Positions 1-64,000 of a stretch of 64,000 nucleotides of DNA are shown here, piece by piece (positions within the stretch are counted from its first letter, which is position 1; each line of letters starts with the position of its first letter). The stretch comes from Candidatus Woesearchaeota archaeon (GTDB lineage: Archaea; Nanobdellota; Nanobdellia; Woesearchaeales; ARS49). Under the pieces are notes generated by a model. The model searched no databases and was not told the DNA's origin. It saw only the letters and a program-made list of their open reading frames with translations. Where the stretch lies: positions 24,726 to 88,725 of the forward strand of contig JAWCRZ010000002.1 of NCBI GenBank assembly GCA_038868995.1. Direction: 5' to 3'. A program made the translations under genes and the position numbers.

Positions 1-2
1 GG

Positions 3-146
3 GAGGTTGTTGAGGAAGTGAAAGAGTTCTCAATTGAAGAATTGTATCAGCGTGTTCTTGATGGTGAGTTTGATTTTCTGCATGAGGCATCAGTTATTAT
101 GATGTTGTACCGCGATTGGGAGGCTGGCCGGTTGCGTAATCCTTGA
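3..146 (+). CDS. 3' end of a CDS entering from upstream of the window (C-terminal ~47 aa ...EVVEEVKEFSIEELYQRVLDGEFDFLHEASVIMMLYRDWEAGRLRNP*); product unknown
   Basis: Open frame running from the window edge to a TGA at ~144-146. It converges on and overlaps the 3' end of the minus-strand gene 97..834 by ~50 nt. No recognisable motif. Confidence 0.3.
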   Translation, partial: EVVEEVKEFSIEELYQRVLDGEFDFLHEASVIMMLYRDWEAGRLRNP

Positions 147-834
147 GCACTTCATCGCGTTGAATCCGGTCGTTTGAAAGAACAGGGCTGTTGATGATTA
201 AATTCCATGCAAGCTCTCGTGCTTTTTGCAGTTCCTTGTGGGCGTGCCTGACATTGTGTTCTGCTTCAAAGCTGCTTGCGCCGATAACAAGCTGGGTGAC
301 GTGGTATTTGCCGTTGTCTTTTTCAAGCATCAAATAAAAGGGAATCATTGATTCGTTTCTCCTGCGTGGTATTTTTGGGATGAATTCGCTGTGCTCCATA
401 TCTTTTGGAACAAGGTAATAATGCCCGGTGTCAATGTCAACGACAACGTCTATTCTTCCTTTATATTTTCGGTCAATGAAGTTCTCTATGAGCATGGGAG
501 TTAATCGCTCGACAAGGTTGCGTGGTCCTGTTTTGCTGCATGGCTCAAGTATTCTGTAAAGCAAGCGCACATCTTCAGGAAGTTCTGCGTCGCAGGTGTC
601 GATTTTCATCTTCGCTTTCTGACGAACGCACTCCAATGCCGGCTCGCCGAGATATTGCAGGATTGTTTTTGAAAAACTGAAAAATTCCTCTCCGGAGTGC
701 TCGTATGCAAGCCGTTCAAGCACGCTGCAGGTTTCTTCTGCTTGTCGTGCGGGGGGTGCAGACAATATCCGTTCCATGCATCTTTTGTATGCTTCAGGCA
801 GCTGTGCTGGCTGTACGATGTGGACTTCGACCAT
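97..834 (-). CDS. hypothetical protein, 245 aa, second gene of a two-gene operon
   Basis: Long ORF whose ATG lies 2 nt from the stop of upstream gene 836..1300. No family recognised by eye. Confidence 0.5.
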   Translation of the reverse strand: MVEVHIVQPAQLPEAYKRCMERILSAPPARQAEETCSVLERLAYEHSGEEFFSFSKTILQYLGEPALECVRQKAKMKIDTCDAELPEDVRLLYRILEPCSKTGPRNLVERLTPMLIENFIDRKYKGRIDVVVDIDTGHYYLVPKDMEHSEFIPKIPRRRNESMIPFYLMLEKDNGKYHVTQLVIGASSFEAEHNVRHAHKELQKARELAWNLIINSPVLSNDRIQRDEVLKDYATGQPPNRGTTS

Positions 835-835
835 T

Positions 836-1300
836 TTACACCACCTCTGCCATCATCACTTGGTGCTTGGACGCCAGTGGCATCTCGCTGTCAATAACAA
901 AGGCGTATGCAATGTCGCGGGCTTTGAGCAGTTGTTCATTCGTGTGGTATCTGACCGGTGCCGCGCTTCCGGACATTTTTTTCATTGCATAGGTCATTAC
1001 AAACTCAAATCCTGAAATTCCGACAATGATTCTGGTGACAATGTTGTTCTGAACGCCAATTCCGATGCCGACAAAATGGTTGTATTTCATTGGGTCCTTT
1101 TTCATTTCAGCTTTTGTTTTTCCGGTCAGCAATTCAACAAATTCTGGATGGTCAATGTCTTCAGGAATGGCATACAATTTTCCTTTGTTGACGTCCGCGA
1201 TGAACCTGCCGATTTGTTCTTCGCCTGATCGCTTGGATGTGTAGTCAAGGTCAAATTTTGTCAGCTTTTTGCCGGTAACGTCACGCAACTCGATTGTCAT
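836..1300 (-). CDS. hypothetical protein, 154 aa, first gene of a two-gene operon
   Basis: ORF tightly coupled to 97..834. No recognisable motif. Confidence 0.5.
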   Translation of the reverse strand: MTIELRDVTGKKLTKFDLDYTSKRSGEEQIGRFIADVNKGKLYAIPEDIDHPEFVELLTGKTKAEMKKDPMKYNHFVGIGIGVQNNIVTRIIVGISGFEFVMTYAMKKMSGSAAPVRYHTNEQLLKARDIAYAFVIDSEMPLASKHQVMMAEVV

Positions 1301-1357
1301 TTTTTTATCCCTGAGTGGTAACGAATATACAATTATTTAAAAAACTTACTAATTTTA

Positions 1358-1493
1358 GGTTAAGTCAAGTTTCTGGTGCCGGTTGCTCTGGTCCTCTGGA
1401 CTCATTTTTCTCTCCTCCTCGCAGGTGCGGAGAAGAAAAATGACCTCTGCATAGCGAGGCAGAGCGGCCAGCACCATTAAGTTGGCAGCACCC
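1358..1493 (+). repeat. MITE-like intergenic repeat, copy 1 (reference orientation), ~136 bp
   Basis: Begins ggttaagtcaagtttctggtgc and ends ggccagcaccattaagttggcagcacc (imperfect TIR). Internal palindrome tcatttttctctcctcc...ggagaagaaaaatga. Five more copies occur in the window. Confidence 0.8.
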
Positions 1494-1540
1494 TAATTTT
1501 ATATATTGAAAATTAATAGAATTATGCATTGATAATAGAA

Positions 1541-2812
1541 TTATGCATTGATTATACCGTATCCTATCAGCCGCCATCTTTGCCCTACATTTCTGGACAT
1601 TGTCACCCTTGCGCCTTTGTCAGCGCAGACCGGCTTGCGCAATGCCACTTTTATCAAATTCTTGCCGAGTTCTTTAACAACGCCTACTGTCGCCGCAGAA
1701 TTCACGTTGAGCATGAGCAGTTCTCCCAGCTTTACCGGCTCTACCACTAATTTGTCTTTTGCACCTACAACCCTTTCAAGCAAATGTGTTTCCAGCTGGA
1801 ATTCGTACCAGACCTTTGGTGCATGGCCTTCCAGCACTACCACGCTTCCTGCGAGTTTGTCGCTTTTCACAACGCTGGGGTCAAGGGTTGTCATCGCTGC
1901 TATGCTGCCTCCCGGCACAACTTCTTTCACGCGTTCCCCGCCTGACATGAGAGAAACGACTTTTGTCCTTAACGGCTTCCAGATTTTCTGGTTTTTCTCC
2001 TGAACTTCATATCCTGGAAGTATTTCTATTTCCGCTCCCTCGATAAGCTTTCCCTGCTTCAGGGAACCGCCGAGAATGCCTCCGACCAGTTTGTCCGGAT
2101 ATGTTCCGGGCTTGTTGACGTCAAAGCTTCTTGCCACTAACATTACGGGGTCGGCGTTCACATCGCGATGCGGTGTCTTGAACTTTTCCTGTATTGTCTG
2201 TATGAGAATATCCAGATTAATAGAGTGTATTGCGCTCATTGGGATTATTGGCGCATTCTCGAATTTCGTCCCTTTCAGGAACGCTTTTATCTCGTTATGG
2301 TTTTTCTTTGCCTGTTCTGCTGATACAAGGTCAATCTTGTTCTGCACCACGATAAGGTTGTCAATTCCTACTATTTCAAGCGCCTGCAAATGCTCTCTTG
2401 TCTGTGGCTGGGGGCAGCTTTCTGTTGCGGATATTAGGAGCAATGCACCATCCATTATTGCCGCGCCGCAGAGCATTGTTGCCATCAAGCTTTCGTGGCC
2501 CGGCGCATCAACAAGTGAGACTTTTCTCAGGAATTCCGCTTCGCCGCCACATTTCGGGCATTTTTGCGAGACGCCGTAAGCATCAGAAGCTTCGCATTTT
2601 TTGCACTTGTAAAATGAGACGTCTGCATATCCGAGCCGTATGGTAATGCCTCTTTTTATCTCCTCTGAATGTGTGTCTGTCCATTTGCCAGAAAGTGTTT
2701 GTACAAGGGTTGTCTTGCCGTGGTCCACATGTCCTATCATGCCTATGTTGATTTCCGGCTGTATTTGTGTTTTCGGCGTTTCTTCTGTTTTTGCTTTCTT
2801 TCTGGGAGCCAT
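1541..2812 (-). CDS. eif2g: translation initiation factor aIF2 gamma subunit
   Basis: G1 motif GHVDHGKTTL, DAPGH and NKIDL motifs, the zinc-knuckle CxxC..CxxC insertion typical of a/eIF2-gamma, EF-Tu-like domains II and III. Confidence 0.95.
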   Translation of the reverse strand: MAPRKKAKTEETPKTQIQPEINIGMIGHVDHGKTTLVQTLSGKWTDTHSEEIKRGITIRLGYADVSFYKCKKCEASDAYGVSQKCPKCGGEAEFLRKVSLVDAPGHESLMATMLCGAAIMDGALLLISATESCPQPQTREHLQALEIVGIDNLIVVQNKIDLVSAEQAKKNHNEIKAFLKGTKFENAPIIPMSAIHSINLDILIQTIQEKFKTPHRDVNADPVMLVARSFDVNKPGTYPDKLVGGILGGSLKQGKLIEGAEIEILPGYEVQEKNQKIWKPLRTKVVSLMSGGERVKEVVPGGSIAAMTTLDPSVVKSDKLAGSVVVLEGHAPKVWYEFQLETHLLERVVGAKDKLVVEPVKLGELLMLNVNSAATVGVVKELGKNLIKVALRKPVCADKGARVTMSRNVGQRWRLIGYGIINA

Positions 2813-2845
2813 TATTCGTCGAAATCAAGAAATGGTTTATAAATG

Positions 2846-3367
2846 TTATCTCAGCACGTATGCTCGGCCGTGCATCGTTGTCTCGGCAATTTTTTCCAAT
2901 GCTTCGCGAAGTGCAGCAGGATTTGTTTCTGTCCTGCCTATATATGGAATTTTTTCAAAGCCGATTGTTGATGCGCAGCAAAGTGTGTAATACACGAGCT
3001 GCAGTTCATCTCTTGGTGAAATGTGTTTCGCGTCTTCCGGCTCAGTGAAATGCCCAATGCCAAATCCTGCTATTATTTTCTCCCCTATGCGCTGGTAGCA
3101 TGCGTGCGGAGTGTTGAGAATGTTTGATAAGCGCCTGCGCAGCTTGTTCTCATCAGGATATTTGCTCCATACATCTGCCAATGAGCAGCTCTTGAAAGCG
3201 CTTCCGATATCTATTGTGGCAACATCCGGCTGAGTGTGGATTTCGTAGTAATGCCTTCTTTCATAGCCGGGAATTTCCACAACATTCAGGATTATTTTTT
3301 CAGCCGGCTTTGTCAGGCGCTTAAGCTCTTCCTCTGCACCTTCTACTCTCCAACAGATGTGGCTCAT
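2846..3367 (-). CDS. hypothetical protein, 173 aa, upstream of aIF2-gamma in the same orientation
   Basis: ORF with good coding appearance. It has HxT-like segments (GHFTEPE) but I could not secure a 2H-phosphoesterase or any other assignment. Confidence 0.5.
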   Translation of the reverse strand: MSHICWRVEGAEEELKRLTKPAEKIILNVVEIPGYERRHYYEIHTQPDVATIDIGSAFKSCSLADVWSKYPDENKLRRRLSNILNTPHACYQRIGEKIIAGFGIGHFTEPEDAKHISPRDELQLVYYTLCCASTIGFEKIPYIGRTETNPAALREALEKIAETTMHGRAYVLR

Positions 3368-3416
3368 ATCGGCGAGTTATGTTATTATTTTATTTAAATA
3401 TTTCGAAAATTTACTA

Positions 3417-4853
3417 TTATAAGGTGGTGACTGTCTCCGGTTTTTTTGGCTCCATCTGGAATGTTGTCACCTTGTTTTTTCCCTGTTTTTTCGAGTATCT
3501 TACTCTTCTGTCTGCCGCGTTCATCAGTTCTTCCAGTTTTGTTCCATCCTGCTGCAGAATAGCAACTCCCATGCTAACTGTGACTCTTTCTGGCGCCACT
3601 CCAATGCTTTCCTGCGCTATTGCCTCCCTGAGCGTTTCCGCAAGCGTCACTCCACCAACAGGGCCTGTATTGGGAGCTACTATCATCATTTCCTCGCCGC
3701 CCCACCTGCAGGCAGCGTCGCTCTTTCTTATGTGCTTGCGGGTTATCTCTGCCACTTTCGCGATTACCTTGTCACCCGTCTCCTCTCCGTACTTTTTGTT
3801 GAATGCTCCAAAGTCGTCTATGTCAAACATTATTAAGACAAGGGGTGTTTTTTGGCGGAGCGCAACTGTTATCAGTTCTTGCGCCAATGGGACAAATGCA
3901 TGCCTGTTCAAAAGTCCTGTAAGTGCGTCGTGTGTTGCAAGATGCGATGTTCGCGTTAATGCTATGCGTTGCGCTTTTGCTTCTTTTTGAAGATATTCAA
4001 TTGCTTCCGGCTCGAGCAAATCAGCGTGCTTCAACAGCAAGCTCTGGTAATGCAGGAATTCTTCAGGTGTTGCGATTGTTGTCAAGTCCTTTTCAATGTC
4101 TTGCTTGGTTATTTTTTGGGTAAATATGAGCCATTTTCTTCGCGGCTTTTCATATTTTTCAATGAGCGCTTCAGCCCAGGTTTTCTCTTCGAGCATTGGC
4201 TGGAGACGGTCATAAATCTCTGTTTTTTCCTCAAGTATTGCCTTTTCAAAGCGTCTGGAAGTATCCTTCCATTCAAGCATAAGATGGTCGATGTCAAGTT
4301 GTGTGTCTTTTTTTCTGGTTTCTTCAATGAGGGAGTCAAAGTCCTGTTTCAGCTGGCGCTCGTACTTTATCATTCCCTGGAACAGGCGGATTGCGTCTGC
4401 GAAGTGTTCCAGCACGCTTTCTGCTTTGCCGATTGCATTAAGCTCTTCTTCCTTCTCGCGAAGTATGCCTGCTATTTTTTTTCCTGCCTGTTCTGCCTTG
4501 ATTCCGCCTGCTGCCTGGTCGCGTAGCAGTTCCTCGTATTTGTGCTTTTTTCCTTGTGCAAAATTGTCAAGGGCTTCTTTTTCGGCTGTCACGGATGTGA
4601 AATCCAGGTTGGCAAGCATTTGCCGCACGTGCTGCTCAATCTCATTCAGCAGCAAAAGCACTTTTTGGCGTGCTGCAGGGTCTTCTTTGTTGGCTTGAAG
4701 CGCCTCAACCAGTGCAGCGACTTTTTGTTTGAAAGGATACAGTGCCAGAATTCTTTTTTCAAATGTTTTCAGTACATTTTTTTCTTCCTGCGTGAGTTTC
4801 TGGAACAAGAGCAATGCTGCGTCTGCCATGTTTCCTCTTTTCGGTTGTTTCAA
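3417..4853 (-). CDS. GGDEF-domain protein (diguanylate-cyclase family): N-terminal ~300-aa coiled-coil region plus C-terminal GGDEF domain with GGEEM variant motif and RxxD I-site
   Basis: C-terminal ~165 aa carry DALTGLLNRHAF, FDIDDFGAFNKKYGEETGDKV, RKSDAACRWGGEEMMIVAP and MNAADRRVRYSKKQGKNKV. These match the GGDEF consensus (D.LTGL.NR, DID.FK.IN, RxxD-x3-RxGG[DE]EF, AD.ALY.AK..GRN). Confidence 0.8.
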   Translation of the reverse strand: MKQPKRGNMADAALLLFQKLTQEEKNVLKTFEKRILALYPFKQKVAALVEALQANKEDPAARQKVLLLLNEIEQHVRQMLANLDFTSVTAEKEALDNFAQGKKHKYEELLRDQAAGGIKAEQAGKKIAGILREKEEELNAIGKAESVLEHFADAIRLFQGMIKYERQLKQDFDSLIEETRKKDTQLDIDHLMLEWKDTSRRFEKAILEEKTEIYDRLQPMLEEKTWAEALIEKYEKPRRKWLIFTQKITKQDIEKDLTTIATPEEFLHYQSLLLKHADLLEPEAIEYLQKEAKAQRIALTRTSHLATHDALTGLLNRHAFVPLAQELITVALRQKTPLVLIMFDIDDFGAFNKKYGEETGDKVIAKVAEITRKHIRKSDAACRWGGEEMMIVAPNTGPVGGVTLAETLREAIAQESIGVAPERVTVSMGVAILQQDGTKLEELMNAADRRVRYSKKQGKNKVTTFQMEPKKPETVTTL

Positions 4854-4873
4854 TAAACGGGCAATATAAATCT

Positions 4874-6187
4874 TTACCCTTGCAGCAGCTTTGACACCCA
4901 GTCGATTACCTGGTCAAGTTTCTTTTTGCTGTCTGCATCAGCGTTCAACCTCACGACGTTTTCTGTCTTGCTCAGCCGGAGATTGAACCAGAAATCCTCT
5001 CCGAAGAATGATATTCCATCGACTGTTTCTTTTTTGTATTTTTTGAATGCTTCCTCGACTTTTTTCATGGCTGCCTGCTTGTCTGCCACTTTGTAGTTTA
5101 TTTCTCCTGATATTGAGTATTTCTCAAGCGGCTTTACAAGCTCGCTCATCTTCTTGCCTGATTTTGACAATATGTCCAGCATGAAAAGTGCCGCAACGTC
5201 TCCTGAATCGACAAAATTGAATTTTTTGAAATACCAGTGTCCGCTTAGTTCCCCTCCGAAGTTTGCGTTTTCTTTTTTCATCCGCAATGGTATTTCGGTA
5301 TGCCCCACCATGTTTGGATACGCTTTAATTCCAAATTCCTTCATTTTTTCCCGCACAATTCTGCTCATGTTTGCTGCAAATACCGCTTTGTCGCCTTTTT
5401 TGCACAGATGACGTGCGAAAAGTATGAACGCATGGTCAGACCTTACTCTTCTTCCTTTTTCGTCTATGAAAAATACTCTGTCGCAATCGGCGTCATATGC
5501 TATTCCAATGTCGTATTTTCCGGAAACAACTTGTTTTTGCAGTTCTGCAGTGTTTTCCTCCAGCAATGGGTTTGCAATGTGGTTTGGGAAGCTGCCGTCC
5601 ATCTCGCCGTAAAGGAGCTTGTATTTTATCGGCAGCCCTTTCATCAGTGTCGGCACTACGTGCCCTGCCATTCCATTGCCGCAGTCGATTAGAACTTTTA
5701 ACGGCTTGTATTTTCCATTTACAATTTTTTTCACATATCTTGCGTAATCAGGAAGTATGTTCTTTGCCGTTACTTTTCCTTTTTTCCGTGTGTCAGGGAA
5801 ATGGCATTTGTTCACAAGCTTTTCAATTTGTGGCAGGCCGTTGTGCTCTCCGATTATGTCAACGCCTTTCTTTGCCACTTTGATTCCGTTGTATTCTTTT
5901 GGCAGATGTGATGCTGTTATCATCAAGGCATCGTGCTTAATTGATGCGTAATATATCATTGGAGTGTTGCTGTAGCCCGTGTCTATTACGTCCGCTCCCT
6001 GGTCGGTTATTCCATATACCAATGATTTTTTCAATGGAAGCGAGCTTTTCCTGCAGTCCCTGCCAACCAGTATCTTTTTTGCTTTGAGAAAAATCACCGA
6101 TGCTCGTCCGATTTTATAGGCAAGTTCCTCGTTCAATTCTCCGGGGCACAGTCCTCTGATGTCGTATGCTTTGAAGATACCTGCCAT
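4874..6187 (-). CDS. phosphomannomutase/phosphoglucomutase (alpha-D-phosphohexomutase family)
   Basis: MAGIFKAYDIRG N-terminus, active-site loop TASHLP(KEYNGIK), GEMDG and GGE.SGH motifs. Start trimmed from the 526-aa six-frame ORF to the ATG at 6187, which overlaps the stop of the upstream gene (TAATG). Confidence 0.85.
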   Translation of the reverse strand: MAGIFKAYDIRGLCPGELNEELAYKIGRASVIFLKAKKILVGRDCRKSSLPLKKSLVYGITDQGADVIDTGYSNTPMIYYASIKHDALMITASHLPKEYNGIKVAKKGVDIIGEHNGLPQIEKLVNKCHFPDTRKKGKVTAKNILPDYARYVKKIVNGKYKPLKVLIDCGNGMAGHVVPTLMKGLPIKYKLLYGEMDGSFPNHIANPLLEENTAELQKQVVSGKYDIGIAYDADCDRVFFIDEKGRRVRSDHAFILFARHLCKKGDKAVFAANMSRIVREKMKEFGIKAYPNMVGHTEIPLRMKKENANFGGELSGHWYFKKFNFVDSGDVAALFMLDILSKSGKKMSELVKPLEKYSISGEINYKVADKQAAMKKVEEAFKKYKKETVDGISFFGEDFWFNLRLSKTENVVRLNADADSKKKLDQVIDWVSKLLQG

Positions 6188-6594
6188 TAATGCTCCCTTT
6201 CGCCGAAATGCCTGCACTCGCTGTTCATTATGCCGCTTACTGCGGCGCCTTGCGGGACTTTCTTGTCTGCTGTCAGCAGTACTTTCTTTTTTCCAGCGTG
6301 GGAAATCAGCAGCATTCCCTGGCTTTCCTCTCCTCCGATGAGTTCCGGTTCGATGTTGCAAAGCACCACAACCTGCTTGCCGAGCAGTTCTTCCATTTTG
6401 TACGAGTCGGCAAGGCCCGCAACCACTTGTATGTCCTCGTCCGCTGCTGCGCAATCCACTATGATGATGTATTCTTTCGGGTTTTTTGGATGCGTTTTGA
6501 CTTGTGCTATTGTTCCGACGCGCAACTGCAGTTTTTCAAAGTCCTGATGGGAAATTTTTTTGTAATCGCCGACATCTGTCCGGATTTTCGCCAT
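6187..6594 (-). CDS. tRNA-binding domain protein (Trbp111/CsaA/EMAP-like OB fold)
   Basis: LQLRVGTIAQVKTHPKNPKEYIIIVDCAA..LISHAGKKVLL matches the MetRS C-terminal/Trbp111-type tRNA-binding domain pattern. Confidence 0.65.
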   Translation of the reverse strand: MAKIRTDVGDYKKISHQDFEKLQLRVGTIAQVKTHPKNPKEYIIIVDCAAADEDIQVVAGLADSYKMEELLGKQVVVLCNIEPELIGGEESQGMLLISHAGKKKVLLTADKKVPQGAAVSGIMNSECRHFGEREH

Positions 6595-6651
6595 TGTATC
6601 ACCCTTTCAATTATTTTCTCATTGTGCTGTATAAAAAAGTTTTGCTTGGAT

Positions 6652-6791
6652 GGTGCTGTCAACTAAATGGTGCTGGCCGCTCTGCCTCATCTTCGCAGAG
6701 GTCATTTTTCTCTCCTCCGCATTTGCGAGGAGGAGAGAAAAATGAGTCCGGAGGACCAAAGTGCAGCCAGCACCAGAAACTTGACTTAACC
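6652..6791 (-). repeat. MITE-like intergenic repeat, copy 2 (inverted orientation), full length
   Basis: Reverse complement of copy 1 over ~140 bp, with a perfect internal palindrome tcatttttctctcctcc gca tttgc gaggaggagagaaaaatga. Confidence 0.8.
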
Positions 6792-6827
6792 TGCTTGGAT
6801 AAGTTTTAAATATGGTGTTGCAATAAA

Positions 6828-8117
6828 TTGCTCGCAATGGATAAAAAGAGGTTTTTGTTTGTCAGCGAAGAGGCATTGATTGGGGATTTGGCGTGGCAGG
6901 TGAAAAAGGAGGGCCACCACGTGAAATATTTTATCGGCGAAAAGGCAAGCCGTGACATTTGTGATGGTTTTGTTGACAAGTGTGATGACTGGAAAAAAGA
7001 GATTTCCTGGGCTGACGTGGTTGTTTTTGATGATGTTTTCTACGGCGAGGAAGCTGACAAGCTTAGAAAAGAGGGGAAAGCAGTGGTTGGCGGTTCTGTT
7101 TATACCGACCGTTTGGAAGAGGACCGCGAGTTCGGCCAGCAGGAGCTGAAAAAGGTTGATGTGAATGTTCTACCGCACTGGGACTTTACCGATTTTGACG
7201 AGGCGATAAAGTTTGTTGAGAAAAACCCTGGCAGGTATGTTTTGAAACCTACGTCCAAGTCGGGTGAAAAGGAATTGTTGTTTGTGGGTCAGGAGGAGGA
7301 TGGCAAAGATGTCATCCAGCTTCTTGAGCATTACAAGAAGGCGTGGTCAAAAAAAATTAAGTATTTCCAGATTCAGAAGTATGTTTCCGGCGTTGAGGTT
7401 GCTGTTGGCGCGTTTTTTAATGGCATTGATTTCATCACTCCGATTAATGTCAACTTTGAGCACAAGCGTATGTTTCCAGGCGATATTGGTCCTTCTACCG
7501 GGGAGATGGGAACTTCAATGTACTGGGCGCCCCCAAACAGGATTTTTAGCGAGACGCTTGCAAAGCTTAAACCCGCTCTTCAGCAAGCAGGGTATGTGGG
7601 CTACATAGACCTTAACTGTATAGTGAACAACAAGGGGATTCACCCGTTGGAATTTACGAGCCGTTTCGGCTATCCCACAATAAGTATTCAGATGGAAGGG
7701 ATTGTTTCTCCTTGGGGAGAGTTTTTGCATGCTCTCGCAAACCATAAGCCGTATGATTTGAAGGCGAAAAAGGGATTTCAGGTTGGCATTGTTGTTGCGT
7801 GCCCGCCGTTTCCGTTTTATGACCTTGCCGCGTTCAAGAAGTATGCAGAGGATGCCACTATTCTTTTCAAGAAGCCGGTGTTTGATGGAGTGCGCCTTGG
7901 TGATGTGAAGCTTGTTGAGGGCGACTGGCGTCTTGCCGGCTATTCCGGTTATTGCCTTGTTGTCACCGGTTCGGGCTCTACTATGGAGGAGGCGAGAAAG
8001 CAGGCGTACCAGCGTGTGAAGAATATTATGATTCCGAACATGTTTTACCGCACAGACATCGGCGTGCGCTGGTTTACGGATTCTGACAAATTGCACACGT
8101 GGGGGTATCTTTCATAA
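6828..8117 (+). CDS. PurD-like ATP-grasp enzyme (phosphoribosylamine--glycine ligase family)
   Basis: FEHKRMFPGDIGPSTGEMGTSMYWAPP matches the PurD signature QDHKR..DGD.GPNTGGMGAYSP. Length 429 aa fits. The N-terminus is diverged from the GGREHALAWK consensus. Confidence 0.6.
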   Translation: MLAMDKKRFLFVSEEALIGDLAWQVKKEGHHVKYFIGEKASRDICDGFVDKCDDWKKEISWADVVVFDDVFYGEEADKLRKEGKAVVGGSVYTDRLEEDREFGQQELKKVDVNVLPHWDFTDFDEAIKFVEKNPGRYVLKPTSKSGEKELLFVGQEEDGKDVIQLLEHYKKAWSKKIKYFQIQKYVSGVEVAVGAFFNGIDFITPINVNFEHKRMFPGDIGPSTGEMGTSMYWAPPNRIFSETLAKLKPALQQAGYVGYIDLNCIVNNKGIHPLEFTSRFGYPTISIQMEGIVSPWGEFLHALANHKPYDLKAKKGFQVGIVVACPPFPFYDLAAFKKYAEDATILFKKPVFDGVRLGDVKLVEGDWRLAGYSGYCLVVTGSGSTMEEARKQAYQRVKNIMIPNMFYRTDIGVRWFTDSDKLHTWGYLS

Positions 8118-9007
8118 TGGTCAGTTATACAAGAATGCAGGGAGAGTTGATAAGTTTTGAGACAGCTGACAAGCTGGAGCTTGAGGGGATGCTTTGCGCA
8201 CCAACGCGCTCCAAAACGTGCCTGGTTCACGTGCACGGCATGACTGACAATTTTTTTGGCATCAGCATGGTTGACAACATGATGCACGCTGCTTTCCGAA
8301 ATGAGATGTCTTTTTTCGCGTTTAACAACCGCGGAATGGGCACCATCACGATTTTTCAGAAGCTGAAGGAGCATTTGGTTTTCAGGACGATTGGCACTGC
8401 TTTTGAGAACTTTAAGGACTGCCTTCTTGATATTGATGGCGCGCTGAAGATGCTGCGCGAGCGCGGCTACAGGAATTTTATCCTGTCAGGCCACAGTACT
8501 GGCTGCCAGAAGATTGCTTATTATCAATGGCGCAAGAACAGGAAGTCGGTCAAGGGGCTTATTCTGCTTTCTCCTGCTGATGATTACAACTGGCAGATAA
8601 AGTCGCTGGGCGCGAGAAAGCACAAGGAGACAGTCCAGCTGGCGCGCAAGCTTGTCCGCGCAGGCAGGGGGCGTGAGCTGATGCCTCCTGAGGCAGAACC
8701 GTCTTATTTCAGCGCCAAGCGTTATTATGATTTGTACAGCGGCTCGAGTGTTGAAGCAAAATTGTTCAATTATGAGGGCCCTATGAAGGCGGTGCAGAAG
8801 ATTAAGATTCCTATGCTCGCAGTGCTTGGAGGCAAAGAGGAGTTTGCTGCAATGCCGCCTCGCAGGATGCTGAAGATTCTTGATGGCAAGATGCAGCACC
8901 CTTATTCCCGCACTGTGTTGATAAAGGGAGCTGACCATTGCTTCTGTTTGAAGGAGGAGGAAGCAGAGGCGGCAGTGTCCAAATGGCTTAGAAACCTTCT
9001 CTGGTAG
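8117..9007 (+). CDS. alpha/beta-fold hydrolase
   Basis: Nucleophile elbow GHSTGCQ (GxSxG), with HG and acid/His segments downstream. The ATG at 8117 overlaps the stop of the upstream gene (TAATG). The six-frame ORF began at an alternative GTG at 8099. Confidence 0.65.
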   Translation: MVSYTRMQGELISFETADKLELEGMLCAPTRSKTCLVHVHGMTDNFFGISMVDNMMHAAFRNEMSFFAFNNRGMGTITIFQKLKEHLVFRTIGTAFENFKDCLLDIDGALKMLRERGYRNFILSGHSTGCQKIAYYQWRKNRKSVKGLILLSPADDYNWQIKSLGARKHKETVQLARKLVRAGRGRELMPPEAEPSYFSAKRYYDLYSGSSVEAKLFNYEGPMKAVQKIKIPMLAVLGGKEEFAAMPPRRMLKILDGKMQHPYSRTVLIKGADHCFCLKEEEAEAAVSKWLRNLLW

Positions 9008-9550
9008 TTATTTCCAGCATTGGTAGATGAATGCTGGAGGCATGTTTTCCAGTACAAACTTGTAGGTTGTTTTTTTGAAATGTTTTTTGAGCTGTTTTTC
9101 AAAAATCCTTGAATACTGTATTTGCACAAATGGCCCGTTGAGTTTTTTCTTTGAATTGTTTATGATGCTGCGGACTGTTCGTTCAGGAAGCGTTGTGAGT
9201 GGAAGCGTGCTTATTATGCAATCTGCTTTTTTTATTCCGTATCTGTTAAGAATTTTGTCCGTATGCATGGCATCTCCGTGGATTGCCATCAGCCGGGGGT
9301 CATTGATTTTTTTCAGCTCTGCTGCCAGTGTTTTATTAATCTCTATTGCGTAAAGCTTTGCGTCGGGGTGCATTAATTTGAGTATTTGTCTGGTGACGTT
9401 TCCATGTGCTGCTCCCAACTCAACAATTGTTTTTGCTTTTTTTGCTCCTGCGAGTTCTGCCATTAGCAGGCCGGCTTGCCCGCTCGTTGGTATCATTGTT
9501 GACATTTGTACTGGGTGCTTTACAAACTCGAGTATGAATTTTGCGTTCAT
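9008..9550 (-). CDS. small class I SAM-dependent methyltransferase (COG3963 phospholipid N-methyltransferase-like), paralog A
   Basis: FVKHPVQ..TMIPTSGQAGLLMA N-terminal motif followed by VELGAAHGNVT (SAM motif I) and ...DAKLYAIEIN. Paralogous to 23534..24055. Confidence 0.65.
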   Translation of the reverse strand: MNAKFILEFVKHPVQMSTMIPTSGQAGLLMAELAGAKKAKTIVELGAAHGNVTRQILKLMHPDAKLYAIEINKTLAAELKKINDPRLMAIHGDAMHTDKILNRYGIKKADCIISTLPLTTLPERTVRSIINNSKKKLNGPFVQIQYSRIFEKQLKKHFKKTTYKFVLENMPPAFIYQCWK

Positions 9551-9574
9551 TTCATTTATTTATGTGTAGTGCAT

Positions 9575-10843
9575 TTAATATTTGTTGTTTAAACTTTGCA
9601 GTGGTTGGATTTCTCCAACCAGGAAATATGCTTTCGCCTCTGTTATTTTGACTTTTGCAATTGTTCCCATTGGCAAATCCTGTCTGATTACAATTGGCTT
9701 GTATGCGTAATTTCTTCCCTGTACGCCGTTTTTTACTTTTTCGTCAATAATTATTTCTCCTTGCCAGCCAAGCCATTTTTGGTTCGTATCAAAGGAGATT
9801 TTCTTGTGAAGTTCTGTCAATTTTCTGCTTCTTTCTTTCTTGACATTTCCGTGTATTTGCCCCTGCATTGTTGCTGCTGTTGTTCCAGGCCTTGGTGCAA
9901 AGCGTGCAATGTTTATGATGTCTGGCTTCATCTGTTCCACTAATTTCAGCGTGTCTTCAAACTGCTCTTCTGTCTCAGTCGGATAGCCGACAATGATGTC
10001 CGTGCTTATCGTTATTTCAGGAATTTCCTTTCTCACTGCATTTGCAATTTCAACAAAGGTTTCAACTGTATGCCCCCTTCTCATTGCTTTCAGGACTTCG
10101 TTGTTTCCTGCCTGCACAGGTATGTGCAGGAATTTGAATATTTTTGGGTGTTTCATTATTTCCACAAGTTCGTCGAGATATTTTGGCACGTGCCTCGGGT
10201 TTCCCATGCCAATCCTCACTTTGAAGTCGCCCGGCACTTCAACAATCATCTTCAAGAGCCGCGCCAGGTTTGTCCCTCTGTCAAATCCGTAGCAGCAGGT
10301 GTCCTGTCCTGTTATCCAAATCTCCTTGCAGCCGTCTGCAACACATTTTTCCACTTCCTTCACAATTACATCAGGTGGAAAGCTGAACAGGGGTCCTTTC
10401 ACAAGCCGTGTGCTGCAAAATGCACAAGCATCAAGGCATCCGGAGCTTATCGGCACAATTCCAACAACAGGATTGATTCTTACTCTTGGCAGCAGTAATT
10501 TTACCGGCTTTGCGTGCGTCAGCGCATCTGTTTTCGTGTTCACCAAATTGGAAATGTTGTTAATATGGTGCGTATTAATCAAAATTGCATTTGGGTCAAT
10601 CTGTTTTATCGGCTGGACAATGCTCGGAGTTATGCATCCAGTAATCGCTATTTTCTTGTTTGGATGATTTTTCTTCACCGCTTTAATCTCGTCAAGTGCG
10701 TTTTTGTCTCCTTTTACAGTGCAGATGTTTAAAACAACCATGTCTGCATCTTTTTCTTCAGAAAGTTCTGCAAACTGCCCCTTAATCTGCTCGCCCTCTG
10801 CCATGTTTGCAGAGCAGCCATATGACTTGACGTGGACTTTCAT
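9575..10843 (-). CDS. radical-SAM methylthiotransferase (MiaB/MtaB family; probable archaeal tRNA ms2t6A methylthiotransferase)
   Basis: N-terminal MTTase domain (KSYGCSANMAEGE), radical-SAM cluster SSGCLDACAFCS, C-terminal TRAM-like region. Confidence 0.85.
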   Translation of the reverse strand: MKVHVKSYGCSANMAEGEQIKGQFAELSEEKDADMVVLNICTVKGDKNALDEIKAVKKNHPNKKIAITGCITPSIVQPIKQIDPNAILINTHHINNISNLVNTKTDALTHAKPVKLLLPRVRINPVVGIVPISSGCLDACAFCSTRLVKGPLFSFPPDVIVKEVEKCVADGCKEIWITGQDTCCYGFDRGTNLARLLKMIVEVPGDFKVRIGMGNPRHVPKYLDELVEIMKHPKIFKFLHIPVQAGNNEVLKAMRRGHTVETFVEIANAVRKEIPEITISTDIIVGYPTETEEQFEDTLKLVEQMKPDIINIARFAPRPGTTAATMQGQIHGNVKKERSRKLTELHKKISFDTNQKWLGWQGEIIIDEKVKNGVQGRNYAYKPIVIRQDLPMGTIAKVKITEAKAYFLVGEIQPLQSLNNKY

Positions 10844-10888
10844 GCAAAGAAGTTTCTTATGTCTGCTTTAAAAATATTATCGAGAATT

Positions 10889-11016
10889 GGTGTTTTCAAC
10901 TTAATGGTGCTGGCCGCTCTGCCCAGGCCTTGCCGAAGTCATTTTTCCCTCTCATCTGCATGAGAAAAATGAGTCCAGAGGACCAGAGCAACCGGCACCA
11001 GAAACTTGAGTTAACC
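10889..11016 (-). repeat. MITE-like intergenic repeat, copy 3 (inverted orientation)
   Basis: ggtgttttcaacttaatggtgctggccgctctgcc ... accggcaccagaaacttgagttaacc. Internal hairpin variant tcatttttccctctcat/atgagaaaaatga. Confidence 0.75.
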
Positions 11017-11039
11017 CCATTTTTACGTGGCACACAGCA

Positions 11040-11564
11040 TCAGGCAAGCTCTGAAATTAATTTTGAGGCAAGCGGAGAAGGAATGCCGACAACGCTGGCA
11101 GAGGCGTAATTGCGCATCCTGCGCAAGCGCTGGACAAAATACAACAACTCCCTTGCTGTCAATCCGCCTGACTGCTGGTCAACAATGGAAAGATTAACGC
11201 AGATATGCAACTGCGGCCACTGGTTTGCAGCTTCCATTACTGCATCACAGATATTTGCAATTCCCTCCTGCAAAACAGAGCTTGTCTGGAAAATTTGAAT
11301 GTTTCTCGCTTTCACGAAATCACGCTCTTGACCTGACATTTGGTGGCCACCAAGCAAGATTATGTTGAAATGGCAGAGAGGGCGCAGAAGCTCACCAGTC
11401 GCATCAAAAAGGATGACGCCGGTTTTCCTGTTCGCGAGAAATGAGACGACATCATCTTTTGAGCCGAGCAGTAATTCAGCAGAATCTAATGGAGCCACTT
11501 CGATGTTCGGCATAATTCCCGACTCCTGCAACGGTATGTTAATATCAGGACCAAAATATTTCAT
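11040..11564 (-). CDS. hypothetical protein (~174 aa) downstream of argS
   Basis: ORF with its ATG 1 nt from the argS stop. Weak ureohydrolase-like fragments (LLGGHQMSG, DQQSGGLTARE), but the spacing does not fit the arginase fold, so no assignment. Confidence 0.4.
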   Translation of the reverse strand: MKYFGPDINIPLQESGIMPNIEVAPLDSAELLLGSKDDVVSFLANRKTGVILFDATGELLRPLCHFNIILLGGHQMSGQERDFVKARNIQIFQTSSVLQEGIANICDAVMEAANQWPQLHICVNLSIVDQQSGGLTARELLYFVQRLRRMRNYASASVVGIPSPLASKLISELA

Positions 11565-11565
11565 A

Positions 11566-13239
11566 TCACATCTCGCTTGGAGCTTCAATGCCAAGCAAAC
11601 GCAGACCATTCTCAAGAAGCTGGCGCGATGACTCAATCAAAGTCAGGCGGGCAAGCTGGACATCCTTGTCCTTTTCCTGCGCGCACGGGCACTTGTGATA
11701 AAACTCATTGAAAGCCCTTCCAAACTCTATCAAGTATTGAGCCAGAATATGGGGCTTGTACTGGGCAACAGAATCCTTTATCGCGCACGGAAACTTGGAC
11801 ATCAGCTTAATGACGCGCTGTTCTGACGGGTCCTGCAGCAGGGAAAAATCAGCGTCCTTTGAGGGCTTGCGCTTGACTTTGCGCAATATAGAGGCGGCGC
11901 GTGCGTGCGTGTACATCAAATAAGGACCAGTGTCACCCTCAAAAGAAAGAATACGCTTGATGTCAAACACAACGTCTTTCATCCTGTCATTAAGCAGGTC
12001 GCCGAAAAAAATCGCGCCAACAGCAACCTTTCTGGAAACCTCTTCCTTGTTTTTAAGTTCCGGATTCTTTTCCTCAATTGTTTTTCTTGCAAGCGCAATG
12101 GTTTCAGACAAAACATCCTCCATAAAGACAGTTTTGCCCTCTCGTGTTGACATCTTGCCACCTTCAGAAGTCAGGTACAGGCCATGTGGAACATGAACAA
12201 AATTCTGCTTATGTCCAAGAAGTCGCATTAGGTCAAACAGCTGCCTGAAATGCAATGACTGCTCATGGCCGACAACATACAGAATAGTGTCAAATTTCAG
12301 AACTTCAATTCTGTCAAGCAGGGTTGCCACATCTCGGCTGGCATAAGTAGTGCTTTCATTGCTCTTCTTCAACATCATAGGCATCTCATAACCCTTCAAG
12401 CGAACAATCAAGGCGCCCTTGTCAACCTCTGCAAGGCCTTTTTTCTTTATTAGCTCAATCGCCGCATCAACTTTTGGAGCATAATACGCCTCGCCGTTAT
12501 AGTCGTCAAATTCGACTCCGAGAATCTCATAAATTTTCCTGAACTCGTCCAGAGAATGATGCTTGAACTTGCTCCACAAGGAGAGCGCTTCCTGGTCTCC
12601 CTTTTCCAGCTTCGCAAACCACTCGCGCGCGTAATCAAGAATTTTCTCATTCTTCTCAGCGTGCTCGTTGAACTTGACATACAATTCAACCAAGTGCTTG
12701 ATGGGGCAGATGTCCATCTGCTTCTTGTCGCCCCACTGCAGATAAGCATAGATTAATTTTCCAAACTGAGTGCCCCAGTCGCCCAGATAATTCAGACGGA
12801 TGACTTTGTAGCCAACAAAAGAATGCAGACGGGCAAGCGACTCACCGACAACCGTGCTGCGAAGATGGCCAAAATGCATCGGCTTGCCAATGTTGGGAGA
12901 GGAGTATTCAACCGCGACAACTTTGCCAGCACCCTCATTCGAACTGCCGAACAGCAACTGCCGGTCAAGAATCTCTGAAATAACCGCCTTTGCAACTTTT
13001 GCAGAGTCGAGAAAAAAATTGACATACGGGCCCGTAGCAGTGATTTTTGACACAATGCCGGGCATTGGAATGGACTTTGCAAGAGAATTTGCAATTTCAG
13101 CAGGGCTTTTCTTCATTGATTTTGCCAATTGGAAACATGGAAAAGCATAATCTCCCAAAGACGGGTCTGGAGGGACTTCAAGAACTATGTCACCCTTCAC
13201 CTGCTTTTGCAGCGCCTTGATGATTTCCTTCTCAAACAT
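11566..13239 (-). CDS. argS: arginyl-tRNA synthetase
   Basis: Class I HIGH-type motif SSPNIGKPMHFGHLRS, KMSK-region equivalent GGKMSTREGK, DALRY-type anticodon-binding C-terminus. Start placed at MFEKEII, 14 codons inside the six-frame ORF. Confidence 0.9.
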   Translation of the reverse strand: MFEKEIIKALQKQVKGDIVLEVPPDPSLGDYAFPCFQLAKSMKKSPAEIANSLAKSIPMPGIVSKITATGPYVNFFLDSAKVAKAVISEILDRQLLFGSSNEGAGKVVAVEYSSPNIGKPMHFGHLRSTVVGESLARLHSFVGYKVIRLNYLGDWGTQFGKLIYAYLQWGDKKQMDICPIKHLVELYVKFNEHAEKNEKILDYAREWFAKLEKGDQEALSLWSKFKHHSLDEFRKIYEILGVEFDDYNGEAYYAPKVDAAIELIKKKGLAEVDKGALIVRLKGYEMPMMLKKSNESTTYASRDVATLLDRIEVLKFDTILYVVGHEQSLHFRQLFDLMRLLGHKQNFVHVPHGLYLTSEGGKMSTREGKTVFMEDVLSETIALARKTIEEKNPELKNKEEVSRKVAVGAIFFGDLLNDRMKDVVFDIKRILSFEGDTGPYLMYTHARAASILRKVKRKPSKDADFSLLQDPSEQRVIKLMSKFPCAIKDSVAQYKPHILAQYLIEFGRAFNEFYHKCPCAQEKDKDVQLARLTLIESSRQLLENGLRLLGIEAPSEM

Positions 13240-13448
13240 ACAAAGAATGGATAAACGGCAATTTATAAAAGTTCTGCACAAACGGTTCCATCAAATTAAA
13301 TGACAATGTTGCCGTTGCTCAGGTTCCAGGGACTGATTTTCCCCACGTAAGTTGAGAAGCCTAAGGCAAGCTTGGGCAAAGCGGCTTAGACACAAAACTT
13401 GACAGCACCTGCACAAATGATTTATACTTCAATATATTTTCTGCCGGT

Positions 13449-13766
13449 ATGAACAAAAAAGGCATTCTCTGGCCAAGCATTCTCGCGCTTGTTGGGTTTA
13501 TCTTGTTTGCAGTCATCCTCATCACTCTTTTTTTGGTGCCCCTGATAGTTGTCGGTGCAAACATAATAATCTTGTACTTTTTCTTCCTGCGCATATACAC
13601 AGAAATAACAAAGTACAAAAGAGGCGACATTTACGCATACAGCTTTATCGCAGCGGCACTCATTGTCGTCATTTTCAAGAATTTCCTGCCGCTTTGGTGG
13701 ATAACAACAGTAACAATACTGGCTTTCATAATCGCGCAAATATATATTATGATGAAAAAACGCTAA
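13449..13766 (+). CDS. small integral membrane protein (3 predicted TM helices)
   Basis: 105-aa ORF, strongly hydrophobic, no motif. Confidence 0.5.
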   Translation: MNKKGILWPSILALVGFILFAVILITLFLVPLIVVGANIIILYFFFLRIYTEITKYKRGDIYAYSFIAAALIVVIFKNFLPLWWITTVTILAFIIAQIYIMMKKR

Positions 13767-14098
13767 AACTGCCTTTCAATTTCTTTAAGCGCAGCATCAA
13801 CTCCAAAGAAAACGTTCGAATGCGTTGCCGAGGAAGTAAACGTGCTTCCCTGCGCGACCGCCTCAATCCTTATATCCGGATGGGCAAACGAAATTGACAA
13901 TTTTTCCAGCCCTTTATCTGAGAATTTGCGGGCATAGGTCCCGATTATCTTCTTCAGAACAATCATTGTGGCGTGGTCTATGCCTTCCACGCCATACAGC
14001 TCGATGTTGCCGCCGAGCCGCACTGCATCATCCATAATAAAGACATTAACCAGAATTAAGTTTTTAATTTTTTCCAAAAAGGGATGCCAACCAGTCAT
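13763..14098 (-). CDS. hypothetical protein, 111 aa
   Basis: ORF with plausible coding statistics. Family not recognised. Confidence 0.45.
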   Translation of the reverse strand: MTGWHPFLEKIKNLILVNVFIMDDAVRLGGNIELYGVEGIDHATMIVLKKIIGTYARKFSDKGLEKLSISFAHPDIRIEAVAQGSTFTSSATHSNVFFGVDAALKEIERQF

Positions 14099-14166
14099 TA
14101 CTCTTTAGTAACTTCAACAGCGAAAATCTTTTAAACAGATGACCTATTGCGCATATGGGGGAGATA

Positions 14167-14295
14167 ATGATTAAATGCCAACGATGCGGCACAGCCGTGC
14201 GATCATACAGCCCAATGCGCAAATGGTGCGTTGACTGCAGGCGCGTCATCTCCCTTGAGCAGGCAAAAGAAAGAAAGCTTGCGGCCAAGAATTAA
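14167..14295 (+). CDS. small zinc-ribbon protein (42 aa, CxxC...CxxC)
   Basis: MIKCQRCGTAVRSYSPMRKWCVDCRRVISLEQAKERKLAAKN. Absent from the ORF track because it is shorter than 60 aa. Confidence 0.35.
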   Translation: MIKCQRCGTAVRSYSPMRKWCVDCRRVISLEQAKERKLAAKN

Positions 14296-14410
14296 GAAAA
14301 AATTGCTTCTTGTTCAAATTCGAAAAGCTTCAATTCGCTGACTTTTTTCGGCAACCGAAGCAAAACTCTTCTCTCATCCTCACAATGCCACAAAACAAGG
14401 CAATTCTCGA

Positions 14411-14450
14411 GGTTAAGTCAAGTTTCTGGTGCTGGTTGCTTTGGTGGCTC
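14411..14450 (+). repeat. MITE-like repeat, truncated copy 4 (5' ~40 nt only)
   Basis: ggttaagtcaagtttctggtgctggttgctttggtgg, then diverges. Confidence 0.6.
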
Positions 14451-14645
14451 TGATGCAATTCTTGTGTGGCAAGCCGTATCTGCCTGGCTTTATTCTTACT
14501 GCCTTGAACGCTCTTGCTGCGTTTGTTGGCAGGGCTTTGTCTGGCTGATTTACAGCAACCTGTCGCCAAATTCGTATTTTGCGGAGGTATCGAAATGCCC
14601 TTTCATTTCGAAACTTTTTTAAATCCCCTTCACGTCGGTAGCGCT

Positions 14646-14837
14646 ATGGGTAGAATAAAGACGCAGTTAATCAAACGTCTCACGTTTGAGATTATGAAGC
14701 AGCGTGAAAAACTCTCGCCTCAGTTTGAGGAGAACAAGAAGGTTGTAGCAGAGCTTCTGGGCGGCGCGAGCAAAAAAATCAGGAATAGTGTTGCGGGCTA
14801 CGTGACCCGGTTGATGAAGATAAAGGAAGAATACTAA
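14646..14837 (+). CDS. rps17e: 30S ribosomal protein S17e
   Basis: MGRIKTQLIKRLTFEIMKQ...FEENKKVVAELL...NSVAGYVTRLMK matches the archaeal S17e consensus (MG.IR...IKR.A..L...FE.NKK.V......RN.IAGYVTR). Start moved to the internal ATG. Confidence 0.85.
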   Translation: MGRIKTQLIKRLTFEIMKQREKLSPQFEENKKVVAELLGGASKKIRNSVAGYVTRLMKIKEEY

Positions 14838-14859
14838 GTGACTGCCTTGGGGGTGACTT

Positions 14860-15141
14860 ATGGCAGACGACAACAGTATTTTCATCGGGAACAAGCCGTT
14901 TATGAATTACGTTACAGGCGTTGTCATGCAGTTTACAACACAGCAGGCCTCTGAAGTTATTATAAAAGCGCGTGGGAAATTCATCTCAAGGGCTGTTGAC
15001 GTTGCAGAGGTTGCTTCAAAGCGTTTTCTTGACAATGGCGTTTCAGTGCGGGACATCCGCATAAATTCTGAGGAGTTTACTAACAAGGAAGGCAGGAATG
15101 TGAGGGTTTCCACTATTGAGATTTCCCTTAAGAAATTGTAA
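14860..15141 (+). CDS. albA: DNA/RNA-binding protein Alba
   Basis: IFIGNKPFMNYVTGVVMQF...EVIIKARGKFISRAVDVAEV...RNVRVSTIEISLKK is the classical Alba signature. Confidence 0.9.
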   Translation: MADDNSIFIGNKPFMNYVTGVVMQFTTQQASEVIIKARGKFISRAVDVAEVASKRFLDNGVSVRDIRINSEEFTNKEGRNVRVSTIEISLKKL

Positions 15142-15279
15142 GGTTAAGTCAAGTTTCTAATGCTAACTTGCCGCCTTGGTCCTCTGGACTCATTTTCCCT
15201 CCTCGCAGACTGGAAGAGAGAAAAAATGACCTCGGCAAGGCCTGGGCAGAGTGGCCAGCATTATTAAGTTGACAGCACC
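15142..15279 (+). repeat. MITE-like intergenic repeat, copy 5 (reference orientation), full length
   Basis: ggttaagtcaagtttctaatgc ... ggccagcattattaagttgacagcacc. Hairpin variant ctcattttccctcctcgca/ggaagagagaaaaaatgac. Confidence 0.8.
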
Positions 15280-15350
15280 AAAACATAGCAACTTTTTTAA
15301 ATGAAAAATTGTTCCTATAATCTATGCGGTTATAAAAGGGCTGATTATTA

Positions 15351-17552
15351 GTGGCAAAAGAGGGAGCAAAGAAGTTAGTGTTTGCTGGCTTGATTCTTGT
15401 TATAGCTCTTTCTGTGGTTTTTGTGTGGCAGAATGATGCGCCGAAGTATGTTGTTCTGACAGGTCTTCAGGTGTATGAGCCGGCTGTCTTGGGAATTACG
15501 AATGTTTCTCCAGGTTTTGTACATCAGGCAGCCACGGTTCAGTTGAATGTTACCGGTACTGGTTTTAATTCGAGCGCTGTTTTGTTTTTTTCAAATCCTG
15601 ATATTTCTGTTCTTTCTCTTGTCGTTGTTAATTCCACTCTTGTTGAAGTTAATGTTTCTGTTGCGATTAATGTCTCTCCTGGATTTTATGATGTAACAAT
15701 TAATCAGATAACTGATGAATCAACTTTGCCTGCTGCATTGGAAGTTCTTGAGGGGCCTTTTGATGTTTCAACGCTGACTAATGTAACTCCTGATGATGGT
15801 TATATTAATACAAGTGAGACGTTGAATCTTACGTATAATATTACGACTGCTTCGGGTGTTGATAAGTCAAGTGTGAACGTGATAGGTGGTTGGATTAATA
15901 TTACTAATTTGAACACGTCCAACTGGACTGTTCTGAATATGACGAGTGCTATCGACCCTGAGGGCACGTTTACTGTTCAGTTTGAAGAGCACACGTTCAT
16001 AGAAGAGGGTTATTATTTGGGCGAGATGTATCTTGACTTGGAAGTTGATGGTGAGTATGTCGAGCGGGAGTATTATGTGTATTTTGGTGTTGGTGATATT
16101 ATTATTTTTAGTTTCTGTGGTGATTTCATTATTGAGCCGTTTTTTGGCGAGGAGTGTGACCCGGCCGGCGCTGCATGTGGCATTTGTACGGATAATGGCC
16201 AGCCGTGTGTTCCAGGTGGTGATACTGGTCTTTGTGCCGACCCGTTTGATCCTGATGTTTGCGTGCCTACTGGTGATGTGTGCGACCCGGTTTGTAAGTG
16301 CCAGCCGTTGTGCACTGAGCCGGAGTTTGTTTCATTTGACTGTACTGAGAATGCGCAGTTTGAATGCCCGTTGTCTGTTCCTCCTTTAACGCTTTGTTCG
16401 TTTGGAAATGCTGTTCTGTGTTGCGGTGGAATTGATGCTTTTAGCAACCCGTTCACTCCAAGCTATAATTTTGGCCCGTGCTCTCCGTTTGATGTATTTT
16501 CTGGTGGTTGTGAGACGGCAAGTTTGAACGTTGAGGGTTGTGATGAAACTTGTGTGAAAGTAACTGTGTGTGGTGATGATATTGTTGAGGGTGCCGAGCA
16601 GTGTGACCCTCCTGGTTCTGATTGCACGGCTCCATTTAGTGGCACGTGTGAAATTGATTGTCAGTGCCCTGGAGGCGTAATTGCTGATTCCGTGGGCATT
16701 TCAGCCGGGCAGCCGGAGCCGGAAATAGACCCGAACCTTGTTGTTGTTCTTCCGATTGGAAAGAAGTGTTGTACTGCTTTGCCGACTCCCAGTCCGACGC
16801 CTCCTCCTTTAGTTGGAGGCGGTGGTGGTGGCGGTGGTGGCAGGCCGTGTTATTTTGAAGTTATTGATATTTCTTCCGATGGCAAATCCACCACTATTCA
16901 TTTTGCCTCAAAGCCTAATTGTCCTTTGACAGTCTCGCTTGGCGGGCGTACGTTCAACGTAATAAAGCAGGATATTACGGTTACTGTTCCTTTCTATCCT
17001 GGTCCTAATGTTCCTGTTTTCGTTAATGGAAGGAAAATCGGAGAAACGCCCGAGGTTGTTCCTAAAGTTGAGATTCCCGCGCCTGTTCCAATGCCTGCTG
17101 CTCCTCCGTTCGTGACGCCTCCGAAGAAGGCGTGTCCGGAAGCTGCTTGTGTGCCGTTGCCTTATGGAATGGGGGTCCGTGATGATGTGTTGAGCGTAGC
17201 ATTTGGTGTTGATGTTGTTCCTTGTTCGCAGATTGATGTGACTGTTCTTGATTTGCTGGCATTGGTTGGCGATGCATCTGACAAGGCGCGATACGAACTG
17301 GTTAAAAGGTGCTGTCCGTGCCCGGTGATTGAGTATCCTGCTGCGCCGTGTCCGGCTTCGCGGTGTGAAAAAACTCTGAGCGGTGAACTTGGAGTTCGTG
17401 ATAGCTTGCTTAGTGCCCTGCATGGTGTGGCTGTTGTGCCGTGTTCTGTTATCGACATTTATGCTCTTGATTTGCTGGCATTGACTGGTGACGCTTCTGA
17501 CAAGGCTCGTTATCAGGCTGTAAATGCTTGCTGTCCGAAGCCCTGTCCGTAG
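15351..17552 (+). CDS. secreted/surface cysteine-rich glycoprotein (733 aa): N-terminal TM/signal, IPT/TIG-like domain, extremely N-glycosylation-sequon-dense region, Myxococcus-type Cys-rich repeat modules, Gly9 run, C-terminal tandem ~65-aa Cys repeats
   Basis: GTG start. Hydrophobic N-terminus. ITNVSPGF..VQLNVTGTGFNSS..VEVNVSV..NVSPGFYDVTI (IPT/TIG pattern). About 14 N-x-S/T sequons within ~150 aa. EECDPAGAACGICTDNGQPC and EQCDPPGSDCTAPFSGTCEIDC (TIGR02232-like). PTPSPTPPP linker plus GGGGGGGGG. Two C-terminal repeats ...VRDD/SLLSxxxGVxVVPCSxIDxxxLDLLALxGDASDKARY. Confidence 0.75.
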   Translation: MAKEGAKKLVFAGLILVIALSVVFVWQNDAPKYVVLTGLQVYEPAVLGITNVSPGFVHQAATVQLNVTGTGFNSSAVLFFSNPDISVLSLVVVNSTLVEVNVSVAINVSPGFYDVTINQITDESTLPAALEVLEGPFDVSTLTNVTPDDGYINTSETLNLTYNITTASGVDKSSVNVIGGWINITNLNTSNWTVLNMTSAIDPEGTFTVQFEEHTFIEEGYYLGEMYLDLEVDGEYVEREYYVYFGVGDIIIFSFCGDFIIEPFFGEECDPAGAACGICTDNGQPCVPGGDTGLCADPFDPDVCVPTGDVCDPVCKCQPLCTEPEFVSFDCTENAQFECPLSVPPLTLCSFGNAVLCCGGIDAFSNPFTPSYNFGPCSPFDVFSGGCETASLNVEGCDETCVKVTVCGDDIVEGAEQCDPPGSDCTAPFSGTCEIDCQCPGGVIADSVGISAGQPEPEIDPNLVVVLPIGKKCCTALPTPSPTPPPLVGGGGGGGGGRPCYFEVIDISSDGKSTTIHFASKPNCPLTVSLGGRTFNVIKQDITVTVPFYPGPNVPVFVNGRKIGETPEVVPKVEIPAPVPMPAAPPFVTPPKKACPEAACVPLPYGMGVRDDVLSVAFGVDVVPCSQIDVTVLDLLALVGDASDKARYELVKRCCPCPVIEYPAAPCPASRCEKTLSGELGVRDSLLSALHGVAVVPCSVIDIYALDLLALTGDASDKARYQAVNACCPKPCP

Positions 17553-17603
17553 AAAAGTTTAAATACTTCAACCCATTTTATAGCCACATAAAGGTGGTAA
17601 CAA

Positions 17604-18497
17604 ATGCTGAAATTGGAGCTTTCTGATGTTGTAAGAAAGGCAGCGATGGGCTTAGGTCTTGGAGTGCTCTTTTCTCAGGTAGACCCACAAGCGGTTGCCG
17701 CGCCTTCGGCTACTCATTCTCAGGACAGCGAAAAGCAGGATGAAAAGAAGCCTTACAAGAACAAGATAACTTACGAGCAAGCTAAGAAAGGTAGCAAAAA
17801 GACAAAGCGCGATTATATTATTGGAAAGATGTACGAGATGGGCATTCTGTATCACAAAGACCATTGCCCTGATGGTCATGTGGGTGACGTGTTTGATTTT
17901 GATGATAAATCTGATAAGAAAAGATTAGAGAAAAGGTTGGATGAAGAGTTAAAGTTTAATCCAGCATTATATAAGGCTGGTTTTGAAGAAGCGCGCGAGA
18001 GCAAATTAGCGTATCATTGCCGGGATCCTCCTGGCCAAAATGAAAGACTGCCATTTATCGTATTCTATTTGGAAGAAATATTTCCAGCAAAAGGCGAGGC
18101 AACTTCAGAAGATGAAATCACAAGCCGGCTAAGATATCTTAAGGCCAGTACTGAATATTTCAATACGGCAATATTTTTCGGGAAAAAGATGCCGCTTGCA
18201 AATGCCAGTATGAAGTTTCGGAGAGATACTGTGGGTTCTCTCTATGCCGGTTATGCACAACTTTCTAAGATAATTGACAATACGGATAAAGTGTCGGATG
18301 CTACAAGGCAGGATGTGCTGGAAAGATACTTGCACAATTATTACAACTGCATGAGGTGCTTTGAAATCAGAGAAGATGAAACGGTGCAAGAATTCGTAAA
18401 GCATGTTGTTGATAATATTAATTCAGGCATGAGGCAGCTCGGTTATGTTCACAAGTACGATGAAATAAAAAAAGAGTGGTCTTTGGAAAAAGAATAA
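17604..18497 (+). CDS. hypothetical (probably secreted) protein, 297 aa
   Basis: Strong SD-like aaggtggt 8 nt upstream. N-terminal hydrophobic segment AAMGLGLGVLF...AVAAPSA. Lys/Glu-rich. No family recognised. Confidence 0.6.
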   Translation: MLKLELSDVVRKAAMGLGLGVLFSQVDPQAVAAPSATHSQDSEKQDEKKPYKNKITYEQAKKGSKKTKRDYIIGKMYEMGILYHKDHCPDGHVGDVFDFDDKSDKKRLEKRLDEELKFNPALYKAGFEEARESKLAYHCRDPPGQNERLPFIVFYLEEIFPAKGEATSEDEITSRLRYLKASTEYFNTAIFFGKKMPLANASMKFRRDTVGSLYAGYAQLSKIIDNTDKVSDATRQDVLERYLHNYYNCMRCFEIREDETVQEFVKHVVDNINSGMRQLGYVHKYDEIKKEWSLEKE

Positions 18498-18546
18498 TGT
18501 TTAAATAGTAGTCTTTCTGATTTCCCTCTTAAAAGAGGGAATTTTG

Positions 18547-21500
18547 ATGAATCGCTTAATAAGTGGGCTTTCAGTTTTATTGGTTATAGCCCTTGGACTG
18601 AACGTCTTTCTTTACGAAGCCAGGGCTCAAGCGTCTCAATCACCTGTTGGTTATGAGAGGTATATTCCGGCCGTTTCTGCTCTTTGCCCCACTGTGGTTA
18701 TGGAGTGTGCCAAGGACAAGCCAGGCGTAAAGTCCGAGGAAATCAAGAAGCTGAAGCTTCTTGAGCTTATAAAGACTGGCAAGATGGCTCCAGGAACCGG
18801 TGGCACTTTGCTTGAAAAAGACATTCCTACCGATACTTTGGAATGTGATGATCCTAAGTGGGAAGAGTGGTGTAAATCAGGGCAAGCGAGCGCGACGGCA
18901 AATACTTTATGTGAAAAGCGCAAGGAGTGCTGTGGTGTCTGCCTGAAGAAACCAGAAGCAGTATTTTCTCCGCTGATCCGACAGGAATTCCTGAAGAAAG
19001 TGAAACCTGGTGCCACAATGCTGCAAGAGGATATTCCTGGTGACAAGCTCGCATGCGATGATAAGCGCTGGGGTGATTTATGCAAGCCAGGCAGTTATAC
19101 GTCAGCATATCTGTGCCAGTTGCTGGAAAGGTGTTGTATGCCCGCTGTTTGTACGAAAGAGCCTCCAGGTGTCCAATCTAAAGATATCAAAGATAGGCTG
19201 ATGACTGAAAAAGGAATTAAGCCTGGAATGACAGTGCCTGCTGCCGACGTACCAAGCGATATTCTGACATGCGCTGATAAAAAATGGGATGAATGGTGTA
19301 AGAATCCAGAGGATCCTTTGTGTAAAAAGCGAAGCGAATGTTGTGTTGACTGCATCAAAAATCCTGATGGTGTGATGTCTCCTGAAATATCAAAAGTTCA
19401 GTTTGAGGCGCGTCCATTCGGAACAGTGCCTGCTTCTACCGCAGCGCGTAAAATTCTTTTATGTGATGCTCCTGAGTGGGGTCCATTGTGTAATCCCAAT
19501 AATCAGAAATACGACAAGGATAACCCTCTTACGAAACTTCTTTGTCCTGCAAAAGAAAGATGTTGTCCGCTAACAGTAGAACCAGCCAAACAGCCAGGTG
19601 GGCTACCAAAGCCTTCGTTGGATGAAGAATGGAGTTGTGTATCTGTTGATAGAGCTGGCGAGAAAGGAGCTGGCAAGGAAAAATTAGTCATTAAACACAA
19701 AAATATACCTTTGGGAGCTGGGCAATATTTAGAAATGGAGCCTACGTGCGATTCTGCAAAACAGACACGCGACGCTTTGAGCAAAACTCCAGTATTTGGT
19801 TTTGCTGAAGCTGCGAACATTGCCAGATTGCTTGGTGAGATTGACGTTGCAATTGCCAAATGCTGCCCAGTGCAAACATGTCCTCCTACAGCGCAGGAAA
19901 AGCTTCCTAACGGCGCTCCGAATCCGTGCATGGATGCGAAGAAACGTGTGCCGATTGTGCATTTCGAGTTCGGCGGTAAGAAAAAGCTGAATCCTTGCTG
20001 TGACCCCCAGACGTGTATGCCACAGGTTGGTGTTTGCGGCTGTTGCAGCATGGATGCCAAGGGAAACCCTACTGGCACGTTCCTGCAGGGAAGGCATGCA
20101 AGTGGTCTTGTTGATATATTTGACCAGAACGGGAACATGGTTGGCAAGACAGATTGTTGTCCCGGCTCTGCTTGTCGCATTACTTTTACAACAATTTCTG
20201 AAAAAGCGTGCGTGAGAAACAAGTGTATTTGTGATATAGACAGCTTCCAGATTACCGGGCCGCCAATTCAAAGACCTATTCCAGGTGGGTTTATTATACA
20301 TGCATTTCAAGGTGTGCCTGTGAGGGATGTTTCAGACCAATTCTATGGAAGAAACATGTGGGGTTTGGCTCGTCCCAACAAGGCTGCTACGTGCAATGAT
20401 CAGGTCGCGTATGATCCGTTTGTAACAAAGAAAAATTGGAAGGAGGCTGTTGCCGCTTGCAATCCTTCTCCTCCAGGCGTGCAGCCGTGTCCACCTTGGA
20501 TTGCAGCCTTGTTCCCTAAGCTGTGCGGTCTTCCTGTTGGTCCTGGTCCTGATGTAAATCCAACCTCTGTGCCTGAGAATGGTCACTCAGTTGTAATCGT
20601 TGACTATCCTCCGCCTATCGAGGGCCCAACAAGCACTACCACGCAGACTTTTGGCAACGTGCAGCAGGTGAATGTTGCTCCGCCGTTGAACAATAAGGTT
20701 GCGTGTGCTGTTGCTGTTGGTCCTGGCAGGATTTCTGTTGCTCCTGAAGTGCAAGCACCTGCTGGTTGTACTCCTGTTATGTCTTTCTCGTGCTCTGGAG
20801 ACCAATTGCAGGCTGGTCTTATGGTTCCTGCTGATGTTATGGTGACTGGCGCGTATGTTGTGAAAAATGGCCGGTCAAGTCCGGTGCCAGTAAGCCATAC
20901 TTCTGGTCCTACCTGCGGCAGTATTTCATTGACCGATATTCGTTCCAATCAGATTGCGAATGCTGCGCCGTCTTCTTATAGTCCTGAGAAATTCACTCCG
21001 ATTGTAAGGCGTGAGCGTGCTATCACGCACGCTGATGTTGACAAGTCTCTGTCTACAGAGGGTGCAGACATAATTAAGATTGAATTGTTGGAGCCTTCTG
21101 ATGTTACAGTTACAATTGATAATGTTGACCGCGTGTTGCCTGCTCCGGAAAACCCGAGCTTGCGCTTGTTCAAGCCATTCAAGGTTTTATTCGCGCCTGA
21201 ATACAAGAATGGTATTCAGGTAACTGGCAAGTTGAACGTGCCGTTGTACATTGACCGTTCTTCTGTTGGCTTGTATGCTTTGGCGGGTGATTCTTGGTTC
21301 CCGATTCTTACTGGTCGTGAGGATAATTCGTATGTTGCAATTATTAATGATTTGAGGCCTTATATGACTGATAATCAGGTAACTTTTGCTTGGATGGGTG
21401 CGCATTGCCCAACCTGCCCTTCTGAAAAGCTTGAGTTGGTCTATGATGGTGGCGGCAGTGTGGCTGTTGTGTTTGTTCATGGTCTCACAAATGACAGGAC

Positions 21501-22617
21501 TCGCTTCCAGCCGGTTATTGACAGGGCGATTGTGACTAAAGCGCCGTATAAGCTTTACACTTTCAGTTATCAGTTTGATAAGTCTGTGGAGAGTGTTGCG
21601 CAGGAGTTTGCACGCCAGCTTAATGTGAATAGTGCTGAATGGTCTCGTGCGTATATCGTGTCTCATTCTGTTGGTGGTCCTTTGTCCCAGCTTGCTGTTA
21701 ATCACGCGCGCAATAATGGTTATTCTGTTGCTGGCAAGGTGCGTAAGCTTATTATGGCTGGTCAGCCGGGATTGGGTAGCCCTATTGCTGTTTACTTGAA
21801 GCTTTTGTCATGGCTCCCCACACAGAATAGCATTGCTACGCTTTTCGGCACTGATACGCCTTTCTATAGTTTGGCTGTTAATGGCTTGCAGGTAAATCAG
21901 AATCCTGGCACTGAGCCGGTAGTTATTGTGGGTACAAAGGAATTATTGCTCACTCAGGCTGATTTTGTTGAGGCGAATGATGGTGTTGTAGCTGGTACGA
22001 GCGCTGCACGCGTTCACAATCGTGATTTGAGCGCTGAACGGTGCAGCAATTATTTTGAGGTTTATGAAAATCATCTTGAGCTTATCTGGGCGCCTGGCAG
22101 TGTGTGGACTGTGTGGCACGTTATTGCTGAGGATGTTGCCACTCCTGATGCTCGTGTTGTTGAAGTTCAGGACGTTAGCCTTGGCGTTGTTGACTGCAAG
22201 CAGGGCGATGTTATCGTTTTGTGCGGAGAGCGGGTTTCGCAGGAGGCAGCGTTTGATGCTACTATGTGCAAGTGTGGCAATGGTGTTTGTGGCGTTGGTG
22301 AGAATTCTGATAATTGTCCTGCTGATTGTCCGACCGAGTACGCGTTCCTCTACTTGTGCAGGCTTTCGCCGTATGTTGTTTATCCTCTGCTTGTTATCTT
22401 CCTGCTCATCACGTCATTGTTTTCCTATAATGCAATCAAGCGTCATGAGCGCTCGAAGAACCTTACCAAGTTGTTCGTAATTGCGTTTGTGTTGCTTGGC
22501 CTTGTTGGATTGGCGAATTTAATCTGTGGTGTGCCGATGGTTATGGCTTACGTGATTAGCGGTTTCAGCATTATTCTTTTAATTCTGGCGCGCGCGCATG
22601 GCAGGCCCATTTATTAG
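18547..22617 (+). CDS. giant surface protein (~1356 aa): signal peptide, 4x tandem novel Cys module, central region, lipase-like alpha/beta-hydrolase domain, CGNGxCGxGE..CPxDC module, C-terminal 3-4 TM helices
   Basis: Signal MNRLISGLSVLLVIALGLNVFLYEARAQA. Repeats LECDDPKWEEWC / LACDDKRWGDLC / LTCADKKWDEWC / LLCDAPEWGPLC, each followed by LC...CC..C. VAVVFVHGLTNDRT...YIVSHSVGGPLSQ (HG oxyanion element plus GxSxG-like HSVGG). CKCGNGVCGVGENSDNCPADCP. Hydrophobic C-terminus. Confidence 0.8.
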   Translation: MNRLISGLSVLLVIALGLNVFLYEARAQASQSPVGYERYIPAVSALCPTVVMECAKDKPGVKSEEIKKLKLLELIKTGKMAPGTGGTLLEKDIPTDTLECDDPKWEEWCKSGQASATANTLCEKRKECCGVCLKKPEAVFSPLIRQEFLKKVKPGATMLQEDIPGDKLACDDKRWGDLCKPGSYTSAYLCQLLERCCMPAVCTKEPPGVQSKDIKDRLMTEKGIKPGMTVPAADVPSDILTCADKKWDEWCKNPEDPLCKKRSECCVDCIKNPDGVMSPEISKVQFEARPFGTVPASTAARKILLCDAPEWGPLCNPNNQKYDKDNPLTKLLCPAKERCCPLTVEPAKQPGGLPKPSLDEEWSCVSVDRAGEKGAGKEKLVIKHKNIPLGAGQYLEMEPTCDSAKQTRDALSKTPVFGFAEAANIARLLGEIDVAIAKCCPVQTCPPTAQEKLPNGAPNPCMDAKKRVPIVHFEFGGKKKLNPCCDPQTCMPQVGVCGCCSMDAKGNPTGTFLQGRHASGLVDIFDQNGNMVGKTDCCPGSACRITFTTISEKACVRNKCICDIDSFQITGPPIQRPIPGGFIIHAFQGVPVRDVSDQFYGRNMWGLARPNKAATCNDQVAYDPFVTKKNWKEAVAACNPSPPGVQPCPPWIAALFPKLCGLPVGPGPDVNPTSVPENGHSVVIVDYPPPIEGPTSTTTQTFGNVQQVNVAPPLNNKVACAVAVGPGRISVAPEVQAPAGCTPVMSFSCSGDQLQAGLMVPADVMVTGAYVVKNGRSSPVPVSHTSGPTCGSISLTDIRSNQIANAAPSSYSPEKFTPIVRRERAITHADVDKSLSTEGADIIKIELLEPSDVTVTIDNVDRVLPAPENPSLRLFKPFKVLFAPEYKNGIQVTGKLNVPLYIDRSSVGLYALAGDSWFPILTGREDNSYVAIINDLRPYMTDNQVTFAWMGAHCPTCPSEKLELVYDGGGSVAVVFVHGLTNDRTRFQPVIDRAIVTKAPYKLYTFSYQFDKSVESVAQEFARQLNVNSAEWSRAYIVSHSVGGPLSQLAVNHARNNGYSVAGKVRKLIMAGQPGLGSPIAVYLKLLSWLPTQNSIATLFGTDTPFYSLAVNGLQVNQNPGTEPVVIVGTKELLLTQADFVEANDGVVAGTSAARVHNRDLSAERCSNYFEVYENHLELIWAPGSVWTVWHVIAEDVATPDARVVEVQDVSLGVVDCKQGDVIVLCGERVSQEAAFDATMCKCGNGVCGVGENSDNCPADCPTEYAFLYLCRLSPYVVYPLLVIFLLITSLFSYNAIKRHERSKNLTKLFVIAFVLLGLVGLANLICGVPMVMAYVISGFSIILLILARAHGRPIY

Positions 22618-23130
22618 TCTCGTCGATTTTTAATAGAAATCTTTTTAAATATTAAACTTTTATAATTATACCGAAAGGGGAGATGAGGGTGAAGGTTCAT
22701 AGAGGTGTGGCGTGGTTATCCCTAAGACAGGTCAGACTGAGCCCGTAGTTTAATCTCTGCAGCTTTCTCTATTGTCTCTGGAGACTGGCCTTTTGTTTTG
22801 CTCCAATGAAAAGTGGAGCTTAATTTGTTCTGCGCCAGGCAGGCCTGCTGGCTCGCATAAAAAATCCCATGGCTCAGCAGTTGTGTGATGAATACAAGAA
22901 ATGTTGCCCTTGGCCAGCATTCCTGCTCCACCTATAGACATATTCAAGTCGTATTCTGTTGAGGAAAGCTGGAAATGTGACAGAACAACAGGGTGATTAA
23001 ACAAAAAGTGCCTGACTCTGCTAACCTTGGAAAGTCAAAAGAGAGCACGCATGACTGCAATTCAGCAGAAAATGCGCGGTCAGGCACAGAAAAGTGTTGA
23101 TGAAGAGATTAAACGCCTTGCAAAAGCTCT

Positions 23131-23502
23131 TTAAAATCCAAAATACGCGTCAAGCGAATAGGCGCCTGCTCCCAAAAGCGCCAGTGCAAGGGCAACAATG
23201 GCGAGAATGAACGGGTATTCATATCCGAATTTTTCCTTGCCGATAAAGACGTCGTTCCATTTGAATTTGTGGAAGTAGAGCGCGCCGAGCATGTTTACAA
23301 AGAGTGCAAGTCCTGCAATCTGCGTTAAAAATCCAAGCAGGATTCCAAGCCCGCCGAAAAATTCTGCAATTGCAACAAGCGGGCTTAAAAAGCCGGTTGT
23401 TTCTTTCATTCCCATAGGGTTCTTTATTTTCGGCCAGCCGTGCATTATGAATATGATGCCAAGCCCGATTCTGAGCAGTAACAATGCAAAATCCTCGTAC
23501 AT
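23131..23502 (-). CDS. DoxX-family membrane protein, paralog A
   Basis: LLLRIGLGIIFIMHGWPKI... with 4 TM helices, typical DoxX. Confidence 0.75.
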   Translation of the reverse strand: MYEDFALLLLRIGLGIIFIMHGWPKIKNPMGMKETTGFLSPLVAIAEFFGGLGILLGFLTQIAGLALFVNMLGALYFHKFKWNDVFIGKEKFGYEYPFILAIVALALALLGAGAYSLDAYFGF

Positions 23503-23533
23503 AATTATCTGAAAATTAGGTGAATATTAAAAT

Positions 23534-24055
23534 TTATCGCAGCACATATACGATTGCCGGAGGCACATTCCTCACAGCTATTTTCCTGCTGATGTGCTTA
23601 AAGTGCCTTTTTAGATATGGCTCTCCGAGGGGTGTGTAATGGAATTGCACGTATGCGTGTTTCATTACTTTTTTGACTTCCTTCAATATCTTGACGTGTG
23701 CTTTCTCCGGCAACCCTATAAGTGGCAGCCCGCTGGTGATGTAATCCGCTTTATCGACATGTTTTGACAAATGCTGTGCATCTGCATGGATGACATGCAG
23801 CCTCTTGTCATCCCATTTTTTCAACTCATCGCAGAATTCCTTGCATATTTCAAGCGCGGTTAATTTAGCGTCAGGCCTCATTTTCCTCAATATCTCCTTC
23901 GTTATCGCCCCTGTTCCAGGTCCGAGTTCAACAATGTGCTTTGCTTTCTTGAAATTAATCGGGGCGACCATTGCTTTTACTAAAGCAGGGCTGCTTGGCA
24001 GTATTGCTCCTGTGCGGACAGGATTCTTGAGGAATTGCTTTAGGAAGTTTATCAT
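23534..24055 (-). CDS. small class I SAM-dependent methyltransferase (COG3963-like), paralog B
   Basis: FLKNPVRTGAILPSSPALVKAMV (COG3963 N-terminal motif), VELGPGTGAIT (motif I), DAKLTALEI. Same architecture as 9008..9550. Confidence 0.7.
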   Translation of the reverse strand: MINFLKQFLKNPVRTGAILPSSPALVKAMVAPINFKKAKHIVELGPGTGAITKEILRKMRPDAKLTALEICKEFCDELKKWDDKRLHVIHADAQHLSKHVDKADYITSGLPLIGLPEKAHVKILKEVKKVMKHAYVQFHYTPLGEPYLKRHFKHISRKIAVRNVPPAIVYVLR

Positions 24056-24111
24056 ATTCTTCGGTAAAAGACCAAAGTTTTTAAACCCTTGCAGGAAAAA
24101 TTATTAATAAA

Positions 24112-24226
24112 GGGCGTGTAGTCTAGTGGATAGGACGTTGGGCTTCGGTCAGCAGCTGCTATGAAGGCCTCTGAGCAATCTGTTGCAGGATACCCAAAAA
24201 CCGGGGTTCAAATCCTCGCACGCCCG
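24112..24226 (+). tRNA. tRNA-Arg (anticodon UCG) with a 43-nt intron (24149..24191) at the canonical 37/38 position; CCA not encoded
   Basis: Manual cloverleaf. Acceptor GGGCGTG/CACGCCC. D-arm GTCT-AGTGGATA-GGAC. Anticodon stem TTGGG/CCCAA, loop CTTCGG|intron|A. T-arm CGGGG-TTCAAAT-CCTCG. Discriminator G, followed by a T-run. Confidence 0.7.
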
Positions 24227-24722
24227 TTTTATTCTGAGAATTTGTAGATTTTATCGTGGTGGTCGAATTCGTAAAAAATTATCTTGTCTTCTGTCTGGAT
24301 ATGTTTGAATATCAGAACGAATGGTCTGTTAATGTGCATTCTTTTGAAGTGTTAGAGGGGGTTCGTAAGTTTTTGTAACGATTAACATCTGCGCAGGTTA
24401 GAATTTCTTGAATTTTGCTTATGAGAATCTCGTATGTTTTTCTATTCTTCCTGCATAATGTTTTTACTTTTTTCGGCACCATTTTTTCGACGGAAAACAA
24501 ATTCAGGTCTTAATTCCGGTTCCATATGCTCTCTTTTGTATATGGTTACCACGAGTGTGATTGCTTCTGCCTTGTTTTTTAATTTATGCTGTGCTTTGAC
24601 GCTGATTCTTAGGCGCATTAGTTTTAATCGCTTGCATAGGGGGAGAAGCGATGCTGTGGAGATATTTTCAACACGCTATATTACCCAAAAGCTTAAAGTA
24701 GCTGATAATCTATCACTCCGGT

Positions 24723-25103
24723 ATGAACAAGCAAGCTCTGGGGCTGTTAATGCTTCGCATCGGATTGGGCGGTGTCTTTTTATGGTTTGGCACGGATAAG
24801 TTTATTCATCCTGATATCTGGGTGAATTATATTCCTCAGTGGTTTCCGATGCCGGTCTCAACCGCAATATTTATCTTCTTGCTCGGTATTGCAGAGTCTA
24901 TTATGGGTGCCGCGGTATTGGCGGGCTTTTTCACGCGCGCTGCAGCAACTACGGCAGCATTGATGCTCATCCCGATCATAATTTCATTGGGTTATAACGA
25001 GATTGGCATCCGTGATTTCGGCTTGTTTATGCTCGCCGTGGGAATAGTTTTCCTTGGCGCGGGCGAATTCAGTGTTGATAAATTGCGAGGTGGTAAATTA
25101 TGA
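24723..25103 (+). CDS. DoxX-family membrane protein, paralog B
   Basis: LLMLRIGLGGVFLWFGTDKF... with 4 TM helices. Divergent from paralog A across the tRNA locus. Confidence 0.75.
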   Translation: MNKQALGLLMLRIGLGGVFLWFGTDKFIHPDIWVNYIPQWFPMPVSTAIFIFLLGIAESIMGAAVLAGFFTRAAATTAALMLIPIIISLGYNEIGIRDFGLFMLAVGIVFLGAGEFSVDKLRGGKL

Positions 25104-25534
25104 AAAAACTGTTTGTATTGATTGCCTTGCTGGCAATATTGGTTGCGTGCGCTCCAGAGCAGCCGGTGCAGCCGCAGGTGCAGGTTGAGCCGCAGGCGCA
25201 GTTCAGGGTTAATCCGCCTGAACAAAAAGTTGAGGCAGTCGAGCCGCCTGCAAGGGTTGGAACAGCGCCTTCAGAGCCAAAGACGGTGAATGTTGACATT
25301 GTGAACTTTGCGTATGTTCCTGCTTCAGTGAAAATCAGGGTTGGCGACACTGTGACGTGGAAACAGGTTGACCGGATTAAGCACACCGTGACCATCGTTT
25401 CAGGTCCTGAATCGTTTGATTCCGGTCTTTTATCAGCCGGTCAGACGTTCAGCCATACTTTCACAAAGCCGGGAACGTATGTTTATAAGTGCACGCCTCA
25501 TCCGAGAATGACTGGCGAGATTGTTGTAGAATAA
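25100..25534 (+). CDS. cupredoxin (plastocyanin/halocyanin-like type-1 blue copper protein), lipoprotein-type signal
   Basis: Lipobox LAILVAC. Copper-ligand spacing ...IKHTVT...YKCTPHPRMTGEIVV (His ... Cys-x2-His-x2-Met). ATGA overlap with the upstream DoxX gene. Confidence 0.75.
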   Translation: MKKLFVLIALLAILVACAPEQPVQPQVQVEPQAQFRVNPPEQKVEAVEPPARVGTAPSEPKTVNVDIVNFAYVPASVKIRVGDTVTWKQVDRIKHTVTIVSGPESFDSGLLSAGQTFSHTFTKPGTYVYKCTPHPRMTGEIVVE

Positions 25535-25565
25535 TTTTTATATTCTTTTTTTTTCTCTTTCTATT

Positions 25566-26006
25566 ATGGCATTCCACATTTCTCGCTGGCGTTATTGGTG
25601 GGCGTATCTTGTTGTTATTTTGCTTGTGCTGTATGCCATCTGGCTTACTGACCGTGCTGCCGATGTTGCTTCCTGGATTGTTGGCTCTGTTGCATTTGTT
25701 TTGTTTGTAATTATGGAGGTAATGATAAGACGCCGGCGTGTAATTATTAATGATGCGGTTGAAATAATCAGCGGGAATGTGCGCACGCGTGTTGATTTCA
25801 AAAAAATTGCCGGGGTTTCAGTGCAGCAGTCGGTTCTGCAGAATCTTTTGCGATATGGCACTGTAATCATCAAGCTGCCTGGAGAGGAGATTGTTCTTGC
25901 CGGCTTTGCAGAGCCGAACAGGATTAAGAGGCAGGTTGACAGCCATTTGCATGTAGTGCACGAAAAGCATCCGCATTATTCGCAAAAACCGCGTGTCGGG
26001 CCGTGA
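25566..26006 (+). CDS. membrane-anchored bacterial-PH-domain protein (bPH_2/YdbS-like)
   Basis: Two N-terminal TM helices followed by a ~80-aa segment with the bPH_2 pattern (...VEIISGNVRTRVDFKKIAGVSVQQSVLQNLLRYGTVII...). Confidence 0.55.
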   Translation: MAFHISRWRYWWAYLVVILLVLYAIWLTDRAADVASWIVGSVAFVLFVIMEVMIRRRRVIINDAVEIISGNVRTRVDFKKIAGVSVQQSVLQNLLRYGTVIIKLPGEEIVLAGFAEPNRIKRQVDSHLHVVHEKHPHYSQKPRVGP

Positions 26007-26175
26007 TTGTTTCTCATTGTTTGCGAAAAATTCTCTGTAGCACTGTTCTTTTCTTTTTAAATTTCTTTGCGCGCATAATCTCAAATTTTGGAAACTTTGT
26101 GGAACATTTCCGAAAATTATTCCGGGAATAAAAGTACTTACTTTTTCATTATTGTAAGTACTCTTTTCATTATCT

Positions 26176-26787
26176 TTGACATCCCTCGCCATTAATGGAA
26201 ATGCTTTTAAAAATTTCCATCTATTTCTTGTCAAGTTGTGCAAAAAGATTGTGGAAAATAGAGTAACGAATATAATGGTTGTGTTCTGTGCTTTGATTGT
26301 TGTTATTGGCATTGTTCTCGTTTTGTTTTACAAGGGTAATATTACGGGCTTTCCAGTTGTCGAAGGGGATGTTTCTTCAATAGCTGCTTCTGGGATTACT
26401 GAGTTGGGCGTTATTGTCAATAATGCACTGCTGGATGCTGGAATGAATTATTCCGGAACCCTGCTGTTGTGATTACTGATGCCGGCGTGCCTTTGATTGA
26501 GTTTAATTTTGACTTTGATACAGGCGTGTTGAAGCTGGGTCAGGTTGTTGTCAAGGAATAGGCGCGCTGGCTGTTGCAGCATTCCAGGTTCAAAGACCTT
26601 CTACATAGAGCAGAATTTTATGGACGCTGTTTGCGTTCGTGATGTTGAGACAAGCACGGTTGGTGCATTGTCTGATGATTGCTCTTCTCCTCTTGAATTT
26701 GTTCTTTTGTGCGATGGCTCAACCATTGATGGTTATTATTGTGTTCCTGATGGTGAGAAATTTGTTGTTGGCGGCTTGATAATTTGA
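26176..26787 (+). pseudogene. probable frameshifted remnant of a small secreted/Cys-containing protein gene
   Basis: Three consecutive short ORF pieces in different frames (26176..26472, ~26462..26560, 26545..26787) with no intervening gene. The first piece has a hydrophobic N-terminus, the last is Cys/Asp-rich. Confidence 0.3.
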
Positions 26788-26792
26788 AAACT

Positions 26793-27599
26793 TTAGTGTC
26801 TGCTTATGTGCGATACGTTTACAGTTATTTCTTTTTCTCCGTTTTCTATTTTTCTTATGTTTTCAGGATTATAGAAAACAAGAAAATCAATATTGTCCAT
26901 TGAATAATTGTTTTTGTAGCTCTTGATGCTGACCGATTTGCGTGCGTGTTGTGCCATCATTTCACGCAAACTATAAATGCTGAAGGCCACCATATCACGC
27001 GCCCATGCTTCTTCTCTTGTGTGTGGAATTACTCTGTTGCGCTTGTGGTGCTGGTATACTTCCGAGAGAACGCGGACTGCACGTCCCTCATCGTAGTGCT
27101 CTGTGAGTGCTGGTGCAACGTGCTGCAACCAGTAATCGTGTTCTGTTGCAAATTCGAGCGTATGCGACTTGATTGTTGCAGTCACGCTTTTTTTTATTGT
27201 ATCAACATCAATATGTGTTGTCTGGTAGCTTACTGGTTTGATTTTGATGGCTCCCATGCGCGGCGTGTATTTTCTGCCTATGTAAGATGCGGCGCGTGAA
27301 AGCTCGTCTGGAATGGTTATTTTGGTCAAATCTTTTGCTGCATAGAATCCTGGAAAATTTGTTTCCTGATCTTTTGATTGTGCTGTCTTGCCACTGATTA
27401 GCACTTCAGGCCCATAATCAGTTTGGGAAACCGTTATGACGCATTCTTTTGCATTTCCCAAAAGCCGGTCAACCAGCTGCTCGTCCAGCCATCCGTTAAG
27501 GTGCAGTTGTGCTGCGATGACTTCAAGCGGTATTGGTTTTTGGAGTTTTTGTACGACTCGTACTGGCATTCTTTTCCTGAGTCCTTCGAGCGTTTCCAT
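26793..27599 (-). CDS. hypothetical protein, 268 aa
   Basis: ORF with coding appearance. No motif recognised. Confidence 0.5.
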   Translation of the reverse strand: METLEGLRKRMPVRVVQKLQKPIPLEVIAAQLHLNGWLDEQLVDRLLGNAKECVITVSQTDYGPEVLISGKTAQSKDQETNFPGFYAAKDLTKITIPDELSRAASYIGRKYTPRMGAIKIKPVSYQTTHIDVDTIKKSVTATIKSHTLEFATEHDYWLQHVAPALTEHYDEGRAVRVLSEVYQHHKRNRVIPHTREEAWARDMVAFSIYSLREMMAQHARKSVSIKSYKNNYSMDNIDFLVFYNPENIRKIENGEKEITVNVSHISRH

Positions 27600-27655
27600 G
27601 AAGGTGTAATTGCATTTGTCATATATAAACTTTTTGAAATTTTAATGACTTTGTA

Positions 27656-28276
27656 GTGACAACTAAACTATTATTTTCTATATCGAAACAAACCAAAATA
27701 TTAATAAACTGCCATCCACCGACTATTCAAATGCACAAAAAGAGGACTCATCATTACAAATCTCCAATAAAAGAATCCATAAAATTCCCATTTCGCGCAA
27801 TGCGCAGAATCTGGATGTATTACTGGAATTTTATACCAATACTCGGTTGGATTTTTCTTGGTAAATACACCATGGATGTCATTAATTCAAAGCACGAGCT
27901 TCCAAAATGGAAGATTGACTGGAAGCGTGGCTTTCTGTTTGCGCTTGCCTCTGCTGCCTGGTCCGTTGTCATTTATGTTCTTGGCTACTTGGACTACGGC
28001 TGGATTCCGGCGCTTTACATCAGTTTCAACCTGCCTGTTATGCTTGCCGCGTACGCATTAAGCGATGATGTCACGGACGCTTACAATATTATTGGCTCTA
28101 CAAAACTTATCCTGAGAAACTTCAAGTTGTTCCTGCTTCTCTGGTGGCGTGTTATCGTGACAATTTTGTTCTATATTGTCTGCACGATTCCAATAGTAAC
28201 TGCGATTGTCACTATTCCAGCCGCTTATTTCACTAACTGGTATCTGATTGCTCGTTTTTTAGAGGAAGCGCGTTGA
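27656..28276 (+). CDS. integral membrane protein (4-5 TM), hypothetical
   Basis: Hydrophobic ORF. The true start may be an internal ATG (MRRIWMYYWNF...). Confidence 0.5.
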   Translation: MTTKLLFSISKQTKILINCHPPTIQMHKKRTHHYKSPIKESIKFPFRAMRRIWMYYWNFIPILGWIFLGKYTMDVINSKHELPKWKIDWKRGFLFALASAAWSVVIYVLGYLDYGWIPALYISFNLPVMLAAYALSDDVTDAYNIIGSTKLILRNFKLFLLLWWRVIVTILFYIVCTIPIVTAIVTIPAAYFTNWYLIARFLEEAR

Positions 28277-28450
28277 TTTATTACATAAAATCTGTAAAAG
28301 TTTGTCTTTTGTTTTAATTGGAAAAATTGGTTTTGTCGTGGCAATTGCATTACCTTCTTATCTCCAGAATCCGAAAATTTACTGATTTCTATATGTTTAT
28401 CTGGTAAGATGGCAATTCTTAAATTTAACGGAAGGTTAAAATAACATAAA

Positions 28451-29014
28451 ATGGTGCCAAGATTGATGAAATCAATCATTATGCTTCACGGCTTGCCAGG
28501 AACTGGAAAGTCCTTTATCGCTCAGAAGATTGCATCTTATTTTGATAATTCTGTTGTTCTGAAGACCGTACATTTTCGCGAGAATCTTGCAGATTCCTCT
28601 GCGGCGCGTTTTGACGAGACAAGGCCTGAAACTCGTGAGGAGAAGGACAGGACTTATCGGCAGTTGGTGGAATCAGCCCGGCAAGCGCTGGCTGCTGGAA
28701 AGGTGCCGGTTCTTGATGCAACGTTTCATAAGAAGTACAGGCGTGAATGGGTTTACGGGCTTGCTAAAGAGACGGGTGCCAATCTTGCCGTAATTTCTGT
28801 TGATTGCAATGCAGATGTTGTATTTGAGCGCTTGAAACGGCGTGAAGCGCAAATGAACGAGGATGCTTTCCTGAAATCGCGGGAGGCTTTTGAGATTATG
28901 AAACGGCAAGCCGAGCCTTTGGGAGAGGAAGTTGTGAATATCATGCGTATAAACACAGCACACTATGTTGATTTTAAGGAGTTGGTCGCATGGCTGAAGA
29001 ATATTTTATTGTGA
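28451..29014 (+). CDS. P-loop kinase (AAA_33 / polynucleotide-kinase-like nucleotide kinase family)
   Basis: Walker A LHGLPGTGKSF, Walker B-like VLDATF, about 185 aa. Family-level call only. Confidence 0.6.
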   Translation: MVPRLMKSIIMLHGLPGTGKSFIAQKIASYFDNSVVLKTVHFRENLADSSAARFDETRPETREEKDRTYRQLVESARQALAAGKVPVLDATFHKKYRREWVYGLAKETGANLAVISVDCNADVVFERLKRREAQMNEDAFLKSREAFEIMKRQAEPLGEEVVNIMRINTAHYVDFKELVAWLKNILL

Positions 29015-29697
29015 GCTTTGATTTTGATGGTGTTCTGGCGCAGGGTTATAAAGTTAAAATGAAATATGCAAAGGAGTGGTTTGGTGTTGATTTGTCGCTT
29101 GACCAGACAAAGAAGAAAGGTCTTGAGGGTCTTATGAAGAATCTTGGCAAGAATATAAAGTACAGGGACCTTATGGACCCATTGAATGAGCATCACATAA
29201 TGGAATACGAGGTTCCAGCAGGTTGCATTGACGCATTGTCCCAGCTTTATTCGCAAAATTACAGGTTTGTTGTGATTAGTTCACGGAATGATCACAATTA
29301 TCCATACGCTCTTAAGTTTATTAAAGAAAAGTTTGGAGGATTAATCAAATATGGTCACTATACAAGAAATGAGCCGAAAGGCAGGTTTGTTAAGCGTCTG
29401 AAGCCTCGTGTTCACGTCGATGATGATATTAGCAAGCTTATTGAACTTTTTGAATGCCCTGTGGAACTTGTTTATTTTCGCCAGCCAGAAAATTCTGGTC
29501 AAGAAATTCCTGCCTTACATAAAAACAGGATTTGGCAAGCAGAATCCTTTGCCGATGTTAAAGTAATTGTTGAACGCATTAAATATTTGCATTCAGCAAT
29601 TTGCAGGAAAGAAAATATTCAGAATAAGTGGACCAATGTTGAAAGAATCTTTAAAGTTCTGCATTCATTATCTCCGAGCGAAATCAATGAACTTTGA
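28990..29697 (+). CDS. HAD-superfamily phosphatase (5'(3')-deoxyribonucleotidase NT5C-like)
   Basis: HAD motif I FDFDGVLAQG (DxDG[VT]), motif II SSR, C-terminal VHVDDD (motif IV). Overlaps the kinase gene by 25 nt. Confidence 0.6.
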   Translation: MAEEYFIVSFDFDGVLAQGYKVKMKYAKEWFGVDLSLDQTKKKGLEGLMKNLGKNIKYRDLMDPLNEHHIMEYEVPAGCIDALSQLYSQNYRFVVISSRNDHNYPYALKFIKEKFGGLIKYGHYTRNEPKGRFVKRLKPRVHVDDDISKLIELFECPVELVYFRQPENSGQEIPALHKNRIWQAESFADVKVIVERIKYLHSAICRKENIQNKWTNVERIFKVLHSLSPSEINEL

Positions 29698-29766
29698 AAA
29701 AAGCATAATTTGTCTTGTCAGCATAAACCTTTTATACCGTGCTTTGTAATTTCTTAAAAACAACTC

Positions 29767-29840
29767 GGGGTTGTGATCTAACTTGGTTATGATGCATGGT
29801 TTGGGACCATGTCGTCCCGGTTCAAATCCGGGCAGCCCCA
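29767..29840 (+). tRNA. tRNA-Pro (anticodon UGG), intron-less; CCA not encoded
   Basis: Acceptor GGGGTTG/CAGCCCC (one G-U). D-arm ATC-...GG...-GAT. Anticodon stem CATGG/CCATG with loop TTTGGGA. T-arm CCCGG-TTCAAAT-CCGGG. Discriminator A. Confidence 0.85.
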
Positions 29841-30188
29841 TTTGTAAATGTCGGAGGCCCTTGCATGTAACAGTTCGGGGATTTGAACCTTGGTTCATGT
29901 CGGAAAGTTGAAAGAGTGATATTATGTTACTTCGGCTTTCCGAGCAACTTGAGAACTTGTAGTATCGTGATATAATTTTGAGCGAGTTCTCAAGTAATCC
30001 AAGCGCCATATTGCCCATTTTTCAGGTTTTGTCAAGTGTTTTTGGTTGCGTTGGAAAGTTCAAGCGACCCGCCATTCTTTTCTCTTGCTATGGAATAAAA
30101 TTGAACCTTGCAAAGTGAGACCCGCAGTGAACTATTCAATATTTGGTTGGAAATATTTATATACAGTATGATTAATATTTTGTTAAAA

Positions 30189-30947
30189 ATGAGGGGATTC
30201 GTATTGCTGGTGGCGTTGTTGTTTTTGCCTGTTGTTCACGCGCAGGTCTATCCGCCCTGCAATTATGATTCTGACTGCGAGTCGGGTTATTACTGTATTA
30301 ATAATCAGTGCAGGGAGCCCTGCCAGAGCGATGATGATTGTGATTCTCCTGCTACCTGCCAGCCGGATGGTTATTGCGGAGCTAATTTTATTGAGTGTGG
30401 CAATGGTGATATTGATCCCCCTGAAGAGTGTGATGACGGCAATAATGATGATGGCGACGGCTGTTCTGCCAATTGCATTAGGGAAAAAGACAGTGCTTTT
30501 GTCTTGTTTGACCTCGCTCAGGTTCATAACTTGTTTTTCATCAAGGTTATGGATTTGTTGCATATTGTTAAGGATGCTTTGTTCCAGTTGGAGGTTAAGA
30601 TTGTTGCCATTCAGCTCGCAAGCAATCCGTGCAATGAGCAACCGGTTATTTTCTGGTTCCCTTCCGGTTCTGGTCCTGGGCATAATCCGTATGGCAAGCT
30701 GAATGAGATTGACTGGATTATTAAATCTTTTATTCACACAATGGAGGGCGGCTTGTCAGCTAATGCGAACATGTGGAATGGCATTAGCAGTTCTGAGATT
30801 GATGCTGCTAAAGACATGCTTGCGCTTGCTGATGCTGCTATTGCCGAAGGGAATTTCCGTGAGGCATTTGAGTGCAAGTGTCTTGCTTTGAAGAAGATTA
30901 ACAACATTGAGGACACGACTGTTTCGTGCAATGGTGCTGAGGTTTGA
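30189..30947 (+). CDS. secreted cysteine-rich protein with Myxococcus-type Cys-rich repeat (TIGR02232-like)
   Basis: Signal MRGFVLLVALLFLPVVHA. CNYDSDCESGYYCINNQCREPCQSDDDCDSPATCQPDGYCG. IECGNGDIDPPEECDDGNNDDGDGCSANC. Confidence 0.65.
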   Translation: MRGFVLLVALLFLPVVHAQVYPPCNYDSDCESGYYCINNQCREPCQSDDDCDSPATCQPDGYCGANFIECGNGDIDPPEECDDGNNDDGDGCSANCIREKDSAFVLFDLAQVHNLFFIKVMDLLHIVKDALFQLEVKIVAIQLASNPCNEQPVIFWFPSGSGPGHNPYGKLNEIDWIIKSFIHTMEGGLSANANMWNGISSSEIDAAKDMLALADAAIAEGNFREAFECKCLALKKINNIEDTTVSCNGAEV

Positions 30948-30957
30948 GGTGATAATT

Positions 30958-32274
30958 ATGAAATGGTTGTTTTTTTTGTTGGTGTTGAGCGTTGGTGTCA
31001 GCGCGGTTGTTAATGGTAATGATTTGCCAGTGAATCTTAATAAGATTGAATGCTCTCAATGGATTACGGGAACTACAGGGCTGAATCCTAATTATCTTCA
31101 GTATTTCTTGGAGAAGCGTCTTATTTTGTTTGGCAGTGAAGATTTAATTTTCCCTATTATAAATGCTGTTGCGTGTGACGCCACTGTCAACAGGCATTTT
31201 TTCGAGGTTAATGGTATTTTTGCAAATTGTGGTCCTGTTGAGGAGGGAAGTACGTATTTCCCTGATAACCCTTGCGCGTGTACTTTGACGAGTTCTTTGT
31301 CCCTTGAAGGCAACGATCCCAATTTGCTTGTCCATTTGACCAAGGAGGACAGGGAGATTATTCTTCCTAATGCTTGGGCTAGATTAAAAGTCGCGATGGA
31401 TTGCCTTATTGAAAATTATTCGCCTGAAGACGATGAGCCGGTGATTGTTGGTTCTGCCACTTGGTTTAATGATGTAAAGCCCTGTTATGTGAGTGCTATT
31501 AATATCTTGGGAATGTTGGAGAATATTTACAGCCGTACTCCTGAAGCGTTTTTCCTTGTGCAGAAATTGCAGGAGCTTGAGGTCGAGCTGATGCACAAGC
31601 TTGCTTTAGAGGACCAGAAGGCCAAGGCTGCTTGGATAGTTCTTCCGAACACATGCAATGTGTTTCCCATCAATGCTCATACTTCCGAAGGCATTTTGAA
31701 GAAGAACATATTCCTGAGTCCTAATGCGGCTATGACTTTCTGGAATGCTGTTTGGGGAAACTGTGGAGGAATAGGAAATTCTTTTGTTCAGTCGCAGATG
31801 GAGTGTTTTGAGCAGCATAAGATTGATATTTTGAATAATGCTTTGAAAGTTGTCTGCGACCCGCTTGATGGAGAAGAAGGTGATATTGAGGAAGTGTTCT
31901 TTTTGAGCCCGTTATTGTTAGGCAATTGTAATAACGCTGTAACAGACATGGAATGCCGGTGCAAGGATGCCTTTATCTCAGCCGCGTTGAATATTGACCA
32001 GTGCTTTAGTGATGGCGACTGTCCTGGTGGTGGTATAGATACAGATGCTGCAAGCTTGAACAGTATTAACACTTTGCAAAGTAATGGCTGCTTGCAATGC
32101 CTGGAAAGAAGTAATGCGCACGGTGGTGGTACGACATTTACTGGTTCTGGAAGTAGCGACTCGCCTACCGGCGCTTTTGCTTTTAGAGCTTCTGGGAATG
32201 GCGGCGCTTTTGCTTTGGTCTTGGCTGCTGCGTTGTTGTTTGCAGCATTGTTATTCATTTTGAGAAAGCGCTGA
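30958..32274 (+). CDS. secreted protein with C-terminal TM anchor and basic tail (439 aa)
   Basis: SD-like gaggtga upstream of the ATG. Signal MKWLFFLLVLSVGVSA. Many Cys residues. C-terminus ...GNGGAFALVLAAALLFAALLFILRKR (a PGF-CTERM/archaeosortase-like tripartite tail). Confidence 0.65.
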   Translation: MKWLFFLLVLSVGVSAVVNGNDLPVNLNKIECSQWITGTTGLNPNYLQYFLEKRLILFGSEDLIFPIINAVACDATVNRHFFEVNGIFANCGPVEEGSTYFPDNPCACTLTSSLSLEGNDPNLLVHLTKEDREIILPNAWARLKVAMDCLIENYSPEDDEPVIVGSATWFNDVKPCYVSAINILGMLENIYSRTPEAFFLVQKLQELEVELMHKLALEDQKAKAAWIVLPNTCNVFPINAHTSEGILKKNIFLSPNAAMTFWNAVWGNCGGIGNSFVQSQMECFEQHKIDILNNALKVVCDPLDGEEGDIEEVFFLSPLLLGNCNNAVTDMECRCKDAFISAALNIDQCFSDGDCPGGGIDTDAASLNSINTLQSNGCLQCLERSNAHGGGTTFTGSGSSDSPTGAFAFRASGNGGAFALVLAAALLFAALLFILRKR

Positions 32275-35200
32275 TTTTCTTTTTTCAAGTTCTTTTTTCA
32301 GTTCTTCATTTTTGATTTTATCGCACAGTTCTATCCAATCTTCGTATAATGCATGAATTAATGGTTCATCTATTTGTTTTAGAAGGTTTTCCGCTTCTTG
32401 GTATAATTCCATTGCTTTTTGATAATCTTTGGTGTGCACGTATGTTCTTCCCAGTCCAAAACGCGCGGTTCCTCTTAGCTCTGTATGCCTTAATCTGTCG
32501 GCTATTTTTATGGCTTTTTCTGCTGCTTGTTTTGCTTGTAGGATTTCTCCTTTTTTAATCAGTGCATCGGCAAGATTGTTGTAAGCCAGTCCTAAAATGT
32601 AGCTGTCTCCGAGTGGTTCTGATAAAGCAATGGCTTCTTGTATTGTTTTTATTTTTTCTTCTCCTTTGAATTCCATTCCTGCGTTTACTTTGATAAGGCT
32701 TTCCAAATATTTGTTGCCTGTTTTTTTTGCAAGCACAACACCTGCTTCGTAATGAGGTTTTGACTTTTCTAAATCATTCAAATAAAGTAAAAAGGAGTTT
32801 ACGTGTAGTTTCAGCTGCAATTCATCTTTCAAACTTTCTGGCAGTTCATTTGAAATCTGAAATCCTGCTTCAAATGCTTGCAGTGCTTTTTGGTTTTTTC
32901 TTAAGCGTTGGTACGCAAGTCCTTTCGCGTTTTGCGCCAGCCCGTATATGTATTTGTGTTGTGTTGTCGGTGTTGTTATTTTGTTTATTCTTTGTTCAAG
33001 TTTTTCTCCATATGTTAATCCTGTTTTGTTTTGTTGGTTGTCCGTGAACCATTTTTGCGCTTTCCAGAGGTATTCTGTTGCTTTGTCGTCGTCATCTCCG
33101 TGTTCGTAGTCCCATGCGAGTGCTGTCAGTTGGTCTTCTCCGTCTCCGTATAGTTTTTTTCTGCTGTCGCCTATTTTTGTATGCGCCCGCGCCCTTGGTA
33201 TCGGCCTTATTGCTGTTTCGTATATTGCGTTTTTGACAAGGTTGTGCTTGAATTCTATTGTTCCGTTGTGTGTTCTTAGAAAGTCGGCTTTTTCCAGCGC
33301 GTGTATTGCATGGTCGATTTCTCCTTGTGCTTTGCCGAGTGCTTCTTCAAGCAGTCGTTTTGGGAATGTTTCTCCGAACATGCACGCTGCGTACTGCAGC
33401 ACTTCCTGTTGTTCCGGCTCTTTGATTTGTCTGTACCTTTCGAGCACGAGTTTTTCTATGCTGTCAGGTATGGTTATCTCGGCTGTTTTTATGAGCGTGC
33501 CGTTTTGTATGAACTGGTTGTTTAGGAGGTAGTTTACCACTTCTTCTATGTACAGCGGTATTCCTTTGCTTTGCTGGAGGACGAACCGGGCGAGTTTCTC
33601 GTCCGGGACTGCATTAATAAGGTGTTCTGTGAGTTGTGTTGTGCCTTGTTCGCTGAGTTCTCCGAGTTCTATTTTTTCCCCTGTTAGTATCTGTTCCGCT
33701 ATTTCCCTGAATTCTTTGTCTTTTGTTTTTTCTCTTGGCCTGTAGTTGGTGAGAATTCGCGCTTGCGGTAGTTGTTCGTGGAGCCATTGTATTGTTTGCA
33801 AGCTTTTTTCGTCTGCCCAGTGTATGTCGTTGAATATGAGCAAACTTTTTTCCTGTCCGATTAGCTCCAGCAGGAGTTTTCTCCTGGCTTCTTCGAGTTG
33901 TTTTCCTGTCTGGACTGGTTTTTCATAGCTGAGTCCGAGCCAGTGGTGGGCTATTCTTCTGTTTTCTTCATCTGTTATTTTTTCAAGTTTTTTTCTTGTT
34001 TCCGGGTCTGCTGTTGTTATGCCTAAAGCGTTTCTTACAAGGTCCTGGAGCAGGTATTCTGGAGTGTCTTTTGCCTGTTGTGCTGCTGATGCTCTGTAGA
34101 CGTTTTTGTTGATGTTTTGTATGTAGATTTCTTCTGTTTTTTTGGTCAGCTCTGTTTTTCCGTATCCCGCGTCTGCTATGATGTGCGCTATTTTTGATTC
34201 CTGGTTGATTATTTCTGTTAGTTTTTTTATCTCATTATCTCTGCCTACGAGCGTCTTCTTGGTTGCCCGTTTGGTTAGCCCTTTCGCCGGCTTTATTGGC
34301 CTGTAGACAGCTACCGGCTCTTCTATGCCTTTGAAGGGCATTTTGCCGATGTATTCCGCTCCTTCCGGTATTGTCATCAGCACCTGTTCATCGTCATCTA
34401 TTGCTTTTTTCATGAGCCGCGCTGCAAGGTTGACGTGATTGCCAAGCATTGTGAACGTTCTTCTTTGCCTTGTGCCTAGTGGCCCGACGTATACTTCACC
34501 GTGTGCCACTCCGATTCTGGGGCTTTTGTATTCGAGTTCTGCTTCTTCCAATAGTTCTTTTAGGTGTTCGTTTTGCCTTAGCCATTTGTCGAGCTGTACT
34601 GCTGTTTCTCTTGCTGCTTCGTAATGCTCGTGTTTTTCTCCTGCGTAGTCCACCCTGCTTCTGAAGCGCGCTATGAAGACCGTGCGGTACAGCTTGTCAA
34701 TTTCTCCGTTGAATTGTTTTTCAAGCTCTCTTAGTGTTTCAAAGTGTGTTTGGTATGCCTCGGTCAGTTTTTGCGGGTCTTCTTCGTGGTGTCTTGCCAA
34801 GCTCCTTAGCGTTGGGAGGTATCCGAACATGAGTGTTGCGTGTTCCATGCCTCCTGTTGTTTGGGTGAAGATTATTTCTCTTGTAAGTGGCGGGAAGAAT
34901 CCAAGCAGGTGCTTTATGCGAGCTTCGAGTTTTGGTATTTGTTCTTCATACCATTTTTTGTTTTCCGGGTGTTGTAGTGGCTGCGGTTGTTTTGTCGTTA
35001 CGCAAACGGGTGCTTCTTGGCTCAACTCGTATGTGTGTTCTGCAACCCGTCTGAATTGCAAAGACGGATCTTCAATGATTTGTCTCGTTGTTTCGTCAAT
35101 CCAGATTTTTCCCGGCTTTGATTCCTCCTCAAGTTTGTATGCGTGCTCCAGCGCTGGCCCTCCTACGACGTTTATTCTGCGCTGTCCGTCTTCCACCACG

Positions 35201-35628
35201 CCTGAGAATATGGTTCCTGTTGCCATGCCTTGCCTCACGCTGAGCTTTATTTCTTTCTTGTTGGCTGTTTCTTCCGGCAGGGCGAGTATTTCGCGCGCTA
35301 TTTCAGCCGCTCCATAGACCGCATTTGTGGGGTTTTTGAATACCGCCACTCCCGCGTCACCCTCGTAATACTTTATTGTACCTTCATATTGGTTTTCGAG
35401 CAGGTCGAAGATTGTGTATATCTCTCCTATTCTGTTTGTCCATGCGTCTGTCGCCATTTTTCCTTCCTGTAGTTTTCTTTGAGTTATTTCTGTGAATCCT
35501 TTGAGGTCGCTTTTCCAGACGGTTCTTTTGTTTACTCTTGCAGGTTCGTCTATGTCTTTTGGAAGGAAGCTTTCAAGGTAGCGTGCATTCCGAAGTAGTT
35601 TTTCATATTTTTGTTGGATGTCTTCCAT
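32251..35628 (-). CDS. multidomain signalling protein: tandem class-III nucleotidyl (adenylate/guanylate) cyclase homology domains, STAND/AAA+ P-loop NTPase and TPR repeats (1125 aa)
   Basis: Cyclase domain 1: DLKGFTEIT...YEGDAGVAVF...VRQGMATGTIFSGVV...INVVGGPALEHAYKLEEESKPGKIWIDETT. Cyclase domain 2: PRIGVAHGEVYVGPLGTRQRRTFTMLGNHVNLAARLMKKA...VLMTIPE. Walker A IIADAGYGKTELTKK. C-terminal TPR-like helices (LAYNNLADALIKKGEILQAKQAAEKAI...). Confidence 0.75.
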   Translation of the reverse strand: MEDIQQKYEKLLRNARYLESFLPKDIDEPARVNKRTVWKSDLKGFTEITQRKLQEGKMATDAWTNRIGEIYTIFDLLENQYEGTIKYYEGDAGVAVFKNPTNAVYGAAEIAREILALPEETANKKEIKLSVRQGMATGTIFSGVVEDGQRRINVVGGPALEHAYKLEEESKPGKIWIDETTRQIIEDPSLQFRRVAEHTYELSQEAPVCVTTKQPQPLQHPENKKWYEEQIPKLEARIKHLLGFFPPLTREIIFTQTTGGMEHATLMFGYLPTLRSLARHHEEDPQKLTEAYQTHFETLRELEKQFNGEIDKLYRTVFIARFRSRVDYAGEKHEHYEAARETAVQLDKWLRQNEHLKELLEEAELEYKSPRIGVAHGEVYVGPLGTRQRRTFTMLGNHVNLAARLMKKAIDDDEQVLMTIPEGAEYIGKMPFKGIEEPVAVYRPIKPAKGLTKRATKKTLVGRDNEIKKLTEIINQESKIAHIIADAGYGKTELTKKTEEIYIQNINKNVYRASAAQQAKDTPEYLLQDLVRNALGITTADPETRKKLEKITDEENRRIAHHWLGLSYEKPVQTGKQLEEARRKLLLELIGQEKSLLIFNDIHWADEKSLQTIQWLHEQLPQARILTNYRPREKTKDKEFREIAEQILTGEKIELGELSEQGTTQLTEHLINAVPDEKLARFVLQQSKGIPLYIEEVVNYLLNNQFIQNGTLIKTAEITIPDSIEKLVLERYRQIKEPEQQEVLQYAACMFGETFPKRLLEEALGKAQGEIDHAIHALEKADFLRTHNGTIEFKHNLVKNAIYETAIRPIPRARAHTKIGDSRKKLYGDGEDQLTALAWDYEHGDDDDKATEYLWKAQKWFTDNQQNKTGLTYGEKLEQRINKITTPTTQHKYIYGLAQNAKGLAYQRLRKNQKALQAFEAGFQISNELPESLKDELQLKLHVNSFLLYLNDLEKSKPHYEAGVVLAKKTGNKYLESLIKVNAGMEFKGEEKIKTIQEAIALSEPLGDSYILGLAYNNLADALIKKGEILQAKQAAEKAIKIADRLRHTELRGTARFGLGRTYVHTKDYQKAMELYQEAENLLKQIDEPLIHALYEDWIELCDKIKNEELKKELEKRKSALSQNE

Positions 35629-35846
35629 ATAATTGTTGTACGGTGATTTTCATTTATTAAACTTTCTTAATTTATCCCTGTAAAGTGGTTAAAATTCTCA
35701 GTGTATTTTGCGCGCTATTCAGGTTATACTGACTGTGTTTTGTCGTTGTTGCTGGTTCAATTATGAGGCAGTCGATATGCCGTTAACCGGTGATGGCGCA
35801 ACCACAAATTTAGCAGGCGGTAAGTATTTTTTTTAATTGAATAATC

Positions 35847-36209
35847 CTATTCGTCAGGCACGCACATATCTGTCTCTGGATTAAAAACTCCGCAGACCTT
35901 GTCAAGTTGTCCTCTTCGCGTGCAGAGCGGGGTTTTGACTGCTGTTTCCTCATCTCCCTTGATGCCGCACAGGAATTTGCCCATTACTGTCACGCAAACG
36001 CAGTCCTGCGGCTTGAGCACGTTGTTTTCCAGTATGCACCTTACCTGTCCGGTTGTGCAGGCGGGGTCAATGCAGTAGCCCTGTTTGTAGACAAATCCTT
36101 CAGGGCAGCCGTTGATGATTTGCGCTCCTGTCATCTGCCGGATGGTGATTATTGCAAGAATGCCCACAAGTATGACTGCTGCCAGTATCACCCCTTTTTC
36201 AATGTTCAT
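35847..36209 (-). CDS. small secreted cysteine-rich protein (120 aa, 12 Cys)
   Basis: N-terminal TM/signal ILAAVILVGILAIITI. Cys spacing NGCPEGF..YCIDPAC..RCIL...DCVC...LCG...LCT...VCG...MCVPDE. Confidence 0.5.
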   Translation of the reverse strand: MNIEKGVILAAVILVGILAIITIRQMTGAQIINGCPEGFVYKQGYCIDPACTTGQVRCILENNVLKPQDCVCVTVMGKFLCGIKGDEETAVKTPLCTRRGQLDKVCGVFNPETDMCVPDE

Positions 36210-36296
36210 GCGTGTTTCAAATAGTGCGTGCTTGATAAAGCTTGCTGTCGAAAACTATTTAAAAGAAGTTGTATTAAGCTGGCTTAAAGAGGAGAT

Positions 36297-36521
36297 ATGC
36301 ACCCGCAAACTGCCAACCATCATACCAATTTGTTGTGGTTATTTTTTGGGCTTATCTTCTGCGCGTTGTTTTTGGTGTTTTCCTTGCCTAAGGGAATTCA
36401 GGTTGCCCCTACCGGGGCAGTTGTTTCTATGCCTGCCGCATCACAGTTTTCTTCCTTGTTCGGTGGGTTTGGCATTGCCTTGATACTGATTGCTTTTGCC
36501 GTCCTGTGCAGGAAACGTTGA
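36297..36521 (+). CDS. small membrane protein (74 aa; 2 TM) ending in ...AFAVLCRKR
   Basis: ORF upstream of proS. Its C-terminal TM plus basic tail resembles the anchors of the large secreted proteins. Confidence 0.4.
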   Translation: MHPQTANHHTNLLWLFFGLIFCALFLVFSLPKGIQVAPTGAVVSMPAASQFSSLFGGFGIALILIAFAVLCRKR

Positions 36522-36557
36522 GCAATCTTTATAAACTGCCTCTCGTCATTTTCTTCT

Positions 36558-38006
36558 ATGAAAAAGGATGAGACTCATGGAATTACCGTGAAAAAGTCGG
36601 AAGACATTTCTGAATGGTATACTCAAGTAATTCAAAAAGCAGAGCTTGCCGAATACACTGGCGTCTCCGGCTGTATGATTTACCGGCCGAGGGTTTATGC
36701 TGTTTGGGAGAAGCTTCAATCATTTTTTGATGCTGAGATTAAGAAACTGGGCGTGAAAAACTCTTACTTCCCTCTTTTAATTCCTGAGTCATTGCTCAAC
36801 CGTGAGGCAGAACATGTTGAGGGCTTTGCTCCTGAAGTGGCTTGGGTGACGCATGGAGGGCATACAAAGCTGGCAGAGCGTCTTGCAATCCGTCCCACAT
36901 CAGAAACAATCATGTATGAAGCTTATGCAAAGTGGGTGAGGAGTTATCGCGACCTGCCGATGAAGCTCAACCAGTGGAACAATGTTGTTCGCTGGGAGTT
37001 TAAGCATCCTATACCTTTCCTGAGAGGCAGGGAATTTCTTTGGCAGGAGGGCCATACCATTTTTGCCGATAAGGCGTCTGCAGAGAAGGAAGTTCTTGAT
37101 ATTCTTGAGCTTTACCGTCGTGTTTTTGAGGAAATGCTCGCAGTGCCTGTAATAAAGGGCATCAAGAGTGATAATGAGAAGTTTGCCGGTGCTGATTACA
37201 CGACATCTGTTGAAACAATGGCGCCGAGCGGCAAGGCAGTGCAGGCAGCTACCAGTCATCATCTGGGCCAGCGTTTTGCCAATAGTTTCGGCATTTCATT
37301 TCTTGATGAGAAGGGTGAGAAGGCATTGCCTTATCAGAACAGCTGGGGCTTTTCGACAAGAAGCATTGGCGCGATGATTTTGTTCCATGGAGACGACAGG
37401 GGCTTGGTGATTCCTCCAAGAGTTGCTCCTGTGCACGTGGTTATTGTTCCAATTATGTTTGATGACAGCAAGGAAAAAGTTATCGCAAAATGCCACGAGG
37501 TTGCGAAACATTTGAGAAATGCTGGAATAATTGTCGAAGTTGATGACCGTGACAATTATACTCCCGGCTGGAAGTTCAATGAGCACGAGTTGAAAGGCGT
37601 CTGCATCCGTATAGAGATTGGCCCCAAAGACCTTGAAAGGAATCAGGTGGTCATGGTTAGAAGGGACACCGGCAGGAAGGATTTTATCAAGATTGCCGAC
37701 CTTGCTTTTGTTGTTCCAAAAGAGCTTGAAAGAATGCAGCAGGACTTGTTTGACAAGGCAAAAAAGTTTCTTGATGATAACACCGTTCACGCCAAAACGT
37801 GGAAGGACTTTGAGAAAGGCGTTGCTGAAAGAAAGCTTATTTACGCTCCTTGGTGCTGTACTGCAGAGTGCGCCGAGAAAATCAAGGCAGAGACGGAGGG
37901 CGTTAAGTGCCTTAATCTTCCATTCAGCGAGAAAAAGCCGTTTGCGAAGTGCATCAAATGCGAAAAGCCGGCCAAGAATGTAGCCATCTTTGCTAAATCT
38001 TACTGA
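36558..38006 (+). CDS. proS: prolyl-tRNA synthetase, archaeal/eukaryotic type
   Basis: Class II motifs (FRxE-like REFLWQEGHT, GRF/ RDTGR regions). Archaeal-type C-terminal zinc-binding domain (CCTAEC...CIKCEK). About 480 aa. Confidence 0.92.
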   Translation: MKKDETHGITVKKSEDISEWYTQVIQKAELAEYTGVSGCMIYRPRVYAVWEKLQSFFDAEIKKLGVKNSYFPLLIPESLLNREAEHVEGFAPEVAWVTHGGHTKLAERLAIRPTSETIMYEAYAKWVRSYRDLPMKLNQWNNVVRWEFKHPIPFLRGREFLWQEGHTIFADKASAEKEVLDILELYRRVFEEMLAVPVIKGIKSDNEKFAGADYTTSVETMAPSGKAVQAATSHHLGQRFANSFGISFLDEKGEKALPYQNSWGFSTRSIGAMILFHGDDRGLVIPPRVAPVHVVIVPIMFDDSKEKVIAKCHEVAKHLRNAGIIVEVDDRDNYTPGWKFNEHELKGVCIRIEIGPKDLERNQVVMVRRDTGRKDFIKIADLAFVVPKELERMQQDLFDKAKKFLDDNTVHAKTWKDFEKGVAERKLIYAPWCCTAECAEKIKAETEGVKCLNLPFSEKKPFAKCIKCEKPAKNVAIFAKSY

Positions 38007-38007
38007 T

Positions 38008-38703
38008 ATGTTGAAAGCAGATATGCATATGCACGCCATTGGCGATCCTGAAGATACTTTTATAACTCACAGTCCTGAGCAGCTTATTGATTACGCTGCC
38101 AGTCATTCTTTTGATGTTCTTTCCATTTCATGCCACGGTAAAGTTTTGTATGATGAAAAGCTTGCCGGTTATGCCTTAAAGAAGGGAATCCTGCTTATTC
38201 CAGGAGCGGAGGCATTTATTGATGGTAAGCACGTTTTAATCTACAACATTTCTCAGCGTGAACTTGATTCTCTCAAAACATTTGGTGATTTGCGCGCTTT
38301 GAGGAAAAAGAGAAAAGACGTACTTGTTATTGCTCCTCATCCTTATTATCCTATGGCAAGTTGTCTGCACGACAAGCTTGTTGAAAACATTGACTTGTTC
38401 GACGCCATAGAAATCTCTCATATGTATTTTTGGTTTTTTGACTTTAACAGGAAAGCGGTAAAAATCGCAAAAAAGTACGGCAGGCCGTTGGTTGCTTTGT
38501 CGGATACGCATTACTTGTGGATGTTTGGCAGAAACTATACTTTGGTTGATTCAAAGAAGGATGTTAAAAGCTATATTTCTGCCATTAGGCAGGGCAAGGT
38601 TTTGCCTGTTCACAAGCCATTGTCTTTTGTTATGTTTGTAAGGGAGCTTCTCTGGATTGCTCATAGCGTGCTTTGCAATTTATTTCACACCACTTCGAAG
38701 TAA
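38008..38703 (+). CDS. PHP-domain metal-dependent phosphoesterase
   Basis: N-terminal ADMHMHAIGD (the HxH of the PHP fold), a further His/Asp-rich segment (SDTHY). Start set at the ATG 1 nt after the proS stop. Confidence 0.65.
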   Translation: MLKADMHMHAIGDPEDTFITHSPEQLIDYAASHSFDVLSISCHGKVLYDEKLAGYALKKGILLIPGAEAFIDGKHVLIYNISQRELDSLKTFGDLRALRKKRKDVLVIAPHPYYPMASCLHDKLVENIDLFDAIEISHMYFWFFDFNRKAVKIAKKYGRPLVALSDTHYLWMFGRNYTLVDSKKDVKSYISAIRQGKVLPVHKPLSFVMFVRELLWIAHSVLCNLFHTTSK

Positions 38704-38717
38704 TCGCATAGTTTTTC

Positions 38718-39230
38718 ATGCAAAAGGGATATTTCAATGTTATGCGCTTGGTATTTTTGCAAATATGCTTGTTGCTGCTCGTGGCTTGCAGCACGACTTC
38801 CAGTCGTCCAATCATTGCGGACATCATTAATGTTGAAGGAATGCCTGTTGGTGTCGCTTCTTTATATGAGGAGCGTGGAGGGTTGGCATTATATATGTCA
38901 GTTCAAACTCTATCTCCTGGTGTTCACGCTTTGCACATCCACGATTCTGGCGTTTGTGAGCCGCCTGATTTCATAACTGCCGGCGCGCATTACAATCCTT
39001 TCAACAAAGAGCACGGTTTTGATAATCCAAAGGGCGCTCATGCCGGCGACCTTCCGAATTTTGAGGTCGGCTCTTCAGGAGGCGCGCACGTTGAGCTTTT
39101 TGTTCAGAATTTGTACCTTTCGCAAGTTATCGGACGTTCGTTAATAATTCACGCAGACCCTGATGATTACGTCACAGACCCTTCAGGCAACAGCGGTGCG
39201 AGGATTGCGTGTGCTGTGTTGAAGCGATAA
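38718..39230 (+). CDS. sodC: Cu/Zn superoxide dismutase, lipoprotein-type signal
   Basis: HALHIHDSGVCEPPDF.AG.HYNP (Cu-binding His cluster), GAHAGDLPN, IIHADPDDYVTDPSGNSGARIACAVL (conserved C-terminus with disulfide Cys). Lipobox LLLVACS. Confidence 0.85.
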   Translation: MQKGYFNVMRLVFLQICLLLLVACSTTSSRPIIADIINVEGMPVGVASLYEERGGLALYMSVQTLSPGVHALHIHDSGVCEPPDFITAGAHYNPFNKEHGFDNPKGAHAGDLPNFEVGSSGGAHVELFVQNLYLSQVIGRSLIIHADPDDYVTDPSGNSGARIACAVLKR

Positions 39231-39292
39231 ATTTATATACTCCCCATATAGAATGAGCGTCAAGAGGTCAGAGATTCTCGAGGGGTTTATTC

Positions 39293-39931
39293 ATGGAAAA
39301 TGATATGAAAGTGCAGAAAGGAACAACTACAGTCGGCATTATGTGCCGTGATGGGGTTGTTCTGGCAGCAGACAAAAGGGCAACAGCCGGCTTTGTTGTA
39401 AACAAGCGTACGCAGAAGATTCACAAGATTACTGACAATATGGCTGTTACGATGGCTGGTTTGGTATCGGATGCTCAATTATTGGTCAAGCTTATCCGTG
39501 CCGAGGTTAAGTTGAAGGACTTGTCTACATTAAGAACAAGCACGGTTAAGGAAACGGCAAACCTGCTCGCTGGAATGCTCTATATGAATTTGAGAAAAAT
39601 GTCAATGGTGCCTGGCATTGTGAGTTTCCTGCTTGGCGGTTATGACCACGAGGGCCACCATTTGTGGGATTTGGGCATTGATGGCAGCACGACTGAGGTT
39701 GAGGATTATGTTTCTGATGGTTCTGGAAGCATTTTTGCGTTGGGCGTTTTGGAAGCCCTGTACAAGAAGGGAATGTCTGTTGAGGAAGGCGTCAAGCTGG
39801 CAGTGAAGGCGATTGGCGCGGCATTGCAGCGTGACGTGAACACCGGCAACGGTATTGACGTTGTTGTGATTGACAGCAAGGGCGTCAGGACTGTTCTGGA
39901 GAAGGATTTGAACATCAAGATTGAAGTGTAA
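39293..39931 (+). CDS. psmB: proteasome subunit beta
   Basis: Propeptide followed by TTTVGIMCRDGVVLAADKRATAG (active-site Thr1 motif), ~210 aa. Confidence 0.9.
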   Translation: MENDMKVQKGTTTVGIMCRDGVVLAADKRATAGFVVNKRTQKIHKITDNMAVTMAGLVSDAQLLVKLIRAEVKLKDLSTLRTSTVKETANLLAGMLYMNLRKMSMVPGIVSFLLGGYDHEGHHLWDLGIDGSTTEVEDYVSDGSGSIFALGVLEALYKKGMSVEEGVKLAVKAIGAALQRDVNTGNGIDVVVIDSKGVRTVLEKDLNIKIEV

Positions 39932-40033
39932 GCCCGTAGGGCGTTCTCGTATGAAGGAGGAAATAAGGTATAACTGCTTTGATGCCGCAGGCAAAGGCGT
40001 GCGTGCAAAGTTTGGGTTGATTTCCTTGCATTT

Positions 40034-41971
40034 GTGAGGGAACCCAATTCGGCATTGGACAGAATACCAAAATCAACTATGGCAGAGATTGTAAAAGAAA
40101 TAATGAAGTTTTTGCCTGCTGACAAGGTCAGCGACGTGGCATTTGAAGGTGCCAACATTGTCCTTTACACAAAGAATAAGGATTTCTTTTTGGATAATGA
40201 GGGTCTTATCAAGCAGGTTGTTAATGAATTCAAGAAAAGAGTAGAGTTAAGGCCTGACCCGTCTATCACAATGTCGCAGGAAAAGGCTGAGAAGGAAATC
40301 AAGAAATTGATGCCTGAGGATGCTGGAATTTCCCAGATTCTTTTTGACCCTGACCGTTCGATTGTGATTATTGAAGCTGAAAAGCCCGGGCTTGCCATTG
40401 GCAAGCAGGGTTCTTTGCTGAAGGAAATTCGTGAAAAGATTTTTTGGATTCCAATTATCAGGAGAACTCCTGCACTGCGTTCTCAATTAATTGAAAACAT
40501 CCGTGCAGTTCTTTTTGAGCATTCTGATTATCGCAGGAAGTTCCTTGACAAGGTGGGCCATCGTGTTTATGACGGCTGGATGCGTGAGAAGAAGAATGAG
40601 TGGATTAGGGTTACTCATCTTGGCGCTGCAAGGCAGGTTGGCAGGAGCTGTATTTTTCTGCAGACGCCCGAGTCAAGAATCCTGCTGGATTGTGGAATAA
40701 ACGTTGCTGCAGAGGGTCCTGAGGAATATCCTTTGCTTGACGCTCCTGAGTTTAACATCCAGCAGTTGGACGCTATTGTTCTTTCCCACGCCCATGTCGA
40801 CCATTCCGGCTTTATTCCTTATCTTTACAAGATGGGCTTCAGGGGCCCTGTTTACTGCACTGAGCCGACAAGGGACGAGGCCGCTTTGTTGATGCTTGAT
40901 ATGGTCAAGATTATGAAGTCGGAGAACAAGGAGCCGATTTATGATGCTGAGGATGTCAAGCAGTTTGTTTTGCACTGCATTACTTTGAACTGGGAGGAGG
41001 TTTCTGACATTACTCCTGATGTCCGCCTAACGTTGTACCCTGCTGGGCATATTTTGGGCAGTTCAATGGCACACTTGCATATTGGCAACGGTTTGCACAA
41101 TCTTCTTTACACGGGTGATTTGAAGTATGGCAAGACGCCTTTGCTTGACCCTGCAGCAACTATTTTCCCACGTCTTGAAACGGTTATTATGGAAGGGACG
41201 TATGGAGGCAAGACGGATATCGGCATTCCTTCGCACGAGGCAGACGCCTTGTTGTGCAATTACATCAAGGAAACCTTGAAACGTGGCGGTAAAGTACTTA
41301 TGCCTGTGCTTGGTACTGGAAAGGCGCAGGACCTGATGGTCATGATTGAGGGGATGGTGCGTAGGGGCGAGCTTGACCCAATTCCTGTTTATATTGATGG
41401 TATGGTTTGGGACATTACTTGCATTCACACTGCCTATCCAGAGTACTTGAACGCAAATCTGAGAAAGCTTATCTTTCATAAGGACCAAAACCCGTTTCTG
41501 AATCCGATTTTCAAGCGCGTTGGAAGCGCCAAGGAGAGGATGCAGGTGATAGAGGAGACTGGTCCTGCCGTTATTATGGCTACTTCCGGCATGATGGTTG
41601 GCGGTCCTTCTGTTGAATATTTGAAACATCTTGCTGATAATCCGAAGAACAGCTTGATTTTTTCTTGTTATCTTGGTGAAGGCACGCTTGGCCGCAGAAT
41701 CTTTGGCGGCGAGAGGGAGCTTATTTTCAAAAAGGGTGTCGGCCAGGAGGTTGTTACTATTAAGATGGAAGTGGTTAAGGTTGCCGTGTCAGACCATTCT
41801 GACAGGAAGCAGTTGATGAATTTTGTCTTCAAGTGCCAGCCGCGTCCGAAGAAAGTGATTGTGCAACACGGTGAAAGCACAAAAGTGCTTGACCTTGCCT
41901 CCGCCATCCACAAGCTGGGAAGAATTGAAACAGCAGCGCCCAAGAACCTGGAAACAGTGCGCATCAAGTAA
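40034..41971 (+). CDS. aCPSF1/FttA: KH-domain beta-CASP metallo-beta-lactamase ribonuclease
   Basis: Two N-terminal KH-like segments (IGKQGSLLKEIREKI), MBL motif HAHVDHSG, beta-CASP motifs, C-terminal HGE. The real ATG is probably MAEIVKE at ~40079; the six-frame ORF starts at a GTG. Confidence 0.9.
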   Translation: MREPNSALDRIPKSTMAEIVKEIMKFLPADKVSDVAFEGANIVLYTKNKDFFLDNEGLIKQVVNEFKKRVELRPDPSITMSQEKAEKEIKKLMPEDAGISQILFDPDRSIVIIEAEKPGLAIGKQGSLLKEIREKIFWIPIIRRTPALRSQLIENIRAVLFEHSDYRRKFLDKVGHRVYDGWMREKKNEWIRVTHLGAARQVGRSCIFLQTPESRILLDCGINVAAEGPEEYPLLDAPEFNIQQLDAIVLSHAHVDHSGFIPYLYKMGFRGPVYCTEPTRDEAALLMLDMVKIMKSENKEPIYDAEDVKQFVLHCITLNWEEVSDITPDVRLTLYPAGHILGSSMAHLHIGNGLHNLLYTGDLKYGKTPLLDPAATIFPRLETVIMEGTYGGKTDIGIPSHEADALLCNYIKETLKRGGKVLMPVLGTGKAQDLMVMIEGMVRRGELDPIPVYIDGMVWDITCIHTAYPEYLNANLRKLIFHKDQNPFLNPIFKRVGSAKERMQVIEETGPAVIMATSGMMVGGPSVEYLKHLADNPKNSLIFSCYLGEGTLGRRIFGGERELIFKKGVGQEVVTIKMEVVKVAVSDHSDRKQLMNFVFKCQPRPKKVIVQHGESTKVLDLASAIHKLGRIETAAPKNLETVRIK

Positions 41972-42003
41972 TGTTTTTATATCGCCAATTTCCCGTTAAT
42001 ATC

Positions 42004-42978
42004 GTGAAAGCGCTTGTTACGGGCATTGCTGGGCAGGACGGGAGCTATCTGGCTGAATTTTTGCTGCAGAAGGGCTATCAGGTTTTTGGCTTCAAACGCC
42101 ATGAGGATAATCTTGCCAATATTGGGCATATTAAAAGGAAAATAGTGCTTATTGACGGCGACCTTGCAAATGCCAAAGATGTTTTCAAAGCTGTTGAGCA
42201 GTCCATGCCGGATGAGGTTTATAATCTTGCTGCCATTTCCCATGTTGTGAAAGCCGCTTCTGCAAAAAATCTGTATGATGTTAATGTTGGCGGCGTCAGA
42301 TACATTATTGAAGCCGTCAAAAAGTTGAAGCCTGATGCAAAACTCTTTCAGGCATCTTCTGCCAAGATGTTCGGTGGCAGCACCATTTGCCCCCAGAATG
42401 AGCAAACGCCTTTCTCACCAGTCAGCGAATATGCAAAATCAAAAGTTGAAGCGCATAAATTAATTGTGCAGGCAAGAAATGATGGTTTGTTTGCCTCATG
42501 TGGCATTCTTTATAATCATGAAAGTCCGCGCAGGACGGTTGATTTTGTGTCGAGAAAAATCTCAAGCACGGTTGCACGCATTGCAAAAGGTGAAAAACTT
42601 ATCTTGAAACTTGGAAACCTGAACGCAGTCAATGACTGGGGTTTTGCCGGCGATTACGTTAAAGCCATGCATCTTATTCTCCAGCAGGAAAAGCCTGATG
42701 ATTTTATTATAGGCACCGGCGAGAGGCATACTGTCCGTGATTTTGTCAATGAAGCATTTGCTTTTGTTGGAAAGACGATTGAATGGCGCGGCACGGGAGT
42801 TGATGAGAAGGGATATGCGGATGGAAAGCTTCTTGTGGAAGTCGACCCGCAGTTTTTGCGCCCGGCTGACACAACTCCGTCTGTTGCGGATTTCTCAAAA
42901 ATTAAAAAAGCCGGCTGGAAGCCGGAAGTTTCTTTCAGTCAGCTGGTTAAGATGATGGTTTCTGCCGATTTGAGATGA
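42004..42978 (+). CDS. gmd: GDP-mannose 4,6-dehydratase
   Basis: KALVTGIAGQDGSYLAEFLLQKGYQVFG (Rossmann GxxGxxG), YAKSK catalytic motif equivalent, about 325 aa. A GTG at ~42004 gives the canonical N-terminus. An alternative ATG at 41971 overlaps the aCPSF1 stop. Confidence 0.88.
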   Translation: MKALVTGIAGQDGSYLAEFLLQKGYQVFGFKRHEDNLANIGHIKRKIVLIDGDLANAKDVFKAVEQSMPDEVYNLAAISHVVKAASAKNLYDVNVGGVRYIIEAVKKLKPDAKLFQASSAKMFGGSTICPQNEQTPFSPVSEYAKSKVEAHKLIVQARNDGLFASCGILYNHESPRRTVDFVSRKISSTVARIAKGEKLILKLGNLNAVNDWGFAGDYVKAMHLILQQEKPDDFIIGTGERHTVRDFVNEAFAFVGKTIEWRGTGVDEKGYADGKLLVEVDPQFLRPADTTPSVADFSKIKKAGWKPEVSFSQLVKMMVSADLR

Positions 42979-43870
42979 ATTCTTTAACTCGCTGATTGAA
43001 TTCTTCCTGTGTCACGCGTGTTTTTTCCGCTCTCAGGTCTATGCTTGCCAGCAGTTTTGGAAGCGAAATCGGGTCTCGTGCAATTTGACTTAGCAGGATG
43101 TTGGCAAGTGCCAGAACAAACAAATAAAATGGATAATGCTTGTATGCAAATCTGATAAAGTTTTTGTATTCGATTATTTTTGTGCTTCGTGAGTTTTTTA
43201 ATTTGTTGATGGTGTATGAACCAATGTGCTTTATGGCGACAGCTGGGTCGTATATTACCTTATAGCCGGCTTTTTTGATGCGCACAAACAAGTCGGTGTC
43301 TTCATACCAGAATGGCGACTGTTTTTCATCATACAATCCAATCCTGTCTGCAACTGTGCGCCTTATGACTATGCAGGCGCCGCTTGTCATATCAACATAT
43401 TGTTTTTTGTTCTCGTCTTCCACGCTTTTTTTCACGCTTCCCTGCCAGCGCGGTACAAAGTATGTGCCGGTTTCTTCAATGCTTCCGTCCGGCCGGAAAC
43501 ATTTCATTCCAGCGACTGCCGCTGTTCTGTCCGCTTCCAAATCAGCTACAAGTTTGCCAAGCCATTGTTTCTGGTTTTCTGGAATGATGACGTCGTTGCT
43601 GAAATACACGATGTAGTCAGGTTTTTCCTTTATTGCGTGGAAAACTCCTGTGTTCATTCCTTTTGGAAAGCCCAGGTTTCTCTTAAGCACAATAAATGGA
43701 ACGTTGAATTTTTTTATTTTTTCAACCGAATCGTCTGTTGAGCCGTTGTCTACAACTGTCAGTTTGTAGTTCTTGTATGCGGTATTCCTTATCAGTGTGT
43801 GCAGGCAGTTTTCAATTATCTCGCCGCCGTTAAAATTTATTACCACAATGGAAACAAGCGGTTCTTTCAT
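42947..43870 (-). CDS. family 2 glycosyltransferase (GT-A fold)
   Basis: VSIVVINFNGGEII..C, DNGSTD, and a DxD-type segment. About 300 aa. Confidence 0.8.
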   Translation of the reverse strand: MKEPLVSIVVINFNGGEIIENCLHTLIRNTAYKNYKLTVVDNGSTDDSVEKIKKFNVPFIVLKRNLGFPKGMNTGVFHAIKEKPDYIVYFSNDVIIPENQKQWLGKLVADLEADRTAAVAGMKCFRPDGSIEETGTYFVPRWQGSVKKSVEDENKKQYVDMTSGACIVIRRTVADRIGLYDEKQSPFWYEDTDLFVRIKKAGYKVIYDPAVAIKHIGSYTINKLKNSRSTKIIEYKNFIRFAYKHYPFYLFVLALANILLSQIARDPISLPKLLASIDLRAEKTRVTQEEFNQRVKEFISNRQKPSS

Positions 43871-45165
43871 TCTACATATCCTAACGCTTCCAGCTGTTCT
43901 CTGAGTTCTGGAGGGACCGTCACTTGCGTTCCGTTGCTTGTTGTTTGATTGACCCAGTCGTTGTAAATGGTTGAGAGTGCTGTTGCAAGGTTCTGTTGCT
44001 CCCTGAAGATGTTGTTTTGTTCTCCGGGGTCTTTTGTGAGGTTGAAGAGGTATTGGTAATGTCGCGCCCAGTAGTATTTAACGTCTGTTGTCTGTATTGC
44101 ATACGGAACTGGTTTTCCGTGGTCGCGCTCGCTTATTGCGTATTTTTGTCCTTCTGCGAGTGATTTTCCTTCAAATGTTTCCGGCTTTTTCAACCTCACC
44201 ATGTTTAGAAGAGTTGGAGCGATGTCAATGCTCATTGCAAGTTTTTTACTTACTCCTGGCTTTAATCCCGGTGCAGCTATTATTAAAGGCACGTGCAGGA
44301 GTTCGTTGTATAGCGTGTGTGAGTGCCAGCCGACTTGTCCGTGTTCTCCGAATTCCTCTCCGTGGTCTGATGTTATTACAATAATAGTCCTGTTGTATCT
44401 TCCGATTTCTTTCAATTGTTCTATAAACCATTTCATTGTTCTGTCAACTGATAATATTTCAGCGTCATATGTGGCTATGATGTGCTGCAAATCCTCTTGT
44501 GTGATGTTGTGCTTTTTGTTGTTTATTTTTTTTAGAAGCTCTACTGATATGTTTGTTCCAAGGGTGCCTGTGTAGTTTTTTTCTATTTCCTTCAAAAGTG
44601 CGGGGTCTGGAGTGTATGGGTGGTGTATTTCGTATGTGTGGAGAAAAAGAAACACAGGTCCGTGTGTTTCATTGAGCCATTCCAATCCCTGCTCTGCTAT
44701 CTGCCTGAATGTATCGTTTTTGAACTCTGCAAACACGTCAAAGCCCCTGTCAAAGCCGTATTTTGCTGACATCTGCCCGCTTCCTGTAAAGCCGGCAGTT
44801 GCATACTTCTCCCTTCTGAGTATTTCCGGCAGGGGAAGGTAGTCCTTTGCGTAGCTTGTGTTTCGTGAATTGAAGCTTTGGTGGTGGGAAGGTATGGCTG
44901 ACGTTAGGATTGATGCGTGTGCTGCCTGTGTTGATGGCGCTTGTGAAATTACATTGGTGAACAGTATTCCTTCTGATGCAAGTTTGCAGATGTTTTCAGT
45001 AATGTCAACTTCATATTTGTCGTAGCCGTTGCATGTTAAATGGTCTCCCCTGAAAGTGTCTATTGAGATTAGTATTATGCTGCAGTCAGGGCAGGCGTAA
45101 TCTGCCAAATCGCCTGTTGGCGTGCATGCTGCAAGCAAAATAAAAAGTAAAACTATTTTTTTCAT
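43867..45165 (-). CDS. sulfatase-like hydrolase/transferase (alkaline-phosphatase superfamily), lipoprotein signal; canonical C/S-x-P-x-R FGly motif degenerate
   Basis: Lipobox ILLAACTPTG. ISIDTFRGDH (metal-ligand Asp), ITSDHGEEFGEHG. Nucleophile region ISQAPSTQAAHAS instead of C-T-P-S-R. Confidence 0.75.
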   Translation of the reverse strand: MKKIVLLFILLAACTPTGDLADYACPDCSIILISIDTFRGDHLTCNGYDKYEVDITENICKLASEGILFTNVISQAPSTQAAHASILTSAIPSHHQSFNSRNTSYAKDYLPLPEILRREKYATAGFTGSGQMSAKYGFDRGFDVFAEFKNDTFRQIAEQGLEWLNETHGPVFLFLHTYEIHHPYTPDPALLKEIEKNYTGTLGTNISVELLKKINNKKHNITQEDLQHIIATYDAEILSVDRTMKWFIEQLKEIGRYNRTIIVITSDHGEEFGEHGQVGWHSHTLYNELLHVPLIIAAPGLKPGVSKKLAMSIDIAPTLLNMVRLKKPETFEGKSLAEGQKYAISERDHGKPVPYAIQTTDVKYYWARHYQYLFNLTKDPGEQNNIFREQQNLATALSTIYNDWVNQTTSNGTQVTVPPELREQLEALGYVE

Positions 45166-46430
45166 ATAACATATCCCAAACTTCTGAGCCGTTCGTCTGC
45201 TTCTGACTGCACGGCGCGTTGTTCATCGTTGAGTTTGGTGGTGTTCATCCAGTTGTCGCTTATCCATTTCTTTAATCTGTCAAGCATTGGCTCTTTCTCC
45301 GGGTGTTTTGGATTGTTTTTCTGCTCGTAGGGGTCTGTTGAAATGTCAAAGAATTGTTGCCTGCGCTCAGGCAGATAAATCAAATGGTAGTTTTGCGACA
45401 GCATTGCGTATTCCTGCAGGTCTGTTTTGTTCTTCTGGCGGTAGTATGATCTGCTGATGATGTCGCCTGTTTGGTATTGCTTGTTCTGCACGATGTTGAA
45501 AATGCTTTGTGTTGGCGTGTTTTCTTTGATGCGCTGTGGTTTTATGTTTGGTCCTCTGATGACATAGGGTACGTGGAGAACTTCTGTGTACAGCGTTAGC
45601 GCGTGCCCTATTCTTCCGTGTTCAAGGAACTCTTCTCCGTGGTCTGCGGTTATGATGAGCAGAGTTTTGCTTTTCAGCCCGAGTTCGTCAAGTACGCCAA
45701 CAAGCTCGCCAACGTATTTGTCTGTATAGTAGATTTCAGCGTCGTAGAGTGCTTTGATGCAGTCGAGCTCGCGTTTTGTTATGTTTTTCATGTTGGTGAT
45801 TTCTTTTATGTCCATGGTGTTGTATATTCTGCCGCAGGTTTCCTTTGAATACCCGAACATCTCCTCGTATTCAGGCAGGGGGTTGTAGTTGAAGTGTGGG
45901 TCAAAATAGTGCACCCAGAGGAAGAATTTTTTTTCTGAGTTGTTTTTCAGCCAGTTGATTACCTGCTTGTTTAGGATGTGCGAAGTTACCGATGACCTGT
46001 TCTTCCCTATATTTGTGAAACTTTCGAATCCTTTCCAGTCAGGCGCAACAAGCCCGTGATGGTCTGTGAATGCGGCGGTTGTATAGCCTGCATCCCGCAG
46101 TTCTTCTGCCGCATGGCGTGTGGTGTTGTAGAATGAATGCAGTTCCTCCATCTCCGTGTTTGAAATGACTTTGCCTGTAAGTATTGCGCGCAGTGCGAAT
46201 GGAGTGTAGGATGCCTGGCTGATTGCTTTTTCAAAAAGCACTCCTTCTTCAGCTATTTTGCAGATGTTTGGCGCCGTGTTTTTTGTGTATCCATAGCACT
46301 GCAAGTGGTCTGCCCTTACTGTGTCTATTGTGATTAGCAGTATGTTGCAACCAGGGCATGAGTATTCTGTTTCAGGAACTTGTATGCAGCCGGCGAGAAA
46401 AATTAGTGAAAGAATGATTGCCCGCTTCAT
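45162..46430 (-). CDS. sulfatase-like hydrolase/transferase (alkaline-phosphatase superfamily), lipoprotein signal; paralog of the upstream gene
   Basis: Lipobox IFLAGCIQV. ITIDTVRADH, ITADHGEEFLEHG. Nucleophile region SQASYTPFALRAILTG. Confidence 0.75.
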   Translation of the reverse strand: MKRAIILSLIFLAGCIQVPETEYSCPGCNILLITIDTVRADHLQCYGYTKNTAPNICKIAEEGVLFEKAISQASYTPFALRAILTGKVISNTEMEELHSFYNTTRHAAEELRDAGYTTAAFTDHHGLVAPDWKGFESFTNIGKNRSSVTSHILNKQVINWLKNNSEKKFFLWVHYFDPHFNYNPLPEYEEMFGYSKETCGRIYNTMDIKEITNMKNITKRELDCIKALYDAEIYYTDKYVGELVGVLDELGLKSKTLLIITADHGEEFLEHGRIGHALTLYTEVLHVPYVIRGPNIKPQRIKENTPTQSIFNIVQNKQYQTGDIISRSYYRQKNKTDLQEYAMLSQNYHLIYLPERRQQFFDISTDPYEQKNNPKHPEKEPMLDRLKKWISDNWMNTTKLNDEQRAVQSEADERLRSLGYVI

Positions 46431-48277
46431 ATTAAGCTTTCACCGTCCATGTTTTGAGGCACTGGTGCATCGATGAGTTTCAATACGGTGGGCGCAATGT
46501 CTTTCTGTTCAGGTTTTTCTTTTGTTATTTTGAAGTTTGTAAACAAGATTCCAGGGACAAATGAAGAGTCTATCAAATGGTCTGCTTTCCAGTGCTTGTC
46601 GTTGTCAAATATTGTCTCCTTTGTCAGCCCGCCTATTGCGGTCTGCCACGATGTTCTGTACCCTGGATTGTATCCGATTATGATATCTGGCCCTTCGGGT
46701 GTCTGGTTGCCGGAGTACAGGTCTCTGCTGGTGTAAAGCTTGTAAATGACTTTCCTTCCTTCGTCTGTCAGGTTGGCCAGTTTCTCAATCAGCTCGTTTT
46801 CAATTTCTTCCTTGTCTTCGACAATGCCGTATTTTTCCCTGTCTTTTACGTTTAAATAAATGCTGTTGAATCCCAGGGCGTATGCTTTTGTTTTGCTCCA
46901 GTCAACGTATTTGAATAATCCTCCGTCGTCTTCCGGTTCCTGTTTCAGAGTCATGAATCCGTTGTCCACAAGCCATCTGTTTATGCTGACTGCTCTTTGG
47001 AATGAGCTGAATCCATGGTCTGAAACAATAATCAGCGGAGCATCTCCAATCTGCTCAAGCACTTTTCCCAAAAACGCGTCTTTTTTTACGTAGTATTTTT
47101 CGATTTCCGGATGTATTTTCAGTGTTTTGTTGAACGCATTTTCCTCCCAGAACATGTGTTGGAGGCGGTCTGAGCTGTCAAACACGAATGCGAACACTCC
47201 GCCTTTTTTTTTGAACCGTTCGAATTCCGCCCAGAACATTTTTTCCCTTTCTTCTTCCAGCTGCCATATCTGCTCGAGGAATGCCTTGTCGTCTATTTTC
47301 TTGTCATTTAGCGCTCCTGTGTCTTCTGCGATTCCCAACGTATAGTATAATCCTATCTGGCGTGCCAGCTCTGCCGAGTATTCATTCGGATGGGAGATAT
47401 GGTGGAGCGGATTTTCCGGGTCTATCTGCACTGCTGTCAAATACATCTTAAACGGCTGAGTGCTTATAAGGTATGCTTTTGCTATGCCATATGCATTGTT
47501 CATGAATCCAATTTTGAATTTTATCTGCATCCATTGGCTCCATCCGCCTTCTGGCACTTCGTATGTCTTGCCTTGCAAGGCAAGCATGGCTTTTTCTCCC
47601 TTTATTGTTATCTGTAGTGGCGCTTTGATGTCTGTAAGCTTGTCTCCCTGTCTTTTGCGCGGCCCGTATATTTCTGTCTGGATTGCGTCTCCATTTAATG
47701 TTACCTTGATATTTTTCTCCGGACCTTTTGAATTCTCCACTTCCTCTGAAGTGTAATAAGTGTAGCCGCTCAGCAATCCCCTTACGTCCGGAACTCCCAA
47801 TCCTGACAGCAAATGCCCTTCAATTTTTTCAGGAGGGAATGTTACAGGCCATCTGAGCACGCTTGTTGGGATTTTCTGCCTGCTGCTTGTTCTCCAGAAC
47901 GGGTCTGCCGTGACTATTGACTCATACGCAGTCGCGCCAAGATGCGTTGTGGTTGCTTTTGACATTGCGAGAGACGGCAGGTATGTTGCAGGGTCTCGGT
48001 TGATAAAGTCAAATATGTTGTGCTTGCCTGGATTGCTTCCTGTCGCTATTGTTGTCCACGCGACCGGGCTGTGCGGAGGCATTGATGTCTGCAGTTGTTT
48101 GAATGTTCCAGCGTCTCTCAGTTTCGCGAAATTCGGAAGTTTGCCTTCATTCATTAATCTTTCAAGCGCTCGCGGATCTGCGCCGTCAATGCCGATGATA
48201 AGTGCTTTTTTCTGTGCCTGCTCCATTGTGCATCCGCCCAGCAGTATGATAATGACGAGAATTGTTCGTTTTTGCAA
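46427..48277 (-). CDS. type I phosphodiesterase / nucleotide pyrophosphatase family protein (PF01663-like alkaline-phosphatase superfamily), lipoprotein signal
   Basis: Lipobox ILLGGCTMEQ. LIIGIDGADPRALERL...LQTSMPPHSPVAWTTIATGSNPGKHNIF and VSDHGF motifs. Confidence 0.75.
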   Translation of the reverse strand: MQKRTILVIIILLGGCTMEQAQKKALIIGIDGADPRALERLMNEGKLPNFAKLRDAGTFKQLQTSMPPHSPVAWTTIATGSNPGKHNIFDFINRDPATYLPSLAMSKATTTHLGATAYESIVTADPFWRTSSRQKIPTSVLRWPVTFPPEKIEGHLLSGLGVPDVRGLLSGYTYYTSEEVENSKGPEKNIKVTLNGDAIQTEIYGPRKRQGDKLTDIKAPLQITIKGEKAMLALQGKTYEVPEGGWSQWMQIKFKIGFMNNAYGIAKAYLISTQPFKMYLTAVQIDPENPLHHISHPNEYSAELARQIGLYYTLGIAEDTGALNDKKIDDKAFLEQIWQLEEEREKMFWAEFERFKKKGGVFAFVFDSSDRLQHMFWEENAFNKTLKIHPEIEKYYVKKDAFLGKVLEQIGDAPLIIVSDHGFSSFQRAVSINRWLVDNGFMTLKQEPEDDGGLFKYVDWSKTKAYALGFNSIYLNVKDREKYGIVEDKEEIENELIEKLANLTDEGRKVIYKLYTSRDLYSGNQTPEGPDIIIGYNPGYRTSWQTAIGGLTKETIFDNDKHWKADHLIDSSFVPGILFTNFKITKEKPEQKDIAPTVLKLIDAPVPQNMDGESLI

Positions 48278-48289
48278 TATTAATACCTC

Positions 48290-48493
48290 CTATTCCTTGC
48301 TGAAGATGGCGTTCCACGCTTTTTTTAGCGGCTTGATGAGCCATCGTGAAAAAAATGCGCCAATGGCTCCTAACAGCATCAAAATGAAGGGCCATATGCT
48401 GCCTGCCACCGCGCTTCCTGTTCCGGGGTCTATATAAGCTGTTGCTGAGTTTGCCCCAATTATAATGCCCAATGCCCAAATTCCCCTTTTCAT
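48290..48493 (-). CDS. small membrane protein (67 aa, 2 TM)
   Basis: Hydrophobic ORF between cysN and the phosphodiesterase gene. Confidence 0.4.
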   Translation of the reverse strand: MKRGIWALGIIIGANSATAYIDPGTGSAVAGSIWPFILMLLGAIGAFFSRWLIKPLKKAWNAIFSKE

Positions 48494-48532
48494 GAAAGTG
48501 CAATTATCTTCTGCTTATATATAGCTTTTGCC

Positions 48533-49759
48533 TTAGAATGCCTTTGTTACTATTCCGCCAGCAACAACTTCATTATTTTTGACAATTACAAACCTGCCGA
48601 GTTCTGGTATGTCTGTGAAGTGCGTGACGCACAGTGGAGTGTCTGTCTGTATTAAAACCTCTCCGACTTCTGTCTCCTTAAGTTCTTCAGCGTCCTGTTG
48701 CAGCACTTCCATTGTTGATGATTCGTAGCGGGCTGCTATGTTGTCAATTTTGCACGGCATTTCCTGTGTTGAGCACCTGAGAATTAGCTGGTCGCCTTTT
48801 TTGAAACTGCCTGTCATCCAGAAAAGTGTTGCGTGGAACGTGTTTGTCACGAAAGGTCTTTCTGCTTCGTGTGCGATGATGTTTCCCCTTTCAATTTGGA
48901 ACAAGTCCTTGAGCGTAACTGTGATGCATTCTCCTGCTTTTGCTTCTTTTTTTTCTCCTTCAAACACTTTTATTGCTGATATGCTTGTTTTTTTATTCTG
49001 CGGGAGTACAACTATTTCATCTCCCTGCGCGATTTTTCCTGATTCCACTCTTCCCGCGAGCAGTCGCTCTCCGAAGTAATAAATATCCTGTACTGGGTAT
49101 GCGAGCGGCTTTTCTTCGTCATCCTTCTGTTTTTCTATCATGTCGAGGGCGTCAAGCACTGATGGTCCTTCATACCACGGCATTGTTTCAGTGTATTCTG
49201 CCACAAAATCGCCTTTTTTCGCACTGATTGGAATGACGTGCATCGGCACAATGCTGATTCCTGATAAAAACTGCAGTACGTCTTTTTTTATCTTTTCAAA
49301 CTTCTGCTTGTTGTAGTGTTCCAAATCCATTTTGTTGATTACAACAATAACGTCTTTTATTCCAAGCATTCCAAGAATTACGGCGTGCCTTTTTGTCTGG
49401 ACTTCAACTCCTCTGCTCGCATCTACGATGAGCACTGCCGCATCTGCCTGTGCTGCTCCTGTTATCATGTTCTTGATGAACTCGACGTGCCCCGGCGCGT
49501 CAATTATGACATATCTTCTTTTGTTCGTCCTGAAGAATATTTGCGCGGTATCAATGGTCATTTCCTGCTCTCTTTCTTCCTGCAAATGGTCTATCAGGAA
49601 CGCGAACTCAATTTCTTTTCCAAGCTCTTGCGATGCTTTCTTGATTTCTTCAAGTTTGGCGTCCGGCAGTGAGCCGGTATCGTATAGAAGCCTTCCTGTG
49701 AAAGTTGACTTTCCGTGGTCAACCATTCCAACAATGACTATTTTCAGCGTGTCGTCCAT
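48533..49759 (-). CDS. cysN: sulfate adenylyltransferase subunit 1 (CysN; EF-Tu-like GTPase), no APS-kinase fusion
   Basis: VGMVDHGKSTFTGRLLYDTG, LIDHLQEEREQEMTIDTA, IIDAPGHVEFIKNMITGAAQADAAVLIVDA, NKMD. About 408 aa. Confidence 0.85.
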   Translation of the reverse strand: MDDTLKIVIVGMVDHGKSTFTGRLLYDTGSLPDAKLEEIKKASQELGKEIEFAFLIDHLQEEREQEMTIDTAQIFFRTNKRRYVIIDAPGHVEFIKNMITGAAQADAAVLIVDASRGVEVQTKRHAVILGMLGIKDVIVVINKMDLEHYNKQKFEKIKKDVLQFLSGISIVPMHVIPISAKKGDFVAEYTETMPWYEGPSVLDALDMIEKQKDDEEKPLAYPVQDIYYFGERLLAGRVESGKIAQGDEIVVLPQNKKTSISAIKVFEGEKKEAKAGECITVTLKDLFQIERGNIIAHEAERPFVTNTFHATLFWMTGSFKKGDQLILRCSTQEMPCKIDNIAARYESSTMEVLQQDAEELKETEVGEVLIQTDTPLCVTHFTDIPELGRFVIVKNNEVVAGGIVTKAF

Positions 49760-50562
49760 TACATATACCCCAGTGACCTTAATTTTTGCATCGCGTAAGC
49801 TTTTTCTTTGTCCTGCGACCTGCCTGCCCGTTCAGGAGTCTTGCTTGTTCTTATTTCCTCTATTATTTTTTCTACGGTGTCAGCGTTGCTTTCAATTGGG
49901 ACTGTTATCGGCATGCAGCCCAAGCTTCTGTATCTTTTGCCGTCTTTTGCGAAGTAAAGTGAGTTGATTGGAATGTTTTCCCGCTTGATGTATTCCCAGA
50001 TGTCAAGCTCTGTCCAGTGCAGAAGCGGATGAATGCGTACGTGCTCATCTTCTTCTGTTTTTGACTTGTACTGGTCCCACATTTCTGTTGGCTGGTTTTT
50101 GTAGTCCCAGGTAAATTCTGTATTTCTTGGAGAAAACACTCTTTCTTTTGCCCTGATTCCGTGCTCGTCTCTTCTTATTCCGACAAAGAGTGCTTTGAAT
50201 TTGTGTTTAGCTATCGCCTGCTTGAGCGCGACAGTCTTTAATTCATGGCAGCAAGTTAGCGCGTCGTGAGTTGCGTAGCCGACTCCTCTCGCCAGAGCTT
50301 CCTCATTTTTGCTTATTATCAAAGTCAGTCCCCATTCTTTTGCCCAGTGGTCCCTGAATGCGTACATTTCCGGGAACTTGAATGTTGTGTCGATGTGCAT
50401 TACCGGAAATGGCAGTCTTCCTAAGAATGCTTTTCTCGCAAGCCACAAAAGTGTTGTTGAATCTTTTCCGATGCTCCAAAGAAGTCCAAGATGCTTGAAC
50501 TGGTAATATGCTTCCCTGATTATGTGGATGCTTTGGTTTTCAAGCTTGTCTAAATGGTCCAT
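49759..50562 (-). CDS. cysD: sulfate adenylyltransferase subunit 2 (CysD; PAPS-reductase-like ATP pyrophosphatase fold)
   Basis: LDKLENQSIHIIREAY, SIGKDSTTLLWLARKAF, PFPVMHIDTTFKFPEMYAFRD. Start moved to the internal MDHLDKL (~50562). The six-frame start at 50661 would leave only 1 nt to the divergent GT4 start. Confidence 0.8.
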   Translation of the reverse strand: MDHLDKLENQSIHIIREAYYQFKHLGLLWSIGKDSTTLLWLARKAFLGRLPFPVMHIDTTFKFPEMYAFRDHWAKEWGLTLIISKNEEALARGVGYATHDALTCCHELKTVALKQAIAKHKFKALFVGIRRDEHGIRAKERVFSPRNTEFTWDYKNQPTEMWDQYKSKTEEDEHVRIHPLLHWTELDIWEYIKRENIPINSLYFAKDGKRYRSLGCMPITVPIESNADTVEKIIEEIRTSKTPERAGRSQDKEKAYAMQKLRSLGYM

Positions 50563-50662
50563 TTCAGCCCCTTTCAGGCCTTTAAATCCTGAGGGCCTTT
50601 TTAAATACTTAGATACTGTACGACAATAATCTTTTATAATGTCCACGTGAATTTTTTCCATT
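50563..50662. promoter_or_regulatory. inferred divergent promoter region between cysD and the GT4 gene
   Basis: Pure inference from gene geometry after correcting the cysD start. No motif verified. Confidence 0.25.
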
Positions 50663-51775
50663 ATGCGGGTGGTTGTTGTTGGTCCGGTGTCGCCTTGTAG
50701 AGGTGGAATTTCATACTACACTACCGAGCTGTGCAGGCTTCTTGCAAAAAAGCACCGGGTTGTTGCGTACAGTATGGAGCGCTTATACACGAGTTTATTA
50801 TTTAGGCTGCTTTTCAGGGGCAACAATGTTTTTGACAGCAGCAAGCAGGTGGTTGACAGCGGTGTTGAAACTAAAAGAATAATTTCAGTTAATCCTTTCA
50901 GCTGGCTCAAGGCCGCTGTTAAAATCAGGCGGTTAAAGCCCGATGTTGTTATTGTCACCTGGATTGAGCCGTATATGGCGCCGCTTGCGAAAACGCTTGA
51001 GTGGTTTCTGCCCAAAAGCGCCAGGCTTGTTTTTATCTGCCATAATGTTCTTCCGCACGAGCCTCGCTTGTTCTCAAGACAGCTGGCCGGATTAAGTTTT
51101 AAAAATGTTGACGGGTTCATAACTCACGCTGAGAGCGAGACAAAGAGACTGCTTGAGCTTTGCCCCGGAGCGAGTTATGTTCAGGCTTATCTGCCTGCTT
51201 ACACCTTGGTTAGTGGTGGTGGTTCTATTAGAAAAGAGCTGGGTTTGCGCGGTAATGTCCTTTTGTTTTTTGGCTATGTTCGGCCTTACAAGGGCCTGCG
51301 TTATTTGCTTAAGGCGCTTCCAATTGTTCTCGAGAAAGTTGACCTTGACTTGCTTGTTGTAGGCGAGTTCTGGGAGGATAAGGGCGAATACCTGGACATT
51401 ATCAGGGTGCTTGGCGTTGAAGACCGCGTCAAGATTGTTGACCGTTATGTTCCAAATGAGGATATTGGTCGTTATTTTGCCGATGCTGATGTCGCCGTAT
51501 TGCCTTACGAGTCTGGCAGTCAGTCAGCTGTCGTGCAGGTGGCGTACGCTCACGACACTCCTGTTATCGCGTCAAGAACCGGTGGGCTCGCTGACAATGT
51601 TGTTGACGGCAAAACCGGCTTCCTTGTGGAGCCGAAAAACGAGAAGGCACTTGCCGATGCCATAATAAGGTTCTATATTCAGAAAAAACGAAAGGAGTTT
51701 GTAAAAAACATTAAAAAAATCAGGCAAAAATTCAGTTGGGCTGAGTATATGCGCCGGCTTGAGAGCTTATTCTAA
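50663..51775 (+). CDS. GT4-family glycosyltransferase (GT-B fold)
   Basis: C-terminal ...VLPYESGSQSAVVQVAYAHDTPVIASRTGGLAD.V.DGKTGFLV matches the GT4 E-x7-E region. Confidence 0.8.
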   Translation: MRVVVVGPVSPCRGGISYYTTELCRLLAKKHRVVAYSMERLYTSLLFRLLFRGNNVFDSSKQVVDSGVETKRIISVNPFSWLKAAVKIRRLKPDVVIVTWIEPYMAPLAKTLEWFLPKSARLVFICHNVLPHEPRLFSRQLAGLSFKNVDGFITHAESETKRLLELCPGASYVQAYLPAYTLVSGGGSIRKELGLRGNVLLFFGYVRPYKGLRYLLKALPIVLEKVDLDLLVVGEFWEDKGEYLDIIRVLGVEDRVKIVDRYVPNEDIGRYFADADVAVLPYESGSQSAVVQVAYAHDTPVIASRTGGLADNVVDGKTGFLVEPKNEKALADAIIRFYIQKKRKEFVKNIKKIRQKFSWAEYMRRLESLF

Positions 51776-52831
51776 TATTTTCTTGTATTTCTGGATTTGC
51801 TTTTTTATGTCGTGGTTTTTTTCAAAGTATGCCCTGCACTTGTGTGAGAGTTTCCGCCAGTTTTTTCGCACGCTTTTGATGTCCTGTAGCAGCTGTTCAA
51901 AAGTGTGGGAATGGAAGCCAAGTCCGTAACGGCAGATGGTTTCGTCCACGTCTGTATGCAGGGAGATTACTGGCGTCCCGGCGCGCCATGCCTCGACATA
52001 CACGTTGCCAAATCCCTCTTCCTTGGAGAGCGATATGAGCGCAATTGCCTTTGAGTAATACTCGTGCATTTTTTCGTTTGGAACAAATGGCAGGACTTTC
52101 ATATTGCTCGGCACTGGTTTTTCGTAAGGGCATATCAGCACAAATTTTTCTTCTGGCATTAATTCCGCCAGTTTCACAAAAAGGTCAGGTTGTTTTAATG
52201 CGTTGTTTCTTCCTACGAATAGGAAAAATTCCCTTTTGTTCTTCTTTAATGGTTTGCTGCTTTTGCCGATGTGGATTATTGTTGTTTTTGCGTGCGTTCT
52301 TGGAGGAGTGCGCTTCAGCTGGTCGTTGGAAATCGCCACTATTTTGTCTGCCAGCTGCATGCTTGCCCTGTCGAATATCACCCAGCGCAGGAATGAAACC
52401 GGCTTCCACAGCATTCGTGCGGGTGTTCCAGGGACAACATAGAGGTATTTCTTCGAGTGTTTTTTGCAGAATAATGCTGTTGTCAGGCGTATTTCCCCAA
52501 GTGCTGCGCGATGTATGTAAATGTTTGCGTTGATTTCCCTGAGTTTTTTCCATAGTTTCAGATGGTATTTTAAAATCTGCGCAGGCCTTGTTTTGTACTG
52601 CACAAATCTATTTACAGGTATCCACTGCATTGTCCATACTGTGATGTTGTGTTTCCTGAATTTTTTTTCCTCATCCGCCTCCACGAGCATATGCACGTCG
52701 TAGTTTTTGTCTTTTGCAATCTCGACTGCTTCCTCATGAATTGCTGTTTCTGCTCCGGCATAGGGGTGTGGATATTTTTTATCAAACATTTTGTAGCCGA
52801 AGTGATTTATATAGCAGATTTTAACCGGCAT
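51767..52831 (-). CDS. GT4-like glycosyltransferase (GT-B fold)
   Basis: EGFGNVYVEAWRAGTPVISLH..DETI..YGLGF matches the GT4 C-terminal domain pattern. Confidence 0.7.
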   Translation of the reverse strand: MPVKICYINHFGYKMFDKKYPHPYAGAETAIHEEAVEIAKDKNYDVHMLVEADEEKKFRKHNITVWTMQWIPVNRFVQYKTRPAQILKYHLKLWKKLREINANIYIHRAALGEIRLTTALFCKKHSKKYLYVVPGTPARMLWKPVSFLRWVIFDRASMQLADKIVAISNDQLKRTPPRTHAKTTIIHIGKSSKPLKKNKREFFLFVGRNNALKQPDLFVKLAELMPEEKFVLICPYEKPVPSNMKVLPFVPNEKMHEYYSKAIALISLSKEEGFGNVYVEAWRAGTPVISLHTDVDETICRYGLGFHSHTFEQLLQDIKSVRKNWRKLSHKCRAYFEKNHDIKKQIQKYKKILE

Positions 52832-53168
52832 TCTTCAATCTCCTTAGCCATATGATATTTATCAAAACAAAGGATATGAGCGCTTCGACGATTGCGAAAG
52901 TTACTGCATTTATTGGCAGCGAAAGCAGAAGTGCAGCATACCATCCGATGGAAGTTATTGCCATTCCAATGGCGAAATTGATTGCGTGCGCTTCTGCTCT
53001 TGTGTATTTCTGTCTGCCTATGTGCTGGACTGCAAGGTAGCCGGTTAGGTAAATTATGAATACTGCCCCGCCGAACAAAAATGAGTCCTTGGTTTCCAGC
53101 CGTCGCATAAGTAGCAGGCTTATTAGTATGCATGCAATGAACGCGTCAACCCATCTTCTAACAGTCAT
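52821..53168 (-). CDS. small 4-TM membrane protein (GtrA-like size and topology; unassigned)
   Basis: 115-aa hydrophobic ORF overlapping its neighbours by a few codons. Confidence 0.4.
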   Translation of the reverse strand: MTVRRWVDAFIACILISLLLMRRLETKDSFLFGGAVFIIYLTGYLAVQHIGRQKYTRAEAHAINFAIGMAITSIGWYAALLLSLPINAVTFAIVEALISFVLINIIWLRRLKNAG

Positions 53169-54699
53169 AGCGCAACAACTCCATTCTGTCCTGCTGTGCT
53201 ATTCTGGTTATGCAGGTGCTGTTGAATTTTCCCGTGTCTCCGCGCTGGCTTTTCTCACCGAGGTATATGTACAATGGCCCTGGGTACTGGTCCATTAAGT
53301 CTCCAATTCTTCCAAAAGAGTCGGCTGTCCAGTAGCGCGTCCATTGCATGAGAGTCCAGTTTCCGTGGCCGAACAATCCAGGGGCGATGATTTTTCGTTT
53401 GCTGTACGCCACCAATAACGGCGCGTCTTCCACCATGTTGGATATTATGCTCGCGTTTTCTTCTGTTATTTCCGGAATGCCTGTTATGAACACGTATTCT
53501 TCAGGGCTTATGTGGTGGCGGCTGTCTCTTATTGCCGGCACTATTATTGTGCCCATAGAGAGCACGATTAGGGCAATCATCGCATATGCCGTCTTGCGGT
53601 GCTCTGCCAGAAGGTCTGCAAGCGCTGCTCCTGCCAAAATCACCATCATTATGTCAAGATATACGATAAACCTGTTGTAAAAGACCAAACGGAAATAGAC
53701 GATTATTGCGCTTATGAGCCACCAGGCGAATGGAATTCCAAACTCGCGCTTTCTAAGTAGTGTGAAAAAACCCATCAATGCCAGCGGCAGGTATGCCAAA
53801 CTGGCAAATTCGTATGTGAACAGGTCCATGAACGCTCCTGAGCCGACTGCTGTTGTAAAGCCGGCAGCCTGGTCTGCAATTAGTGCTTTGAAAGCAGTGA
53901 CGTAATACAGCAATCCTAGCCCAAGTATTGCCGCTCCTGAAACTGTGTGCATGAAAAGAAGCTTTTTGTCGTTTTTAAGGGAAATGTTTACGGTGTACAG
54001 AAGGTAGCAGAGCCCGAAAAGAAGGAAGGTTGGCTGGTGAACGCCGCAGAGCACAATTCCTGCAATGCTGCCGAGGATATATTGCTTTCGTGCAATTAAT
54101 GTGAATGCCGTTAGCATTAAAATGAGGGCAAGGACATTTTTGAAAAAGAGCGCGTGAAAGACGACAAACTGCGCATAGGAGAGCGCGTAGAAAAAAACGG
54201 CAAGGATTGCCGCATTTCTGTTGAAAAATGTCTTTGTGAAAGTGTATATTGCTCCTCCAAGCATCATCTGCAGCAATATGTAGAAATAAACAACCAGCGC
54301 GATTGTGCTTGTGCCTGTCGCTTTGAAGAAGTTTGTTATCGTGAAAAGTCCTGGTGGAGACCATTTTGCAAACCATTCATCCACGTCTCCAGCAGAATAT
54401 TGCTCTATTGCTGCTGTATAGAATCCTGCGTCAAAGCCAAGAGGCAGGCCGTTGTCCCAGTATGGCGCAATTCTTGTTGCAAGGATGAGCAGAATTCCTA
54501 CAATAAGCAGCCATGCTGGCAGCTGCGCCTTTTTTTCGGTTTTTTCCTTCCGCACGGCATATATTATCGCGATAATCAGTGCAAAAATTTCAAAATGGAG
54601 CGTGTACCTTGTGAAAACCCTGAAGCTTGCCAGCGTGACAAGGATAAGGTACACGGTTAAAAGCTGCCAAGATGTCTGCCTGAAAAGTCGCCCCCACAT
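53158..54699 (-). CDS. polytopic membrane protein (~513 aa, >=10 TM); candidate GT-C-type glycosyltransferase/polymerase
   Basis: Hydrophobicity pattern only. No AglB WWDYG motif. Confidence 0.5.
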   Translation of the reverse strand: MWGRLFRQTSWQLLTVYLILVTLASFRVFTRYTLHFEIFALIIAIIYAVRKEKTEKKAQLPAWLLIVGILLILATRIAPYWDNGLPLGFDAGFYTAAIEQYSAGDVDEWFAKWSPPGLFTITNFFKATGTSTIALVVYFYILLQMMLGGAIYTFTKTFFNRNAAILAVFFYALSYAQFVVFHALFFKNVLALILMLTAFTLIARKQYILGSIAGIVLCGVHQPTFLLFGLCYLLYTVNISLKNDKKLLFMHTVSGAAILGLGLLYYVTAFKALIADQAAGFTTAVGSGAFMDLFTYEFASLAYLPLALMGFFTLLRKREFGIPFAWWLISAIIVYFRLVFYNRFIVYLDIMMVILAGAALADLLAEHRKTAYAMIALIVLSMGTIIVPAIRDSRHHISPEEYVFITGIPEITEENASIISNMVEDAPLLVAYSKRKIIAPGLFGHGNWTLMQWTRYWTADSFGRIGDLMDQYPGPLYIYLGEKSQRGDTGKFNSTCITRIAQQDRMELLRYDC

Positions 54700-54754
54700 G
54701 TCGTCTGCCGTACAGATATGTATTTAAATAAATTTGTAGCCGTAAAAATAGAGG

Positions 54755-56047
54755 GTGGAAATGTCATTTTTAAGCAGGATACTGGGATTTCTTGGAATGG
54801 ACAGCGATTTGCACAGACAGCTGGTGCGGAATACTGTTTTTCTCATTGGTTCTGAAGCAGTCATCAAAATAATTGTTGCTGTGCTTGCTATTTTTATCGC
54901 GCGCCATCTTGGCACTTTGGGCTATGGCGAGTTGCAGTTTGCCATTGCTTTTGCAGCGATGTTCCAGTTTGCGCTTGACCTTGGCTTTAATGGCCTGATG
55001 GTGCGCGAGATTGCCGCTGACTACCGGAGCGCTCGGAAATATGCTGAGAATGTGCTGACTTTGCGCATCATTCTGGCATTGTTGTGCTATGCTGTTCTTG
55101 CCATGCTTGTGTTTTTTATCAACAAGCCGCTGGAAATAAAGTGGCTTGTTCTTCTTGCAGGGGTGCAGCTTGTGTTTATTACATTGATGGATTTCTGCTC
55201 TGCTTTGTTCCAGGCGTTTGACAAGGTTTACCTCCGCGCTGCGATGCGGCTGCTTTATCACGTCGTGCTTGTTTCGGCGTGCTTGTATGTTTTCTTGTCA
55301 AAGGGAGGTGTGCAACAGTTTATGTACGCGTATGTGTTGAGTGCGTGTGTTGCATTTCTTGTTGCTTTTTTTGTCGCACAGGCGAAATTCACGCGCTTTG
55401 TGCTCGGCTTTGATTTTGGTTTTTGGAAAAAAATATTTGTGGAAATGCTTCCTTTTGCCTCCATTGCAATTCTTGCAACAATGTACAACCGTGTTGACAT
55501 GGTGATGCTTTCCTTTATGAAAGGTGAGGAGGCGGTTGGAATTTATGCTGCTGCGTTTAATGTCTATTCAGCTTTTCAGCTGATGCCTGTGCTGGCGATT
55601 ACTGCAGGTTATGCGTCGCTTGCGCGTTTGTTCAGGTATGGTTCGCAGGGGTTCAGGCACCTTGTGCGGCAATATTTCTGGTGGCTGCTGTGTGCTGGAG
55701 TTGCCGGAGCTGTGCTGTTGTTTTTAATTGCCAATCCTCTTGTGCGGCTTGTGTACGGGGAGGTGTTTGCCGCATCCGGCGCAGTGTTGCAGGTGTTTGG
55801 CATATGCCTGTTGACGGGCACGCTGATTTATTTCCTGTCGACTTATTGCATTATCTCGCGTATGCAGAAAAAGTATGTGCGAATTCTTTTTATGGCATTG
55901 CTGCTGAATATCTGCCTGAATTATGTTCTGATTGGGAAGTTCAGTTATCTTGGAGCAGTTGTTGCCACGTTTGTTGCACAGCTTTACCAGGTTGTTATGC
56001 TTATCGCAGTAAGTTATTTTTCCGGGCAGCGGGTGTGGGCGCGATGA
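54755..56047 (+). CDS. oligosaccharide flippase (Wzx-like, MOP superfamily, polysaccharide biosynthesis protein family)
   Basis: About 430 aa with 12-14 TM helices. N-terminal ...LVRNTVFLIGSEAVIKIIVAVLAIFIARHLGTLGYGELQFA matches the PF01943 pattern. Confidence 0.75.
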   Translation: MEMSFLSRILGFLGMDSDLHRQLVRNTVFLIGSEAVIKIIVAVLAIFIARHLGTLGYGELQFAIAFAAMFQFALDLGFNGLMVREIAADYRSARKYAENVLTLRIILALLCYAVLAMLVFFINKPLEIKWLVLLAGVQLVFITLMDFCSALFQAFDKVYLRAAMRLLYHVVLVSACLYVFLSKGGVQQFMYAYVLSACVAFLVAFFVAQAKFTRFVLGFDFGFWKKIFVEMLPFASIAILATMYNRVDMVMLSFMKGEEAVGIYAAAFNVYSAFQLMPVLAITAGYASLARLFRYGSQGFRHLVRQYFWWLLCAGVAGAVLLFLIANPLVRLVYGEVFAASGAVLQVFGICLLTGTLIYFLSTYCIISRMQKKYVRILFMALLLNICLNYVLIGKFSYLGAVVATFVAQLYQVVMLIAVSYFSGQRVWAR

Positions 56048-57114
56048 GAATTGCAATTATTGCTGATGTGCTTGACAGGAATAATGCTGGCATCAGCCAG
56101 TACGCGCGACAGCTCATCATGCATCTGAAAAGGTGGCATGAGCTGACTGTTGTTCACGTGAAAAAATCAGATGACCCTGTATTTGAAGGCACTCGCGAGA
56201 TTATCGTGCCGCGCTTTTTCTCGTCTCCAAGCCTGCTCCGGCTTTTTGTCAACCTGTTCCTTCGCAATCTTGACGTCGACATTATTCACCATCCTTCAAC
56301 GTTGGGCGCTTTTGCCCTGCCGATGCGCCAGAAGCTTGTCCAGACGGTTTTTGACGTGATTCCTTTGAAGCTTCCAAAGACGCGCACTTGGTGGAATGGA
56401 TTTCTGTATCGGTTTCTGGCAAAGCCGTCTATCAGGAATGCTGATGCAATCATAACCATAAGCAATAACTCTAAAAAAGATATTTGTGAGATGCTGCATG
56501 TTCCGGAGGAAAAAATCTTCATTACGCCCCTTGCATCTATGTATTCCGTTCCAACACGTGCGGATGTTGAGAAAGTTCAAAAGCGCCATGGCATCTCTTA
56601 TCCTTATTTTATTTATGTGGGCACGTTTGAGCCACGTAAAAATATAGTGCGGATGCTTGATGCGTTTGCGCTGTCAGGGCTGCCTCACCATTTTCTGCTT
56701 GTTGGCAGCCGTGGATGGAAGGATGAGCATGTTTTCCGGAAGGCGGCAGGCATGAAAAACGTGCACGTTTTGTCAGGTGTTCCAAACGAGGACTTGCCCG
56801 CTTTGTATGCCGGCGCTGCCGCATTGGTGTACGTTTCGTTGTACGAAGGCTTTGGCCTGCCTGTTGTCGAGGCGATGTCTTGCGGCTGTCCGGTTATTTC
56901 CAGCTGTACGTCAAGCTTGCCGGAAGTTGGGGGCTCTGCTGCATTGTACGTCGACCCGTATCACGTTGGCTGCATTGCCCGTGCAATGAAGATGGCGGTG
57001 AAAAGACGGGCGGTGCTTTCAAAAAAGGGCCAGCGCCAGGCGAAAAAGTTTTCTTGGGAGCGCACGGCACGGCTGACTGAGCAGGTATATCGTTCGCTTT
57101 ATAGAAATCAATAA
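56044..57114 (+). CDS. GT4-family glycosyltransferase
   Basis: MRIAIIAD..., C-terminal LVYVSLYEGFGLPVVEAMSCGCPVISS.TSSLPEVGG. ATGA overlap with the flippase stop. The six-frame ORF was over-extended by 121 codons. Confidence 0.8.
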   Translation: MRIAIIADVLDRNNAGISQYARQLIMHLKRWHELTVVHVKKSDDPVFEGTREIIVPRFFSSPSLLRLFVNLFLRNLDVDIIHHPSTLGAFALPMRQKLVQTVFDVIPLKLPKTRTWWNGFLYRFLAKPSIRNADAIITISNNSKKDICEMLHVPEEKIFITPLASMYSVPTRADVEKVQKRHGISYPYFIYVGTFEPRKNIVRMLDAFALSGLPHHFLLVGSRGWKDEHVFRKAAGMKNVHVLSGVPNEDLPALYAGAAALVYVSLYEGFGLPVVEAMSCGCPVISSCTSSLPEVGGSAALYVDPYHVGCIARAMKMAVKRRAVLSKKGQRQAKKFSWERTARLTEQVYRSLYRNQ

Positions 57115-57130
57115 AAAAGGGTGGTTCTTC

Positions 57131-57550
57131 ATGTGCAGCATGAAGGCATCAGAATTGCTTGAATATTTGGGCGTTTCTTTTGTGGTTGTTCTGATTGTAG
57201 CTGCACTGAGTTTTCTGTTCAAAAGCGTGAACAATTACTTTCTGACGCGCATGGGTGGTATTCTGATAAAGATAGCGGCGGTGATTTTGGGGATTATGTT
57301 GTTGGTATGGCTTTCAGAGCTGGCACACTCTCGTGCCAAAACAGTGGCAAAATTCATTTTTTTGAAACGGCTGCTTTCGAGCGTTTGGAGCAGGCGCGTG
57401 CTGGTTGTCTGCTGGGGCGCGGTGTGCGGCGCCGGCATTTTCATATATTTCTATCCTCTAATTGCCTCATTCAGCTGGCTGACTTGGTTTTTTGCTGCTC
57501 TGCTTGTGATGTCTTTTGTTGCTTTGCAGTTGCCATTGAAAACGACTTGA
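57131..57550 (+). CDS. small membrane protein (139 aa, 4 TM)
   Basis: Hydrophobic ORF. Its 3' end overlaps the convergent GT-C gene by ~80 nt. Confidence 0.4.
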   Translation: MCSMKASELLEYLGVSFVVVLIVAALSFLFKSVNNYFLTRMGGILIKIAAVILGIMLLVWLSELAHSRAKTVAKFIFLKRLLSSVWSRRVLVVCWGAVCGAGIFIYFYPLIASFSWLTWFFAALLVMSFVALQLPLKTT

Positions 57551-58877
57551 TGGTCATTCCCCTAAATTTTTTTTCTGACTCGACTGGCAGGTATTTGTGA
57601 AGTGTTTTGGAAAGAGTGCCGTCGTCCTGCGCGTGGCTTGAGATTAGCCATATGGTTGTCTGGTTTTCAACAATTTTAGGCACTTCTTCAATGGTTTTTT
57701 TTATGTCAACTATTGGAATATGCTCTGCTTCAATTGTGAAGTATGTCTTGAACGGGTATGATGCGTATCCCCTGTCGTAAATGATTTTCTCTCCTTGGTT
57801 GAATCTTGCTTCAACGTATTCTGCCGCGTCTCTCCATTGGTCTTTTGTGTAAGCGTAGTGCGCCTGTAGTGGTGTGATGCTCAGAAGTATGGCTGCGATG
57901 ACAATAAGTGTTTTCTGAATTCTTGCAAGATATGAAAATCCTCCTCCGGCAAGAAGGTATAATGGCAGGAGCGCAGGCGTGATGTATCTTTCGTGGAAGA
58001 ATGGCCTGTAATATGACAAGATAAATGGAGCTGCTGTCGAGAAAAACAGCCAGGCAACGACAAGGTGTTTTTTGTTGTCGCCTTCGCGGATATATCTGAG
58101 CGTGAGGTAGCCGATGAGCAGTATTCCGATGATTCCGCCTGCCCATTTGGTTATTATGCTGTGCAGCTGGCTTGGCGCAGGCACTCCCAGCCAGAAGTTG
58201 TAAGTGCTTATTTTGGTGAAAGTGCGCTCGAAGTAAGGCAGCCACGGTACAAATAAAATGCCTGCAACAACCTGTGCCCCGATGATTTCCTTGATAAGTT
58301 GTATTTTTTTCCTGAAATTGATGATTGCAAAAAGTGTTTGCGGTGCAATGAAAAAAATCGCATAATAATGTGTGTACAATGCCGGAACTGTCGAGGCAAC
58401 ATACCAGATTAGTTTTTCCCTTTCCGGCTTTTTTAGCCATAAAACAAATGCGTAGTATGAAAGGCAGACGAAGAATACGAAGAAGACGTATGGCCTTGCT
58501 TCTTGCGATGCCCAGATGTGTTTTGCTGACAGTGATAAAAGAAGTGTGGAAAAAAGCGCGCTTTGCACTGAAAACAGTTCTTTTGCAAGAAGGAAAAATA
58601 TTGGCAGCGTTGCAACACCCATAATCGCTGAAAGTATTCTTGCATGCTCCGGCGTGTTGAACGCTTTCATCCAGAAATGCCACAACAGGTGTGACATAGG
58701 CGGCTGCTGGTCGATGTGCATCCAGCGTATTAGCTGGTCCAGTGATGGCTGGTTTGCTATGAACAGCTGTGCTGCCTCATCAAGCCAGATGCTTTGCGTG
58801 AAAAGGTTGTGGAATCTCAGGACGCCTCCCGCGATTATGATTATTGCAAGTATGCTGATTGCGGCGTTTTTTTTCAT
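57471..58877 (-). CDS. GT-C fold membrane glycosyltransferase (PMT/ArnT, GT39/GT83-like)
   Basis: MKKNAAISILAIIIIAGGVLRFHNLFTQSIWLDEAAQ (typical ArnT/PMT N-terminus with the first-loop DE motif), 468 aa polytopic. Start trimmed by 116 codons to the ATG overlapping the upstream stop. Confidence 0.7.
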   Translation of the reverse strand: MKKNAAISILAIIIIAGGVLRFHNLFTQSIWLDEAAQLFIANQPSLDQLIRWMHIDQQPPMSHLLWHFWMKAFNTPEHARILSAIMGVATLPIFFLLAKELFSVQSALFSTLLLSLSAKHIWASQEARPYVFFVFFVCLSYYAFVLWLKKPEREKLIWYVASTVPALYTHYYAIFFIAPQTLFAIINFRKKIQLIKEIIGAQVVAGILFVPWLPYFERTFTKISTYNFWLGVPAPSQLHSIITKWAGGIIGILLIGYLTLRYIREGDNKKHLVVAWLFFSTAAPFILSYYRPFFHERYITPALLPLYLLAGGGFSYLARIQKTLIVIAAILLSITPLQAHYAYTKDQWRDAAEYVEARFNQGEKIIYDRGYASYPFKTYFTIEAEHIPIVDIKKTIEEVPKIVENQTTIWLISSHAQDDGTLSKTLHKYLPVESEKKFRGMTIKSFSMATAKQQKTSQAEQQKTKSAS

Positions 58878-59200
58878 TTTTGGTAGGCGTATGCGCCAAT
58901 GTATAGAAGCGCGATCGCGGCAAATTGTGCGCTGGGGTAAATGTAGAATCCAAGAACACTTGCAAAGAGGTTGGGCAGAGGCAGGAGTGCGAGGCTGAGC
59001 AGGATTGCAACTGCAATCCGCTGGATTATGTCTGCTTCTTTCAGGAGGAATATGCTGAGCGCGTAGCCGGGCAGGAACAGGTATGCAAATCCGAGCACGC
59101 TGAACCTGAATGCTTCCCAGAGGGTGAAGTTGGTGAGAGAGAGGAGCAGGGTAATTCCTGCTATAATTCCTGCAATGGTGAGTGCTGTTCGCGTGTTCAT
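58874..59200 (-). CDS. small membrane protein (108 aa, 3-4 TM)
   Basis: ORF between two GT-C genes with start/stop overlaps on both sides. Confidence 0.45.
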   Translation of the reverse strand: MNTRTALTIAGIIAGITLLLSLTNFTLWEAFRFSVLGFAYLFLPGYALSIFLLKEADIIQRIAVAILLSLALLPLPNLFASVLGFYIYPSAQFAAIALLYIGAYAYQK

Positions 59201-60795
59201 GTTTGCACCGCCTTGTATAGTCCATTCATTACGTTGCTGGTAAAGTTAAGCTCAAGCCCGCAGGTTGCATTGGTGTATTCCTGCAGGACGTCTGCCGGGG
59301 GTATTTTGGAGCCGGGCACCACGTACACTGGGATGCCTTTCTTGTGCACGCCGCAGAGCATCGATGCAAATGTTTGTGCGTCAAATGGTTTTGACTGCGG
59401 GCTTGCATACGCGGTCATGTTTCTGGTTGGATAAACCCATTTGCCCCAGTAATCCCCAAAGATGAGCGCTTCCGGCTCTGTGACTTTGGCGACTTCTGCC
59501 GGTATTCTTGAAAAGGCGTGTGTTGAGCTGTAGTTGGTGAGCATTCCTTCCTGGGGGTGGAAGAGTATGCTGATGTTGATGACGGCCAGCATAACGAGGA
59601 ATCCCGTCCTGAGAACTCTGTTCCTGAGTGCGAGCGCGTTGAACGTGCAGAGCAGTATTGCAAGTACATACCATCCCATCCAGTATCGCACAAATGATGA
59701 GTGTATGATTGGGATTGGCTTGTCGGATCCGTGGAATCTTCCGCCGCCGAAATAGGCGACTGCCAGAAGCAGGTATGCTGCAAGGAATATGAGGAAGTGC
59801 TTGTGTTTTTTGAGAGCGTCGCGGTATGCGTGGAATGCGATGGCGATGCCGGGGAGCGCGAGAATCCAGAATGGAACGAAGAATCTGAAAATGTAGCGCG
59901 AGGCGCTTTCCCTTATTCGTTCCGGAATGAGCTGGTTTGGAAGAATGTATGCCCTTATCTTGTGTTTCATTTTCTCCCAGAATGTCTCTTTGTGCTCTCC
60001 AACCAATGACATATAGCTTACGTTGAGCGGGTTGCCAAGTATTTTTGCGTTGAAGATTAGCACGGGCGTAAAGAATATGAGCATTATGCAGCCCACTGTC
60101 AGGAATTTGTGGGTTCTTTTCCAGTGTGATGGCTTGGTTATGAAGACAAGCGCAAGTGGCAGCGTTATAAACAACAGGAATTCATAGCGCATCAGTATTG
60201 TTGCCCCAAAGAATATGCCCATCAGTATGTACTGGGGCCATTTGTCTTCCTGAAGCGCTTTCAGCAGATAATAGCTTCCTCCGATGAAAAGTGCAAGCGC
60301 CGGTACGTTGTTGTACATCACTGTACTAAAATACCAGAACGGTGCTGTGAAGAATAGCATTATTGCGCTTATGTATGCGTATTCTTCATTTATTATTTCG
60401 CGGGCAATAAGATAAATAAATAATACTGTAAGAACTCCGAAAATGCTGGTGATGAAGAACATGCTGTTTGGAATAAGCCGTTCAAATAGTCCATAGGTTG
60501 CAGGCATTCCGATAAATCCGGCAGGATATACAGTGCTGTTAACATTTCGCGAGTGCCGAGGTCCGACTCCACCAAAGGTGAGGTCGTTGAGCTGCTCTTC
60601 AAAAGTGAGCAGATAGGTATTCGCGTAGAGTTTGCTGAAGAAGATGTTTGCTGTTTCGTCAGGAGCTCTCCAGTATGGCGGCAAGAAATTGCCGTAGGCG
60701 TAGGTTATAAAGAAAAGTAGCGCGATGGCAAGAAGCATTATCTCTTGCCAGTTCCAATTCAGTTTTTGTATGCTTTTAGTGTTTGTTGTGCGCAT
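59197..60795 (-). CDS. GT-C fold membrane glycosyltransferase (PMT/ArnT-like), 532 aa
   Basis: N-terminal TM followed by a loop with the PDE motif (YWRAPDETANIFF), more than 10 TM helices, then a C-terminal soluble region. Confidence 0.65.
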   Translation of the reverse strand: MRTTNTKSIQKLNWNWQEIMLLAIALLFFITYAYGNFLPPYWRAPDETANIFFSKLYANTYLLTFEEQLNDLTFGGVGPRHSRNVNSTVYPAGFIGMPATYGLFERLIPNSMFFITSIFGVLTVLFIYLIAREIINEEYAYISAIMLFFTAPFWYFSTVMYNNVPALALFIGGSYYLLKALQEDKWPQYILMGIFFGATILMRYEFLLFITLPLALVFITKPSHWKRTHKFLTVGCIMLIFFTPVLIFNAKILGNPLNVSYMSLVGEHKETFWEKMKHKIRAYILPNQLIPERIRESASRYIFRFFVPFWILALPGIAIAFHAYRDALKKHKHFLIFLAAYLLLAVAYFGGGRFHGSDKPIPIIHSSFVRYWMGWYVLAILLCTFNALALRNRVLRTGFLVMLAVINISILFHPQEGMLTNYSSTHAFSRIPAEVAKVTEPEALIFGDYWGKWVYPTRNMTAYASPQSKPFDAQTFASMLCGVHKKGIPVYVVPGSKIPPADVLQEYTNATCGLELNFTSNVMNGLYKAVQT

Positions 60796-61835
60796 TTTTT
60801 CCAGGTGAATTTTCGCGCTTGTTTGAGTCCTTTTGCACGCATAGTTTTTCGTAATTGTTTGTCTGTGAGCACAGCAATGATTCCATTCCTAAGCTCTTCT
60901 ATGTTTCCTTCCGGCAGCAGAAGCGCCGCGTTACCGGTTATTTCTGGTATGCTTGACGTGTTGTACGCTATTGTCGGGCAGCCGCACGCCATTGCTTCAA
61001 GCACTGGAAGTCCGAATCCCTCGTAGCTTGATGGCAGGACAAATGCGTCTGCTATGCTGTAGAATGCCGGCAAATCTTCTTCTGGAATGGTTGGAATTCT
61101 AATCACTCGAGCGTTCAAATTCAGTTTTCTTATGAGGTTTTCGTGCTTTCTTGCATATGCCGGATACGCATTGCCTGCTTTCAATATGCAGTGTTCTGGG
61201 AATTTCTCTTTTATTTGCGCGAATGCACCGAGCAGTTGTGCGTAATTCTTTCTCGGTTCTTCGCTTGAAATGTGAAGTATGAATTTTTTGTCAGGCAAAT
61301 AATATTTTTCTTTTAGCATCTTGCATTCTTTTTTGGTTGCAGGTCTGAACTGTTTGTCAACTCCCAAAGGGATGACTGTTATTTTTTCCGGTCTGATGCG
61401 CAGGTGATTGATAAGGTCTTTTTTTGTGTTTTCAGAGTCAGCAAGTATGTGTCGTGCTTGTTTTATCCCTGAATAAAGAAATTGCTGTTGCAGCCATTCA
61501 GTAAGGTTGCGTGGTAATATGCGCCTGACTATGTCGTGGCATGTTATTATTTTGGGATGCAGGCGTGCATATGAGAAGTCCTGCATGCTTATGTGGTATA
61601 CATCATACTTTTTTGGGATGTGTTTTATTGCCGCCAGATTGAACGCGAATCTCCGCTTGAATGGCGCTCTGACTGATATTTCAGTCATTCCATTGCGTGT
61701 GTGACATTCTATTTTGCTTTTTTCAAAATTTAGATAATAATAATCAATGCTGTTCTTCAGATGCATAAAGAGGTTGTGTGCGTATTTGCCCACGCCTGTG
61801 TATTGCGGCGCTGGATTGATTAAAGCTATTTTCAT
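60759..61835 (-). CDS. GT4-family glycosyltransferase
   Basis: MKIALINPAPQYTGVGKYAHNL..., C-terminal FVLPSSYEGFGLPVLEAMACGCPTIAYNTSSIPEITG. Confidence 0.8.
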   Translation of the reverse strand: MKIALINPAPQYTGVGKYAHNLFMHLKNSIDYYYLNFEKSKIECHTRNGMTEISVRAPFKRRFAFNLAAIKHIPKKYDVYHISMQDFSYARLHPKIITCHDIVRRILPRNLTEWLQQQFLYSGIKQARHILADSENTKKDLINHLRIRPEKITVIPLGVDKQFRPATKKECKMLKEKYYLPDKKFILHISSEEPRKNYAQLLGAFAQIKEKFPEHCILKAGNAYPAYARKHENLIRKLNLNARVIRIPTIPEEDLPAFYSIADAFVLPSSYEGFGLPVLEAMACGCPTIAYNTSSIPEITGNAALLLPEGNIEELRNGIIAVLTDKQLRKTMRAKGLKQARKFTWKKCAQQTLKAYKN

Positions 61836-62770
61836 CTGTACTCCATTTTCTTGATGCGGTAGAGCGCCTCCTCAGATACTGTCCTGTTTGCATCTATGGT
61901 ATCTGCAAGCAGTGCAAGCATGATGAGCTGGAACCCTACAATCAGAAATACTGCTGCAGCTATTAATGACTGTATGTGCGCTCCTTGTTCGCCATTCAGC
62001 CAGAATGCAAGATATCTTAGTGAGAAGAAGAAGCCGGGCAGTGATACAAGAATTCCTGCAATCAGGAATACTTTAAGTGGCTTGTAGCGCACGTAGCTTC
62101 TTAGCAGCATGCTTCCCGCGCGTTTTGCGTAACTCCATATGTTTGAGATTAACCGCGAGCTTCCTCCTGTTCTTTTTCTGAATGTGCAGTTTGTCTGGAC
62201 TATGCGAAGCCGCTTGTCAACTGCCTGTATTATTGTCTCTTGCACGTACGTGTAGCTTCCCCTGACTGTAATGCGCAGTGCTGCTTCTCTTGAGAATGCC
62301 CTGAAGCCGGATTGAGCATCTTTGACTGGAAAGCCCGAGACAAGGCGTGTGACAAATGTGGCAATTATGTTGCCGTATTTCTTTCCAAATGGCATATGTT
62401 TGAGTGATAGCACGTTCCTGTTTGTGAGAACAATGTCTGCCCATTTTTCCGCGATTGGCTTTATGACTTTTGGTATTTCCGCGCTGTCATATTGCCCGTC
62501 GCCGTCTATATTTACTACGATGTCCGCGCCGTGTTTCAAGCAGAAATTTAAGCCGTGCTGAAATGTCTGTGCAAGTCCCTGGCGTGTTGGATGCGATAGT
62601 ACGTACGCGCCTGATTCCTTGGCGCGTTGTGCTGTCTTGTCCGTGCTGCCGTCATTGATGACGACTGCTGTTATGCTTTCAATGCCGGGTATGCTGCGCG
62701 GTATTGTTCTTATGACTTGTGCAATAGTTTGTTCTTCGTTATGTGCAGGAATCATGACAAAAAGCCGCAT
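61832..62770 (-). CDS. GT2 polyprenyl/dolichyl-phosphate beta-glycosyltransferase (DPM1/AglD-like) with C-terminal TM segment
   Basis: MRLFVMIPAHNEEQTI, VINDGSTDKT, VNIDGDGQYD (DxD), QSGFRAF, C-terminal hydrophobic helices. Start trimmed by 50 codons. Confidence 0.8.
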   Translation of the reverse strand: MRLFVMIPAHNEEQTIAQVIRTIPRSIPGIESITAVVINDGSTDKTAQRAKESGAYVLSHPTRQGLAQTFQHGLNFCLKHGADIVVNIDGDGQYDSAEIPKVIKPIAEKWADIVLTNRNVLSLKHMPFGKKYGNIIATFVTRLVSGFPVKDAQSGFRAFSREAALRITVRGSYTYVQETIIQAVDKRLRIVQTNCTFRKRTGGSSRLISNIWSYAKRAGSMLLRSYVRYKPLKVFLIAGILVSLPGFFFSLRYLAFWLNGEQGAHIQSLIAAAVFLIVGFQLIMLALLADTIDANRTVSEEALYRIKKMEYR

Positions 62771-62901
62771 AAAGCACCCCGTTTTTTGCTCCCTCAAATC
62801 ACTTATTAAATATTTCGCGAGACCACTATAGAGATACAACTGTACTACCCAAAAATTTAAAAAGGGGGTGAGTATTGTGATGGCAAAAAGGGCTGAACAG
62901 C

Positions 62902-63906
62902 ATGTTTTCAAAAGGGGCATTGAAAAAATACGGCATAAGTATTCTGTTAACGCTTATTATAATCGGCATTGTGTTTCTCATCGGGCCTGCTGCCGCGTTG
63001 ATTCTCTCAATCGATGGCTTGCCTGTTTCGGTCACCGCTCCTGGCTCGTTTATGTTCTTCCTGAATTTTGATATTGGCTCTGGTGAGTTGATTCCGGGCG
63101 GCTTTACAGTCAATATGAATGGCAATACGTGCGAGTTTGACAATGATGCCAACCCGATTGGCGGCTCGTTGTGCCCTCAGATTAACTGTGAGGTTGTGAA
63201 CAAGGGTTCTTCATCATTTGGCATCTTTAATGCGAACGGATTCTTTGACGGCTATGGGTATGGCTATGGCTACAGGTATGGTTATGGTTATGAGAATGGA
63301 GAATTGAGATACAAATGTACGATTACGTTGCCGTGTGGGCTGCAGGGCACTGGATTGACCTTGTCGTTCAGCACTGAGGTTGATGGCATGACGTTCACCT
63401 CTCCGTCGCATTCATTGGCTCTCATCCCCCAGTCGTGCGGAGGAACGTCAGGCGGTGGTGGCGGTGGTGGTCAGGGCTATTGCTGTGAGCCGGTTGTTAA
63501 TTTTGCAAAGTGGCGCTGTTGTCAGAAGGCCTACATTGCGAGAATCCAGTGCTGCGCTCAGCCTCAGCATCCTGACTGTTCAAGATACTGCAAGTTGATG
63601 GAATGTATCAAGCCTTATACCATGGACCCGATTGTTGGAAGATGTGTTCTTGGTTCTCAAAATGAGCCGGGCTTTGGCAATCTTGGTCAGGATAGTGAAG
63701 TAAAATCTACTCCGCAGGATGGTTTTGCAGGCACGGGCCAGTCAACCCAGATGGGTGGCGAGGGAACTGGTGGCTTTGGAGCTGGTTCTCAAGGCGGTTC
63801 TGCCGGCGGTCCTTCGGGCGGTATGAGCTGGGCTACAATCCTTGCAATTATTCTTGTCTTGCTTGGTCTTGGTTTGCTCGCGTGGCTTCTGTCAAGAAGA
63901 AGCTGA
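62902..63906 (+). CDS. secreted surface protein with (GY)n repeat, Gly7-9 run, Cys-rich segment and C-terminal TM plus basic tail (334 aa)
   Basis: N-terminal TM/signal ISILLTLIIIGIVFLIGPAAA. GYGYGYGYRYGYGYENG. GGGGGGGQGYCCEPV...CC.K...CCAQPQHPDCSRYCKLMEC. C-terminus ...WATILAIILVLLGLGLLAWLLSRRS. Confidence 0.65.
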   Translation: MFSKGALKKYGISILLTLIIIGIVFLIGPAAALILSIDGLPVSVTAPGSFMFFLNFDIGSGELIPGGFTVNMNGNTCEFDNDANPIGGSLCPQINCEVVNKGSSSFGIFNANGFFDGYGYGYGYRYGYGYENGELRYKCTITLPCGLQGTGLTLSFSTEVDGMTFTSPSHSLALIPQSCGGTSGGGGGGGQGYCCEPVVNFAKWRCCQKAYIARIQCCAQPQHPDCSRYCKLMECIKPYTMDPIVGRCVLGSQNEPGFGNLGQDSEVKSTPQDGFAGTGQSTQMGGEGTGGFGAGSQGGSAGGPSGGMSWATILAIILVLLGLGLLAWLLSRRS

Positions 63907-63914
63907 TTTTTTAG

Positions 63915-64000
63915 GGTTAAGTCAACTCTCTGGTGCTGGCCGCGCTGCCTCGACGTTGTCGAGGTGACTTTTCTCTCCCCGCACTTGCAAGGGGGAGAAG
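63915..64000 (-). repeat. MITE-like intergenic repeat, copy 6 (inverted orientation), truncated by the window edge
   Basis: ggttaagtcaactctctggtgctggccgcgctgcctc... aligns to copy 2. The internal hairpin arms carry compensatory changes (ttttctctcccc / gggggagaag). Confidence 0.7.

Follow-up and report, generated by a model that had tools for sequence, protein, structure and literature searches.

What are the four cysteine-rich repeats that an earlier note had described near the start of a long reading frame in this DNA, do they belong to a family already known, and what might they do on the protein that carries them? The frame lies on the forward strand of the window, by which we mean the whole 64,000-nucleotide stretch that was analysed. 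It translates as quoted in the note (ORF 18544..22617, +), and the stretch singled out there, 18715..19580, corresponds to aa 58-345. Residues are counted here from the TTG codon at 18544, as they were in that note.

Results

Architecture of the host protein

The host gene (18547..22617, +) encodes 1356 aa from the ATG at 18547, or 1357 aa from the TTG at 18544, and its product is 100% identical to NCBI MEM3154118.1, 'alpha/beta hydrolase [Candidatus Woesearchaeota archaeon]'. Its domains follow each other, from the N- to the C-terminus, as signal peptide, four Cys modules, further Cys-rich sequence, a weakly lipase/PGAP1-like α/β-hydrolase and three predicted membrane helices. The product is described as a putatively secreted, C-terminally membrane-anchored, Cys-rich alpha/beta-hydrolase, with a predicted extracellular location. 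Antisense ORFs across the module region (for instance 18651..19085 and 19095..19358 on the minus strand) are regarded as shadows of the conserved plus-strand gene.

The predicted signal peptide (18547..18627, +, aa 2-28) consists of a hydrophobic core followed by A-R-A|Q, and a hydropathy scan gives the hydrophobic segment at aa 1-27 a Kyte-Doolittle value of 2.47. The deposited annotation begins at M53 and cuts this segment off; judged from the sequence, the deposited start codon is mis-called and hides the signal peptide. Indeed, the N-terminal extension shows amino-acid conservation in the related locus L001 and is also present in the proteins P0003 and P0009, and a hydrophobic N-terminus with A-x-A is kept in three loci. 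Upstream of the long start lie a TATA-box-like TTTAAATA (18500..18507, +), which may act as a promoter element, and a Shine-Dalgarno-like GAGGG (18535..18539, +), 7 nt 5′ of the ATG at 18547, which would function in translation initiation; both are kept in all three loci (window, L001 and L002). At the other end of the protein, a CKCGNGVCGVGENSDNCPADCP Cys knot (22267..22332, +) directly precedes the membrane anchor found by hydropathy scan (22342..22599, +, aa 1267-1352), and both are conserved in orthologues. The hydrophobic stretches of the anchor could accommodate three helices, and basic residues lie where the cytoplasmic loop and tail are predicted; the membrane topology of the protein is proposed on these grounds.

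The putative hydrolase domain (21424..22143, +, aa 961-1200) contains HG at aa 979-980, a nucleophile elbow S-H-S1042-V-G and the candidate residues D1146 and H1177. These putative triad residues are invariant in three orthologues, and D1146 and H1177 are the likely catalytic Asp and His. The domain is weakly lipase/PGAP1-like. It shares with PGAP1, DUF7379, class-3 and AHSxG-type lipases the HG motif, the [SA]-H-S-x-G elbow and an Asp and a His in canonical order, and its best solved relative is PDB 7x2p, a 'putative lipase' that its profile matches with E 2.4e-4 over the N-terminal half only. It differs from those families in that the Pfam scores for PGAP1, DUF7379 and Lipase_3 all stay under the gathering thresholds (12-17 bits versus cut-offs of 22-33), and in its setting, a 1356-aa Cys-rich, membrane-anchored protein of three loci only. 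Against the whole host protein, NCBIfam gave only a 10-bit lysophospholipase match at E ≤ 1.

Four homologous units in tandem

The earlier note had proposed four consecutive homologous repeats, and this is borne out: aa 59-349 (nt 18718..19590, +) form four tandem units of 67-77 aa each. Six cysteines are found in unit 1 (18718..18948, +, aa 59-135; C101, C110, C123, C129, C130, C133), in unit 2 (18949..19158, +, aa 136-205; C171, C180, C191, C197, C198, C203) and in unit 3 (19159..19359, +, aa 206-272; C243, C252, C260, C266, C267, C270), which is the shortest unit and also the best modelled. Unit 4 (19360..19590, +, aa 273-349) is the most divergent and lacks DIPxD; it has five cysteines (C307, C316, C334, C340, C341) because the last one is absent, the next Cys being the conserved C365. 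The signature of the module reads GVxSxEI … DIPxDxL-x-C-[DA]-[DA]-x2-W-x2-[WL]-C-x7-17-L-C-x5-CC-x2-4-C.

Several details of the original description change as a consequence. A five-cysteine pattern had been ascribed to every unit, but units 1-3 follow C-x8-C-x7..12-C-x5-CC-x2/4-C and only unit 4 has five. A CC-x2-C ending had been given for all units; the CC doublet itself is an invariant column, but unit 2 ends in CC-x4-C. DIP.D.L, assigned to each repeat, holds for units 1-3 and fails in unit 4. The Trp between the first two cysteines is, as claimed, the same in all four units, and also in the orthologous copies, but gives way to Leu in a degenerate unit of P0003. Across the four units and the orthologous copies, the invariant columns are V, S and I of GVxSxEI, a Thr, L-x-C1, W, C2, L-C3 and CC.

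Pairwise comparison of the units by blastp gave 26-62 bits and 27-42% identity. Smith-Waterman scores stood at z = 6.7-20.8 against 2000 composition-preserving shuffles, with 0-1 shuffles attaining the observed score. When cysteines were masked, units 1, 2 and 3 still gave z = 10.6-13.7, and unit 4 was marginal against unit 1 (z = 1.3) and still related to unit 2 (z = 4.9). No DNA-level tandem repeat was found at the array (TRF, score of at least 30); the units therefore stem from an old duplication and are recognisable as repeats at the protein level only.

The array is followed by a further Cys-rich region (19591..20253, +, aa 350-570) with the recurring CC-x4-C motifs CCPVQTC, CCDPQTC and CCPGSAC. 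No homology of this region to the units is detectable, and the unit HMM finds no domain there. A fifth, degenerate unit at aa 350-450, to which T-C-D-S-A-K … KCCPVQTCPP had pointed, was rejected, with an hhalign probability of 0.3% and no unit-HMM domain.

Predicted fold and cysteine pairing

The earlier note had suggested a structure prediction. With AlphaFold, unit 3 gave a model of pLDDT 79 and pTM 0.60 (all five models 77-79) from a shallow alignment of 9 units from 3 proteins. The predicted order of elements is β-α-β-α-α, and each of the four units shows it again in the model of the whole array (pLDDT 63). In the N-terminal half, a short strand (GVxS) is predicted to lead into helix 1 (xEIKxxxL), a Pro/Gly-rich loop and strand 2 (xLxC1); in the C-terminal half, a short Trp-bearing helix 2 closed by C2 is followed by a loop that varies in length and then by a long helix 3 with C3, CC and C6. 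Foldseek searches with the unit model found nothing at E ≤ 0.001 in the PDB (best E = 6, TM 0.28, for a pLDDT 79 model from a shallow alignment) and at best E = 6.8 with TM 0.18 in BFVD; the four-unit model gave 0 matches.

Counted over the N-terminal cap, the units and the conserved 'SW[SV]C' behind them, the window protein has 26 Cys and P0003 has 16, and every unit without C6 has exactly one extra Cys after it. Even totals and a single compensating Cys are as expected of a fully disulfide-paired ectodomain. With a signal peptide and Cys conservation present and the Cys parity consistent, three disulfides per unit are proposed. Judged from which cysteines are lost, C2 would be expected to pair with C3, and C1, C4, C5 and C6 with one another. 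Woesearchaeota are mostly anaerobes, which makes extracellular disulfides less self-evident.

An orphan domain family

That the repeats are not EGF, TIGR02232 or another named Cys-repeat family, as the earlier note held, is supported by negative searches of Pfam, NCBIfam, PHROGs, the PDB and Foldseek. At E ≤ 10, hmmscan returned 0 families for 8 units against all of Pfam-A and 0 for 9 units against NCBIfam, TIGR02232 included. PHROGs also gave 0 families for the units, and no match reached an E lower than 0.9 when a unit profile was run on the whole set of PDB sequences. The question raised in the note was whether a profile of the units would retrieve a well-described family; against 1.84 billion representative proteins it retrieved only two orthologue clusters and two spurious proteins, a profile made from 8-9 closely related units being one that very distant single-copy relatives could escape. 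The spurious matches, P0004 and P0005, are highly repetitive eukaryote-like proteins that sum weak repeats and do not share the signature. Scans of genome and metagenome contigs with the full-length and the hydrolase alignments yielded no confirmed related loci, viral contigs scanned with the alignment of a neighbouring module (the twin module described below) yielded no loci, and literature searches on DPANN/Woesearchaeota Cys-rich surface modules and on PDB 7x2p turned up nothing pertinent.

Direct comparison with the obvious candidates points the same way. Like ShKT (PF01549), EGF and TSR domains, the units are small, have six Cys and stand in tandem on a secreted or membrane-anchored enzyme, where such domains presumably serve in binding or spacing, as we propose for the units; ShKT moreover starts C-D… and ends C-x2-C, and TSR has a W-x2-W element. 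None of the three fits the unit spacing with its vicinal CC, however, and ~35 aa at the N-terminus of the unit, a strand-helix half, have no counterpart in them. An EGF-like domain spans ~40 aa, with its six Cys in the EGF spacing and a core of two beta strands; the spacing C-x8-C-x7..17-C-x5-CC-x2/4-C and the helical prediction of the units disagree with this, and there is no Pfam match. TIGR02232, the Myxococcus cysteine-rich repeat, is of the CGDG…E-CDDGN type, a motif absent from the units. In ShK (~35-40 aa), the six Cys are spaced C-x(6-8)-C-…-C-…-C-x3-C-x2-C; in the unit, which is twice as long, C4 and C5 are adjacent instead of x3 apart, and no ShK is among the Foldseek matches. TSR is built on a W-x2-W-x2-W layer and six Cys in a three-stranded fold; its segment counterpart in the units, W-x2-[WL]-C, is predicted to be helical, again with no Pfam match, and TSR and EGF are all-beta whereas the unit is predicted to be alpha/beta with three helices. 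Saposin-like domains resemble the unit in being helical, of ~80 aa, with six Cys, and fused to lipases or sphingomyelinases, and the host here is lipase-like. They consist of four or five helices with three disulfides joining N- and C-terminal helices; the unit has another Cys pattern and order of elements, with two strands and three helices predicted, and no sequence or structure match to them (SapB_1/SapB_2 in Pfam, Foldseek against the PDB). The module is a real, undescribed orphan domain family of one small, very narrowly distributed lineage.

Orthologues and gene neighbourhood

The host protein is known from three loci (window, L001 and L002), its orthologues being P0002 (76-77% identity) and P0003 (50%). 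P0002 from L001, an independent metagenome, has four units in the same order as the window protein. Orthologous units of these two proteins are 56-71% identical, paralogous units 28-45%. Between the host gene and its L001 orthologue dN is far below dS; for the units dN is 0.21-0.37 and dS at least 1.5 or saturated, so that only dN is usable and dN/dS does not decide on diversifying selection. No part of the protein evolves faster than the array, with a dN of 0.28 for the modules versus 0.078 for the hydrolase, and identities to P0003 of 24% versus 78%. P0003 has one clear unit and degenerate ones, that is, the recognisable number of units varies. Fast evolution and a variable unit number are both what one typically finds in outward-facing modules for interaction or spacing.

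Directly 5′ of the host gene in all three loci lies a partner gene (17604..18497, +) for a predicted secreted or anchored protein of 297 aa. In blastp it is 64% identical to L1_300 and 28% identical to L2_361 (E 1e-33), and homologues were found only in these same loci; no match in Pfam (Lipase_chap included), NCBIfam, PDB or PHROGs makes it a lipase foldase or a member of another known family. Further upstream, a twin Cys module of ~68 aa (17121..17546, +) forms the C-terminus of a secreted protein (ORF 15351..17552). The twin module occurs exactly once per locus in all three, always 1-3.5 kb upstream of the host gene, and it closes two secreted proteins of unlike architecture, w_733/L1_748 and the FG-GAP protein L2_706, both of which lack a membrane segment at the C-terminus. 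The host protein is the sole membrane-anchored member of the cluster. Both kinds of module contain GV[KR][SD]… and …[KR]xCC, but homology between the twin module and the four-fold unit is unsupported (hhalign probability 0.5%). Cupredoxin and DoxX/MauE-like genes also lie near the host gene.

Discussion

We favour, with a probability of roughly 55%, the view that the units are disulfide-stapled extracellular mini-domains that form an array for binding or spacing on the membrane-distal side of a surface hydrolase. Each unit of ~70 aa would fold independently, stabilised by its disulfides. Placed head to tail right after the signal peptide, the units would make up the end farthest from the membrane in an ectodomain of ~1230 aa. 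Nearest the membrane would stand the lipase/PGAP1-like Ser-Asp-His hydrolase, with the three C-terminal helices holding the protein in place. The array would then most likely serve as a rigid, protease-resistant reach-and-bind element: it would touch a surface, be it the envelope of a host or partner cell, a particulate substrate or some other protein of the cell surface, and thereby position the hydrolase. Cys-rich or carbohydrate-binding repeat arrays in other surface enzymes act in this manner. What the sequences show is the anatomy: the repeat and its conservation, the order of the domains, the hydrophobic segments at both termini, the hydrolase motifs and a predicted secondary structure. 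The extracellular location, the three disulfides per unit and the binding or spacer role are inferred.

Several other explanations have to be weighed against this one. That the pattern arose by chance, from low-complexity sequence or as a non-coding artefact could be argued from the missing DNA-level repeat and from the weak similarity of units 1 and 4 once cysteines are masked; we count this reading as already refuted by shuffle z values of up to 20.8, by a unit order kept in an independent metagenome, by dN far below dS and by a consistent and confident structure prediction. The six Cys per unit might instead coordinate Zn, Fe-S or Cu. The density of cysteines, the CxxC-like element in the CC-x2-C tail and the cupredoxin and DoxX/MauE-like genes nearby speak for metal sites, as does the frequency with which small Cys-rich 'dark' archaeal domains are interpreted in this way (PMC13607799). 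The units, however, sit behind a signal peptide and would thus be outside the cell; they have no His ligands, no paired CxxC knuckles and no treble-clef pattern, and matched no zinc-finger or Fe-S family in Pfam or NCBIfam. Given also that the CC-to-C6 spacing varies (x2 or x4), that both unit 4 and the P0003 unit do without C6, and that a conserved Trp/Leu hydrophobic core and the helical prediction fit a disulfide-stapled fold, we hold metal binding to be quite improbable. Unlikely, too, is a role as propeptide, intramolecular chaperone or inhibitor, in which the array would aid the folding of the hydrolase or keep it inactive and be removed on maturation. Many secreted lipases and proteases do use N-terminal pro-regions or dedicated foldases, and here the array directly follows the signal peptide and a conserved secreted partner is encoded directly upstream. 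But between the array and the hydrolase lie other conserved domains totalling ~600 residues, four-fold tandem disulfide modules are not normal for pro-regions, the unit number varies across orthologues in which the hydrolase is 78-89% conserved, and the partner has no Lipase_chap match.

The neighbourhood raises another idea, that the units are 'cohesin-like' receptor sites that bind the twin modules and tether anchor-less secreted neighbours to the cell surface. A twin module at the end of two unlike secreted proteins devoid of a C-terminal membrane segment, present once per locus in each of the three loci at 1-3.5 kb, and a host protein that alone is anchored and bears repeats at its tip, speak for such docking. 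The resemblance to cohesin scaffoldins and CBM arrays lies in tandem autonomous modules on a cell-anchored protein and in secreted neighbours with a duplicated C-terminal module; cohesin, however, is a ~150-aa beta-sandwich without disulfides and dockerin a Ca-binding EF-hand pair, neither has sequence similarity to the units or twin modules, and the twin module resembles no dockerin in Pfam or the PDB. All of this is gene linkage in two effectively independent loci, the adjacency could be chance and P0003 has just one clear unit, so docking strikes us as improbable. A wider proposal, which we regard as a long shot, takes the cassette for a lineage-specific DPANN surface assembly or contact system: a secreted protein with the twin Cys module, a secreted partner of 300 aa and a membrane-anchored hydrolase with the four-fold array, whose units, a new disulfide-rich fold, would dock the twin modules and/or the host envelope.

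For DPANN archaea, which live in dependence on other cells, the large, Cys-rich, unannotated proteins of the cell surface are the prime candidates for mediating contact, and hardly any module in them has been defined. Orphan Cys-rich repeats are unsurprising in such genomes, and the present family comes from three loci only. The finding delimits one such module, with its boundaries, its signature, a predicted secondary structure, a position at the tip of a lipase-like enzyme and a conserved three-gene neighbourhood. If a docking or contact assembly were true, it would be a disulfide-based functional analogue of cohesin-dockerin that places an enzyme for the cleavage of lipids or esters where symbiont and host meet. 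The module itself provides a defined construct with which structure and binding can be studied, and the seed of a new domain family.

A four-fold array of cysteine-rich units

The array occupies residues 59-349 of the target protein (nt 18718..19590; residues numbered from TTG 18544) and consists of four back-to-back units of 77, 70, 67 and 77 aa. The N-terminal part of a unit reads [KEN]-P-x-G-V-x-S-x-E-I-[KS] and is followed by a Pro/Gly-rich loop with a conserved Thr; the core is x-C1-[DA]-[DA]-x2-W-x2-[WL]-C2 (C1 to C6 being the successive Cys of one unit) and, after 7-17 variable residues, the unit closes with L-C3-x5-C4-C5-x2/4-C6. An earlier note had described from the sequence alone four consecutive repeats with an apparently novel 5-Cys pattern. 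Our results confirm this observation with small corrections. The unit peptides it quoted are exact, but units 1-3 contain six Cys each while unit 4 lacks C6; the DIP.D.L motif it placed in every unit, more precisely D-[IV]-P-x-D-x-L between the Pro/Gly-rich loop and the core, is present in units 1-3 only; and the Trp it called invariant is kept in canonical units but is Leu in one degenerate unit of P0003, an orthologue of the target.

The repeat itself is borne out by blastp between units (26-62 bits), by Smith-Waterman scores of unit pairs 6.7-20.8 standard deviations over 2000 shuffles, and by the orthologue P0002 of the related locus L001, which has the identical count and order of four units; we regard chance or artefact as its source as next to impossible. 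When all Cys were masked, units 1-3 still scored z = 10.6-13.7, showing that their similarity is more than a Cys pattern, with unit 4 as the outlier. No nucleotide-level repeat was found at the array. Between the window and L001, orthologous units are 56-71% identical, as against 28-45% for paralogous units, and hence the four-fold duplication is old and has not been homogenised. In the same comparison the array gives a dN of 0.21-0.37, with dS at least 1.5 or saturated, against a dN of 0.078 for the hydrolase domain. By this measure the array is the fastest-evolving portion of the target, and judging from sequence it is translated and under constraint.

The array in its host protein

The array lies within a single long ORF (18544..22617, + strand), which encodes the same protein as NCBI MEM3154118.1, 'MAG: alpha/beta hydrolase [Candidatus Woesearchaeota archaeon]'. 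The surrounding genes (ArgRS, ribosomal protein S17e, Alba, FttA/aCPSF1, archaeal-type ProRS and tRNA-Pro) fit an archaeal chromosome. In the deposited protein and the JGI orthologue the start is set at M53, which removes the signal peptide. This start is almost certainly wrong, because the 52 codons upstream (18544..18702, aa 1-52) encode a hydrophobic signal sequence ending in A-R-A|Q, because this extension is conserved at the amino-acid level in L001 and present in P0003 and P0009, the latter an independent gene call that takes the long start, and because a TATA-like TTTAAATA box (18500..18507) and a GAGGG element (18535..18539) ahead of the long start are common to the three loci (the window, L001 and L002). 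Translation most probably begins at ATG 18547, a position taken by GTG in L001 and L002.

After the signal peptide comes a C-x6-C cap, then the four units, and then a Cys-rich stretch (aa 350-570) with recurring CC-x4-C motifs and no detectable homology to the units; three of these motifs, at aa 440-544 (19861..20175), read KCCPVQTCPP, PCCDPQTCMP and DCCPGSACR, two of them followed by Pro. About 380 aa of conserved sequence matching no family lead to a putative alpha/beta-hydrolase domain (aa ~961-1200). It carries an HG motif and the elbow motif S-H-S1042-V-G around the presumed nucleophile, and D1146 and H1177 in it are invariant. This domain matches PGAP1, DUF7379 and Lipase_3 weakly, and its profile finds the 'putative lipase' 7x2p in the PDB (E 2.4e-4). 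A CKCGNGVCGxGENSxNCPxDCP knot (22267..22332) stands just ahead of the membrane anchor, whose hydrophobic stretches are long enough for three membrane helices and which has basic residues on the side predicted to face the cytoplasm. With this order the array is predicted to form the outer tip, farthest from the membrane, of a large ectodomain; the part nearest the membrane appears to be an esterase or lipase-like enzyme.

An undescribed family known from three loci

The earlier note had set the module apart from EGF, TIGR02232 and any named Cys-repeat family, and this view holds. No unit matched Pfam-A or NCBIfam (TIGR02232 included) at E <= 10; the whole target gave nothing in PHROGs and only a 10-bit lysophospholipase match in NCBIfam; the unit profile had no match among PDB sequences with E < 0.9. 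EGF, TIGR02232, ShK-like, TSR and saposin-like identities were each examined, and the units belong to none of them. For unit 3, an AlphaFold2 prediction from an alignment of nine units gave a compact model (pLDDT 79, pTM 0.60; all five models at pLDDT 77-79) in which a strand, a helix (9-19), a loop, a strand, a short helix (43-47, KWDEW) and a long helix from C3 to C6 (54-68) succeed one another. This order recurs four times in the weaker four-unit model (pLDDT 63). Foldseek with the unit model returned top matches of E = 6 (TM 0.28) in PDB structures and E = 6.8 in BFVD, and with the four-unit model 0 hits in PDB structures. These searches support an undescribed Cys-repeat family and set it apart as a new sequence family, although a very remote relationship to a described one is conceivable; the units are possibly also a new small fold.

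Searching the full-length target against a 5.8-billion-sequence index returned only itself and P0002. A search with a profile of the units, as the earlier note had proposed, was made exhaustively with eight units against 1.84 billion representatives; it retrieved P0002 (340 bits, four stretches), P0003 (54 bits, one stretch) and two highly repetitive eukaryote-like proteins, rejected as they lack the unit signature. P0003 is 50% identical to the target and carries N-terminally one canonical and two degenerate units, one with Leu for Trp and a loop that holds an additional Cys pair, the second keeping C1 alone. Orthologues thus differ in how many units they have and how intact these are, whereas their C-terminal two thirds are conserved. 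No additional locus was confirmed in four scans of genome and metagenome contigs or turned up when viral contigs were scanned with the twin-module profile (see below), and within the 64-kb window the unit is found nowhere else. The family has come to light in three loci, all of one Woesearchaeota lineage.

Neighbouring genes

The immediate upstream neighbour in all three loci is a protein of 297 aa (17604..18497, +), secreted or anchored and of unassigned function. It shares 64% identity with its counterpart in L001 and 28% (E 1e-33) with that in L002, a distant locus whose remaining neighbours are different. Within the 5.8-billion-protein index its relatives all come from these loci, and it matches neither a family nor a structure. 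Each locus also encodes, 1 to 3.5 kb further upstream, exactly one secreted protein ending in a twin ~68-aa Cys module, C-x4-C…GVRDxLSA…C…IDxxAxDLLALxGDxxD[KR]xxYxxV[KN]xCCP. In the window this orphan module, which has no Pfam or PDB match and no detectable relationship to the four-fold unit, lies at 17121..17546, the C-terminus of ORF 15351..17552; the corresponding genes are L001 6610..8856 and L002 4429..6549. The carriers are built differently, as an Ig-like/CGDG-repeat protein in the window and L001 and as an FG-GAP protein in L002.

The window's carrier (+, 733 aa) has 42 Cys, a nine-Gly run and 14 N-x-S/T sequons, a striking difference in potential N-glycosylation from the adjacent target (1357 aa), which has one. 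An adjacent pair of PMT_2-family (dolichyl-phosphate-mannose-type) glycosyltransferase genes (57471..59225 and 59197..60795, both -) may have a part in glycosylating surface proteins. Vicinal CC doublets also recur in the carrier (KKCCTALP, RCCPCP, ACCPKPCP); the 'CC' theme extends beyond the four units through the organism's surface proteins, with no detectable homology to the units. Repeats of CGD[GD]…E-CD type, TIGR02232-like by eye, occur in neighbouring secreted proteins (ORF 15351..17552, aa ~255-470; L001 13985..15784), and both these and the pre-anchor knot fall below NCBIfam and Pfam thresholds in the scans run.

Just downstream, the Cys-rich cluster is followed by a pair of DoxX-family membrane proteins, of which one also exceeds the MauE threshold, and by a plastocyanin/azurin-type cupredoxin (23131..23502, -; 24723..25103, +; 25100..25534, +), with possible extracytoplasmic redox functions; they are not kept beside the target in L001 or L002. 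In the window (25566..26006, +) and in L002 (12966..13370) alike, a small membrane protein with a bPH_2 (bacterial-PH) domain is encoded downstream of the target, perhaps a further loosely linked gene. A 1125-aa protein (32251..35628, -) unites the catalytic domain of an adenylate/guanylate cyclase with an AAA_16 ATPase and TPR repeats, a STAND-like signalling architecture within a small genome of DPANN type.

Possible roles of the array

The reading we favour, at a probability of roughly 0.55, is that each unit is an autonomous extracellular mini-domain stapled by disulfides. In tandem the units would form a rigid distal array that reaches and binds a putative ligand, or acts as a spacer, for the surface hydrolase. 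Export signals, the strict conservation of Cys, Trp and hydrophobic core residues beside a rapidly changing surface, variation in loop length and unit number, Pro/Gly linkers and the confident compact model all argue for it. Cap, units and a conserved 'SW[SV]C' together hold 26 Cys in the target and 16 in P0003, and exactly one extra Cys follows each unit without C6, a parity likewise consistent with a fully paired ectodomain. Disulfide formation, its connectivity and any ligand are inferred.

Since each locus encodes one twin-module protein, the units might be pictured as docking sites for the twin modules in a cohesin-like scaffold, but we hold this improbable. Metal binding by the units seems just as improbable. 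That the array, ahead of the enzyme in the chain, is a propeptide, foldase or inhibitor strikes us as barely more probable than the other two.

As disulfide-stapled mini-domains the units would belong to a familiar class, the disulfide-rich extracellular repeat modules of surface enzymes. The array is not surprising in itself, but its clear limits make it a useful starting point for defining a domain family and for experiments on binding and structure.

Follow-up and report, generated by a model that had tools for sequence, protein, structure and literature searches.

A predicted soluble-type (ADCY10-like) class III adenylyl cyclase with STAND NTPase and TPR modules in a woesearchaeotal genome

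Does an uncultured archaeon encode an adenylyl cyclase, and if so, of what kind? Measurements have detected cAMP in several archaea, yet according to a 2023 review no archaeal protein that makes, degrades or binds it has been characterized, and the so-called 'class IV cyclases' of archaea are in fact triphosphatases (PMC10249747). Class III cyclases and GGDEF proteins were essentially absent from the archaeal genomes covered by earlier censuses (PMC1183210, PMC5847659). The question is raised by a gene in a 64,000-nucleotide stretch of contig JAWCRZ010000002.1 of a Candidatus Woesearchaeota archaeon (hereafter, the window). An initial annotation had read this gene as a tandem nucleotidyl cyclase fused to a STAND NTPase and a TPR array. 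We put the probability at roughly 0.7 that it encodes a soluble class III adenylyl cyclase of the human sAC (ADCY10) type under STAND/TPR control, with catalysis, ATP specificity and the STAND switch predicted from alignments, models and known relatives. The protein is predicted to be, and probably is, an active and STAND-regulated adenylyl cyclase.

Gene and domain organization

The open reading frame is uninterrupted, starts with ATG and encodes 1125 amino acids on the minus strand (Table 1). NCBI holds an identical protein under the name 'MAG: adenylate/guanylate cyclase domain-containing protein [Candidatus Woesearchaeota archaeon]'. A Pfam scan recovered each of the modules that had been proposed for it. 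The cyclase profile PF00211 (Guanylate_cyc) matched the whole protein in two stretches (E 1.3e-18, 67.7 bits, cutoff 21.9) and stayed above its gathering score when the two cyclase homology domains (CHDs) were scanned alone, at residues 33-197 (E 1.1e-11, 45.1 bits) and at residues ~261-411 (E 3.2e-7, 30.6 bits). AAA_16 matched residues 460-625 (40.2 bits, cutoff 32.6), and TPR_12, TPR_8 and TPR_2 all exceeded their cutoffs at residues 1015-1085. The AlphaFold2 (AF2) model of the full-length protein has a pLDDT of 87.3 and a pTM of only 0.61, so the placement of the cyclase part relative to the STAND part is not fixed by the model. Between the two CHDs, the model has a low-confidence loop (205-223) followed by two helices (224-242 and 247-255).

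Table 1. Features of the cyclase gene and its neighbours, with coordinates in the window.
Feature	Coordinates	Strand	Basis
Complete gene: tandem class III cyclase, STAND NTPase and TPR, 1125 aa	32251-35628	minus	ORF, Pfam, NCBI identity, AF2
CHD1, residues 31-202, C1-type half	35023-35538	minus	PF00211 on the domain alone; alignments to CyaB 3r5g and sAC 4oya
Asp41; Asp91 (CHD1, metal-binding)	35506-35508; 35356-35358	minus	Alignments to CyaB 3r5g and sAC 4oya
Inter-domain linker, residues 203-258	34855-35022	minus	AF2 secondary structure and pLDDT
CHD2, residues 259-445, C2-type half	34294-34854	minus	PF00211 on the domain alone; alignments to CyaC 1wc0 and sAC
Lys312; Thr393; Asn400; Arg404 (CHD2)	34693-34695; 34450-34452; 34429-34431; 34417-34419	minus	Alignments to CyaC 1wc0 and sAC
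STAND NTPase module, residues 458-830: P-loop core, helical arm, winged-helix region	33139-34257	minus	AAA_16, STAND region of TIGR03903, Foldseek
Walker A; Walker B; conserved Arg630	34153-34176; 33811-33843; 33739-33741	minus	Motif reading, family conservation
C-terminal all-helical TPR-like superhelix, residues 831-1125	32254-33138	minus	TPR matches, AF2 model, PDB sequence matches
Convergent neighbour, 447-aa Cys-rich surface protein (alternative TTG start 30907)	30931-32274	plus	Signal peptide; C-terminal tail SPTGAF...TM...RKR
Second gene of the conserved block, 259-aa secreted protein with cysteine-rich acidic repeat (alternative TTG start 30108)	30168-30947	plus	TIGR02232
tRNA-Pro (TGG), bordering the block and not a conserved part of it	29767-29840	plus	ARAGORN and Rfam

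The middle of the protein carries the features of STAND NTPases: it matches a P-loop profile, has Walker A and B motifs, and has a predicted NTPase/helical arm/winged-helix fold, after which come helical repeats. The Walker A motif that had been noticed earlier reads ADAGYGKT (residues 485-492) and the Walker B motif LLIFNDIHWAD (residues 596-606). Nine archaeal homologues all keep the GK[TS] of Walker A (490-492) together with D601, D606 and R630; Ala or Ser stands at the first Walker A glycine and Asn at the first Walker B acid. The STAND region of the TOMM system kinase/cyclase fusion model (TIGR03903) aligns to residues 457-891 (E 2.5e-28). However, the score of 98.5 bits lies far under the family cutoff of 705.75, and the protein has no kinase domain, which rules out membership of that family. 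Foldseek matched the STAND-TPR part to PH0952 (6mfv; E 4.6e-13 over 679 columns), Avs3 (8dgc; E 6.6e-9), Apaf-1 (E 1.4e-8) and MalT (E 4.4e-8). C-terminal to the STAND module, the full-length model runs as unbroken helical hairpins from residue 831 to 1121, and the PDB sequence matches of this part are GPSM2/LGN and consensus TPR proteins. The superhelix is presumably a sensor or partner-binding arm.

Catalytic residues and predicted fold of the tandem cyclase domains

The two cyclase domains carry different parts of the class III catalytic set. CHD1 has both metal-binding aspartates (Asp41 and Asp91) and lacks the Lys/Thr/Asn/Arg set, whose positions are occupied by Y87, V154, E161 and K165. 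CHD2, conversely, retains Lys312, Thr393, Asn400 and Arg404 and has lost both metal-Asp positions (Y270 and T316). The alignment of CHD2 with CyaC (1wc0) places IDKLYRT opposite VDKFVGD and FTMLGNHVNLAARL opposite FTAIGPSVNIAARL, and the same residues were assigned from an alignment with sAC residues 381-420. Judged by eye, the spacing in CHD2 is the canonical K-x-x-x-x, without the small insertion of the sAC C2 domain. Together, D41/D91 of CHD1 and K312/T393/N400/R404 of CHD2 make up the full catalytic set of class III cyclases, as aligned with CyaB, CyaC and sAC. The initial annotation had described two consecutive class III domains, each with its own FT and GD motifs. Both domains do match PF00211 significantly, but they hold complementary half-sets, and the supposed motifs of the second domain read MFGYLPTL and KLYRT. 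Nor is the protein a degenerate scaffold with the catalytic residues missing from both domains, as all six are present and split over the two.

The conservation of these residues supports the split. D41 and D91 are kept in all archaeal homologues that cover these positions, and the six catalytic positions are retained in 9 archaeal homologues down to ~26% identity, with position 393 being Asp in two of them (P0129 and P0130) and Thr otherwise. By contrast, the reciprocal positions (161 and 165 in CHD1, 270 and 316 in CHD2) vary freely. Selection for one working site would be expected to leave just such a record, with six sites retained and their counterparts drifting. As read from the sequences, CHD1 and CHD2 are complementary halves that are predicted to form one ATP-specific active site and one degenerate pocket. 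In structures of sAC, the equivalent pseudo-site binds bicarbonate through Lys95 and Arg176. The archaeal protein has Tyr87 and Tyr164 in their place, and Tyr is conserved there across the archaeal family. The best-known regulation of sAC, by bicarbonate, is therefore not transferable to the archaeal protein and was ruled out.

The predicted fold points to the same arrangement. The AF2 model of residues 1-455 is confident (pLDDT 92.8, pTM 0.90), and the best 24 Foldseek matches in the PDB are all human sAC, with E-values down to 1e-26 and TM scores of 0.70/0.69 over the full length on both sides. The next-ranked structure is the C1-C2 soluble domain of AC9. Profile comparisons gave a similar ranking. 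A profile built from 36 tandem proteins aligned with sAC (4clf) in one collinear stretch (positions 7-435 versus 15-468, E 2.4e-73), and a profile restricted to Woesearchaeota also ranked sAC first (E 2.8e-11), with the C1 and C2 stretches in order. Of the points in the initial annotation, the intramolecular pseudo-heterodimer typical of eukaryotic cyclases is thus the best supported.

Archaeal host, gene neighbourhood and family depth

The contig is unambiguously archaeal, as had been assumed. Genes for archaeal ProRS, proteasome beta and FttA lie within 1-6 kb of the cyclase gene, and aIF2-gamma and Alba are encoded in the same window. Homologues of the cyclase are found on further contigs that bear archaeal markers, one of them 188 kb long with an archaeal-type ribosomal S15, and several are labelled Woesearchaeota or Nanoarchaeota by their source. 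GCA_975752655.1 is an example of a complete or near-complete woesearchaeotal MAG with the gene. Judging from the homologues recovered, the family makes up a small, deep clade confined to Woesearchaeota, with an internal identity of 26-55%. All the named, more distant relatives are bacterial (Ca. Leptofilum, Pirellulaceae, Gaiellaceae and Verrucomicrobia). A word-indexed search for homologues that used only residues 1-455 was uninformative, returning six weak single-domain matches and missing known relatives.

The immediate neighbours of the cyclase gene encode surface proteins, ProRS and SOD. The gene had been described as following two Cys-rich protein genes, but it lies on the opposite strand, convergent with both. 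Its 3' end overlaps that of the 447-aa surface-protein gene by 24 nt. Homologues of this neighbour stand tail-to-tail with the cyclase at three other loci (L001, L004 and L009). In all 6 of the 6 loci compared, the cyclase gene is tail-to-tail and overlapping with a Cys-rich surface-protein gene that encodes the same C-terminal sorting tail. This tail scores just below the cutoff of the GlyGly-CTERM model TIGR03867 (19.2 versus 19.7). The 259-aa protein encoded next to it (TIGR02232, 34.9 bits, cutoff 20.8) is 41-46% identical to the products of L001 15949-16569 and L004 10900-11535, where the gene order is the same. The small Cys-rich ORF at 35847-36209 was not counted as a member of the block because it has no homologue in the other loci.

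The earlier suggestion that the cyclase arrived together with this block stands in part. The Cys-rich genes and the cyclase gene are conserved together in woesearchaeotal loci; however, the depth and internal divergence of the family indicate that it is not a recent arrival. A role of the tRNA-Pro gene as an integration site is not supported, for it lies on the opposite side of the cyclase in L001 and has no counterpart within reach in L004. Composition likewise gives little sign of recent horizontal transfer. The GC and GC3 of the gene are within the range of the window, and its synonymous codon usage deviates only modestly (JSD 0.085, versus roughly 0.03-0.065 for most long genes in the window). 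Elsewhere in the window, the GGDEF protein mentioned in the initial annotation is real. Among the ~55 window proteins scanned, no cAMP receptor of the cNMP-binding, GAF or CRP type was found, and no recognizable cAMP phosphodiesterase.

Alternative readings, proposed mechanism and comparison with known systems

The tandem CHDs could bind ATP without cyclizing it and serve the STAND/TPR part as a nucleotide sensor or a scaffold. A Pseudomonas aeruginosa tandem 'class III adenylyl cyclase-like ATP-binding protein' (6yii; E 1.3e-15, TM 0.59) is indeed among the structural matches, the archaeal family has diverged strongly from proven cyclases, and the window scan revealed no nearby cAMP effector. 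We nevertheless consider such a pseudo-cyclase unlikely, because each of the six canonical catalytic residues is conserved across the clade, in contrast to the drifting reciprocal positions, and because sAC structures fit far better than 6yii. If the domains do catalyze, the substrate could be a guanylyl or pyrimidine nucleotide or several nucleotides, given that class III specificity rules are imperfect and that PF00211 spans adenylyl and guanylyl cyclases. Yet Lys312 and Thr393 (Asp in P0129 and P0130) form the adenine pair of CyaB, CyaC and sAC. Guanylyl cyclases have a Glu/Cys-type specificity pair, unlike the Lys/Thr pair here. A substrate other than ATP is, on these grounds, very improbable.

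The layout of an N-terminal effector, a STAND NTPase and a C-terminal TPR sensor is also that of the antiviral Avs proteins. One could picture the TPR arm detecting a viral protein, the NTPase oligomerizing and the cyclase emitting a cyclic-nucleotide alarm as in Pycsar or CBASS, a reading to which the structural match to Avs3 and partial PADLOC matches to PycC (best E 1.1e-11) lend some weight. However, the PycC matches span just 50-110 residues of generic cyclase fold, no Avs model appeared among the PADLOC matches at E <= 1, and the likeness to Avs3 is generic. Furthermore, the cyclase gene has no adjacent cyclic-nucleotide-activated effector and no neighbour with a cNMP-binding effector domain. 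It sits among housekeeping and surface-protein genes rather than in a defence island, and its position beside the same surface-protein genes is stable in 6 loci, unlike that of mobile defence genes. The Lys/Thr (or Lys/Asp) pair, moreover, predicts ATP and not pyrimidines. Membership of Pycsar or Avs was therefore rejected, and we regard a defence role of this kind as improbable. The idea that the gene is bacterial and the contig chimeric or mis-binned could draw on the bacterial affiliation of the named distant relatives and on the somewhat atypical codon usage. It is essentially refuted by the archaeal markers around the gene, the homologues on other archaeal-marker contigs and the ordinary GC and GC3.

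The reading that we prefer, an sAC-type adenylyl cyclase under STAND/TPR control, predicts the following mechanism. The two CHDs of one chain would pack head-to-tail as a pseudo-heterodimer, to which CHD1 would contribute both metal-binding aspartates and CHD2 the adenine-recognizing Lys312/Thr393 and the transition-state Asn400/Arg404. Brought together in one interface pocket, these residues would convert ATP to 3',5'-cAMP and pyrophosphate. The symmetry-related pocket, lined by the conserved Tyr87 and Tyr164, would be catalytically dead and may be a regulatory site. As the cyclase module is tethered ~40 residues upstream of the STAND P-loop NTPase with its TPR sensor arm, a ligand or partner protein bound to the arm could promote nucleotide exchange and oligomerization and in this way switch the cyclase output. 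Such a switch is proposed on the model of MalT, Apaf-1, Avs, PH0952 and full-length sAC, which is autoinhibited. Counted against the whole reading are the great divergence of the archaeal family from characterized cyclases (identities of 15-17% with sAC and of 20-26% with the bacterial tandem proteins), the Tyr residues in place of the sAC bicarbonate pair, the substitutions at the first Walker A glycine and the first Walker B acid, the low pTM of the full-length model, and the lack of a cAMP receptor or recognizable cAMP phosphodiesterase among the ~55 window proteins scanned.

With its full and selectively maintained catalytic set, on an unambiguously archaeal contig, this gene is a concrete candidate that could be cloned and may encode an archaeal adenylyl cyclase. 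Sequence and model together make cAMP synthesis by a woesearchaeotal enzyme credible, as a candidate activity. The host belongs to an uncultured DPANN lineage, outside the archaea in which cAMP was measured. With this protein, the sAC-type C1-C2/STAND/TPR design appears to be present in all three domains of life. The conserved gene pairing may reflect a link between the cyclase and the adjacent surface-protein genes. A speculative and rather doubtful extension would make the woesearchaeotal clade the first bona fide lineage of archaeal cAMP synthases and the 3'-overlap pairing with genes for Cys-rich, sorted surface proteins a functional circuit, in which the STAND/TPR cyclase senses a host or cell-contact cue and cAMP controls the surface by which the symbiont attaches. 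A more radical alternative is that the cAMP would be made for delivery into the host cell.

Known systems resemble the archaeal protein in different parts. PH0952 of Pyrococcus horikoshii, MalT, Avs3 and Apaf-1 share its NTPase, arm, winged-helix and TPR fold, but their N-terminal effector is another one or absent and none has a cyclase, so the likeness is limited to the switch module. In the cyclase-ATPase-TPR/HTH regulators of Actinobacteria (Mycobacterium tuberculosis Rv0386 type), a single complete CHD must homodimerize, giving two active sites. These regulators, like many AC/AAA_16/TPR matches, place a class III cyclase N-terminal to an AAA_16 STAND NTPase and helical repeats, as here. 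The archaeal protein differs from the Rv0386 type in its duplicated, sub-functionalized CHD pair, with one site in a single chain.

Human sAC (4clf, 4clt and others) is the best structural match. Both are single chains with the C1 metal Asp pair followed by the C2 Lys/Thr/Asn/Arg set, both form an intramolecular pseudo-heterodimer (predicted, in the archaeal case), and the archaeal protein is likewise soluble, without transmembrane segments. In the archaeal protein, C2 is followed after ~40-50 residues by a P-loop, with TPR-like repeats beyond, and a similar layout is reported for human sAC, with a P-loop at 516-523, just after C2 and an autoinhibitory motif, and putative TPRs (PMC3475452). 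Full-length sAC is ~10-fold less active than C1-C2 alone (PMC11006738). Apart from the low identity and the altered bicarbonate site, the two differ in length (1125 aa versus ~1610 aa in sAC).

The bacterial sAC-like tandem-cyclase/AAA_16/TPR proteins (P0009, P0010, P0039 (Ca. Leptofilum) and others) share the four-part organization and the C1/C2 residue split and align end to end with the archaeal protein over ~1000-1200 columns. Among such bacterial proteins is an enzyme of Chloroflexus described as bicarbonate-activated (Kobayashi et al., 2004, as cited in PMC11006738). The bacterial tandem proteins are longer (1200-1480 aa) and much nearer to sAC than the archaeal clade is (profile E 2e-73 versus 3e-11), so the archaeal proteins say little on the origin of eukaryotic sAC. 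The archaeal clade also differs from its bacterial counterparts in its conserved neighbourhood of surface-protein genes, which is its own.

Tandem cyclase domains and a predicted active site

The minus-strand gene encodes a protein with two cyclase homology domains (CHD1 and CHD2), a STAND NTPase and TPR repeats (Table). Submitted alone, the cyclase halves both matched PF00211 above the Pfam cutoff (residues 33-197, E 1.1e-11; ~261-411, E 3.2e-7). The open reading frame, the Pfam domains and the Walker motifs bear out the architecture proposed in the initial annotation.

We aligned both domains with the solved cyclases CyaB and CyaC and with human soluble adenylyl cyclase (sAC). The full set of six catalytic residues was found, divided between CHD1 and CHD2; the 'FT' and 'GD' motifs initially attributed to both domains are absent from CHD2. 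This placement makes CHD1 a C1-type half and CHD2 a C2-type half, with one complete site predicted to form from both and one degenerate pocket. The Lys/Thr pair of the complete site is typical for adenylyl cyclases. All six positions are retained in every one of the nine archaeal homologues covering them (identity down to ~26%; position 393 is Thr or Asp), whereas the reciprocal positions drift freely. Such a pattern is the one expected if selection acts on a single working active site, and the asymmetry argues against an inert scaffold.

In the full-length model (pLDDT 87.3; pTM 0.61, at which the geometry between modules is uncertain), the STAND/TPR part resembles PH0952 of Pyrococcus (6mfv, a STAND protein with TPR; E 4.6e-13 over 679 columns). 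Other structural matches beyond the cyclase domains were Avs3, Apaf-1, MalT and CED-4. The Walker A GK[TS] (490-492), D601, D606 and R630 do not vary among the nine archaeal homologues and are conserved at 90% or more in an alignment of 36 tandem proteins, homologues with two cyclase domains. Membership of the TOMM kinase/cyclase family was rejected, as the NCBIfam model aligned over the STAND region only and scored far below its cutoff (98.5 versus 705.75).

Features of the cyclase protein and the window (nucleotide positions in the window unless a contig is named)
Feature	Position	Strand	Remark
Cyclase gene	32251-35628	-	1125 codons without interruption
PF00211, adenylate/guanylate cyclase catalytic domain	two stretches		Pfam, whole protein, E 1.3e-18
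AAA_16	residues 460-625		Pfam, above gathering score
TPR, several families	residues 1015-1085		Pfam
Walker A	residues 485-492		ADAGYGKT
Walker B	residues 596-606		LLIFNDIHWAD
CHD1 metal-binding aspartates	D41, D91		KSD41LKGFT, EGD91AG; match those of CyaB and sAC C1
CHD1 at base-specifying Lys, Thr/Asp, Asn, Arg positions	Y87, V154, E161, K165		alignment
CHD2 Lys	K312		IDK312LYRT aligns with VDKFVGD of CyaC
CHD2 Thr/Asn/Arg	T393, N400, R404		FT393MLGNHVN400LAAR404L pairs with FTAIGPSVNIAARL of CyaC and YTVIGQKVNLAARM of sAC C2
CHD2 at the two metal-Asp positions	Y270, T316		alignment
Cys-rich block gene 1	30168-30947	+	convergent with cyclase
Cys-rich block gene 2	30931-32274	+	overlaps cyclase 3' end by 24 nt
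3' overlap, window	32251-32274
3' overlap, L001	13469-13498
3' overlap, L004	8366-8369
3' overlap, L009	8442-8462
3' overlap, L010	8035-8052
120-aa ORF	35847-36209	-	218 bp upstream of cyclase
aIF2-gamma	1541-2812		archaeal marker
Alba	14860-15141		archaeal marker
Archaeal-type ProRS	36558-38006		marker within 1-6 kb of cyclase
Proteasome beta subunit	39293-39931		marker within 1-6 kb of cyclase
FttA/aCPSF1, archaeal termination factor	40079-41971		marker within 1-6 kb of cyclase
GGDEF protein	3417-4829	-	470 aa
Cys-rich protein	15939-17552	+	537 aa
Cys-rich protein	18547-22617	+	1356 aa
Second tRNA	24112-24226	+	115 nt
Cupredoxin, plastocyanin/azurin type	25100-25534	+
Cu/Zn superoxide dismutase	38718-39230	+	lipoprotein-like N-terminus
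Cell-surface glycan cluster	~41971-62920

Structural likeness and family

An AlphaFold2 model of residues 1-455, built from the 36 tandem proteins, had a mean pLDDT of 92.8 and a pTM of 0.90. The best 24 Foldseek matches in the PDB were all human sAC (E to 1e-26), in agreement with the intramolecular, eukaryote-like pair of domains proposed initially; with TM-scores of 0.70 on the query and 0.69 on the target, the entire C1-linker-C2 unit superposes. The C1-C2 soluble domain of human AC9 and the tandem cyclase-like ATP-binding protein of P. aeruginosa (6yii) ranked next. Furthermore, the profile of the 36 proteins matched sAC in a single collinear alignment (E 2.4e-73), much more strongly than single-domain cyclases such as CyaB (1e-37). 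With a profile from five Woesearchaeota proteins only, sAC was still the top match (E 2.8e-11), its C1 and C2 stretches in order. That alignment places Tyr87 and Tyr164, both conserved within the archaeal family, opposite sAC Lys95 and Arg176, the bicarbonate-site residues known from sAC structures. Thus, sAC-style bicarbonate activation is not predicted, and the conserved tyrosines suggest that the degenerate pocket still has some role.

Residues 1-455 served as the query of an exhaustive HMMER scan covering 1.84 billion representative proteins, which returned 3648 proteins at E <= 1e-3, 132 at E <= 1e-10 and only five, the close family, at E <= 1e-30. The best 150 matches were mostly 1200-1450 aa long and aligned mostly in two stretches or in one across both cyclase domains, which suggests that they are mostly tandem proteins. 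Close and intermediate relatives (P0002-P0005, P0127/P0275, P0129, P0130, P0277) are all ~1120-1170 aa, and their sources, where given, are Ca. Woesearchaeota or 'Nanoarchaeota', with one contig labelled Methanosarcinales. The latter (L003, CAYSMN010000056.1, 5.9 kb, 'uncultured Methanosarcinales archaeon') is probably Woesearchaeota sequence mis-binned into a Methanosarcinales MAG, because it is syntenic with the Woesearchaeota contig L001; the gene upstream of the cyclase is 73% identical between them, and the downstream tail in L001 fits the Woesearchaeota pattern. Identity falls from 55% to ~26% inside the archaeal clade and is 20-26% to bacterial tandem proteins, values that point to long residence in Woesearchaeota. 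Profile comparisons place the bacterial proteins far closer to sAC, and the archaeal clade would be a divergent side branch rather than a candidate ancestor of the eukaryotic enzyme.

Archaeal host and conserved neighbourhood

Contamination or a chimeric contig is very unlikely, given the archaeal markers around the gene, the identical NCBI protein from a Candidatus Woesearchaeota MAG (a phylum within the DPANN/Nanobdellati archaea) and a GC (0.435) and GC3 (0.420) inside the window range. Synonymous codon usage is modestly atypical (JSD 0.085 versus ~0.03-0.065 for most long genes), a trait common to the cyclase and the neighbouring Cys-rich genes. The proposal that the cyclase arrived with this block holds for the block, a conserved, lineage-wide module, and fails as a recent insertion; nor does the cyclase follow those genes, with which it is convergent. 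Both have homologues, ordered and oriented alike, in L001 and L004, two other contigs with cyclase homologues, and the second also in L009. A convergent gene lies directly downstream of the cyclase in 6/6 loci with downstream sequence (the window, L001, L003, L004, L009 and L010), overlapping its stop by 4-30 nt in the five with determined coordinates (all but L003). The compared flanks contain homologues of no further window gene, so the two surface-protein genes and the cyclase form the conserved block; tRNA-Pro is not a conserved border at the other loci. The pairing of the cyclase with these genes may be functional. Finally, an antiviral STAND protein is a minority possibility: PADLOC gave only partial PycC matches, of a generic cyclase kind, and none to Avs models, and the surrounding genes do not form a defence island.

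The product of the first block gene contains the cysteine-rich acidic repeat TIGR02232 above cutoff. In all six loci the convergent product ends in [ST][PI]TG[AG]x, a hydrophobic helix and an Arg/Lys stretch; the window tail scored 19.2 with the GlyGly-CTERM model, just below its cutoff of 19.7. This tail looks like a sorting signal in Woesearchaeota, either undescribed or GlyGly-CTERM-like. A same-strand ORF with 12 cysteines and a hydrophobic anchor at its N-terminus lies in the 930-bp stretch separating the cyclase from ProRS, so this gap is not empty; we found no homologue of the ORF beside the cyclase in other loci.

Elsewhere in the window, the two large Cys-rich proteins are apparently secreted and have no Pfam match, and the genome seems rich in such surface proteins; in synonymous codon usage, the 537-aa protein is the window's strongest outlier after g33. 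The glycan cluster encodes GDP-mannose 4,6-dehydratase, several GT2 and GT4 glycosyltransferases, two sulfatases, a type I phosphodiesterase-family protein, two PMT_2 mannosyltransferase-like membrane proteins and a CysD/CysN-like pair (a PAPS-reductase-domain protein adjoining an EF-Tu-like GTPase). The superoxide dismutase and the cupredoxin, which lies beside DoxX-family membrane proteins, are unexpected because the lineage is usually considered anaerobic. The length of the second tRNA (Rfam, 55.6 bits; not reported by ARAGORN) suggests an intron, a common feature of archaeal tRNAs. The initially reported GGDEF protein gave strong matches to PF00990 (E 1e-36) and TIGR00254 (142 bits versus a cutoff of 37.4), with a GGEEM rather than GGEEF signature and a long, helical N-terminus. 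On this archaeal contig, its gene is directly flanked by those for aIF2-gamma and a phosphoglucomutase; according to reviews, archaea have almost no GGDEF domains (PMC5847659, PMC10249747).

Predicted function and known systems

The initial interpretation was essentially right and the finding real. We consider it likely (probability roughly 0.7) that the protein is an active, ATP-specific, sAC-type adenylyl cyclase with its output gated by the STAND/TPR module. It is a concrete candidate for the cAMP synthase missing from archaea and provides an example of the sAC architecture in a third domain of life, within the limits of an uncultured DPANN lineage off the phylogenetic line to eukaryotic sAC. 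The Pfam scan of ~55 window proteins found no receptor, no cNMP-binding, GAF or CRP-type domain and no recognisable cAMP phosphodiesterase.

Galperin's census recorded class III cyclases and GGDEF proteins as absent from sequenced archaea (PMC1183210). In 2018 a single GGDEF domain was accepted as archaeal, and contamination was suspected where archaeal contigs carried signalling proteins of bacterial type (PMC5847659). According to a 2023 review, no archaeal protein has been characterised that synthesises, degrades or binds cAMP (PMC10249747). Our literature search for a link between Woesearchaeota and adenylate cyclase gave no relevant result, and the NCBI annotation is already a generic cyclase-domain protein. 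The tandem design itself is known in animals (sAC/ADCY10), in a Chloroflexus homologue activated by bicarbonate (Kobayashi et al. 2004, cited in PMC11006738) and, from our searches, in many uncharacterised bacterial tandem proteins. The new element is the host domain, the archaea. The Tyr-lined pseudo-site, the compact size and the conserved pairing with surface-protein genes are specific to this lineage.

Follow-up and report, generated by a model that had tools for sequence, protein, structure and literature searches.

Experimental work from 2025 identified two proteins of the sulfatase fold, Agl30 and Agl31, as the sulfotransferases that act on N-glycans in Halobacterium salinarum (PMC11980604). 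Deletion of either abolishes N-glycan sulfation, either one confers sulfation in Haloferax volcanii, and Agl30 carries a transmembrane (TM) segment at its N-terminus (PMC11980604). As for the ATP sulfurylase genes, cysDN of ANME archaea and methanogens have been read as assimilation genes (PMC6286981), published surveys have read DPANN sat/cysN together with atsA as sulfur acquisition (PMC8091004), and cysC has been reported for some DPANN genomes (PMC7906910).

We analysed a 64-kb stretch of Woesearchaeota DNA (the window), in which an initial annotation had described glycosyltransferases with cysDN, two sulfatase-fold proteins and a PF01663 phosphodiesterase. ORF calls, Pfam and NCBIfam bear out this glycan-assembly locus at positions 41971-62920 (Table 1). 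It encodes a gmd-like dehydratase, six GT-A/GT-B transferases, a Wzx flippase and three GT-C enzymes, and at its centre lies a minus-strand operon of closely coupled genes in the order cysD, cysN, a 67-aa peptide, the PF01663 enzyme, the two sulfatase-fold enzymes and a GT2. Seven GT-A/GT-B transferases had been claimed, four of them GT4; the count is six, and clear GT4 enzymes number three. The start/stop couplings reported earlier are real in the ORF calls, with overlaps of 4 bp at 43867/43870 (SulfA stop and GT2 start) and at 45162/45165 and 46427/46430 (SulfB with each neighbour), and of 1 bp at 49759 (cysD and cysN). The region had also been termed an island, with a check of GC and content in relatives proposed. 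Since its G+C is flat (0.43-0.49) and a relative at 70% identity keeps the same locus with the same housekeeping genes on either side, it is a stable locus and not a recently acquired island. The region is best explained as a lineage-stable Woesearchaeota locus for a surface glycan built on a polyprenyl (dolichyl) phosphate carrier.

Table 1. Features of the glycan-assembly locus, in window coordinates
Feature	Position	Strand	Basis
gmd-like NDP-sugar 4,6-dehydratase, 335 aa	41971..42978	+	PF16363 E 7.5e-101
GT2 glycosyltransferase, 307 aa, last gene of cysD operon	42947..43870	-	PF00535 E 2.4e-21
SulfA, sulfatase-fold lipoprotein, tail LEALGYVE	43867..45165	-	PF00884 E 1.1e-41
SulfB, second sulfatase-fold lipoprotein, tail LRSLGYVI	45162..46430	-	PF00884 E 1e-37
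PDE-long, exported NPP-type two-metal enzyme, 616 aa	46427..48277	-	PF01663 E 1.6e-36
67-aa membrane peptide, AYIDPGTGS and one TM helix	48290..48493	-	source-contig gene call
CysN, GTPase subunit of ATP sulfurylase, 408 aa	48533..49759	-	TIGR02034 370 bits, above cutoff 336
CysD, catalytic subunit of ATP sulfurylase, 267 aa	49759..50562	-	NF003587 378 bits, above cutoff 195
GT4 glycosyltransferase, divergent from cysD	50663..51775	+	PF13692 and PF00534, E 1e-25 to 1e-28
GT4-like glycosyltransferase	51767..52831	-	PF00534 E 3.9e-14; C-terminal GT-B half alone recognised
115-aa small membrane protein, coupled to neighbours	52821..53168	-	source-contig gene call; kept in relative L091
Polytopic GT-C-fold enzyme (probable), 513 aa	53158..54699	-	homologues and AF2 model; no Pfam family
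Wzx-type flippase	54755..56047	+	PF01943 E 1e-24; NF041871 Wzx_EPS E 1.1e-17, under cutoff
GT4 glycosyltransferase	56044..57114	+	PF00534 and PF13439; source-contig gene call
GT-C enzyme, PMT_2 (ArnT/PMT-like) family, 468 aa	57471..58877	-	PF13231 E 2.3e-13
108-aa small membrane protein, between the two PMT_2 genes	58874..59200	-	source-contig gene call
GT-C enzyme, PMT_2 family, 532 aa	59197..60795	-	PF13231 E 1e-18; NF047440 E 1.9e-15
GT4 glycosyltransferase	60759..61835	-	PF00534 E 7.7e-36
AglJ/DPM1-like polyprenyl-phosphate glycosyltransferase, GT2, 312 aa	61832..62770	-	PF00535 E 1.1e-19

Outside the cysD operon, the gmd-like dehydratase scores 326 bits against TIGR01472, under the equivalog cutoff of 415, and the best NCBIfam matches of the AglJ/DPM1-like GT2 (AglJ at 1e-34, PpgS, dolichyl-phosphate hexose transferase and ArnC) are likewise all under cutoff. 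As the initial annotation had stated, the window holds no reductase or epimerase partner for the dehydratase, and Pfam scans of its larger ORFs reveal no STT3 (AglB). Two of the three GT-C enzymes claimed earlier are recognised by their PMT_2 Pfam match, the shorter being 468 aa by gene call versus a 584-aa ORF. The third, of 513 aa, has no Pfam match even at E<=1 and was identified by structure prediction and homologues: 9 of its 20 homologues match PMT_2 and 6 match EpsG, and its AF2 model (pLDDT 83, pTM 0.84) retrieves STT3/AglB/PglB in Foldseek at E about 1e-8 (TMq 0.55-0.63), followed by DPY19, ArnT and ALG12. Its sequence lacks the WWDYG motif. Together, homologues and AlphaFold model suggest that it is a GT-C enzyme. 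Neither the 108-aa membrane protein nor the 115-aa one has a significant Pfam match.

CysN is composed of PF00009, PF03144 and PF22594 domains, with no APS-kinase domain. CysD reaches 289 bits against TIGR02039, under the cutoff of 396; its ORF extends to 50661, and almost all of the best 120 homologues are 267 aa long and align from Met34, which is most likely the start. The C-terminal tail of CysD reads LRSLGYM. For the 67-aa peptide no Pfam match was obtained, and its YIDPG(T/S)G-plus-TM module recurs as an N-terminal fusion on PDE-long in bacterial orthologues (L018, L043, L082 and L085). In the window, tblastn with an approximate E. coli CysC sequence as query retrieved no APS kinase, in agreement with the initial annotation for this stretch; cysC may lie elsewhere in the genome. 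Pfam likewise revealed no PAPS-type sulfotransferase, cysH or sulfite reductase among the larger ORFs of the window, and neither a TauE nor any other recognisable importer of sulfate is present there. The earlier statement that a sulfotransferase is missing is probably wrong in substance, the sulfatase-fold Agl30 and Agl31 being sulfotransferases with structural neighbours like those of the window's sulfatase-fold proteins.

The three hydrolases of the operon had been called secreted lipoproteins, and all three indeed have lipoprotein signal peptides, with lipoboxes LAAC (SulfA), LAGC (SulfB) and LGGC (PDE-long). Exported or anchored forms make up 105 of 120 SulfA homologues. In SulfA, the motif T79-Q-A-A-H83 places Thr at the formylglycine position in alignments to 2qzu and 7oz8; where sulfatases have C/S-x-P-x-R, T79 is found in 120/120 homologues and H83 in 119/120. 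SulfB carries a divergent motif, T-P-F-A-L-R. To our knowledge, all type I sulfatases use formylglycine, and EfAS, a characterised sulfatase of this fold, does so. Because Thr and His stand in place of the formylglycine motif, the two proteins, judged by their sequences, are not classical hydrolytic sulfatases. The AF2 model of SulfA (pLDDT 95) has only S1 sulfatases and phosphonate monoester hydrolases (PMH) among its top 50 PDB neighbours; these are carbohydrate or choline sulfatases, including BT1596 (5g2t, 5g2u), and PMH, and 6hhm was found as a sequence match. LtaS and EptA are not among these 50. PDE-long begins at a TTG codon with GGAGG, a strong Shine-Dalgarno sequence, 8 nt upstream. 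Its metal ligands and nucleophile of the NPP type (D31, S70, D370, H374, D420, H421 and H567) are all kept in 15 orthologues, and its family profile matches ENPP1 (E 5.5e-8); in that alignment S70 falls on the nucleophilic Thr of ENPP1.

The cysDN neighbourhoods of relatives from DPANN, methanogens/ANME, Thermoplasmatota, CPR, Omnitrophota and Acidobacteriota were then compared. Alkaline-phosphatase (AP)-superfamily genes flank cysDN in 62 of 78 non-redundant loci and lie within 6 ORFs of it in 36 of the 38 that are well flanked (at least four ORFs on each side). Where cysDN is complete (65 loci), the next downstream ORF of at least 110 aa belongs to this superfamily in 45 cases, 42 of them on the same strand. 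The pairing thus extends to dozens of uncultured archaea and bacteria, and the order cysD-cysN-67aa-PDE-SulfB-SulfA-GT2 is the same in three further genomes (L006, L007 and L091). The commonest partner is a cytoplasmic "mini-AP" (35 loci), which is absent from the window, PDE-long filling its slot. Sulfatase-fold and GT2 domains are fused in one protein in L060, with T-I-P-A-H at the nucleophile position, and in L046, with T-D-P-C-V, that is, Thr without His. In 17 loci cysD and cysN are separated by the gene of a TauE anion permease, which fits uptake of inorganic sulfate for activation; in three CPR loci (L013, L019 and L078) an SsuA/TauA-like ABC transporter follows cysDN and AP-superfamily genes are missing. 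Glycan-synthesis families prevail among 150 randomly sampled neighbouring ORFs: their 25 commonest Pfam families are those of NDP-sugar epimerases/dehydratases, GT4, UDP-sugar dehydrogenases, Wzx, ABC-2 exporters and methyltransferases, and do not include APS_kinase, NIR_SIR or Sulfotransfer. The same approximate CysC query detected no APS kinase within about 10 kb of cysD in 85 loci (source contig and 84 related), and a short cysH-like (PAPS_reduct) paralogue occurs in just three related loci.

We tentatively favour, as a reading a little short of probable, that the surface glycan is sulfated through CysDN and sulfuryl-handling enzymes of the sulfatase or NPP fold. From their family membership, cytoplasmic GT4 and GT2 enzymes would assemble the glycan and Wzx would flip it, and the three GT-C enzymes may extend or transfer it outside, using lipid-phospho-sugars from the AglJ/DPM1-like GT2. 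CysD-CysN, by their membership of curated families, convert sulfate with ATP and GTP into APS in the cytoplasm. Instead of joining the pair to an APS kinase and a PAPS-type sulfotransferase, the operon couples it to three AP-superfamily enzymes, one two-metal enzyme of NPP type and two of the carbohydrate-sulfatase fold with invariant Thr for formylglycine, which are putative sulfuryl-handling enzymes that would work like Agl30/Agl31. Since these lipoproteins lie on the outer face, where the GT-C enzymes act, sulfuryl handling would end after flipping, and activated sulfate would need a carrier to cross the membrane, such as a lipid-linked sugar that is sulfated beforehand or some other donor linked to lipid; or else the NPP-type enzyme could also be made as a cytoplasmic isoform that starts at a conserved internal Met. 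Compared with its first proposal in the initial annotation, sulfation of the glycan gains support from cysDN lying beside AP-superfamily and glycan genes and from Agl30/Agl31. Topology is its main difficulty: APS is made in the cytoplasm, and the three lipoproteins face outside. Since cytoplasmic relatives (L002) and exported forms share the same catalytic motif, a direct APS donor cannot hold family-wide. The absence of "mini-AP" and the exported SulfA homologues found in bacteria far from any cysDN also count against it.

Export of all three enzymes fits better with release of sulfate (or another anion) from organic esters outside the cell, followed by import, activation by CysDN, and sulfation or assimilation by enzymes encoded elsewhere, than with direct use of cytoplasmic APS. 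In bacterial sulfate-starvation regulons, cysDN is co-regulated with arylsulfatase and sulfonate transporters, and the TauE permeases and CPR ABC transporters described above point the same way, as does the published sulfur-acquisition reading of DPANN sat/cysN and atsA (PMC8091004). We nevertheless consider such scavenging, which the initial annotation had offered as its second reading, rather unlikely: with an invariant Thr the sulfatase-fold proteins cannot form formylglycine, the window offers neither the reductive enzymes nor an importer in the searches above, none of cysH, sulfite reductase and APS kinase is common near related loci, and cytoplasmic members with the same motif and GT2 fusions would make no sense. 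Enzymes that pair a Thr nucleophile with a His-rich pocket, such as NPP, LtaS and EptA, usually transfer phosphoryl and not sulfuryl groups, and this counts against sulfuryl transfer by SulfA and SulfB. Together with the complete NPP two-metal site of PDE-long, the Thr nucleophile agrees with enzymes that would decorate or process the flipped glycan or lipid carrier independently of sulfate, by transfer or hydrolysis of phosphodiesters or phospho-substituents or by recycling carrier pyrophosphate, in a manner resembling LtaS, EptA, OpgB or NPP; CysDN would serve a separate sulfation step by another transferase. In line with this, NCBIfam shows weak similarity to LtaS, EptA and YejM, the enzymes are placed outside the cytoplasm next to GT-C enzymes and an ArnC/AglJ-like GT2, an arrangement also seen in lipid A modification systems, and one bacterial homologue that is not accompanied by cysDN adjoins a TMEM260-type GT-C and a small GT2. 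Such sulfate-unrelated chemistry is still distinctly improbable, as it leaves translational coupling to cysDN and the 36/38 linkage unexplained, no multi-TM lipid-binding domain of the LtaS/EptA kind is present, and the SulfA model most resembles carbohydrate sulfatases and PMH. That cysDN is an ordinary assimilation pair fallen within a glycan locus would accord with its normal role and with the ANME and methanogen studies (PMC6286981), but overlapping stop/start codons, conserved synteny, AP-superfamily linkage across phyla, neighbourhoods dominated by glycan genes, no cysC detected in the loci searched, a cysH-like paralogue in just three of them and no sulfite reductase among the commonest neighbour families make it very improbable. 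The relative's conserved locus and the 36/38 linkage largely refute it, and the relatives' cysDN genes do not form part of the cysC-cysH-sir operon that the initial annotation had named as refuting its proposal. The adjacency of cysDN and AP-superfamily genes is not accidental.

BT1596, a neighbour of the SulfA model, and 6hhm, a sequence match of SulfA, are the best structural matches reported for Agl30 and Agl31. Taken together, the cysDN/AP-superfamily pairing is probably the mark of a pathway to sulfated glycans other than the textbook one.

The sulfate-activation genes of the window belong to a minus-strand operon whose order is cysD, cysN, a 67-aa ORF, the gene of the PF01663 NPP-type protein (hereafter PDE), the genes of two PF00884 sulfatase-fold proteins (SulfB and then SulfA), and a GT2 gene, with 1- or 4-bp stop/start overlaps at four of the junctions. 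cysD and cysN are adjacent and overlap by 1 bp, as expected of co-transcribed genes. CysN scored 370.3 bits with TIGR02034 (cutoff, 336.1) and CysD 378.5 bits with NF003587 (cutoff, 195); since each protein passes a curated model, ATP sulfurylase activity is well supported for the predicted CysDN pair. With the narrower TIGR02039, CysD scored 289, under the cutoff of 396.6, which sets it in a distinct clade. Its start is almost certainly Met34, predicting a protein of 267 aa, the CysD length in almost all of the 120 best homologues, and a divergent intergenic region of 100 bp. CysN has 408 aa and no extra fused domain. The 67-aa ORF between cysN and the PDE gene encodes the motif AYIDPGTGS, one transmembrane (TM) helix, and a basic tail and has no Pfam family. 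In bacterial loci of the Bdellovibrionota, Acidobacteriota, and Omnitrophota (L018, L043, L082, and L085; L numbers denote related loci from other genomes), the same AYIDPGTGS-TM module is fused N-terminally to the orthologous PF01663 enzyme. The ORF is a genuine gene.

Coordinates of the features discussed, in the window and in related loci
Sequence	Position	Strand	Feature
Window	3417-4853	-	GGDEF diguanylate-cyclase-domain protein (PF00990, E 1e-36)
Window	15351-22617	+	Three consecutive large ORFs (733, 297, and 1357 aa)
Window	28451-29014		AAA_33 P-loop kinase
Window	32251-35628	-	Class III adenylate/guanylate cyclase-AAA-TPR protein, 1125 aa
Window	38718-39230	+	Cu/Zn superoxide dismutase (PF00080, E 2e-36)
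Window	41971-62920		Glycan locus
Window	50562 to 42947	-	cysD operon
Window	43867-45165	-	SulfA
Window	43867-43890		LGY tail of SulfA
Window	45162-46430	-	SulfB
Window	45162-45185		LGY tail of SulfB
Window	46427-48277	-	PDE, 616 aa
Window	48220-48230		Met18 of PDE (alignment A2 columns about 120-126)
Window	48290-48493	-	67-aa ORF
Window	49759		cysD/cysN overlap
Window	49759-49782		LGY tail of CysD
Window	53158-54699	-	513-aa GT-C enzyme (modeled)
Window	57471-58877		PMT_2 (GT-C) match
Window	59197-60795		PMT_2 (GT-C) match
Window	62902-63906	+	Candidate surface glycoprotein, 334 aa
L002	12238-12957		"Mini" protein
L004	12142-12870		"Mini" protein
L005	12002-12691		"Mini" protein
32 further loci			"Mini" protein
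L046	945-3434	-	Thr-type sulfatase-fold/GT2 fusion (fusions, 829-1233 aa)
L060	13622-17323	+	Thr-type sulfatase-fold/GT2 fusion
L049	1-2750	-	Thr-type sulfatase-fold/GT2 fusion
L086	8001-12084		Exported SulfA homologue with GT-C and GT2 genes

ORF calls together with Pfam and NCBIfam scans bore out the gene list that the initial annotation had drawn up for the glycan locus: a gmd-like dehydratase, a GT2, two PF00884 proteins, the PF01663 protein, CysN, CysD, three GT4 and one GT4-like glycosyltransferases, Wzx, two PMT_2 GT-C enzymes, and an AglJ/DPM1-like GT2. Seven soluble-type glycosyltransferases had been claimed, and our count is six. Of the three GT-C enzymes proposed, two were recovered by their PMT_2 matches, and the third, a 513-aa protein without a Pfam match at E<=1 and hence without a family assignment, by its homologues and an AF2 model. 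It belongs to a very small family, since a word-indexed search of 5.8 billion proteins returned only 20 homologues, 9 of which match PMT_2. The model (pLDDT 83, pTM 0.84) found STT3/AglB/PglB, the catalytic subunits of oligosaccharyltransferases, as the best Foldseek matches, followed by DPY19, ArnT, and ALG12. As modeled, the protein is a GT-C enzyme, but it is not to be called AglB because the WWDYG motif is absent. Neither PF02516 (AglB/STT3) among the scanned larger window ORFs nor WWDxG in the 513-aa protein was detected; in the woesearchaeal relative L002, STT3 is located 7 kb from cysD. The gmd-like gene was considered as a UDP-sulfoquinovose synthase and ruled out, since its Gmd match lies far above those to other SDR families and a sulfite-forming enzyme is absent.

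The description of the region as an island did not hold. Its base composition is flat, and in a relative at 70% identity, the genes stand in the identical order and are flanked by the same housekeeping genes; thus, this is a stable locus and not a mobile island. The window, which derives from a DPANN archaeon, also encodes eIF2-gamma, FttA/aCPSF1, the proteasome, and archaeal aminoacyl-tRNA synthetases. Cyclic-nucleotide signalling genes such as those of GGDEF proteins and class III cyclases are unusual in archaea, and the window carries one of each. A Cu/Zn superoxide dismutase gene is present in this archaeon, which is presumed to be anaerobic, and occupies the same position in L091. Three consecutive large ORFs without a Pfam family may encode surface proteins. 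Immediately past the glycan locus lies a gene for a candidate surface glycoprotein substrate. This protein has a TM/signal segment at its N terminus and a TM anchor at its C terminus, contains a GYGYGYRYGYGY stretch, a region rich in Cys, and low-complexity sequence rich in Gly and Ser, and is without a Pfam match.

SulfA and SulfB matched PF00884 with E values of 1e-41 and 1e-37, respectively. The 50 best PDB neighbours of the SulfA model (pLDDT 95) comprise only S1 sulfatases and phosphonate monoester hydrolases, and LtaS and EptA are not among them. Foldseek matches reached E 1e-26 (BT4656 and others) and include 5g2t and 5g2u (E about 5e-24, TMq 0.71), and 6hhm was a sequence match (4.4e-12). 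The two proteins share with these enzymes the fold, the β1 Asp motif, the SDHG metal motif, and the active-site architecture, but the Lys after SDHG is unconserved, and the sulfatase signature C/S-x-P/A-x-R is replaced by T-x-x-x-H in SulfA (T79-Q-A-A-H83) and by T-P-F-A-L-R in SulfB. Upon alignment to solved sulfatases, Thr79 of SulfA occupies the formylglycine (FGly)-precursor site and His83 that of the motif Arg. Among the 120 best SulfA homologues, whose consensus reads A-Q-A-P-S-T-L-P-S-H-A-S-I-F-T-S, the Thr is present in 120 and the His in 119. Thr cannot be oxidized to formylglycine, and to our knowledge no characterised sulfatase of the S1 fold is FGly independent. The window, unlike the S1 systems, contains no gene for a maturase (FGE or anSME), its sole radical-SAM protein being MiaB-like (UPF0004 plus TRAM). 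The Mn-dependent arylsulfatase EfAS has the same fold; a similar role for the Thr-type proteins was ruled out, since EfAS needs the conversion of Cys61 to formylglycine. These sequence features indicate that SulfA and SulfB are not sulfatases, though the carbohydrate-sulfatase fold is kept.

PDE matched PF01663 with 127 bits (cutoff, 23). Its family profile matches ENPP1, PhnA, and the Xanthomonas NPP, whereas a single-sequence search against solved structures returned nothing, so that ENPP1 was reached by the profile only. The NPP two-metal site is complete, with D31, S70, D370, H374, D420, H421, and H567 invariant in 15 orthologues (position 70 being Ser or Thr), and Ser70 aligns with the nucleophilic Thr of ENPP1. 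PDE thus shares with NPP/ENPP enzymes the seven two-metal-site residues and the Ser/Thr nucleophile but differs from them in an insertion of roughly 245 aa, a C-terminal extension of 190 aa, replacement of the Asn of F-P-N-H (PVAW), the YIDPGTG plus TM module, whether separate or fused, and genetic coupling to cysN.

All three alkaline-phosphatase-superfamily proteins carry a signal peptide and a lipobox (LAAC in SulfA, LAGC in SulfB, and LGGC in PDE) after short basic and hydrophobic stretches. The starts of SulfA and SulfB are set by ATGA overlaps, PDE has a TTG start with GGAGG 8 nt upstream, and the signal peptides are kept in the orthologues of L006 and L007, two loci with the operon order of the window; the initial annotation was therefore right to call the three secreted lipoproteins. 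Export or anchoring also applies to 105 of the 120 SulfA homologues. In anchored long PF01663 members, a Met immediately past the anchor or lipobox, 8-12 residues ahead of the first β-strand, marks the point where soluble orthologues start. This Met was found in eight sequences of four clades (window/L006/L007, L042/L029, L067, and L082/L085); in PDE it is Met18, and the automatic call of the source contig began at that ATG. Since the conserved Met stands where soluble orthologues start, a cytoplasmic PDE isoform from the internal ATG is conceivable.

A scan for CysD in one genome per GTDB species yielded 80 loci at 63-94% identity, distributed among Woese-, Nano-, Aenigm-, Iain-, Micr-, and Altiarchaeota, Methanoperedens, Methanoregula, Methanofastidiosum, Thermoplasmatota, CPR, Omnitrophota, Acidobacteriota, Planctomycetota, and others. 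Their ORFs were called and searched with seeds from the window and three earlier loci. A gene of the alkaline-phosphatase (AP) superfamily, which includes the sulfatase-fold, NPP-type, and "mini" proteins, lay at most six ORFs from cysD in 62 of the 78 non-redundant loci, and in 36 of 38 when each side had at least four ORFs. It was the next sizeable same-strand gene after cysN in 42 of 65 loci. The commonest such partner is the "mini" protein (35 loci), an uncharacterised cytoplasmic protein of 230-250 aa coded straight after cysN, often over its stop, in DPANN, Methanoperedens, Methanoregula, and Thermoplasmatota. It has barely any Pfam match, and its profile reaches only iPGM and ENPP7, marginally; the whole NPP two-metal site is kept nonetheless (D8, T41, D159, H163, D196, H197, and H208). 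"Mini" is absent from the window, where its slot, as in the lineage generally, is filled by the long exported PF01663 protein, a distant homologue. Other recurrent neighbours are a 74-aa RHH-like protein just upstream of cysD (43 loci; RHH by sequence pattern, without a Pfam match) and, between cysD and cysN, a TauE/SafE permease (PF01925; 17 loci) or a DUF2061 membrane protein (9 loci), with HIT-family proteins in 5 (examples of these arrangements are L005, L024, L026, L029, L035, L045, L049, L050, L059, L066-L068, and L076). None of these four genes occurs in the window.

Two loci encode a Thr-type sulfatase-fold domain and a GT2 domain in one polypeptide. Among 150 random neighbour ORFs scanned with Pfam, NDP-sugar epimerases/dehydratases led (14), followed by GT4 (11), UDP-sugar dehydrogenases and Wzx (5 each), and ABC-2 exporters and methyltransferases (4 each); APS_kinase, NIR_SIR, and Sulfotransfer were absent from the 25 commonest families. 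That this cysDN clade is functionally coupled to glycan synthesis and to AP-superfamily enzymes appears well established from these gene neighbourhoods, and our literature search found no paper linking cysDN to these AP-superfamily genes. The genomic contexts of three bacterial exported SulfA homologues were uninformative in two cases. In L086 (a bacterial contig of 852 kb), the gene of an exported SulfA homologue has a TMEM260-type GT-C and a small GT2 as neighbours and no cysDN, and thus exported Thr/His sulfatase-fold enzymes may be paired with GT-C enzymes more generally than with cysDN.

Four unrelated families around the cysDN clade, in the window and in L002-L085, have in common a C-terminal tail consisting of an acidic stretch and L-(K/R/E)-(A/S)-L-G-Y-(L/I/M/V)-x0-3. 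This LGY tail is carried by 77 of 81 CysD proteins, 49 of 51 of the 74-aa RHH-like proteins, and 114 of 120 members of the Thr/His sulfatase-fold family, and also by short PAPS_reduct paralogues; six-frame translation of the whole window placed it on CysD, SulfA, and SulfB only. The obvious inference from a shared tail would be one docking partner for all, but most tailed sulfatase-fold proteins are exported, and for that reason a role as a CysN-docking motif was considered but not adopted.

APS kinase (PF01583, separate or CysN-fused) was not found by tblastn on the window, nor convincingly by phmmer among 1235 ORFs of 85 loci, where the lone weak match (E 0.001) was in L060; both searches used an E. 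coli CysC query, and this negative carries somewhat reduced weight. An AAA_33 P-loop kinase of the window was ruled out as CysC, being Pnkp/PSTK-like. Pfam scans of the larger window ORFs detected no PAPS-type sulfotransferase (PF00685, PF03567, or PF13469) and neither cysH nor sulfite reductase beside cysDN. The initial annotation had named cysDN in a cysC-cysH-sir operon of relatives as grounds for refuting its reading, and no such arrangement appeared in the related loci. Short PAPS_reduct paralogues occurred there only in L049, L050, and L060, beside sulfatase-GT2 fusions. They have 200-220 aa and adjoin the sulfatase-fold gene, which in L050 is not fused to GT2; that of L049 shows a CC...CxxC pattern and the LGY tail.

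What the coupling of cysDN to the AP superfamily means chemically is something that we infer. Agl30 (VNG1056C) and Agl31 (VNG1057C) of Halobacterium salinarum are sulfatase-fold N-glycan sulfotransferases, and expression of either one brings about sulfation in Haloferax volcanii; the structures that they match best are BT1596 (5G2U) and FA22070 (6HHM), and donor and mechanism lie outside the scope of that work (Zaretsky et al. 2025, PMC11980604). Haloferax Agl7 is required for Dol-P-hexose sulfation. The reading that we favour, though at somewhat less than an even chance, is that the locus produces a sulfated glycan, with non-formylglycine enzymes handling sulfuryl groups as Agl30/31 would. 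The strongest objection to it is that in the window lineage the enzymes are outside the cell and APS is inside. Cytoplasmic and exported members have the same catalytic motif. Either a donor crosses the membrane or the exported forms have some other role. Were the exported enzymes instead to free sulfate for CysDN as a supply chain, neither the missing formylglycine nor the GT2 fusions would be expected, and we consider this unlikely. Phospho-group chemistry unrelated to sulfate would suit the Thr nucleophile but leaves the cysDN linkage unexplained, and its probability is decidedly low. The chance that cysDN is adjacent to these genes by accident is next to negligible.

A further reading would be a PAPS-independent sulfation route, in which CysDN supplies APS without an APS kinase and the sulfuryl group is passed on by the non-formylglycine AP-superfamily enzymes; in lineages like that of the window, the final transfer would take place outside from lipid-linked activated sulfate. 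As stated, this route is very unlikely. Its donor, e.g., dolichyl-phospho-sulfate or a sulfated dolichyl-phospho-sugar, would be made inside and flipped, in parallel to the use of lipid-phospho-sugars by GT-C enzymes. If the PAPS-independent route is true, the sulfatase fold would serve biosynthesis in DPANN, CPR, and many anaerobes alike, and the retention of cysDN in organisms without sulfate assimilation would be explained.

DPANN and CPR are routinely scored as "sulfur cyclers" on the basis of cysDN/sat plus "arylsulfatase"; metagenomic surveys have taken cysN/sat and "atsA" of DPANN as sulfur metabolism (e.g., PMC8091004), and ANME work has taken cysDN as assimilation (PMC6286981). Our data indicate that these genes form one conserved module in glycan loci and that the "sulfatases" cannot be sulfatases; metabolic reconstructions of DPANN and CPR would need correcting. 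The linkage to cysDN without APS kinase also makes APS or an APS-derived product a candidate donor for Agl30/31. Three uncharacterised families are defined by this work: the Thr/His sulfatase-fold proteins, the long NPP-type proteins with the YIDPGTG module, and the 240-aa cytoplasmic "mini" translationally coupled to CysN. Host attachment of episymbiotic archaea could be influenced by sulfated glycans on their surface.

Among known systems, LtaS, EptA, OpgB, and BcsG resemble the window proteins in the sulfatase-fold domain, the Thr/Ser nucleophile, and action on envelope glycans at the outer face. They are not the nearest structurally, however, and are unlinked to sulfate activation, and their multi-helix membrane domain is absent here, where only a lipoprotein signal peptide is found. 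NodPQ/NodH is a bacterial case of activation genes in a sulfated-glycan system. Another is the CPS cluster of Vibrio sp. KMM 8419, with cysNDC and PAPS sulfotransferases (PMC11641403). In these bacterial systems as in ours, activation genes lie among glycan genes and provide activated sulfate for that one purpose, but CysC (as its own gene or CysN-fused) and PAPS sulfotransferases are used there, whereas both are locally missing here and AP-superfamily genes stand instead.

The likeness to Agl30/31 is one of fold and cluster context: AP-superfamily sulfatase-like proteins inside an archaeal glycosylation cluster, the structural neighbours 5G2U and 6HHM, an N-terminal membrane anchor (in one of Agl30/31), and no need for a PAPS-type sulfotransferase. 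In contrast to the haloarchaeal cluster, which is anchored by aglB and for which cysDN is not reported, the window proteins are lipoproteins with a lipobox, and their genes share an operon with cysDN. The locus is more interesting than a routine glycan cluster, without being categorically new, and it extends the just-discovered sulfatase-fold sulfotransferases by a conserved activation partner, a Thr/His signature, and an exported variant with a donor-topology problem.
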